A stretch of DNA of 31,256 nt from an uncultured Clostridia bacterium (GTDB lineage Bacteria > Bacillota > Clostridia > Christensenellales > Borkfalkiaceae): assembly GCA_945834965.1 (NCBI GenBank), contig CAMAHZ010000001.1:1-31256 (forward strand), in the 5' to 3' direction. Position 1 is the stretch's first letter; each line of letters opens with the position of its first letter. Shown here one piece after another: positions 1 to 31,256 of this stretch. Below the pieces are notes generated by a model. That model was not told where the DNA came from and did no database searches. It saw nothing but the letters and a program-made list of their open reading frames with translations. The position numbers and the translations under genes were made by a program.

Positions 1-3000
1 ATATGGGCGGACGGCAGCACGAAAGAGAAGAGCTACAAGGTCACCATAAATCAGGCAACCCTAATGTGGAAGTATAAGGACAGAACGACGACCGTAGACG
101 TTGCGGACGCATACAAGGAAGTCAAGTATACCGAAAGCCGAACGAATTACATAAGTAAAGTCTACGCCGAATGCGGCAATCTTTCGTATAACAAGTCGGG
201 CGACAGCTCTACTAAAGGCGTAACGATAATTAAAAACGGCGAAACGACGATAAAGAAAAACGTTATAGACTCCGGCACTTATACCTTTACGGTAGCGGAA
301 GAAGATATACCAAACTACAAAAACCCGACTTTTACTTTTAAAATTCTGCCTATGGAAATAGATATAGGCAAATCGGTAAATCTGAACTGGACGATTGACG
401 GTGCGGTCAACGAAAGTCTGGCAAACGGCGATATCTATTGCTATACGTATAACCGAAGGGGCAGCAATAAGGTTGAAAGCGCTTATACGACGCTAAAGCT
501 AAGCAAAGCCCCGTTCAACAACTGGGAAAACTGGGCGGAAAGCGAGAACGACAAGGCGTATTTAATTGAAGGTATAGCAGCTTATAAGGAAGATAAGACG
601 ACAAAAATTAAGCTCTATCGAGACAGCGGCTCTTTGCAATTGTACAACGCCGTATACAGTGGCGACTTCTCTGCTACTGAATCGGGAAAGTACGTTGCAA
701 AGGCAGTCATAACCCCCGTTGATAACTATGCGTTGACTTATACGCCGAGCGATAGTCCAAAAAATATGACGATTACGCCCCTTGAAGGCGGCGCGTATGA
801 AATAACCAAAACCTGGTACGTTGCGTATTTCGTCAACGAGTTCCTGTCTCAATCGAGTTTTGACGAGCAGGCAAAAACCGAATACACCTTCCCCCAGAAA
901 TGGACGTTCGGTTCGTTGACGGAAGAGATTACCGCCCCCTGCCTTGCGCACGGCGACGAAGTGAGAATGAGTCAGCTCGTGCCGGACTGCTACGCCAAGC
1001 TCGACAATAACAATTTCAACGGCTACGTGTTAGAGAACGTAACCGACCACGAAACCATACTTGAAATTATAGGGGCGGACGTCACCTACAGAGAAGGAAT
1101 GGAAGAGTGGGAAAGGGGTGAAAAGGATTTGGTTACCTTTTCAATAACGAGTTACGACGGCACTACCGTCTGCTTAGACGAGCCACGTTCAAAGCTTTCC
1201 TACTATGTAAACGGTTTTATGCCCGTGGGTAGATACACAATTACTTTTAAGGCGAAAAACGTAGGAATAAACGATAAACATCTCGACTGGTGGAACGGCA
1301 ACAAGGGCAGTAGCTGCGGTAACGAATACTTCGGTATAACTACTTCCTACGACTTTGAAGTCACGCCGCAAAAGCTAAATTATACAGACAATCTCAACTT
1401 CTATAACAAGGCGGACAAATCGCCTATCGCTATAAATTTAAACAATCTAACCAACAATCTCGACGCGTTTTTTGCGCTTGCGTACGACAGGATTGAGTAC
1501 GACGCAATCACTAAAGACGACGTCTTAAACAGCCAGACCTACTGGTCAACCGTTGTCGACGCCTTTTACGGCGACAAACTTGAACTTCGTTTTAAGCTAA
1601 AGGGCGGTGACGACGACGAATATTACTCAAAAGACAACGTAACCGTCTGGAACGACAAGATAAGTAAATACGCACCGGGAAGTTACTATCTGTACTATAC
1701 GGTCAACTTGCCGAACTACGTATCAGTTCCCAAAGAAACCGAATTAGAAAAATACTACTTCGAAGTAACGGTATATGAAGAAGTAGAGTTGCCGTATTTG
1801 CTATTAGATACTTTGCAATACACGGGTGAGCCCCGCACCGTACAGGTTGCGCAGATGGACCACCGCTATCAGGTTGCAGGCAATACCCGAGTGCCGATAG
1901 GCGAATACAAGGTAACGTTTACGTTAAGCAACCCCACGCTCAACCGCTGGAAGGGCGTTGAAGGCGCCGTCTACGAGCTGCCTTGGTCGATTGTCGACAA
2001 GCCCGTCAACGGCTGGGCGGAAGGCGGAGAATTGCACGTAGACGACTGGTTCTGGAACTCGTTCGACGGAGAAAATCACTTAATCACGGCAAAACCCGTC
2101 AGTGGCGAACCCGTATTCAGTATTTCAACGGATGAAGAAGGTAAAAACTTAATTGAAGGCTTACAGTCGTTTAAAACCGACAAGGCTGGGCATATACCGT
2201 ACGTTGAAGGCACTCGCCTTGCCGCCTTGACCGTAGGCGATTACTATTTGTGGGCGGAAATACCCGAGACGGATACTCACGCCCCGTTCATATCAACGGG
2301 CTATAAATTCAGCGTAAAATCGGCGGAAAACGGCTGGGTAAGTCAGCCTACGCTAAACAACTGGAAGTTGGGTGAAACGCCCGACCTGACCGCCGTAAAC
2401 GGTGCTTCGCCCATCTACGGTACGGCTGTGATTAAAATCGTGTCGGAATTTAATGAAGAGCAAATCTATTTTGACAGCGCAAGCGGTTTGAATAAAATTT
2501 CCGAAATGCCCGTAGGCAGGTATTACCTTGTGGCTACGGTCGAAGGCGACGCGGCTTGCTACGACGGAATAACGCAAAAGCAGTCGGTTTTGGTGCTTAG
2601 CGAAGCTTCGGACGAAACCTGGTTAATTCAGCCTGAAATAGCCAACTGGAAACACGGCGAAACGCCGTCGGTGCCGATTGCAATGTCTGTTGCGGCAGGC
2701 TCTACGGTGGAGTTTAGCTATTTAACCAAGAGCGGCAAACCGCTTGAAAGTCAGCCCACGGCAATAGGCGATTATATTCTCGTTGCGGTTGCGTACTCGC
2801 AGAGCGGCGAAGAGCTTGCACGCTCGCAATTCGCGTTTAAAATCACGGGTATAGACGGCGCGTTGATTGCGCTAATCGTCATAGTTGGCGCATTGCTGTT
2901 ACTTCTCGGCGGCGTAATTATCTTCATCGTGGTTAAAAATAAGCGCAATAAAGGCGGAAATAACGGCGGTGATAACGGCGGCGACGAGCCTAATGGCGGC

Positions 3001-3507
3001 GGTGAAAACGACAGTCCCGAAGACGGTGAAAATGCCGATACACCCCCGAATATGCCCGAACTAACGCAAAACTTACAACAGAATTCACTTGACCAAACTC
3101 AATTAAGTCAGGGCGTAATCACCCCCAAACCCACGGCAAAAAAGGTGCGTTCTGCGGTGCAAAAGGTAAGGTCGCAAAATACTAAAATAAGGTCGGCGAA
3201 CGCCAAGGTAAGGGCTAAAAAGCCCGACGGCGTTCAGCCTGTAGAAGATAGCGGTCAAATTTTAGAAAACGAAATTATGGACGAAATTCAGCCCGTAGTG
3301 GAAGAAGTTCAAACGCCCGTTGACGATAACCAAACGCCCGTAGTGGAAGAAATTCAACCTGTTGAAGAAATTCAATCTGCTGAAACGGAAATTGAAACGC
3401 CTGTTGAAGAAGTTCAGCCTGTGGAAGAAATTCAGCCCGTTGACAATAACCAAACGCCCGTAGACGACGATTTGGCTACGGACGAAAAGCAGCCGCCAAA
3501 GGAATAA
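1..3507 (+). CDS. 5'-truncated large cell-surface protein: Ig/MBG-like repeats, C-terminal TM anchor and long low-complexity cytoplasmic tail
   Basis: Frame +1 is open from base 1 (IWADGSTKEKSYKVTINQATL precedes the track's Met at 64), so the real start lies upstream of the window. It has repeated 'N.W...P.[LI].NW..GETP...G.Y.L.A' units (AENGWVSQPTLNNWKLGETP, DETWLIQPEIANWKHGETP) and a 'YTG...GEYKVTFTL...W.G' unit. A hydrophobic helix ALIALIVIVGALLLLLGGVIIFIVV (~2860-2934) is followed by KNKRNK. No LPxTG. Stop TAA 3505-3507. Confidence 0.85.
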   Translation: MWADGSTKEKSYKVTINQATLMWKYKDRTTTVDVADAYKEVKYTESRTNYISKVYAECGNLSYNKSGDSSTKGVTIIKNGETTIKKNVIDSGTYTFTVAEEDIPNYKNPTFTFKILPMEIDIGKSVNLNWTIDGAVNESLANGDIYCYTYNRRGSNKVESAYTTLKLSKAPFNNWENWAESENDKAYLIEGIAAYKEDKTTKIKLYRDSGSLQLYNAVYSGDFSATESGKYVAKAVITPVDNYALTYTPSDSPKNMTITPLEGGAYEITKTWYVAYFVNEFLSQSSFDEQAKTEYTFPQKWTFGSLTEEITAPCLAHGDEVRMSQLVPDCYAKLDNNNFNGYVLENVTDHETILEIIGADVTYREGMEEWERGEKDLVTFSITSYDGTTVCLDEPRSKLSYYVNGFMPVGRYTITFKAKNVGINDKHLDWWNGNKGSSCGNEYFGITTSYDFEVTPQKLNYTDNLNFYNKADKSPIAINLNNLTNNLDAFFALAYDRIEYDAITKDDVLNSQTYWSTVVDAFYGDKLELRFKLKGGDDDEYYSKDNVTVWNDKISKYAPGSYYLYYTVNLPNYVSVPKETELEKYYFEVTVYEEVELPYLLLDTLQYTGEPRTVQVAQMDHRYQVAGNTRVPIGEYKVTFTLSNPTLNRWKGVEGAVYELPWSIVDKPVNGWAEGGELHVDDWFWNSFDGENHLITAKPVSGEPVFSISTDEEGKNLIEGLQSFKTDKAGHIPYVEGTRLAALTVGDYYLWAEIPETDTHAPFISTGYKFSVKSAENGWVSQPTLNNWKLGETPDLTAVNGASPIYGTAVIKIVSEFNEEQIYFDSASGLNKISEMPVGRYYLVATVEGDAACYDGITQKQSVLVLSEASDETWLIQPEIANWKHGETPSVPIAMSVAAGSTVEFSYLTKSGKPLESQPTAIGDYILVAVAYSQSGEELARSQFAFKITGIDGALIALIVIVGALLLLLGGVIIFIVVKNKRNKGGNNGGDNGGDEPNGGGENDSPEDGENADTPPNMPELTQNLQQNSLDQTQLSQGVITPKPTAKKVRSAVQKVRSQNTKIRSANAKVRAKKPDGVQPVEDSGQILENEIMDEIQPVVEEVQTPVDDNQTPVVEEIQPVEEIQSAETEIETPVEEVQPVEEIQPVDNNQTPVDDDLATDEKQPPKE
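3136..3222 (+). repeat. 4 x 21-nt (7-aa) basic repeat in the ORF1 tail
   Basis: AKKVRSA/VQKVRSQ/NTKIRSA/NAKVRAK; the DNA units aaaggtgcgttct, aaaggtaaggtcg, taaaataaggtcg and caaggtaagggct recur at a 21-nt period. Confidence 0.75.
3286..3480 (+). repeat. Imperfect acidic tandem repeats (PVEE[IV]Q / PVDDNQT) in the ORF1 tail
   Basis: 3316-3343 (cccgttgacgataaccaaacgcccgtag) and 3436-3463 (cccgttgacaataaccaaacgcccgtag) match at 27/28 nt. Multiple g[tu]Ngaagaa[ag]ttca units lie between them. Confidence 0.85.
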
Positions 3508-3544
3508 TTCGCACCCCATATTTTAGGCTTTAAATAGATATTTT

Positions 3545-3582
3545 AACCGAGCTTGTAAGTCAATTTGCAGGCTCGGTTTTTT
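3545..3582 (+). terminator. Rho-independent terminator of ORF1
   Basis: Stem AACCGAGCTTGTAA / TTGCAGGCTCGGTT (14 bp with 2 G-U pairs), loop GTCAAT, T-run 3577-3582; 38 nt after the stop codon. Confidence 0.9.
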
Positions 3583-3771
3583 CGTGTGGGTAAGCCCTGT
3601 CCGCCAGTCTTCTCAGCCGCCCTATCGCCGATAGGTAAAATAAAATTTGCTTATACCAGCTATAAAAAAATATTATGGCAAATTTTTTAGTTAAAATTTA
3701 CAATGTTGCAAGTTAAAAATAACAATAATGAAAAAATTTGTCAAAATTATAAAATTTTTTTCACAAAGGGC

Positions 3772-3800
3772 TTGAAATATTGACAACGACACTATATAAT
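3772..3800 (+). promoter_or_regulatory. sigmaA/sigma70 promoter P1 of the giant gene
   Basis: TTGAAA (3772-3777), 17-bp spacer, TATAAT (3795-3800). The upstream DNA is very AT-rich (3661-3780 is ~17% GC by hand count), consistent with an UP element. Predicted TSS ~3807. Confidence 0.75.
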
Positions 3801-3806
3801 AAGGTT

Positions 3807-3963
3807 GTATAGGTGTACAGGTGTGCTCGTATACACTTTTTGCTATGCCGTCCGGACGGACGGTTTAGGCATACGCGCGCACACCCGTAAGCGTGCTATG
3901 CGTGTATGCGCAAGGCGCGTTCAAAAGGCAAAAATTTTCGGAATACAGAGTTTGTTTTAAAGT
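3807..3963 (+). promoter_or_regulatory. Structured GC-rich 5' leader (candidate cis-regulatory RNA, family unassigned)
   Basis: 3841-3920 is ~62% GC. Visible helices: 3837-3844/3927-3934, 3848-3853/3858-3863, 3869-3882/3893-3909 (GTAA in the loop), and competing pairings 3844-3849/3868-3873 and 3820-3826/3879-3885. Confidence 0.4.
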
Positions 3964-3969
3964 AGGTGA
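3964..3969 (+). promoter_or_regulatory. Ribosome-binding site of the giant gene
   Basis: AGGTGA 4 nt before ATG 3974. The ORF-track start at 3893 (GTG) has no RBS and sits inside the structured leader. Confidence 0.75.
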
Positions 3970-3973
3970 AACT

Positions 3974-6900
3974 ATGAAGAACAAAAAACTACATAAAGTC
4001 AATCAAAGCAATCAAGTAGATGCAGGGTTCACGCACGGTGAAACTATCCGTGCAGATATACGCCGCAAAAAGCTGTGGCGCATAGCTTTGTCCTGCGTTT
4101 TGTTTATAATCTTGGCGGCGTCGACCGTCTTAGGATTTGTCGGTTTAGGCGGCAAGTCCCCTTTAAACGATAGCTCAATCGACCAGTCGAACGACGTTGC
4201 ATACGCCGCCGACGAGATTTATTACAATACTACCTTAAACAGCAGTTATCCTGCAAGGACGGCGCAATATAGCGATTCTTATTATGCCAGCAAATGGAGA
4301 ACTGCCGTAAACAATAGCGGTACGTTCACGCTTGATAATGGCGACTGGGTTGCAACGCCTAAAGCAGGTGAAGAACACCCGATTATTTCCCACTACTACT
4401 ATAACAGTTCTAATTACACTTACGCTTCACGTTATTTTGATGGTATTTTCAGAACTGAATTCGGTAGGGATTGGACTGAAGTTGATATTGATAGTAACGG
4501 TACTATTGAAAAACAGTTTGTAAACACGAGAAATTCTAATCAAGCAAATTCATATAATGCGGCGTTTTACAATGACTTTGATATTGCGTCGAGCGGTGAT
4601 TACTTTGGCTTGTCTAAAAACTACTCTGGTGCGCTCTTCGTGCCTAAAGGCAAAAAAGTCACGATTAATTTAAACGGGCGTAAAATAGACCGTAACCTTG
4701 TTACCGCCCCCACGGGTTTTGACGATAACGGCAAAATTACCGGCGGTGGTCTCGGAAGGAGTATGTATAACGGCTACGTTATAAGGGTAGAAGGCGAGCT
4801 CGTAATTACGGGTACGGGTGCTATCACGGGCGGTTGGAGTGAAAGTGCTGCTTCTGGAATATACGTCACGAACGGTGGTAAGCTTACTATAACCGGCGAC
4901 GTGGATTTGTCAGGCAACTACGGCGGTTCGCCTATTTATGCGGACGGCACAGCAAGTGAATATTCGACCGTTACCATAGATGGTTCTGCTATTACCGACG
5001 GATTTGATTTTACGGGCATTTGTGCGTATGAAAAGCAAGAAAACGGTACGTATACAGGTAAGCCGTCCGTGACGACGACGTATAATTACAAAACTAGAGT
5101 CAATAATCAGTATACTTGGGCTGATACAAGCAACTACTCTGTTTCGTCCTGTGCCGTGCAGGTGTCGAGCTATGTAAAGCTCAATATGACAAAATGTAAT
5201 ATTACGAACAACTCGGGTGCTTACGGTGCCATATACGCAACTTCGTATTGCGATGTGGTGCTTAATGACGTAAATATAACGGACAACTATGGCAGTAGTT
5301 GCGGTGGTATTTATATAAGCGACCATAGCACACTAACGCCGACAAACGTAAAAATTAATAATAATACAGCAGGTTCGTACGGCGCGTTATATATTAGCGG
5401 CGGCTCGGGTTACGATACGATAGTTGACTTTGGCGCAGGGTGCGAAATTAAAAATAACACGGCGACAAGCGGTACCGGCGGCGGTTACGCCACCAGTTAC
5501 GTAACGTTAAGTTTTACGGGTTGCACTATTTCCGATAACACCGGTTACACGGTCGGCGGTATTTGCGTAGGTTCATACAGTACGCTGAATATGACCGACG
5601 CAAGCTTAACTAACTGTAAATCAACGTATCCGAGAGATTACGGTTACGTTGGCGGCGTCAACGTAAACACCAACTCGACTTTCAATTTCACAAACAGTAC
5701 TATAAGTGATTGCAGCGGCTTGGTCGGCGGCGTAACTGTTTATAACAGCAGTAGGTTCAATTTTATATCCGGTACTATCACGAAAAATAAGAGCGTAGGA
5801 ACCGGGGCGTCAGGAAGCGCCGTTGGCGGCGTATACGTGGGAAGCAGTTATTGCGTGATGACTATGGGTACGAACGATACCGATAGCTCGGACGACGACG
5901 ACTGTATCATAAGCTATAACGAAGGTCCCGTCGGCGGCGTAAGTATAACTTCTTACAGTACGTTCAATTTCGAAGGCGGACAGGTCGTAGGAAATAAGAA
6001 TACGGTAATTAGCAGTTCTTACGTAAACGTAGGCGGCATTTACTGCGAAACCAGTAACATGAATATGTCGGGCAACGCCTTAGTTTCGCTCAATAAGGGT
6101 ATTGTCGGCGGTATTTCGTTCTACGGTGTTTCTAGTAACGATTGGGGTTTCCTTAAAATTGACGGCGGCAGAATAACCCAAAATACTTCGCTTGCCAACA
6201 GTACGAATAATATTCCCGATTACGCTGTCGGCGGCATTTATTTGCTCTATTACTCAAAGACGACCATGAACGGCGGCGAAATTACTAACAACGTCGGCAG
6301 GTTGGCGGGTGTCTGCAACGTGAATTCCAGTTCGTTTACTATGAACGGCGGTAAAATTTCACGCAACCGTTGTAACTATTCGTACGACCTAAACAGTGTA
6401 GCCGGCGTTTATAACGACTCTACGTTTATAATGAACGGCGGCGAAATCAGCCATAACTACGCCCAGAACGATGATAAGTCGGAAATGCAATACGGCAGCG
6501 GCGGTATGGTGAACCGTGGTACTTTCACCATGAACGGCGGTACGATATCCAACAACGTCGGCTTAGGTAAGGTGCGCGGTGCAGGCGGTATCGGCTCTTC
6601 CGACGGTTCGGGCAACATCTATCTTCGCGGCGGCAAAATAGTAAACAATATCGGCTATATCTCGGGCGGTATATTTAAGTGCTATAATTCAGGCTTATAC
6701 GTTCAGGGTAATCCCGTAGTTAAGAATAACTACTACGTAGAAGAAACTTCTTACGATAACTATAGCACCGCAACTAAATATCCCAACGATATAGACTTAC
6801 ACTGCGGAAGAATTTTCCCCCAGTACGAAAATAGTCCTACGTTTAACTATAGGAATAATCTTATAGCGGTAGACGGTATGCTTAACAGCGGCGCAGAGTT

Positions 6901-9900
6901 GTACGTCGTAAAGTATCCCGATAACTACAGGACTGACGCACAAGGCTGTATAACGAGCGGTTACGGCACGTACAATTCACTATATCATCCTAACACGTTC
7001 TTCCATCCTTCGCAGTCCGATTTGTTCACGACTGATAAAAGGACAAACTCAAGCGGTGGAATAGAAGCGTCGCTGTATAGCTATGTCGACGCGCAAAACT
7101 GGTCGGACGCGGTAAGAAACAGCTCTACGGCAAATCCCTTGACGGTTACGCTTTACCACGACTGGACTGCAACCGACTGTACGTACGTTGCTTACAATAG
7201 TTATAATAAACGCCGTTTCAGGGCAATGTTCAACTATGAAACGGAGAGTAGCAACAATGGCTTCCATAACGGCGCGTTGCACGTTCCTGCAGGTTATTCC
7301 GTAATTTTAGACTTGAACGGGCATACCATAGACCGCGATTTAAGCGAGACCTTAAATAATAACATCGGCTACGTTATATATAATTTAGGTACGTTAGAAG
7401 TAACCGATTCAAGCTCCGGCGGCAACGGTAAGATTACCGGCGGTTACAATACTTATACAGGTCCCAGCGAATATAATGCATACGGCACCGGCGGCGGCGT
7501 ACTAACCGGCGGTAACGCAACGTTTACGCTTTCAGGCGGTAATATTACGGGCAACGTTGCAAACTACGGCGGCGGTATCTTTAACCATTACGGTACCGTT
7601 AATATCTTCGGCGGTAAGATATCCGATAACCGAGCAGTAGGGCTTACGGAAAACGCTTCCGACTTATCCGGTAGCGGCGGCGGTATATTCCATTATAATT
7701 ATAGGAATAGCGCAGCTACGCTCAATTTAATGGGCGGCGTAATTTCGGGCAACTCTGCAAAGCGTGGCGGCGGTGTAGAGCATTTCTCGTACGACGAAGG
7801 TAGCGGTCAAACCCTTAAGACCTATTTAACGGGTGACGCGTCAATCGTCAATAATACGGCGACAATCTCCGGCGGCGGTATCGACGTTTACAGACTTAAT
7901 ACCTACTTTGCTATGGGCGAACACCCCATAGTGGAAAGCAACACTTTAAACGGTAACCCCGACGATATTCACCTGCCTTCTACGTCTATTGCAGGCACGC
8001 CGAACGTAGACAACGGCTTAATTACAATCGTATCTACGTTAGACGGCAGTAAGTCCAAAAAGTACGGCATATATAGGGATATAGGCTATACTTTCACCGT
8101 CGATTTCAAGGTGAACAACCCTTCCGATTCCCCTGCGGATTACTTCGAAGCGCAGAAGGACGGCTACTACGTTTCCACCGACAGCGACGGCAATGGTCAG
8201 CTTATCTCTAACCACGGTAACGACAACTGGTTCAGCGCCGTTACTATGTCCAAAATTTTTGCCGCAAAGAAGTACACGGTCAAGCTTACCGAAAACTGGG
8301 AAGCGGTAGATAACGCTACCACCGACTTTGCAACTTCGCTCCACGGCAACGAGACTGTGGATAAGAGTACGTCAACGGCTAATCCTTATTGTTACGGTGC
8401 AATGAATGTTCCTACAGGGACGAGCATAATTCTCGACCTGAATGGTTACACCATCGACAGAATTTTAGCAAGGGGCGTAGGCGGCACTAAGTACGGCTAC
8501 GTAATTTCAATGCACGGCGGCACTCTGTCCATAAGGGATACGTCTGAAGATGGCAACGGTAAAATCACCGGCGGCTGGGTTGATAACGCTTTCAATACCT
8601 ACTACGGCGGCGGTATTTCGATGTTCAACGATGCCGACCGTTTGGATATCAGGGGCGGCTCGATAACGGGCAACAAATCTACGGGCGTATATAACAATAC
8701 TTCGCCTGTCGGCGTCGGCGGCGTTGCAGTTTGGGCGACCAAAGCACAGCTTACGATGGTAGGCGGCTCGATAAACGGCAATCTTGGCTCGTTTGCAGGC
8801 GGTATCGGCTTCAATGTGTTAACTGCAAACACCTTCAACCTTGGCGGCAGTGCAAAGGTTTACGACAACTTTAAGGGCGACAGAGAGACCGATTTCGGCG
8901 GCGGCGAACCTAACGACGTATACAATCCCGCGGCAACTTCGGGTACTACCGTTGCTCAAATGCAGGATACCAAAAACTTTAAGATAACTATAGTCAGCAA
9001 GTTCAACGACGACGCTCATATAGGTATTTGCCGTCCCGACGTAAACAACAGCCTTCTGGCAGAAACGAACGGTAACGTATTTACTACCAGCTATGCGCAG
9101 TACAACGTGGACGCAAGCGGCAACGTAATCGACCCTACCAAGTACTTCTTCCCGTCCGATTCTAACAGGTCGCACATTAAGACGTACGCTCCCCAGACGG
9201 GTGCCAACAAAGGTGCGGTAGAAGTTACTATCTGGAACGTCGACTTAGAGATGAACTGGTCAAACGCAATTGCTGCGAACGTAAATGCGCTTACAGGCTC
9301 TCCTATAACCGTAAAACTTGAGCACGACTGGATTGCAGACGATAACGGCTCGCTCGGTAAGGGTACCGGTTTCTCTACAAACGGCGCGCTTGAAATGGGG
9401 CAGAGTAATATAATACTCGACTTGAACGGCTACACCATAGACAGGCGTTTGTATAGTCTGGGCAAGAAACTTGCAAACGGCTACGTAATACAGATGTCCG
9501 GCACTTGCCGCCTTGAAATTATAGACAGTTCTGCGGCAAAAACCGGTAAAATTATGGGCGGTTATACCACGACCACCGGTCAGGCAGGCGGCATTAACAT
9601 CATTTCGGCAAACGCGTACCTTACCATAAACGGCGGTACTATAACCGAAAACAAGGGTTATGACGGCGGCGTTGCAACCTACGTTGAAAGCTCGTATAAG
9701 ACGACGAACTACTTTGCAATGGGCGGTTCTGCGCTCGTAGTCGGCAATAAGGACTTCTACGGCAAGACTAAGAATATCAATCTTCGTGCAAAGTATAATC
9801 AGTATATTACGTTGCTCTCAGCGCTCACTAAGGGCGGTATGGACGGCGAACAGAGCGGTGTCTATAAGGAAAGCTCTTCCGACTTTACTAAAAACTTCGG

Positions 9901-12900
9901 GGTTTACCATTCCGACGAATCTCCCGTCCATTACTTTACTGCGGACTCAGGCGACAACTACGTAATCGAGTCGCCTACGGGTGAAGCTGCACTCTACACG
10001 ATGGACAACTACAGCAACTGGCTGTTTGCCGTAAACGAAAGCGTTGCAACGGGCTACGAAAGAACGGTTATGCTCGTTTCCGACTGGGAAGCGCCCGAAG
10101 GTATGTTCGGTAAGTCCGCGTCGGACAACCTTGCGTTCCATAACGGCGGCGCGCTCAGAGTTCCTGGCGGCGCTAAGATTATACTCGACTTACACGGCTA
10201 TAAGCTCGACAGAAATCTTGAATTCTACGAAGATTACGGCTACGTTATCTACGTAGACGGTAAGTTGACCGTAAGAGATACGTACGACGGCGACGACAGA
10301 TACGGCAGTATCACCGGCGGTAAGAATAAGCTGTCCGATAGTTACGCATATTACTCCGGCGGCGGTATCAACGTGTGTGGCGGTAATCTCTTTATGGAAG
10401 GCGGCGTCGTAGAAGGTAACTCTTCAATGGGCAGGTCGGATTACTCAACAGGCGGTCTTTACGTCAGCGGTAGCAACGCTCATATCTATATGACGGGCGG
10501 TATCGTAAGGAATAACTACGGCGAATATGCAGGCGGTATAAACGTACCTAATGCAAGCTCGGTATATCTCGGCGGAAGTGCGCAGGTTTATAACAACAGG
10601 CTTAACACGTCTAAGCAGGTTGATATAAGACCTATCAGCGATTCGATAGGTAATAAGGTACAAATTTACTCAGCCTTCACAAGCGATGCGAATATAGGCG
10701 TTTCTTATATAGGTAATAACTATTTTGCCAACCTTTCGCAGAACATCTTTACTACTAATTTCAACAACTTGAATCCGGGTGTGGACCCTTCAACGGTGTT
10801 CCACTATGCGGACCCTTTGGCATACAAAGTTATTTCTCTTCCTTCAGCAAATAATACGGGGCTTGAGGCGGCAGTTGAATGTATCGACAACGAACAAAAC
10901 TGGCGTCAGGCTGTTGCTGCAAGTACGGCTACGGTTAAAAAGACCGTAACCTTAACCCGCGACTGGGTTGCTTACGACTATGAAACTTTTAAAACCGCGT
11001 TCGGCGTAGACGGCAGCGCGTACTCTTACGGTGCAATTTATCTGCCTACGAATAAGAGCATCATTCTCGATTTAAACGGCTATACTATCGACCGTAACCT
11101 TACTTCTAAGGACGCAAGGACCAACGGTATGGTATTCCTTGTTAACGGCAACTTGGAAATAACCGACTCGTCAAGCTCGCAATCGGGCAAAATTACCGGC
11201 GGTAACAGTACGGATACGGCAGGCGGCATTAAGTATACCAACTCAAGCGGTTCAAATGGTTCCTTAAAGCTTACCGGCGGCACCATAACGGGCAACGTCG
11301 GTACGCAAGGCGGCGTAGAAGTCTGCTGGACAAGCAACGTTGCGGCACCTTTGTATATGGGCGGTTCGGCTCTCGTTACGGGCAATAAGGATATCAAGAA
11401 TCATGATTCCGATATTTACGGTACGAGTGCTGTACAGATGATTGAAATCGTATCGCCCTTGACGGCGGCTGGCAAGACGGGCTTCCAAAGACCCGGCGTC
11501 GGCGATTTCTCAATCAATTTCGTAAAATATATGCGCAGTGCAGACCCTGCCGAGTACTTTACGAGTACCGACCCGATGTACGTATATAAATATGAAACGG
11601 GTGAAGCGGGTCTATATACCAACGACAACGCAATGAACTGGGAATACGCAATCAGGGCGAGCGTCGAAGGTAATAAAAAGCAAATCATATTCAAACTCGT
11701 CAGCGACTGGACGGCGGAAAGCGGTATGTTCGGTACGGACAGCAATAATACTGCTTACACGAACGACAACGGCGACGGCAAGGGCGGTCTTAATATTCCT
11801 GCAAATGCGGATATAATCGTCGACCTTAACGGCTACACCCTTGACAGGGGACTTGACGCGGCTATTTCGGAAGGTTACATATTCAGAATATACGGCTTCC
11901 TTACGGTACGCGATACTTCTAAGGAAGGCAACGGTATTATAACCGGCGGTTTCAACAGTTATAACAGTAACCAATACGCAGCACAGTCGTCGGTATTCTA
12001 CGTGCACAGCGGCGCTAAGCTCAATATCGAAGGCGGTACTATAACCGGCAACCACGCAACGGGTGCAGTTAGTTCGGTAATAACCACTAACTATGCAAAC
12101 GCCCCTATAACCATTACGGGCGGTAAGATAATGGGCAACTACGGCGGCGACCTTAACAGCGATAACGGTGCAGGCGCAATATTCGTAAGACATTCGAATA
12201 CCGTCAACCTTGGCGGCAGCCCTATCATTCTCGATAACAAGCACAACAGGGGCTACGACTGCGACGTTCGTTTTGAAAATACGGGCATATACGTTCAGAT
12301 AATAGGCTCGTTTACGAGTAAGGCAAAAATCGGCGTTGCACCCAACACGCAGGTAAACAACTGGGCAACGACTACGGGCGGCGTTCAGTTTACTTACAAC
12401 TATTCAAGCCACCACGCAGCGGCAGATTATCCCGACCGTTACTTTGTCGGCAGGTGGATGCAGAGCCACAGCATTACCAGAGTAACGACAACTTCAGGAG
12501 CAGAAGGTGCATTCTGGTGTACTGAAAACTACACCAACTGGATTAACGCGGTCAACGCAAGCTCTATGGCAAAGCCCATCAAGTTCGAGCTTTCGGAAGA
12601 CTGGATTGCAGACCCCCATCTTACTTATACGACGTCATTCCACCCGACGGATACTTCATGCTATACGTACGGTACTATAAACTTGCCTGCAAACAGAAGT
12701 ATCGTCCTTGACTTAAAGGGTTATACGATTGACAGAAACCTTGTAAACGCAACCGATAACGGCTACGTTATCAACGTTCTGGGCAGGTTGGAAATAATCG
12801 ACTCTTCCAACAAGCATACGGGCGTAATAACGGGCGGCTACAATACTTTGGGCGGCGGCGGTATAGTCGTTCAAAGCGGCGGTACGCTCTGCATAAAGGG

Positions 12901-15900
12901 CGGCACGATTACGGGTAACACGGGCAAGATAGACGGTTCCGGCGTCTATATAATGGATAACGGCCACGTCGAAATCGGCGGCTACGCACAGGTTAACGAT
13001 AACTATAACGCAGACGGTGCGGACAGCAACGTGTATCTGAACAAAGCAGACGAAAAGATTAAAATCGTCAGCGATTTGTTCGGTAAAGAGCTTATAGGCG
13101 TAAGCAGACCTAGCAACGGTTACGTAACCGAAGGCTTCCAGGAAAATATGTACGGCTATTCGCCCCTTGACTATTTCGTATCCGAACATAAGAATTATTA
13201 CGGAATAGAGAGCGGCGACGGCGAATTATTCTTCCTTTCGCCCGATAATAACACCAACTGGCAGTATGCCGTTGCGGAAAGCTTAAGGACGGGTAAGACG
13301 CAGACCGTACGCCTTACCGAGGACTGGTTTGCAAGTGAAGACAGCACTTATACGACCGTATTCGGAACGGGTACCGGTTACTATAATGGTGCGCTCTACG
13401 TGCCTGCAGGCGCTTATATAGAGCTTGATTTGGCAGGTTATACCGTAAATCGAAATCTTAACAAACCGGTAAGATACGGTTCCGTAATGACCGTGTTAGG
13501 CAGCTTGAGCGTCGTTGACTCGTCCGAAGAAGGTACGGGTACGATTACGGGCGGCTCACTCTTACAGGTAGATACTCACTTCCAGGCGGCAGGCGTACAC
13601 GTTGGTTCTAAAGCAAGGTTCGAGTTGCTCGGCGGTACAATCGGTGCCGTCGTGGACGAAGAATCGTCTGGAGATTTCGTAATAAACCGTGAAAGCACGA
13701 ACGGTGCAACCAACGTTGCAAGCGGCGTATACGTCGTCAATTCCGGTACTTTCGTACTTAAAAACGCAAAGGTCGTTGGTAACGTCAGCGGTAATGCAGG
13801 CGTTTATCTTGAAAACGGCGCAATATTCACCGTAGGCGGCGACGCCGTGGTCGAGAATAACGCTAATAGCGCAGGGCAGAATAAAGATATAGTTTTCAAC
13901 AACTATACCAGCGTTATAAACGTCGATTCTAAGCTTACGAGCGGCGCACACTTAGGCGTCTACAGAACGGTAAATAACTACGATACGCGCAGCTTCGGCG
14001 GCAGCGTTATAACCAGCAGCTTCGGTCGTTATAATACCGACGCGGTTACGAATTACTTCTTCTCGTCCGACCCTACGCACGGCATAATCGAATACACCGG
14101 CGTCGGTTCAAGAGAAGCGGCTTTGTTCTGCTACGATAACGCAACCAACTGGAAGAATGCAACGAATGCAAGCTATAGCACCAGAACAGAAATGACCGTT
14201 AAGCTGTACAGCAACTGGACGGCTGACGAAGATAACGTCAACACGACTTTCGGTACGGACGGCGTTGCATACTATTACGGTGCGCTCAGGGTTTACCCTA
14301 ACGTTCAAATCGTACTCGATTTAAACAACTATATGCTTGACCGCGGTCTTACCGCATTAAACGTTCAGTCAACGAATAATACGGGCTACGTTATCTACGT
14401 GGACGGCGGCGGTTCCTTGACTATAACCGATACCTCGCTCGGCGGCGCAGGCTTGATTACCGGCGGTTTCAACACCGGCGACAATATCGACGCTGCAAAC
14501 TTTGCAAGCGGCGTTCACGTATGTTCCGGCGGTAAGCTTACAATGGACGGCGGTAATATCGAAGGTAACAAGGGCGTGGGCTTATACCTTGCCGGCAACA
14601 ACTTATTCTCGCTCGGCGGCAAGTCAAGCGTAATAAACAATAAGTTCAGGGCAGGCGCGTCTGCTAACATCTTCTTAAACGACGTAACGCAGCTTATAAA
14701 CGTTGTATCTGAGTTTGATGAAAACTCAAGGTTCGGCGTTATAAGGACCAAGGGTAGCACCAACTTCGGTTCGGGTACGTTAACTAAAAACTACAGCAGG
14801 TATAACAAGTCTGTAGAGCCTTCAACATACTTCGTGTCCGACAACGATAAGTACAACGTCATCGACGAAGGTTTCTTCGACGACGAGAGTATGGAAGCGG
14901 CGTTGATAGGTAAGGACAACTATACCAACTGGGCGTACGCCGTAAAGACCAGTCTTGCAAACGGCGGCAGAGCTCAGGTCTGCACGCTCTTCGAAGACTG
15001 GACGGCGGAACAGCACAAAGACTTTACAACAACGTTCGACAGCGCTAATTCAGGCGTAGCGGGCTTCTATCGCGGTGCGTTGTACGTACCTGCTGGCTGT
15101 CACGTCATTCTCGACTTAAACGGCTATACAATCGACCGTGCATTGACGGCAGCTCAAGCCGACGGTCAGGTTATCTGGATTAGGAGCGGTACTCTCGTCA
15201 TAAGGGACAGCAGTGCCGAGCAGACGGGTAAGATAATCGGCGGTTACAGCAACGGTACAAGCAATTACGGCTACGGCAGCGGCGCTGCAGGCGGTATTGC
15301 CGTATACACCGGTACGCTTTCAATCGAAGGCGGTACTATAACCGGCAACAAGATGTCGCACAGCACCGCATATGCAGGCGGCGTATACCTAAGCGGCGGT
15401 TCTACGTTCAATATGACGGGCGGTAAGATAACCGAAAACTACGGTGCGTTTACGGGCGGCGTATGCGCATACGACAACGCAACGGTAAACTTCGGCGGTT
15501 CGCCTTATATAAGCGGCAATAACCTTATCAACGAATTCGGCGCAACGCTTGATACCGAGCGTAACCTTTACTTCACCAGCGATACCAACCTTATCGCAAT
15601 AAGCAATTTTATAAACGATGATGCAAAGGTCGGCATATCCGTCAATCCTTACTCGATTTCTGCAAACGGCAGGTTCATAACCAGCGGTTGGCAGGATTTG
15701 AACAACGATAAAAAGGTAACCGACGTATTCTATTCGGATAGCGTAAAGCAGTACGCTCTCAGCGATTATAATCAGGACGACAGACACGACGGTATGTTAT
15801 TCTGCCGCGACAATCAGGTCAACTGGCAAAAGACCGTTCAGGCGAGCATAAACGAAGGCAAGCAAAAGACCTTCGTATTGTACGAAAACTGGAAGGCGTC

Positions 15901-18900
15901 GCCGAGCGGTTCCGTAACATCTTTCGGTTCTGGTACGGGTTATTACGGCGGTGCGTTATGCGTTCCCAGTAACGCGTCAATAATCCTTGACCTTAACGGA
16001 CATACCATCGACAGGGGGCTTTACGACCATGCGACCTATTACGATTACGGTTGGGTTATTTTCGTTCAGGGTGCGTTAAAGGTAATCGACAGTACTGCCA
16101 AGTATGATAAGAACGGCAATATCGTTCAGGGTATCATTAAGGGCGGTTACGTTTACGACGGCGGCGCTATCCATCAGGATTGGTATGGTTCGGTTGACGT
16201 AGAAGCAGGTTTCTTTACAGAAAATAAAGCTATCAGACACGGCGGTGCGATATTCGTTTACAGAAGTTACGTAAATAATTCCGTTGGCGTAACTATAGGC
16301 GGTACGGCATTGTTTGATAAGAACTATCGCGTATCGGGCAACGATATGTATAGGGACGATATCGGTTTCTATTACAGCGACCATATCTTAAAAATCGGTT
16401 CCGAAATGTCTACGGGCGCAATCGAAGACAGAAACAGCATTTACGTAAGAAGGGATAGAATAGGTACGTTTACTTCGGGTTGGGGTAAATACAATCCTAC
16501 CGTCAAGCCTGAAATGCGTTTCAAGTCGGCGATTAGCACCTATAGAATAGGCTCTTCGGGCGCAGGTGCGCTTAAAGAAGCGACGATGCTCTCTAACAAC
16601 AATAACGATAACTGGGTATTTGCCATCAACAACAGCAGAAGCGCAAGCGGCGCACCCGAGCTGTTTACGCTTATTAGCGACTGGACGGCGGACAACTACA
16701 ACGTCGGTTCGTACAATACCCGTTTCGGTTCGGACGGTAACGCATACCGCAACGGTGCGTTGTTAGTACCTGCCGACGCAAACATAGTGCTTGATTTGAA
16801 CGGTTTCACGCTTGATAGAAATCACGCGCTCAACTTAGACTCACAGTATTCGATTTACAATGCGGTTATTATAGTCGAAGGTACTTTGCAGATAATCGAT
16901 TCGTCGGTTACAAACCAAGGTACGATAAAGGGCGGTAGCTACGGCGTATTCTTGAACAGCGCAAAGGCAAGCGTAACGATAGGTGGACTTCTTATTACCG
17001 AAGACACGGTACTTACGGGTAACGAAGTCAATATATACGGCAACGATAAGTACGGCGGCAACATAAGCGGTAACTCGTTATACGGCGTATACGTAAACGG
17101 CGGTACGTTTACTGCAACGGGCGGTAAGGTTACGGGCAACACCGCTTCCGACGTATTCGTTTCAAAGACGAATTCAACCATCAACGTCGGTGAAAACGCG
17201 TATATCTACACCGAAAACAGAAAGGTGGGTTCAGGCTTAAGGCTTGAAAGCTCCCTTGCAATGATTAACATTATATCTACTCTGTCCGAAGACGCTAAGA
17301 TAGGCTATATGAGGCAGGGCGTAGGCAGACTTACGAACGGTTGGGGCTTATATAACGGCAACGATACCGACCCGTTTGAGACGGTATTCGTATCGGAAGA
17401 ACCCGACAAGTATAAGTCGTATACCGATATGTTCGACGATTATAAGGAAATAACCGTATCGAGCTACGACAACGGCATCAACTGGCAGTTTGCGGTGGAT
17501 AAGAGCTTGGCAACGGGCGAAGCGCAGCAGTTCATACTCTACGAGTGCTGGACGGCGGCGGAACACGAAACTTACACGACTGCTTTCGGTACGGGTACTG
17601 CATATCGTAACGGTGCGCTGTACGTGCCTGAAGGTGCAAACGTAGTACTCAACCTTAACGGACATAAGCTCAACAGAAATCTTACCAGCGCTATTCAGAA
17701 CGGTATGGTAATATTCGTTGAAGGTACGCTTACGATAATAGACGACCAAAGCGTCTCCGACTATAACGCAGAATGTTGCGAATTAGTAGACGGCAAGCGT
17801 CCCGAAGGACAGATAACCGGCGGTAATAATTCCACGGGTTCGTCTGCTGCGGCTATTTACGTAGGGCAGACGGGTAGCTTAACGCTTGCTGCTGGTCAGA
17901 TAGTCGGCAATAAGGCGACGAGCGAATCTTCCAGCTCCGGCGCGATATTCACCGCAGGTACGTTCGAAATGAGTGGCGGCGCAATAAGCGGCAACAGCGG
18001 CTACGGCGCAGGTGCGGTTTACGTATCCAACAGCGGTACGTTCAACTTCAGCAGCGGCGTTATAACCGAAAACAAAGCTGAATCGGGCGGCGGTGCCGTA
18101 TACACGTCGGGCAAGATGAATATGACCGGCGGTTCAATCGACAGCAACCAAGGTCTTATAGGCGGCGTGTACGTTGCAAGCGGCGGTCAGCTCACTATGG
18201 AAGACAACGCTTATATTACGAATAATATCGGTTCAAGTGCCGGTGCGGTATTCGTAAACAACGGCAGTACAACCTTCTTCAAGATGAACGGCGGTTGCAT
18301 AAACGACAACTCTGCGGTCAGCGCAGGTGCGGTTTATGCGGCAGGCGTCGTTGAAATAAGCGGCGGCGAAATAAAGGGCAATACCGCAAGCGGTACAACT
18401 CTTAACGACGGCGGCGGCGCAATCTACGTATCCGGCACGGGTAACGTGACGGTAACGGGCGGCGAAATAACGGGCAACACCGGTGAAAACGGTATCCGTG
18501 TTCACGCATCAGGTACGATAGGCGTCGGCGGCAGCGCACGAATCTACGAAAATATTGCAAGAAATAAGACCAACGTAGGCGGTGCAGACGTCGAAGCAAA
18601 CGACTACTGCGATATTTACTTAACCGTCGGCACGAGAATGGTCAACGTCGTTTCCGAATTTAACGACGACGCAAAGGTGGGCGTATACCGCCTTGGCGCA
18701 GGTACGTTCACGAGCGGCTACGGTATGTACAACGCAGATATGCCTGCTAAGTACTTCGTATCCAACAGAAGTATCTACTCCGTATCTCTTTCCGTTGCGG
18801 ACGACGCAACCGACTGTGAAGCGTCGGTAGGCGTTGCGGTCGACCCCGAACCCCACGCGTTCGACACGCCTTACGAATACAGCGGCGACTGGGAAAACAT

Positions 18901-21900
18901 TATCGTCGACATAGATACTGATATGGTCAATATCGGTACGTTGGACGAAGGCGTAAGAGTATACGAAAACCCTATTACAGGCGCTATATCAATACAGGCG
19001 GTCAACGCAGGTACGTACGCCGTATCGTTCACGCTTAAGGATAACCATTGCTGGCTCGACGGCACGGTAACCGAAAAGATTATTATCGGTAAGATTGCAC
19101 CCAAGACGGTAGTGCTTGAATGGGAACCTGAATTACACGACGGCGAAAGCTGCGTCTACGACGGAGTTACCACTCACGGTCCCGTTGTAAAGGTTGCAGA
19201 TTCAAGCTTATGCACGAACGTCTTAACGGGTGAACTCGATACCTGTGAAGTTGCCGTTTCAGGCAGACAGATAACGGCAAGCCCCGCAGGCGGACACACC
19301 GCAACGGCGGTCGGCTTAAGTAACGTTAACTATAAGCTCGGCGTTGTCGGCAACGAATACAAATACGTAGTCGAAAAGGCAGAGCGTCCTCAGTTCCAGA
19401 TTGTTTCCTACGAAGCATTCTATAAGACTCCTACCGAAATGGTAGTAGAAGGCAACCTTGAAAACGGTGCGGTAACGTTCTCGTTGGACGAAGCAAGTCA
19501 GGCGTATGCAACCGTAGACCCTGCAACGGGCGAGCTTACTATCAACAAATATTCAAAGACGGTCGATACGTACGCGACGTTGATTGCCGTTGCGGCAGAG
19601 ACGGCTAACTATAAAGAATCTACTGCAACCAAGCAAATTCTCTGCGTTCCCGGCGAGCTTAAGACAGTCATATCCCCCGTTGAGATGGTTTATGGCGATA
19701 CGGCAACGCTTGAGCTTGAAAATTATGACTCAAGCGAAATGGGTGCCGTCACGTGGTCGATATCCAACGGCGACGACGGCGGCAGGGCAAGTATGTCCGG
19801 CAACCAGATAACCGCACTCAATATCGGTACGATTAACGTCACGGCACAGGTTGCGGCGTCAAGCTTCTATAAGGCTTCGACCATAAAGGGTACGATTACC
19901 ATTAAGCGCAGACCTATAACTATAGACTGGGGCGAATCGCTGTCCGTTGAATACACGGGCGAACCCCAGACTCTTGCAACTCCTTCTTACGAAGGCGTGC
20001 TTACCAACGATACGGCTATGTTCAGGCTCAACGTCTATAAGGCAGGCTACGCAGGTTGGGAAGAAGCGAAAGTTGCACCCACTTGGACGAATGCAGGTAA
20101 GTACGACGTAGGCGTATTGCCTTCCAACAGCAATTACGAATTAGCGAACGCAGAAGATTGCTTCCGCATATTCGAAATCAGGAAGGCTGTGCTCAACTTA
20201 AGGTTTACGTCCGATACGGCTTATTACGATACGCCTTTCTACCCCGAAGTTGAAGGTAACGTCGGCGGCGGCGTTCTTACGATAAGCCTTACGGGTTATT
20301 CCGAAGAGTTTAATGCAGAAGGCACGTACAAATACGACGCCGCTAATAAGCTCTATACTGCTTGGGCTCTCGGTACGTTGAAGTTCACCGCAAACGTAAA
20401 GGCGACGGACAACTACGAATCCGCGTCGCTCACAGGTTCGTATAAAATAATCAAAGCTGAAATGCCGTTAAAAGTAGAGCCGTTAACTCTCACTTACGGC
20501 GACAGCAAAGTGCAGCTTACGGCGCACTACTTCGAGCCCAGCGGCGAAAAGGTTGACGTAACCGATAAGGTCACGTTCGAGCTTATCGAAGGTGCAGACC
20601 TTGCAGACTTAGCCACCGAAAACGGCTTGTACCTTGTAAACGCTAACGGCGCAGGTACTATCAAGGTTAAGGCTTATACCACCGAAGCGATAGGCAACTA
20701 CGTTCCTACCGAAATCGAAGTCGAAATTGAAATTAAGCCTAAAGAGATAGGCAACGTCGGCGGCGGAAACCCCGACGACCCTGACGACCCCAGCGGCGGA
20801 GGCGGAGGCGGTACAGAAATTGACCCCGGCGATAACCCGAGTGTTGCAATTCCGAGAGTTAAGTGGACGTATGCGGACAAGTATATCTATAACGGCGATA
20901 TACAGCAGCCTGAAGCTACGCTTATGGGCGCAACCGATATCTGTTCGATAGTCGGTATAGAAACCTATACCTTGGACGGCGTTAAGGTCGACGCAATAGG
21001 CGTTGGAACGTACAAGGTCAGAGTATTGTTAGACAATCCTAATTTCATATTAGGAGAAAGCTCTTACGGCGAGTTTACAATCGAACCTTTACCCGTAGTA
21101 CTCACTTGGGCGGATACGGAATTCGTATATAACGCTCAGGAACAGGCTCCTACGGCAACCGTATCTAACATAAAGGGCGACGACGTATGTAACGTAACCG
21201 TACTCGGCACCAAGAACGCAGGCGACAACCTTAATGCGGTAGCTACGGGCTTAGACAACCCCAACTATACCTTGGTTGACGGTGAAAATCTTACGACCGT
21301 ATTCTTCATCGACCCTTACGAAATAGAAGTCGAATGGGGCGAGACCGAGCTCGTATATACGGGCTTAGCACAGGCGCCTACGGCAAAGGCGACGGGTTTG
21401 TTTGACGGCGATAGCTGTTCCGTAATTATTACGGGCGCTGAAATCAACGTGAACGACCCTGCCGACCCTTACCTTGCAACGGCAACGGGCTTAACGAACA
21501 GTAACTATACGCTCGGCGATAAAAAGCCTGCAACGCAGTATAATATCAACTCTGCAGACCTTATTATCGAATTCAAGCAGACGGAAGTCGTATACGGTTC
21601 GCCGTTCACGCTTGAAGTTACCGGCAACAAGAGCGGTGCAAAGGTTACCTTCACCTTGGGCGACGGCGCTGAAAAAGCAACGCTTGGTTCGGGCAACTGG
21701 TTCACGCCTGTAGACGTAGGACAAGTTACCGTTACTGCAAGCATTGCCGCAACGGGTAACTACAACGCGGCGGAAGTAACACAAGTTATCACCATTTCAC
21801 CCCGTCCTATAGAAATTCTTTGGTCCGACCTTGAGTTTACTTACGACGGAGAAGAACATAACGCAACCGCGGCTGTAGATAACGCAGTAAACGGCGATTT

Positions 21901-24900
21901 GATTAACTTAACGCTGTCGGCAGCTCAAATCAACGCAGGCGAATATACTGCACAGGTTCTTGGGCTTGACAACAAAAAGTACACCTTAGAAGGCGGCAAA
22001 GACCTTTATGTAGGTTTCACCATCAAAAAGCGCTTAGTAACCGTTGAATGGGATAACCTTGAGTTCATCTATAACGGCAAAGAGCAGACTCCTACGGCAA
22101 CTATCGGAAACCTTATAGGCGACGACGAATGTAGCGCTATAGTAAGGGGCGCGGTAGATGCGGCAAACAGGCATCTTGCCGAAATCGTAACGCTTTCCAA
22201 CCCCAACTATACGGTTGAAGGCTCCGACGACGCAACGGTAAGGTTTAACATTAAGCCTAAGCTTGTAATGCTTGAGTGGAGTAATACGACGCTCACCTAC
22301 GACGGTACCGAGCAGAAACCTACCGCTACGGTTACCAACCTGTGCGAAGGCGACGACTGCGACGTATTAGTATCCGGTGCTCAGACCAACGTCGGTACGT
22401 ATACGGCAACTGCGACGGGCTTAAGCGATACCAACTACACGTTGATATTCGACGAAGACGAAGTGGCGGAAGCGGATAGACCTGAAATCGAAAAAGAATT
22501 CGAAATAGTAAAGGCGGATATAACGGTTGTACTTACGAATTCGGAAGTGGTATTCGGTTCGCAGATAACCTTATCGCTCTTATCGAATCCTGAAAACGGC
22601 GAAGTTACTTACGTTGCCGAAGACGGTACGGGTTCGGCTGAAATAACCGGCCAGACCTTAAAGGGTACTAAGGCGGGCACCGTAAGCGTAACGGTAACCG
22701 TTGCCGATACGGATAACTATAACGGCGGCACGGAGACGTTCGAGATTACCGTACGCAAGTTGGCTGTGGCGATAGAGTGGACTCAGGAATCCGAGTTTAC
22801 CTATAACGGCGAAGTTCAAACGCCTACGCCTACTATTTCCAACGTGGTCGACGGTACGACGTGTAACATTACCGAAATCAAGGGCGAGTCGGATGCCGGC
22901 AACAGCAAGATTGCAAGCGTAGTTGCTATCGACAACGACAACTACACCCTTGAAGGCGGCACGAACATAATCAAGACTTACGTAATTAAGCCCCTTCCCG
23001 TATCTGGTATAGTCTGGGATGAAAAGAGAGACTATCCTTACAACGGCGAGCGTCAAGGTCCTAAGGCTACGGCAGAAGGAATACTTGAAGACGACGAGTG
23101 TGAAGTTTTAGTTTCAGGCTATAAGATTAACGCAGGCGAATATACTGCCGAAATAACGGGTCTTAGCAATTCCAACTACTCGTTGGACGGCATATCCAAC
23201 CTTACGGCAGACTATAAGATTCTCGTCTCTAAACCCACGATAACGATTACGACGACCGAAATCATACTCGGCACACGCGAACAGATTAAGATTTCCGGTA
23301 ACGTGGGCGGCGGCGACGTAACGTACGAACTTATAGAAGGTTCTGATTACGGCGAACTTTCGGGCGATACGCTCTACGGTAAGAGACTCGGCACCGTAAC
23401 AATCAGGGTAAGCGTAGGCGCAACGGCTAATACCGACGCCGCAACCGTTGAAGGCGATATTCAGATTATTAAGGGTAAAGCGCCCTTGAGCCTTGTAAAG
23501 ACGGTAGTAACTTACGGTTCAAATCTCACGCTCGTAGCAGACGACGACGGCGGCAATCTCCGCGACGGAGAAGGCAACTACTTATTCGGCGACGTAACCT
23601 ATACCATATTACCTATGTACGACGGTAAGATTGCGACCATCGAAGAAGGCAATATCCTTAGGCCTTTGTCAGCCGGCGACTTAATGCTTAAAATGAGCGT
23701 TGAAGAGAACGAATACTTCGACGCAACCGAAGAGCTTATCTCAATAACCGTCAAGGCTCGTGTGGTAACCCTTCTCTGGACGGTAGGCGAATATACCTAT
23801 AACGCTCAGGAACAGTCGCCCACGGCAGAAGTAACCAACCTTGTCGGCGACGACGAATGCTTAGTCAAGGTTTCTACGGGCAAGAACGCAGGCGATTACA
23901 CTTCTCGCGCGTTAGAGCTTTCTAACAGGAACTATACGCTTGAAAAGGCAGGCAACACCGAAGTTGCGTTCACCATTAATCCTTGCTTAATCACCCTTGA
24001 ATGGGGCGATACGGAGCTTGAGTATAACGGCGAAGAGCAGATACCCGACGTAACGCTTGTCGGACTGTATGAAAACGACGAGTGCGACGTCAATCTCGAA
24101 GTCGTAGAAGGCGAGCATTACAAGGTAGGCGACTACACGCTCAGGACGGACGGTTTGACTAACTCTAACTACTACTTAGAGAGCGATACCGAGCTTCCAT
24201 TCTCGATAGTTCGCGCGGATATCAATCCTAAGATAGAACCTAAGACCGTAACGTATAGTACGAGTGAAGAGCTCAGCATATTAGGCAACTTCGACGACGC
24301 GCCTTACACGATGGAAGTGCTCAAGCACGAAAGCGTCGGCGCAGGTACGTTAGAACTTGTAGAAGGCAAGTACGTATTTACCGCAACCAGAACGGGTACG
24401 GTAAAGATTAAGCTTGAAATCGAAGAGACTGATAACTGCAACGCATATTCAGGCGTACTCGAAATCGAAGTAACCAAGGCTGAAAGAGAAGTCGACCTTA
24501 TAACAATCGAAGGCGTATACGGCGAAGACCTTACGCTTGAAATCAGCGGCAACGAAGACGACGCCGGTACCGTTAAGTACTTAGTTACGGATGCGGAAAT
24601 GGCGTCTATAGAAGGCAACGTACTCACGCCTAAGCATGCAGGTACGGTTACGGTTACGATAATCGTAAGCGAAACTTCTAACTATAAGGACGAAATTCGC
24701 ACGGTTGCACAAATAAATATAAGCCCGAGAATCGTTGAAATCTCTTGGAAGGACACCGAATTTATCTACAACGGCAGCGAACAGGCGCCCGAAGCAGAAG
24801 TTTCTAATCTGTTAGAAGGCGACGAATGCGGCGTAACCGTCGTTGGCGGTAAGGTCAACGCAGGTACTTACAGCGACGCGAGAGTTTACGCTCTGGATAA

Positions 24901-27900
24901 TCCCGACTATACTCTCGTCGGCAGCTTAACGTCCGGCACGATATTCACGATAGGTAAAAAGGATATCGTCCTTGACCTGTTGACCACAAGGGTAAATATA
25001 GGTATTCCTACCCAACTGCAAATCAAGGGTAACGACGGCGACGCACCTTTGAACTATTCGATTGAAAACACGTCGGGTCAGGCGACTATCGACGCAGACG
25101 GCTTGTTTACACCTGAAAAGATGGGTTCGGTAATGGTTACCGTATCCGCTGAAGAGAGTGAAAACTATCTTGCAGGTTCAGTTACTAAGCTCGTTATAAT
25201 CGACAGAAGCTCACTTACCCTTACGATGGAAAACACCACCGTTAAGTACGGCGAGACCCTGCTTCTTGAAGTTGAAGGCAACGTTGAAAACAGCCCTATA
25301 CTGTATTCAGTTATCGACTCTACAGGTTCTGCAATCGTCATCGGCGGCGATACGCTTAAACCCTTAAGGGCAGGTACCGTTATAGTCAGGGTAAACATTG
25401 CCGAAACGACTAACTTTGCGGCAACCGAAGTTGAATTTGAAATAACCATAACGCCTATAAAGGTCGAACTCGTTTGGGGTAACTTTGAATTTACATACGA
25501 CGGTATCAACAGGTTTGCACCTACGGCTAAAGTCTCCAGCGGACTTATTAACGGCGAAACGTGCAACGTACTCGTACTCGGCAGTCAGCTTGACGCAGGC
25601 GAATACGATACGGCTTATGCGGCTTCGCTCGATAATCCTAACTACACGTTAGAAGGTGCAAACGTAAGAGCGCCTAAGTTCGTCATCAAAAAGGCTGACC
25701 CCGTAATCATATTCAAGACTACGGCGGTAACGATAAACGTTCCCACCAAGCTTGAAATCGAAGGCAATATGGAATTCGGTTCAATCGAATTTACTATGGG
25801 TACCGTCGGTCCCGAAGTAACGCCTATAGGCGAAGCGACGATAAGCGGCGGCGTATTAACGGGTACAAAGCTCGGTTACGTACATATTATCGCAACCGTA
25901 ATGCCCACCGAAAACTATAACGGCGGCAGCGTCGAGTGCGATATTCTGGTTGAAAAACCTGAAGCGCCCGTCGACTTAGAGATTACCGAAGTAACCTACG
26001 GCGACACGTTAGAACTCAACGTAATTATCGACACCGACGAAATAGGCGGATACTTGTTGTCGGTTGAAAGAATAGACGGCAACACGGGCAACGCTTCGTT
26101 AAGCGACAATACCTTAACGGGTCTTGCTGCGGGTGAAGTTTACGTAGTGATTTCAACTACGGAAACCGAATCCTACAAGGCTACGAATAAAAAGATATTA
26201 GTAACGGTTAAGCCTATCGTTGTAATCGTTGAGTGGACAGACACCGAATTTGACTACGACGGTACGGAAAAGACGCCTACGGCGACGATAACCAACTTAA
26301 TCGGCTCCGACGTTTGCTCGCCCGTCGTTTCAGGTCAGATTAACGCAGGCGAAGGGCTTGTGGCAACGCTCACCGATACGGGCAACCCCAACTACACGGT
26401 AGAAGGTTCGGATACGGCGGCAACGACGTTCACGATAAGACCGAGAGTGGTTACTCTTGAATGGGATTTGACCACGACGTTGACCTATAACGGTTACGAG
26501 CAGGCGCCTAAAGCAACAGTCTCGAATCTCGTTGACGGCGACAAGGTAGAAGTGACCGTAAGCGGCGGAACAGACGCAGGCACGAATACGGCGACGGCAA
26601 CGGCTTTGGATAACGCCAACTACACGTTGGAAGGCGCAGAAATCACCACCGACTACGTAATTGAACAGTACGAAGTATACATTGCTTGGGGTGAATTAAC
26701 TCTCGTCTACAACGGCAGCAAGCAGGCGCCCGAAGCAACGGCGATAGGCACGCTCAACGGCGATATCGTAAAGGCGAACGTAACGGGTAACGGTAAGGAC
26801 GCAAGGACTGCTTCTTACACCGCGCAAGTAAATTCGCTTAACAATGCCAACTATAAAGCGAAAGCGCCCGACGAGAACGCGCCTACAGACGCAGAAGCAG
26901 GTCCCGTAGCCGGCAACTTAAAGACCGATTACTACATCACGGCGGCAAAGATAACCTTCTTGTCGGCGCAGTACGAAGTAACCTACAACGGCGAAGCACA
27001 GAACCCTGTAATTGAAATTGATTACCTTAACGCAACGGATAAACTTACTTGGGCATTCGAAGGCGGCAATAAGACGAACGTCGGCGAGTACGAAGTTAAG
27101 CTTAAGATTACGGGCGGCGACGGCGAATCAATGAACAACTACTATCTTGCCGAAGAAGACGCAACCAAGACGTTCAAAATCGTTCCTAAGACGGTAAAAA
27201 TCAAGGTTACGACGATTGACAAGACGGCTGAATACACGGGTTCGGCGGTAAGCATTTCCGACTGGTACACTCTCAACTGTGACGAGTTTGTCGGCGCAGA
27301 AAAAGACATGACCGTATTAGAAGTGTTTGCAATGAACACCTTAAAGCTCACGCCGCAGTACGAAGTGGACGGCGAATTAACTCAATCTGTCGGCTTGCGC
27401 GGCAAGTACAAGATTGTGCCTATACTTCCCGGCGAAGGCAGTTTGAAGGGCAGTGCGAACTACGTTGCGGAATTAGTTGTCGACGAAGACAACTACGGTA
27501 TGTTAACCATATCGGGCGGCGACGCGCTCAAGCTCGCAGCAGATTCAACGTTTGATTTCATCTATGAAGAAGTCAAGGACGGTAAGTATCCTGAAATTCG
27601 CCGTAAGACCTATACCGAAAAGGGTTGGGTACATGGTAAGGACGATACCGACTTCGATAGAGTCGTACTCGGTAATATAGGACAGTTTACATCCGTAGGT
27701 ACGTTATTGAATAACATTGATGCGGACCAACTCGATTATATCCGTGTTTACAGTAATAAGGGCGTACTAATCTATAATTGCGGTAAACCTGCGGAAGGTA
27801 TATCGGAAGAAGAATTGTACGATACCGGACTTTACTCGGTAGGTACAGGTTGGCGTGTTCTCTACGGTCAAGAAGAAGATATGGCAGACGTAGTATATAT

Positions 27901-28111
27901 CTCAGTCCTTGGCGACCTTAACGGCGACGGTGCGGTAACAGCAGCCGACATAACGGCTATAGGTAACTATATTAGAGAAGTCGATATGTTTGAAGACGTA
28001 GAAAGAAGACTTGCAGCTATGCTTAAAAACAGCGGTCGAATTAACGCCGCAGACATATCGTCGTTAGGTTTAATTATCAGGGGCGTAAGGGATACAGAAA
28101 GCTTCTTCTAA
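3974..28111 (+). CDS. Giant (8045 aa) secreted adhesin-like repeat protein: beta-helix modules + Ig/MBG stalk + C-terminal X-module/dockerin-like domain
   Basis: Uninterrupted 24,138-nt ORF. N-terminal basic region plus h-region (LWRIALSCVLFIILAASTVLGFVGLGG) and a possible AYA|A cleavage site. 14 modules carry 'NW..A / DW.A / GAL.VP / LDLNG.TIDR / GYVI / ITGG' motifs; ~34 Ig-type repeats follow; C-terminal GDLNGDGAVTAADITAIGNYI. No catalytic motif recognised. Confidence 0.9.
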   Translation: MKNKKLHKVNQSNQVDAGFTHGETIRADIRRKKLWRIALSCVLFIILAASTVLGFVGLGGKSPLNDSSIDQSNDVAYAADEIYYNTTLNSSYPARTAQYSDSYYASKWRTAVNNSGTFTLDNGDWVATPKAGEEHPIISHYYYNSSNYTYASRYFDGIFRTEFGRDWTEVDIDSNGTIEKQFVNTRNSNQANSYNAAFYNDFDIASSGDYFGLSKNYSGALFVPKGKKVTINLNGRKIDRNLVTAPTGFDDNGKITGGGLGRSMYNGYVIRVEGELVITGTGAITGGWSESAASGIYVTNGGKLTITGDVDLSGNYGGSPIYADGTASEYSTVTIDGSAITDGFDFTGICAYEKQENGTYTGKPSVTTTYNYKTRVNNQYTWADTSNYSVSSCAVQVSSYVKLNMTKCNITNNSGAYGAIYATSYCDVVLNDVNITDNYGSSCGGIYISDHSTLTPTNVKINNNTAGSYGALYISGGSGYDTIVDFGAGCEIKNNTATSGTGGGYATSYVTLSFTGCTISDNTGYTVGGICVGSYSTLNMTDASLTNCKSTYPRDYGYVGGVNVNTNSTFNFTNSTISDCSGLVGGVTVYNSSRFNFISGTITKNKSVGTGASGSAVGGVYVGSSYCVMTMGTNDTDSSDDDDCIISYNEGPVGGVSITSYSTFNFEGGQVVGNKNTVISSSYVNVGGIYCETSNMNMSGNALVSLNKGIVGGISFYGVSSNDWGFLKIDGGRITQNTSLANSTNNIPDYAVGGIYLLYYSKTTMNGGEITNNVGRLAGVCNVNSSSFTMNGGKISRNRCNYSYDLNSVAGVYNDSTFIMNGGEISHNYAQNDDKSEMQYGSGGMVNRGTFTMNGGTISNNVGLGKVRGAGGIGSSDGSGNIYLRGGKIVNNIGYISGGIFKCYNSGLYVQGNPVVKNNYYVEETSYDNYSTATKYPNDIDLHCGRIFPQYENSPTFNYRNNLIAVDGMLNSGAELYVVKYPDNYRTDAQGCITSGYGTYNSLYHPNTFFHPSQSDLFTTDKRTNSSGGIEASLYSYVDAQNWSDAVRNSSTANPLTVTLYHDWTATDCTYVAYNSYNKRRFRAMFNYETESSNNGFHNGALHVPAGYSVILDLNGHTIDRDLSETLNNNIGYVIYNLGTLEVTDSSSGGNGKITGGYNTYTGPSEYNAYGTGGGVLTGGNATFTLSGGNITGNVANYGGGIFNHYGTVNIFGGKISDNRAVGLTENASDLSGSGGGIFHYNYRNSAATLNLMGGVISGNSAKRGGGVEHFSYDEGSGQTLKTYLTGDASIVNNTATISGGGIDVYRLNTYFAMGEHPIVESNTLNGNPDDIHLPSTSIAGTPNVDNGLITIVSTLDGSKSKKYGIYRDIGYTFTVDFKVNNPSDSPADYFEAQKDGYYVSTDSDGNGQLISNHGNDNWFSAVTMSKIFAAKKYTVKLTENWEAVDNATTDFATSLHGNETVDKSTSTANPYCYGAMNVPTGTSIILDLNGYTIDRILARGVGGTKYGYVISMHGGTLSIRDTSEDGNGKITGGWVDNAFNTYYGGGISMFNDADRLDIRGGSITGNKSTGVYNNTSPVGVGGVAVWATKAQLTMVGGSINGNLGSFAGGIGFNVLTANTFNLGGSAKVYDNFKGDRETDFGGGEPNDVYNPAATSGTTVAQMQDTKNFKITIVSKFNDDAHIGICRPDVNNSLLAETNGNVFTTSYAQYNVDASGNVIDPTKYFFPSDSNRSHIKTYAPQTGANKGAVEVTIWNVDLEMNWSNAIAANVNALTGSPITVKLEHDWIADDNGSLGKGTGFSTNGALEMGQSNIILDLNGYTIDRRLYSLGKKLANGYVIQMSGTCRLEIIDSSAAKTGKIMGGYTTTTGQAGGINIISANAYLTINGGTITENKGYDGGVATYVESSYKTTNYFAMGGSALVVGNKDFYGKTKNINLRAKYNQYITLLSALTKGGMDGEQSGVYKESSSDFTKNFGVYHSDESPVHYFTADSGDNYVIESPTGEAALYTMDNYSNWLFAVNESVATGYERTVMLVSDWEAPEGMFGKSASDNLAFHNGGALRVPGGAKIILDLHGYKLDRNLEFYEDYGYVIYVDGKLTVRDTYDGDDRYGSITGGKNKLSDSYAYYSGGGINVCGGNLFMEGGVVEGNSSMGRSDYSTGGLYVSGSNAHIYMTGGIVRNNYGEYAGGINVPNASSVYLGGSAQVYNNRLNTSKQVDIRPISDSIGNKVQIYSAFTSDANIGVSYIGNNYFANLSQNIFTTNFNNLNPGVDPSTVFHYADPLAYKVISLPSANNTGLEAAVECIDNEQNWRQAVAASTATVKKTVTLTRDWVAYDYETFKTAFGVDGSAYSYGAIYLPTNKSIILDLNGYTIDRNLTSKDARTNGMVFLVNGNLEITDSSSSQSGKITGGNSTDTAGGIKYTNSSGSNGSLKLTGGTITGNVGTQGGVEVCWTSNVAAPLYMGGSALVTGNKDIKNHDSDIYGTSAVQMIEIVSPLTAAGKTGFQRPGVGDFSINFVKYMRSADPAEYFTSTDPMYVYKYETGEAGLYTNDNAMNWEYAIRASVEGNKKQIIFKLVSDWTAESGMFGTDSNNTAYTNDNGDGKGGLNIPANADIIVDLNGYTLDRGLDAAISEGYIFRIYGFLTVRDTSKEGNGIITGGFNSYNSNQYAAQSSVFYVHSGAKLNIEGGTITGNHATGAVSSVITTNYANAPITITGGKIMGNYGGDLNSDNGAGAIFVRHSNTVNLGGSPIILDNKHNRGYDCDVRFENTGIYVQIIGSFTSKAKIGVAPNTQVNNWATTTGGVQFTYNYSSHHAAADYPDRYFVGRWMQSHSITRVTTTSGAEGAFWCTENYTNWINAVNASSMAKPIKFELSEDWIADPHLTYTTSFHPTDTSCYTYGTINLPANRSIVLDLKGYTIDRNLVNATDNGYVINVLGRLEIIDSSNKHTGVITGGYNTLGGGGIVVQSGGTLCIKGGTITGNTGKIDGSGVYIMDNGHVEIGGYAQVNDNYNADGADSNVYLNKADEKIKIVSDLFGKELIGVSRPSNGYVTEGFQENMYGYSPLDYFVSEHKNYYGIESGDGELFFLSPDNNTNWQYAVAESLRTGKTQTVRLTEDWFASEDSTYTTVFGTGTGYYNGALYVPAGAYIELDLAGYTVNRNLNKPVRYGSVMTVLGSLSVVDSSEEGTGTITGGSLLQVDTHFQAAGVHVGSKARFELLGGTIGAVVDEESSGDFVINRESTNGATNVASGVYVVNSGTFVLKNAKVVGNVSGNAGVYLENGAIFTVGGDAVVENNANSAGQNKDIVFNNYTSVINVDSKLTSGAHLGVYRTVNNYDTRSFGGSVITSSFGRYNTDAVTNYFFSSDPTHGIIEYTGVGSREAALFCYDNATNWKNATNASYSTRTEMTVKLYSNWTADEDNVNTTFGTDGVAYYYGALRVYPNVQIVLDLNNYMLDRGLTALNVQSTNNTGYVIYVDGGGSLTITDTSLGGAGLITGGFNTGDNIDAANFASGVHVCSGGKLTMDGGNIEGNKGVGLYLAGNNLFSLGGKSSVINNKFRAGASANIFLNDVTQLINVVSEFDENSRFGVIRTKGSTNFGSGTLTKNYSRYNKSVEPSTYFVSDNDKYNVIDEGFFDDESMEAALIGKDNYTNWAYAVKTSLANGGRAQVCTLFEDWTAEQHKDFTTTFDSANSGVAGFYRGALYVPAGCHVILDLNGYTIDRALTAAQADGQVIWIRSGTLVIRDSSAEQTGKIIGGYSNGTSNYGYGSGAAGGIAVYTGTLSIEGGTITGNKMSHSTAYAGGVYLSGGSTFNMTGGKITENYGAFTGGVCAYDNATVNFGGSPYISGNNLINEFGATLDTERNLYFTSDTNLIAISNFINDDAKVGISVNPYSISANGRFITSGWQDLNNDKKVTDVFYSDSVKQYALSDYNQDDRHDGMLFCRDNQVNWQKTVQASINEGKQKTFVLYENWKASPSGSVTSFGSGTGYYGGALCVPSNASIILDLNGHTIDRGLYDHATYYDYGWVIFVQGALKVIDSTAKYDKNGNIVQGIIKGGYVYDGGAIHQDWYGSVDVEAGFFTENKAIRHGGAIFVYRSYVNNSVGVTIGGTALFDKNYRVSGNDMYRDDIGFYYSDHILKIGSEMSTGAIEDRNSIYVRRDRIGTFTSGWGKYNPTVKPEMRFKSAISTYRIGSSGAGALKEATMLSNNNNDNWVFAINNSRSASGAPELFTLISDWTADNYNVGSYNTRFGSDGNAYRNGALLVPADANIVLDLNGFTLDRNHALNLDSQYSIYNAVIIVEGTLQIIDSSVTNQGTIKGGSYGVFLNSAKASVTIGGLLITEDTVLTGNEVNIYGNDKYGGNISGNSLYGVYVNGGTFTATGGKVTGNTASDVFVSKTNSTINVGENAYIYTENRKVGSGLRLESSLAMINIISTLSEDAKIGYMRQGVGRLTNGWGLYNGNDTDPFETVFVSEEPDKYKSYTDMFDDYKEITVSSYDNGINWQFAVDKSLATGEAQQFILYECWTAAEHETYTTAFGTGTAYRNGALYVPEGANVVLNLNGHKLNRNLTSAIQNGMVIFVEGTLTIIDDQSVSDYNAECCELVDGKRPEGQITGGNNSTGSSAAAIYVGQTGSLTLAAGQIVGNKATSESSSSGAIFTAGTFEMSGGAISGNSGYGAGAVYVSNSGTFNFSSGVITENKAESGGGAVYTSGKMNMTGGSIDSNQGLIGGVYVASGGQLTMEDNAYITNNIGSSAGAVFVNNGSTTFFKMNGGCINDNSAVSAGAVYAAGVVEISGGEIKGNTASGTTLNDGGGAIYVSGTGNVTVTGGEITGNTGENGIRVHASGTIGVGGSARIYENIARNKTNVGGADVEANDYCDIYLTVGTRMVNVVSEFNDDAKVGVYRLGAGTFTSGYGMYNADMPAKYFVSNRSIYSVSLSVADDATDCEASVGVAVDPEPHAFDTPYEYSGDWENIIVDIDTDMVNIGTLDEGVRVYENPITGAISIQAVNAGTYAVSFTLKDNHCWLDGTVTEKIIIGKIAPKTVVLEWEPELHDGESCVYDGVTTHGPVVKVADSSLCTNVLTGELDTCEVAVSGRQITASPAGGHTATAVGLSNVNYKLGVVGNEYKYVVEKAERPQFQIVSYEAFYKTPTEMVVEGNLENGAVTFSLDEASQAYATVDPATGELTINKYSKTVDTYATLIAVAAETANYKESTATKQILCVPGELKTVISPVEMVYGDTATLELENYDSSEMGAVTWSISNGDDGGRASMSGNQITALNIGTINVTAQVAASSFYKASTIKGTITIKRRPITIDWGESLSVEYTGEPQTLATPSYEGVLTNDTAMFRLNVYKAGYAGWEEAKVAPTWTNAGKYDVGVLPSNSNYELANAEDCFRIFEIRKAVLNLRFTSDTAYYDTPFYPEVEGNVGGGVLTISLTGYSEEFNAEGTYKYDAANKLYTAWALGTLKFTANVKATDNYESASLTGSYKIIKAEMPLKVEPLTLTYGDSKVQLTAHYFEPSGEKVDVTDKVTFELIEGADLADLATENGLYLVNANGAGTIKVKAYTTEAIGNYVPTEIEVEIEIKPKEIGNVGGGNPDDPDDPSGGGGGGTEIDPGDNPSVAIPRVKWTYADKYIYNGDIQQPEATLMGATDICSIVGIETYTLDGVKVDAIGVGTYKVRVLLDNPNFILGESSYGEFTIEPLPVVLTWADTEFVYNAQEQAPTATVSNIKGDDVCNVTVLGTKNAGDNLNAVATGLDNPNYTLVDGENLTTVFFIDPYEIEVEWGETELVYTGLAQAPTAKATGLFDGDSCSVIITGAEINVNDPADPYLATATGLTNSNYTLGDKKPATQYNINSADLIIEFKQTEVVYGSPFTLEVTGNKSGAKVTFTLGDGAEKATLGSGNWFTPVDVGQVTVTASIAATGNYNAAEVTQVITISPRPIEILWSDLEFTYDGEEHNATAAVDNAVNGDLINLTLSAAQINAGEYTAQVLGLDNKKYTLEGGKDLYVGFTIKKRLVTVEWDNLEFIYNGKEQTPTATIGNLIGDDECSAIVRGAVDAANRHLAEIVTLSNPNYTVEGSDDATVRFNIKPKLVMLEWSNTTLTYDGTEQKPTATVTNLCEGDDCDVLVSGAQTNVGTYTATATGLSDTNYTLIFDEDEVAEADRPEIEKEFEIVKADITVVLTNSEVVFGSQITLSLLSNPENGEVTYVAEDGTGSAEITGQTLKGTKAGTVSVTVTVADTDNYNGGTETFEITVRKLAVAIEWTQESEFTYNGEVQTPTPTISNVVDGTTCNITEIKGESDAGNSKIASVVAIDNDNYTLEGGTNIIKTYVIKPLPVSGIVWDEKRDYPYNGERQGPKATAEGILEDDECEVLVSGYKINAGEYTAEITGLSNSNYSLDGISNLTADYKILVSKPTITITTTEIILGTREQIKISGNVGGGDVTYELIEGSDYGELSGDTLYGKRLGTVTIRVSVGATANTDAATVEGDIQIIKGKAPLSLVKTVVTYGSNLTLVADDDGGNLRDGEGNYLFGDVTYTILPMYDGKIATIEEGNILRPLSAGDLMLKMSVEENEYFDATEELISITVKARVVTLLWTVGEYTYNAQEQSPTAEVTNLVGDDECLVKVSTGKNAGDYTSRALELSNRNYTLEKAGNTEVAFTINPCLITLEWGDTELEYNGEEQIPDVTLVGLYENDECDVNLEVVEGEHYKVGDYTLRTDGLTNSNYYLESDTELPFSIVRADINPKIEPKTVTYSTSEELSILGNFDDAPYTMEVLKHESVGAGTLELVEGKYVFTATRTGTVKIKLEIEETDNCNAYSGVLEIEVTKAEREVDLITIEGVYGEDLTLEISGNEDDAGTVKYLVTDAEMASIEGNVLTPKHAGTVTVTIIVSETSNYKDEIRTVAQINISPRIVEISWKDTEFIYNGSEQAPEAEVSNLLEGDECGVTVVGGKVNAGTYSDARVYALDNPDYTLVGSLTSGTIFTIGKKDIVLDLLTTRVNIGIPTQLQIKGNDGDAPLNYSIENTSGQATIDADGLFTPEKMGSVMVTVSAEESENYLAGSVTKLVIIDRSSLTLTMENTTVKYGETLLLEVEGNVENSPILYSVIDSTGSAIVIGGDTLKPLRAGTVIVRVNIAETTNFAATEVEFEITITPIKVELVWGNFEFTYDGINRFAPTAKVSSGLINGETCNVLVLGSQLDAGEYDTAYAASLDNPNYTLEGANVRAPKFVIKKADPVIIFKTTAVTINVPTKLEIEGNMEFGSIEFTMGTVGPEVTPIGEATISGGVLTGTKLGYVHIIATVMPTENYNGGSVECDILVEKPEAPVDLEITEVTYGDTLELNVIIDTDEIGGYLLSVERIDGNTGNASLSDNTLTGLAAGEVYVVISTTETESYKATNKKILVTVKPIVVIVEWTDTEFDYDGTEKTPTATITNLIGSDVCSPVVSGQINAGEGLVATLTDTGNPNYTVEGSDTAATTFTIRPRVVTLEWDLTTTLTYNGYEQAPKATVSNLVDGDKVEVTVSGGTDAGTNTATATALDNANYTLEGAEITTDYVIEQYEVYIAWGELTLVYNGSKQAPEATAIGTLNGDIVKANVTGNGKDARTASYTAQVNSLNNANYKAKAPDENAPTDAEAGPVAGNLKTDYYITAAKITFLSAQYEVTYNGEAQNPVIEIDYLNATDKLTWAFEGGNKTNVGEYEVKLKITGGDGESMNNYYLAEEDATKTFKIVPKTVKIKVTTIDKTAEYTGSAVSISDWYTLNCDEFVGAEKDMTVLEVFAMNTLKLTPQYEVDGELTQSVGLRGKYKIVPILPGEGSLKGSANYVAELVVDEDNYGMLTISGGDALKLAADSTFDFIYEEVKDGKYPEIRRKTYTEKGWVHGKDDTDFDRVVLGNIGQFTSVGTLLNNIDADQLDYIRVYSNKGVLIYNCGKPAEGISEEELYDTGLYSVGTGWRVLYGQEEDMADVVYISVLGDLNGDGAVTAADITAIGNYIREVDMFEDVERRLAAMLKNSGRINAADISSLGLIIRGVRDTESFF
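4292..18830 (+). repeat. 14 tandem parallel-beta-helix-type modules
   Basis: Module starts (KW/NW codons) at 4292, 7097, 8225, 9254, 10016, 10898, 11636, 12536, 13256, 14147, 14927, 15821, 16610 and 17480. Each has a capping LDLNGxTIDR-like motif and GG[IV]...I..N rungs reminiscent of pectin-lyase-like/Pmp beta-helices. Each ends in 'P..YF.SD...Y...EA.L'. Confidence 0.8.
18840..27520 (+). repeat. Stalk of ~34 Ig-fold repeats of two kinds (~20 MBG-like, ~14 bacterial Ig-like)
   Basis: Type A: 'W...F.YNG.EQ.P.ATV.NL..DD.C.V.V.G..NAG.YTA....L.N.NYTL' (~75-80 aa). Type B: 'YG....L...GN...G.VT......G.A.I.G..L.....G.V.V......T.NY' (~82-90 aa). Counted by eye. Confidence 0.8.
27524..28108 (+). other. 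C-terminal X-module + dockerin-like domain of the giant protein
   Basis: Dockerin-type Ca-binding loop DLNGDGAVTAAD at 27914. The second repeat AAMLKNSGRINAADI is degenerate. The preceding ~130-aa module ends in 'VGTGW...VYISVL' and is paralogous to the ORF3 C-terminus. Confidence 0.75.
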
Positions 28112-28159
28112 TCTATTAAAAAACATATATCCGATAGGTGCATATTGTTAAGAGCAATC

Positions 28160-28188
28160 TTGACAATATGTGCCGTCGGGTGTATAAT
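28160..28188 (+). promoter_or_regulatory. Perfect-consensus sigmaA/sigma70 promoter P2 for ORF3 (and probably ORF4)
   Basis: TTGACA (28160-28165), 17-bp spacer, TATAAT (28183-28188). Confidence 0.9.
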
Positions 28189-28252
28189 TATGTTAAAATA
28201 TGGCAGGTATTGTAAAAATATCTCAATAAAAGGCAAAAATGCTTGCAAAATT

Positions 28253-28293
28253 GAAGGCGAGCTCGCCTTCGTTCCGTGTTTTTGACACGGAAC
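28253..28293. promoter_or_regulatory. 18-bp perfect palindrome directly followed by a 9-bp hairpin in the ORF3 leader
   Basis: GAAGGCGAG|CTCGCCTTC (28253-28270), then GTTCCGTGT-TTTTG-ACACGGAAC (28271-28293). Confidence 0.6.
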
Positions 28294-28346
28294 AGACAAA
28301 TCTTTAATAAGAAAGAAACAATAAGTTCACTTTAACGGAGGTGCTT

Positions 28347-30596
28347 ATGAAAAAAGTTTTTAATAAAACCTTTGCGGCTATAATGCTTGCAATAGCAATG
28401 GTGCTTGCGCTGTTCGGCGGACTGTTTTTCGCCGGTCACGGCGAAGTTGCCAGCGCTGAAGGCAAGGACGTAACCGTAAAAATCGAAGCTAATACTAAGA
28501 CCTTTTCTAAAGGTACAACGTTTAACGTTACGGTAACTGTAAACTCAACGATAGCTAATGCAATTTTCGATACGGTTACGTTAAACTTAGGCCCCGTAAA
28601 CTCATCAAAAGACGGGTTCTTAGAAGATAAATGTAATATGTTGACGTTTGTTCCTAATAACTCGAGAGTGGTTTTTAAAAAGAGTTCTAACATTTCGTCA
28701 TCGGCTAGCTTTGCAGATAACAGTAAAGCGTATACGACGGGGTACGCCACAAACGGCTTTGCTATGATATCAATAGCAAACACCAGCGGTACTGCATTAG
28801 CTTGTACGGAAGATATTACCTTTACGTTTGGTTTAACGATAGGTTCTGACGTTGCCGATGGTACCGAATTTGAAATAAGCGTATTGCAGACGGGAAACGT
28901 AAACTCGTACTCTTATATGCCTAACGGTGCTTCGGAAAGTACGATTATTAACACGAGCGATAGTGCTAAATTCGAGGTTCAACCCCTTAAATTTACCGTT
29001 AGAGAGCCTAAAAGCGATAACAACTTAAGCTCTATAAAAGTTGGTCAAGGTGAGACAGAGGCGGAATTAGAAACTTTAGACACCAGCTCGACCAGCCTTG
29101 CAATAACCGTTAAAGACCCTTTAAAGCCCATATCCATTTTACCTACGGCTTCGGACGCGGAAGGTGCAACAATTAAAGTAAAAAAGACGACCGATTCCAC
29201 TGATACGGGTAAGGAAGTAAAGTCAGGCGAGAAAAATGATTTCGAAATTCCTGCCGACGGTAAGCTTACCATAGTCGTTATAGCTGAAGACGGAACGGAA
29301 AAGGAATATAATTTGACGGTTACTGTGGTAGGCGCAACGCTTACCGCACTTACCGCAAAGTCGGATACTAAAGTTACGGGCGTAACCGAAGGCGTAAAGG
29401 AAACGTTCGATTCCAAAACGCTTGCATACACCGTAATAGTACCCAGCGATGCAACTAAGGTCGCAATAACCGCAACCGTCTCAACGGGCAACAGCGCAAG
29501 TACAACTATGGCGCTCTCCAAGACGGGTAGTTGTACAATTCCTTCCACCGCAACCAGCGGAACGGCGTTCGACGTAACGGGCGTAGCAGACGGCGACACC
29601 TTAACGATTAAGGCGCAGGCGGATAACGGTGCGGGTACTAAGTCCGAAACTGCTTACGTTGTAACCTTCGACGTCAAGGACGTAGACGTGGCGATTACTC
29701 TTACCGTAGTCGGCAAAACGACGAATAAGACCTTCGCAAACGACGCAACTAAGGCAACCGATAAGGGCGTTGATTATTTCTATCTCGTTACAGGTGAAAC
29801 TAACGCGGCGTCCGACGTAACTATTACGTTCCCTACTACAGCAACTAAAGTTACTTTGGATAGCGTTGCGTATACGGCTTCTAAAACTCTTGCCGCAGGC
29901 GAACATACCGTATTCGTTACGGCAGAAGCAGGAAATACCAAGGAATACAAATTTATATTAAAGGCATACACGGCTCTCCAGTTAAAATCCGGCGTTGTTG
30001 CAGACTTTATGTATGAAGAAGTTACTACGGCAAACGCTTATCGCAGAACATATAAAGAAAAGGGCTTAACTCACGGCAAGGACGACCTTGATTTCACAAG
30101 ATTTGTAATCGGTCAGATTGCTACCGCTACGCCCGTAAACGTTTTCATTACCAACTTTGAAACGAGCGTTGCAAACAGCATAAAGCTTTATAAAGCGGAC
30201 GGAACGCTTATATACAATTTGGGTAGCCCTGCCGACGGCTTCACTTCAGCCGACTTGAACAATGACGATATGGGTATAGGAACGGGTTGGAAACTTGAAT
30301 ACATAGTAGACGGCGACGTTGAAGAAACAGTTTATCTTTCCGTACTCGGTGATTTGGACGGCAACGGCTATTCAAATGCGTTGGATATAACTTTCCTTGG
30401 TAATATTATCAAGGGCGTAGACGCAAACATGCAGAAATTCAACAACAACGTTGAAACCAGACTTGCCGCATATATTTCTAACACGGCGAGCTATTATGCC
30501 GGACAACCCAGAATTACGGCGGTTGAAATCCCTTACGTAAGCCGTCATATCAGGTTGGAAACTCTGTTGACGACAAGATTCTATACCGGTTCATAA
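28347..30596 (+). CDS. Secreted cohesin-like / cadherin-like x3 / X-dockerin protein (putative adaptor scaffold), 749 aa
   Basis: RBS GGAGGTG (28337-28343) before ATG 28347; the track's GTG start at 28341 lies within the RBS. Signal peptide ends ...EVASA|E (28347-28457). Cohesin-like 'VKIEANTKTFSKGTTFNVTVTV...FTFGLTIGSDVADGTEFEISV' (~28458-29010). Cadherin-like beta-sandwich motifs 'DNNLSSIKV', 'FDSKTLAYTVIVPSDATKVAITAT' and 'AEDGTEKEY/AEAGNTKEY'. C-terminal GDLDGNGYSNALDI. Confidence 0.85.
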   Translation: MKKVFNKTFAAIMLAIAMVLALFGGLFFAGHGEVASAEGKDVTVKIEANTKTFSKGTTFNVTVTVNSTIANAIFDTVTLNLGPVNSSKDGFLEDKCNMLTFVPNNSRVVFKKSSNISSSASFADNSKAYTTGYATNGFAMISIANTSGTALACTEDITFTFGLTIGSDVADGTEFEISVLQTGNVNSYSYMPNGASESTIINTSDSAKFEVQPLKFTVREPKSDNNLSSIKVGQGETEAELETLDTSSTSLAITVKDPLKPISILPTASDAEGATIKVKKTTDSTDTGKEVKSGEKNDFEIPADGKLTIVVIAEDGTEKEYNLTVTVVGATLTALTAKSDTKVTGVTEGVKETFDSKTLAYTVIVPSDATKVAITATVSTGNSASTTMALSKTGSCTIPSTATSGTAFDVTGVADGDTLTIKAQADNGAGTKSETAYVVTFDVKDVDVAITLTVVGKTTNKTFANDATKATDKGVDYFYLVTGETNAASDVTITFPTTATKVTLDSVAYTASKTLAAGEHTVFVTAEAGNTKEYKFILKAYTALQLKSGVVADFMYEEVTTANAYRRTYKEKGLTHGKDDLDFTRFVIGQIATATPVNVFITNFETSVANSIKLYKADGTLIYNLGSPADGFTSADLNNDDMGIGTGWKLEYIVDGDVEETVYLSVLGDLDGNGYSNALDITFLGNIIKGVDANMQKFNNNVETRLAAYISNTASYYAGQPRITAVEIPYVSRHIRLETLLTTRFYTGS

Positions 30597-30631
30597 ATTT
30601 AGGATATTAATAGATTACTATATCAGCCAAC

Positions 30632-30670
30632 TTGCTTTGCCCGTCGGCGTTCGCCGACGGGGCAAAGCAA
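30632..30670 (+). other. Long GC-rich intergenic stem-loop without a U-tract (RNA stabiliser/processing site or atypical terminator)
   Basis: TTGCTTTGCCCGTCGGC-GTTC-GCCGACGG(G)GCAAAGCAA: 17-bp stem with one bulged G. It is followed by ATGTG, and there is no T-run on either strand. Confidence 0.7.
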
Positions 30671-30710
30671 ATGTGTTTAATTGAACGAATAAGAGAGGAT
30701 ATGTCCGCTT

Positions 30711-31256
30711 ATGAATAAATCGAAAAAAGTAATAGCGGTGGTGGTAACCGTCGTTATGGCGTTATTGCTTACCGCTATGGTTCTGTTACTTTGCATATTA
30801 CCTAATAAAAATAATAATACTGCCGGCTCAGACGACGGTACTACTCAAACTCCGGGAGATGGTACGGGAAATAACGGCGGCTCTTCGGATAATAACGAAG
30901 GAAACTCCGGTTCGGATAACTCTGGTTCAACGGGTAATCCGTCCGATTCACAAAACCCTGCCGAAGAGTTTACGTATATTACGCCTTCTGCAATAACGCT
31001 CACGTCGGATAAAACCGAGCTTACGGCAGGCGATACGTTCACTATTTCAGTAGAGATATTTACCGATAGAACTGATTTGTACTGGCAGGCTATCGACGTC
31101 GTTATAGGTCCTATGACCGACGAAACGACGGTATCAACCGAAATTTCTAACAAATTTGAGTTGGTTGATTATACGATAAACGATAAATTTTCGAGCAGAA
31201 GCGCTTGGGATAATAACACCAATGATAAGTTTAATAGCACCGTAGATATAAACGGT
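30711..31256 (+). CDS. 3'-truncated membrane-anchored protein: N-terminal TM, Gly/Ser/Asn/Asp linker, cohesin-like domain (missing from the ORF track)
   Basis: RBS GAGAGGA (30693-30699), ATG 30711, open to the window end (182 codons): MNKSKKVIAVVVTVVMALLLTAMVLLLCILPNKNNNTAGSDDGTTQTPGDGTGNNGGSSDNNEGNSGSDNSGSTGNPSDSQNPAEEFTYITPSAITLTSDKTELTAGDTFTISVEIFTDRTDLYWQAIDVVIGPMTDETT... The domain aligns with the ORF3 N-terminal domain. Confidence 0.85.
   Translation, partial: MNKSKKVIAVVVTVVMALLLTAMVLLLCILPNKNNNTAGSDDGTTQTPGDGTGNNGGSSDNNEGNSGSDNSGSTGNPSDSQNPAEEFTYITPSAITLTSDKTELTAGDTFTISVEIFTDRTDLYWQAIDVVIGPMTDETTVSTEISNKFELVDYTINDKFSSRSAWDNNTNDKFNSTVDING

Follow-up and report, generated by a model that had tools for sequence, protein, structure and literature searches.

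The locus described here raises the question of how a bacterium keeps on its surface a secreted giant that has none of the usual means of attachment. The window, by which we mean the whole 31,256-nt stretch of DNA analysed, encodes in ORF2 a predicted product of some 8,000 residues with neither an LPxTG motif nor a C-terminal transmembrane (TM) segment, and neither sortase nor SLH was found in the genome, which is 85% complete. We consider it probable that ORF2, ORF3 and ORF4, together with the rest of ORF4 and ORF5 on a second contig (C58), constitute a self-contained cohesin-dockerin surface-display system without recognised enzymes. According to this proposal, dockerins would plug non-covalently and in a Ca-dependent manner into cohesins, a stalk protein anchored in the membrane would keep the giant fibre on the cell, probably with ORF3 as an adaptor, and cohesin-dockerin anchoring would replace anchoring by sortase or SLH.

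The giant protein and its polarity

ORF2 (3974..28111, forward strand, by ORF calling) encodes 8045 aa when read from the ATG at 3974, or 8072 aa when read from a GTG at 3893, and occupies 1.6% of the ~1.5-Mb genome. A promoter-like site with 11/12 consensus matches lies upstream of the gene (3772..3800, forward strand), and 5' of that site there is a terminator-like hairpin (3545-3578). The first gene of the window, ORF1 (1..3507, forward strand, 5' end cut off), matches no Pfam or NCBIfam family; it comprises a large extracellular region, a TM segment at aa 944-981 of the partial product, and an acidic cytoplasmic tail of Pro/Glu/Gln repeats, with neither a cohesin nor a dockerin. An ORF with an ORF1-like tail is also found upstream of the giant in a related genome (G005).

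The sole hydrophobic segment of ORF2 (4073..4156, forward strand, by hydropathy) is ~26 residues long and follows a long basic N-region, with no AxA site within 7 residues. The giant of G005 has the same layout, and in both proteins an AYA/AEA site occurs 15-20 residues past the segment. The first-pass annotation had described an 8045-aa secreted protein with a dockerin-like end, and this description is borne out by a Pfam dockerin match and by the single N-terminal hydrophobic segment, which would serve as the hydrophobic core of a long signal peptide or, if left uncleaved, as a membrane anchor. The giant may accordingly stay in the membrane by its own N-terminal segment, a possibility that counts against anchoring through the dockerin.

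The beta-helix region of the giant (4604..18772, forward strand) is built from ~14 recurring modules, 240-375 aa in length, in each of which a DLNGxTxDR-type motif occurs, and was delimited by a Pfam Beta_helix match (PF13229, 4.8e-9), by the motif and by a phmmer self-scan; it is followed by a stalk of repeated MBG-like/Ig-like units (18890..27142, forward strand; weak MBG and MBG_2 matches, phmmer self-scan). In the self-scan the beta-helix modules lie far from the C-terminal X-module-dockerin tail (X-Doc) and the repeat stalk adjoins it; the polarity is therefore that expected if the dockerin end is cell-proximal. Gram-positive fibrillar adhesins combine a repeated Ig-like stalk with a distal binding region and are LPXTG-anchored. 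The giant resembles them in having its stalk near the proposed anchor end and its specialised modules at the far end, and differs in that a non-covalent dockerin is proposed here in place of their covalent sortase link. It is from this architecture that we infer the label 'adhesin'.

The module order also bears on a reversed topology, in which the giant is anchored N-terminally by an uncleaved helix and its distal X-Doc plugs into the cohesins that tip the ORF5 stalks, either of its own cell or of an adjacent one, so that loops or intercellular links result. The character of the N-terminal segment, shared with the relative, favours this reading, as does the position of the ORF5 cohesin at the far end of a ~1,600-aa stalk, but the AYA/AEA sites in both proteins argue for cleavage, and with the stalk beside the dockerin and the beta-helix N-terminal, the usual polarity of fibrillar adhesins is obtained only when the dockerin end is cell-proximal. 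We regard the reversed arrangement as unlikely.

The beta-helix modules could act on polysaccharide rather than be purely adhesive, the Pfam Beta_helix match being a generic one. Pectate lyases and GH28 enzymes are among the right-handed beta-helices, and the organism lives in the gut; the locus might thus encode a reduced polysaccharide-degrading complex of the cellulosome or amylosome type, with catalytic beta-helix lyases or hydrolases displayed through cohesins and dockerins. Such a complex is, in our view, very improbable, since no CAZyme family was matched in Pfam or NCBIfam, this genome has only two dockerins and each protein a single cohesin, and a run of fourteen repeated modules ahead of an Ig-like stalk has a structural look. 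Consistent with the earlier remark that no glycoside hydrolase is recognisable in the window, no GH family matched the giant, ORF1 or ORF3 in Pfam, or the giant and ORF1, the two proteins searched, in NCBIfam, where neither of them matched any family.

X-dockerin tails and cohesin-like domains

Beyond its stalk, the giant ends in an X module of about 135-140 aa (27506..27907, forward strand), which tail alignments show to be conserved together with the dockerin, and in the dockerin itself (27908..28108, forward strand), which matches Dockerin_1 (PF00404) at 29.5-32.5 bits against a cut-off of 22.9. ORF3 ends in a tail of the same kind (29952..30587, forward strand), whose dockerin part begins at ~30339; over ~200 aa the two tails share 40% identity (E 2e-41), as had been suspected. 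The tail of ORF3 alone falls below the Pfam Dockerin cut-off (10.6 bits, E 0.71), and its dockerin was recognised by comparison of the tails and by a profile of the X-Doc family, which finds solved dockerins (5.7e-5 and 2.3e-4). In the X-Doc model, the C-terminal ~62 residues form the three-helix dockerin fold and fit the solved dockerins 4fl4, 2ccl_B and 1ohz_B (TMt 0.74-0.86, rmsd 1.3-2.4 Å).

Both dockerins have a canonical first Ca loop. The second is degenerate: in the giant its positions 1, 3 and 5 are Met, Lys and Ser, and in ORF3 it contains an insertion; the canonical Asp/Asn at these positions is absent from both, and neither dockerin has two full loops. The ~135-aa module upstream of the dockerin is conserved in 26/26 aligned tails, its high-confidence model has no match in the PDB, and comparison with the X module of CttA (4iu2_B) gives a TM score of 0.26, that is, an unrelated fold. 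The X-Doc tail is better conserved than the remainder of the proteins that carry it.

ORF3 (28347..30596, forward strand) encodes 749 aa from the ATG at 28347 (an alternative start lies at 28341) and begins with a signal peptide and an ASA-E site. A sigma-70 promoter with perfect consensus (12/12) precedes it (28160..28188, forward strand), and metatranscriptome contigs begin at 28222-28382. Its N-terminal domain (28452..29015, forward strand) is separated from the X-Doc tail by cadherin-like beta-sandwich spacers (29016..29951, forward strand; Pfam PF12733, 4.7e-8). The AF2 model of this domain (pLDDT 94.7, pTM 0.90) has the cohesin fold, which is by definition a nine-stranded jelly-roll beta-sandwich. 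As the first-pass annotation had anticipated, a Foldseek search with the model finds cohesins: the best PDB match is the ScaC cohesin of R. flavefaciens (5lxv_A, E 6.9e-7, TM 0.61/0.66), the ScaC and ScaE cohesins are both among the best structural matches, and cohesins of types I, II and III account for about 44 of the top 50.

One domain of the same cohesin-like family (hhalign 99.3%) occurs in each of ORF3, ORF4 and ORF5. Within the window, ORF4 (30711..31256, forward strand, by ORF calling) is represented by its first 182 aa, cut by the contig end, and comprises a signal-anchor TM segment (30720-30809, forward strand), a low-complexity linker of Gly, Ser, Asn and Asp, and the first half of a cohesin-fold domain (30981-31256, forward strand), assigned by homology to the modelled ORF3 domain. 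The paralogy of the two domains, proposed at first reading, is confirmed by profile (hhalign 99.3%, E 2e-20); BLASTP of the ORF3 N-terminus against ORF4 gave no significant match, and profile comparison was needed.

The relation of this family to known cohesins is more distant. Pfam Cohesin (PF00963) matches none of the three domains, whether intact ORFs or isolated domains are searched; of the Pfam hits foreseen for this locus, only the Dockerin_1 match on the giant was thus obtained. By contrast with the single domains, a 70-member family alignment compared by hhalign with 26 Pfam-positive cohesins yields a probability of 87.3% (E 3.8e-6, 115 colinear columns), against at most 3.6% for reversed, column-shuffled and cadherin-like controls, and we hold with moderate confidence that remote sequence homology to bona fide cohesins is detectable. 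Weak Pfam Cohesin matches occur in 10/70 family members (best 2.4e-4), and weak BatD/DUF11 matches are more numerous (18/70, best 5e-6). The family profile has no significant cohesin match among PDB sequences, where ScaB cohesins appear at a suggestive E 0.3-0.7 (non-significant matches to RUNX1 and Hoc in other searches of this kind were judged to be noise), and an exhaustive HMMER search with it did not reach known cohesins. In the ESM Atlas the nearest clusters are mostly Cohesin, with scores of 0.84-0.87 that serve as leads only. Taken with the modelled fold, these comparisons suggest that the family, which comprises ~94 clusters at 50% identity, consists of very divergent cohesins.

Predicted anchors, gene order and possible wiring

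The window is a whole contig, and its terminal 41 nt are repeated in C58, the first 37 nt of which are unmatched; C58 was accepted as the continuation because the two halves of ORF4 tile a full-length relative. The remainder of ORF4, which the first-pass annotation had hoped would hold more cohesins, is thus located, and it adds none, each protein having one. C58 also carries ORF5 (1888 aa), which consists of an N-terminal cohesin, a cadherin-like stalk of ~1,600 aa and a C-terminal TM segment; the TM calls in ORF5 and at the N-terminus of ORF4 are by hydropathy only.

Gene order is identical in 8 related loci, and, in keeping with the co-occurrence expected beforehand, the genes are found together in every related locus recovered. 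ORF4, originally cast as the anchor, is absent from two of these loci (L004 and L005) and from the Mollicutes-like loci, and is therefore not the essential or conserved anchor as judged from gene content; the conserved anchor is predicted to be ORF5. MAGs labelled Anaeroplasmataceae/Mollicutes carry a two-gene version, in which an X-Doc gene is immediately followed by a gene for a cohesin, a cadherin-like stalk and a TM segment; the two genes overlap by 4 nt in G001, the sole Anaeroplasmataceae-like MAG with its ORFs mapped. The X-Doc of the Anaeroplasmataceae protein lies ~120 aa short of the C-terminus. An N-terminal cohesin in the same protein was suspected by eye and was dropped, having no Pfam support.

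The 85%-complete genome contains exactly two X-Docs and three cohesin-like domains, all at this locus, with no Pfam cohesin elsewhere and no recognised dockerin-bearing enzyme. These facts bear on the reading that the modules are non-interacting beta-sandwich and EF-hand spacers, in proteins that are held by their own TM segments or released. The failure of sequence-level membership in Cohesin and the degenerate second Ca loops are in its favour; against it, the two module types are adjacent in 10/10 loci examined, from two bacterial classes, the modules occur nowhere else in the genome and stand at protein ends in ORF3, ORF4, ORF5 and the giant of the window, and the X-Doc tail is conserved above the rest of the proteins. 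We find the spacer reading extremely improbable.

If the modules of this display system do bind one another, the preferred wiring would be from the dockerin of the giant to the cohesin of ORF3, and then from the dockerin of ORF3 to the cohesin of ORF5 or ORF4. The chain ORF4-ORF3-ORF2, which had been put forward initially, is one among several possible wirings. Alternatively, ORF3 might polymerise head to tail, the dockerin of one copy entering the cohesin of the next. The non-covalent fibre so formed would start from ORF5 or ORF4, end in the giant and resemble a pilus made without sortase. In favour of this, ORF3 combines a cohesin with a dockerin and is preceded by a perfect-consensus promoter of its own. 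P0020 is the one lineage with sister dockerins (60% identity), and there the cohesins of ORF3 and ORF5 also cluster together, which suggests overlapping specificity. In the core group, however, the dockerin classes form distinct clades, and the cohesin classes likewise, favouring distinct partners over a promiscuous pair; the depth of ORF3 in RNA libraries, a poor measure, is also not markedly above that of the giant. Self-polymerisation of ORF3 accordingly seems to us improbable. The parallel divergence of dockerins and cohesins, with both kinds split into classes in the core group and both close in P0020, is in line with the display system proposed here.

The system is rare, which counts against the proposal: the cohesin profile was positive in 2/121 genomes sampled from the order, and the system is absent from the three other species of the same GTDB genus (0/3). 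Pig-gut metatranscriptome assemblies of three studies contain contigs that cover the genes at a similarity of 99% or more, which places the genes in those RNA libraries and is no proof of transcription.

Relation to known systems and significance

The closest precedent is found in R. flavefaciens, where pairs of the CttA X-Doc and the ScaE cohesin carry adhesion loads (PMC4266597); the partners belong to the sca gene cluster and have been solved as PDB 4IU2/4IU3 (PMC4266597, PMC5301203). In both systems a non-enzymatic substrate-binding protein is, or is here proposed to be, attached to the cell through a C-terminal X-module-dockerin dyad that sits in a cell-anchored cohesin, the partner genes lie in one cluster, and an adaptor bears both a cohesin and a dockerin. 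The present locus accordingly has an X module directly upstream of the dockerin and, encoded nearby, cohesin proteins with predicted TM segments. The differences are equally clear: anchoring is by sortase/LPXTG there and by a predicted TM helix here, joined either to a cadherin-like stalk of ~1,600 aa or to a short linker; the substrate-binding protein has two CBMs there and is an 8,000-aa fibre of beta-helix and Ig repeats here; and the present X module has an unrelated fold, no enzymes bear dockerins, and the cohesins go unrecognised by Pfam. The cellulosomes and amylosomes of Clostridium thermocellum, R. flavefaciens and R. bromii (PMC4611034, PMC12484212) share both folds and the logic of adaptor and anchoring scaffoldins, whereas the 85%-complete genome has no enzyme-borne dockerins, no multi-cohesin scaffoldin (one cohesin per protein, two dockerins genome-wide) and no SLH or sortase anchoring that could be found.

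Giant surface proteins with dockerin-like elements have also been described in Omnitrophota (bioRxiv 10.1101/2023.11.21.568195; PMC10066038), again in small genomes and with a proposed role in attachment. In those giants, EF-hand/dockerin and thrombospondin repeats are numerous and internal, the proteins have C-terminal TM regions of their own, and no partner cohesin genes are reported, whereas here there is a single terminal X-Doc with cohesin genes adjacent. Pfam cohesins are present in 78/300 sampled Clostridia genomes.

Cohesin-dockerin pairs operate outside plant cell-wall degradation in toxin complexes of Clostridium perfringens. Non-cellulosomal cohesin and dockerin modules more generally were surveyed by Peer et al. 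(2009), as cited in PMC10066038; they are comparable in serving outside plant cell-wall degradation, and differ in that standard profiles recognise them, whereas the present modules form a closed syntenic set dedicated to one giant. No prior description of such a set was found in the literature searched. The novelty tentatively claimed for the locus is thus narrower than first supposed, CttA-ScaE and the non-cellulosomal modules having come before.

In its broadest form, the proposal is that wall-bearing, reduced-genome bacteria possess a previously unrecognised, sortase-independent way of mounting giant fibrillar adhesins: a closed 'adhesome' of divergent cohesins on TM stalks, with the X-Doc as a load-bearing plug, which would travel as a mobile unit patchily distributed in Christensenellales-like Clostridia and Anaeroplasmataceae-like lineages. 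We see the case for this wider claim as evenly balanced. Because the standard profile misses a cohesin family of ~94 clusters, 'non-cellulosomal' cohesins would be undercounted in surveys. For protein assembly and force spectroscopy, the locus would supply a new set of X-Doc/cohesin pairs that are orthogonal, together perhaps with a new fold for the X module. If binding is confirmed, the cohesin-dockerin toolkit would extend from enzyme scaffolding to the anchoring of one of the largest bacterial surface proteins, and the model offers a testable account of how an uncultured gut Clostridium of ~1.5 Mb, in which no sortase or SLH was found, may display a giant protein on its surface.

Organization and transcription signals of the locus

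The window is the complete 31,256-base contig C1 of a 1.31-Mb metagenome-assembled genome (191 contigs, 85% complete, 46% GC), and all of its long open reading frames lie on the + strand: ORF1 (1–3507, with its 5' end cut), the giant ORF2 (3893 or 3974–28111; 8072 or 8045 aa), ORF3 (28341 or 28347–30596), and ORF4 (30711–31256), which runs off the contig end. ORF3 has its closest named relatives in 'Candidatus Coproplasma sp.' MAGs (GTDB UBA11940; Christensenellales, family Borkfalkiaceae; genomes of 1.4–1.7 Mb), and nearly identical DNA is present in samples of pig and bovine gut. ORF1 is a type I membrane protein with a cytoplasmic tail made up of acidic Pro/Glu/Gln/Val repeats, and it carries neither cohesin nor dockerin. 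In a relative (L024:1–528), a frame with a similar repeat tail directly precedes the giant gene, and ORF1 may be part of the same surface apparatus.

The giant has one hydrophobic segment, near its N-terminus, which would act as either signal peptide or anchor. Approximately 14 beta-helix modules, reaching residue ~4,960, are backed by a Pfam Beta_helix match (4.8e-9), a recurring DLNGxTxDR motif, and a phmmer self-scan; these are followed by MBG/Ig-like repeats spanning some 2,800 aa and then by the X-Doc tail (an X module plus a dockerin). The repeat stalk adjoins the dockerin, which is the arrangement expected if the dockerin end were cell-proximal. Family-profile searches of the ORF2 sequence recognized no enzyme family. 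Strain-level length variation is seen within the stalk, where one metatranscriptome assembly has a 27-nt in-frame deletion at window position 20792.

The remainder of ORF4, which the first-pass annotation had suggested retrieving in search of more cohesins, was recovered from contig C58 and adds none beyond the single one. The terminal 41 nt of C1 recur close to one end of C58, the family profile matches at positions 5–97 at the C1 end and 84–187 at the C58 end, and the two halves tile a relative's full-length 307-aa homologue with an identical 14-aa overlap; ORF4 is therefore ~278 aa long, with a signal-anchor helix, a low-complexity linker, and one cohesin. The outermost 37 nt of C58 (7661–7697), adjoining the identical stretch, have no match to C1, and the assembly broke inside ORF4, possibly at a strain variant. 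Next on C58 is ORF5 (1888 aa), comprising a signal peptide, an N-terminal cohesin, cadherin-like stretches (twelve matched by the Pfam Cadherin-like model, 1.1e-45), a C-terminal TM segment, and a short cytoplasmic tail. On its 3' side, C58 (locus L001) encodes a Pro/Gln-rich single-TM protein (L001:664–1323, −) and a PRC-barrel protein (L001:54–518, +) whose tail is rich in Pro and Cys. The whole 85%-complete genome contains exactly three cohesins (ORF3, ORF4, and ORF5) and two X-Docs (ORF2 and ORF3), and a search of it found neither a sortase nor an SLH domain.

ORF3 is preceded by a perfect sigma-70 consensus (28160–28188), and an 11/12 promoter-like site (3772–3800) lies upstream of the giant, downstream of a terminator-like hairpin. 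The giant, ORF3, and ORF4 are covered by contigs at least 99% alike from four pig-gut metatranscriptome assemblies (three studies), and several of those covering ORF3 begin at 28222–28382, just past its promoter. These contigs are consistent with transcription but are not proof of it, because RNA libraries can carry DNA. One pig-gut RNA-library contig covers just window 15980–16739 within the giant gene, at a depth of 66 (about eight times that of its neighbours), and could be a similar repeat of another organism or a sub-transcript.

The X-dockerin tail and the cohesin-like domains

The dockerin-like C-terminus that the first-pass annotation had read in the giant was borne out by Pfam Dockerin_1 (29.5 bits for the protein and 32.5 bits in the genome scan, against a gathering cut-off of 22.9 bits) and by an AlphaFold2 model (26 aligned sequences, pLDDT 93.3), whose three terminal helices fit solved type I dockerins (TMt 0.74–0.86, rmsd 1.3–2.4 Å). 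The same tail was likewise recovered in ORF3: the final ~200 residues of the two proteins are 40% identical (E 2e-41) and share an X module of ~135 aa followed by the dockerin. Taken alone, the ORF3 dockerin falls below the Pfam threshold (E 0.71); the profile of the tail matches solved dockerins (5lxv_B, 5.7e-5; 2ccl_B, 2.3e-4). Both dockerins pair a canonical first Ca loop with a degenerate second one. The X module (window 27506–27907 and 29952–30338) gave a high-confidence model with no structural match in the PDB, the CttA X module included, and may represent an undescribed fold.

In the HMM check proposed earlier, PF00404 matches the giant, but the Pfam Cohesin model has no match in either window or genome. 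The domains of ORF3 (N-terminal), ORF4, and ORF5 (N-terminal) nevertheless form one family (99.3%, E 2e-20, by hhalign of their two alignments), as the earlier reading of ORF3 and ORF4 as cohesin-like paralogues had held. Among 1.84 billion cluster representatives, searched exhaustively with HMMER, only 94 members were found, nearly all covered by three architectures, assigned by length and domain position: ORF3-like (~730–830 aa), ORF4-like (~230–600 aa), and ORF5-like (880–2,500 aa). One ORF4 homologue (P0025, L007:12352–14091) has about nine Cys/His-rich repeats between its TM helix and cohesin, each with paired Cys motifs and conserved His; they look zinc-ribbon-like and, judging by topology, would be extracellular.

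Modelled by AlphaFold2 from a 70-member alignment, the domain is a beta-sandwich (pLDDT 94.7, pTM 0.90) that in Foldseek matches cohesins in the PDB almost exclusively (~44 of the first 50 matches), among them the Ruminococcus flavefaciens ScaC cohesin (E 6.9e-7, TM 0.61/0.66), C. acetobutylicum CohA2, the type III ScaE cohesin, and type II cohesins. To test this independently at the sequence level, the family profile was compared with that of 26 cohesins, all Pfam-positive and taken from other Clostridia genomes, giving 87.3% probability (E 3.8e-6, 115 colinear columns); controls reached at most 1% with reversed profiles and at most 0.1% in 20 column shuffles, while the cadherin-like repeats gave 3.6% and 1.3%. 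Weak BatD/DUF11 matches in 18 of the 70 aligned members are explained by a generic first-strand motif. From the model and the profiles, we conclude that this family has a predicted cohesin fold and is a remote branch of the cohesins.

Conservation and proposed wiring

The synteny anticipated by the first-pass annotation was found: related contigs (L002/L015, L004, L005, L006, L007, L016, L017, and L020) share the order giant (6,700–8,000 aa, with an X-Doc tail), ORF3-like, optional ORF4-like, and ORF5-like. Where the contig extends, a Pro-rich TM gene follows at five loci (C58, L002, L004, L006, and L007), and a PRC-barrel gene in the opposite orientation comes next at four (C58, L002, L004, and L006). 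Two MAGs labelled Anaeroplasmataceae and Mollicutes each encode a large protein with the same X-Doc, a 3,325-aa ORF in one and, in the other, a frame that stays open for at least 2,682 aa and leaves the locus. In G001, the one of the two that was scanned, this protein has Pfam MBG_2 and Dockerin_1 (28.3 bits) matches, and its gene overlaps by 4 nt, at its 3' end, that of a 2,087-aa protein whose N-domain belongs to the cohesin family and which also has cadherin-like repeats and a C-terminal TM; in G002, a cohesin-family match lies right downstream of the X-Doc. The conserved core is thus two genes, an X-Doc cargo and a cohesin-stalk-TM anchor. Among 121 genomes sampled across the order, the cohesin profile detected the system in 2, and it gave no match in three further species of the same GTDB genus; such rarity suggests an accessory locus that is probably mobile. 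In a MAG labelled Clostridium sp. (G003:C1:110781–111239, CP091735.1; near locus L021), an X-module match has three in-frame TGA codons, and the cohesin-like match next to it is confined to a short frame of 152 aa; either this copy of the system has decayed or the genome decodes TGA as an amino acid.

Within the core group, giant-class and ORF3-class dockerins form separate clades (SH-aLRT 89 and 90) with class-specific residues in both helices (e.g., a helix 1 Tyr conserved in the giant class), and the cohesin clades are also supported (ORF3, 96; ORF4, 97; ORF5, 99). The divergent L005/P0020 lineage has sister dockerins (60% identity), and its ORF3 and ORF5 cohesins cluster together. Such parallel divergence is the pattern that interacting partners would show, but only one such event underlies it. 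Pairing the giant's dockerin with the ORF3 cohesin, and the ORF3 dockerin with the ORF5 cohesin, would leave every module partnered; the giant might instead bind ORF5 directly, ORF3 might self-polymerise, or the topology might be reversed. In the wiring that partners every module, ORF4 would be an additional membrane-proximal cohesin site. It had earlier been cast as the anchor, but ORF4-type genes are missing from L004 and L005, whereas an ORF5-type anchor occurs in every related locus.

Relation to known systems

Pfam cohesins are common across Clostridia (78 of 300 sampled genomes), and non-cellulosomal cohesins and dockerins were surveyed by Peer et al. 2009 (as cited in PMC10066038). Our literature search found no account of this system, nor of cohesin-dockerin modules in Coproplasma or Christensenellales. 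The dockerin-rich giant proteins of Omnitrophota, whose repeats are internal and for which partner cohesins are not reported (bioRxiv 10.1101/2023.11.21.568195), differ in kind from this locus. Among described systems, the R. flavefaciens sca cluster comes closest: there, cellulose-binding CttA is held to the cell via its X-Doc on the sortase-anchored ScaE cohesin, through a mechanically ultrastable junction (PMC4266597, PMC5301203). The observation behind the first-pass annotation is thus confirmed, and its interpretation is supported only in part. Sequence and models together suggest the same type of anchor as CttA–ScaE; here, however, the cohesin family is invisible to Pfam, anchoring is by a transmembrane stalk, the predicted fold of the X module differs, and the cargo is a giant fibre protein within a closed, enzyme-free set.
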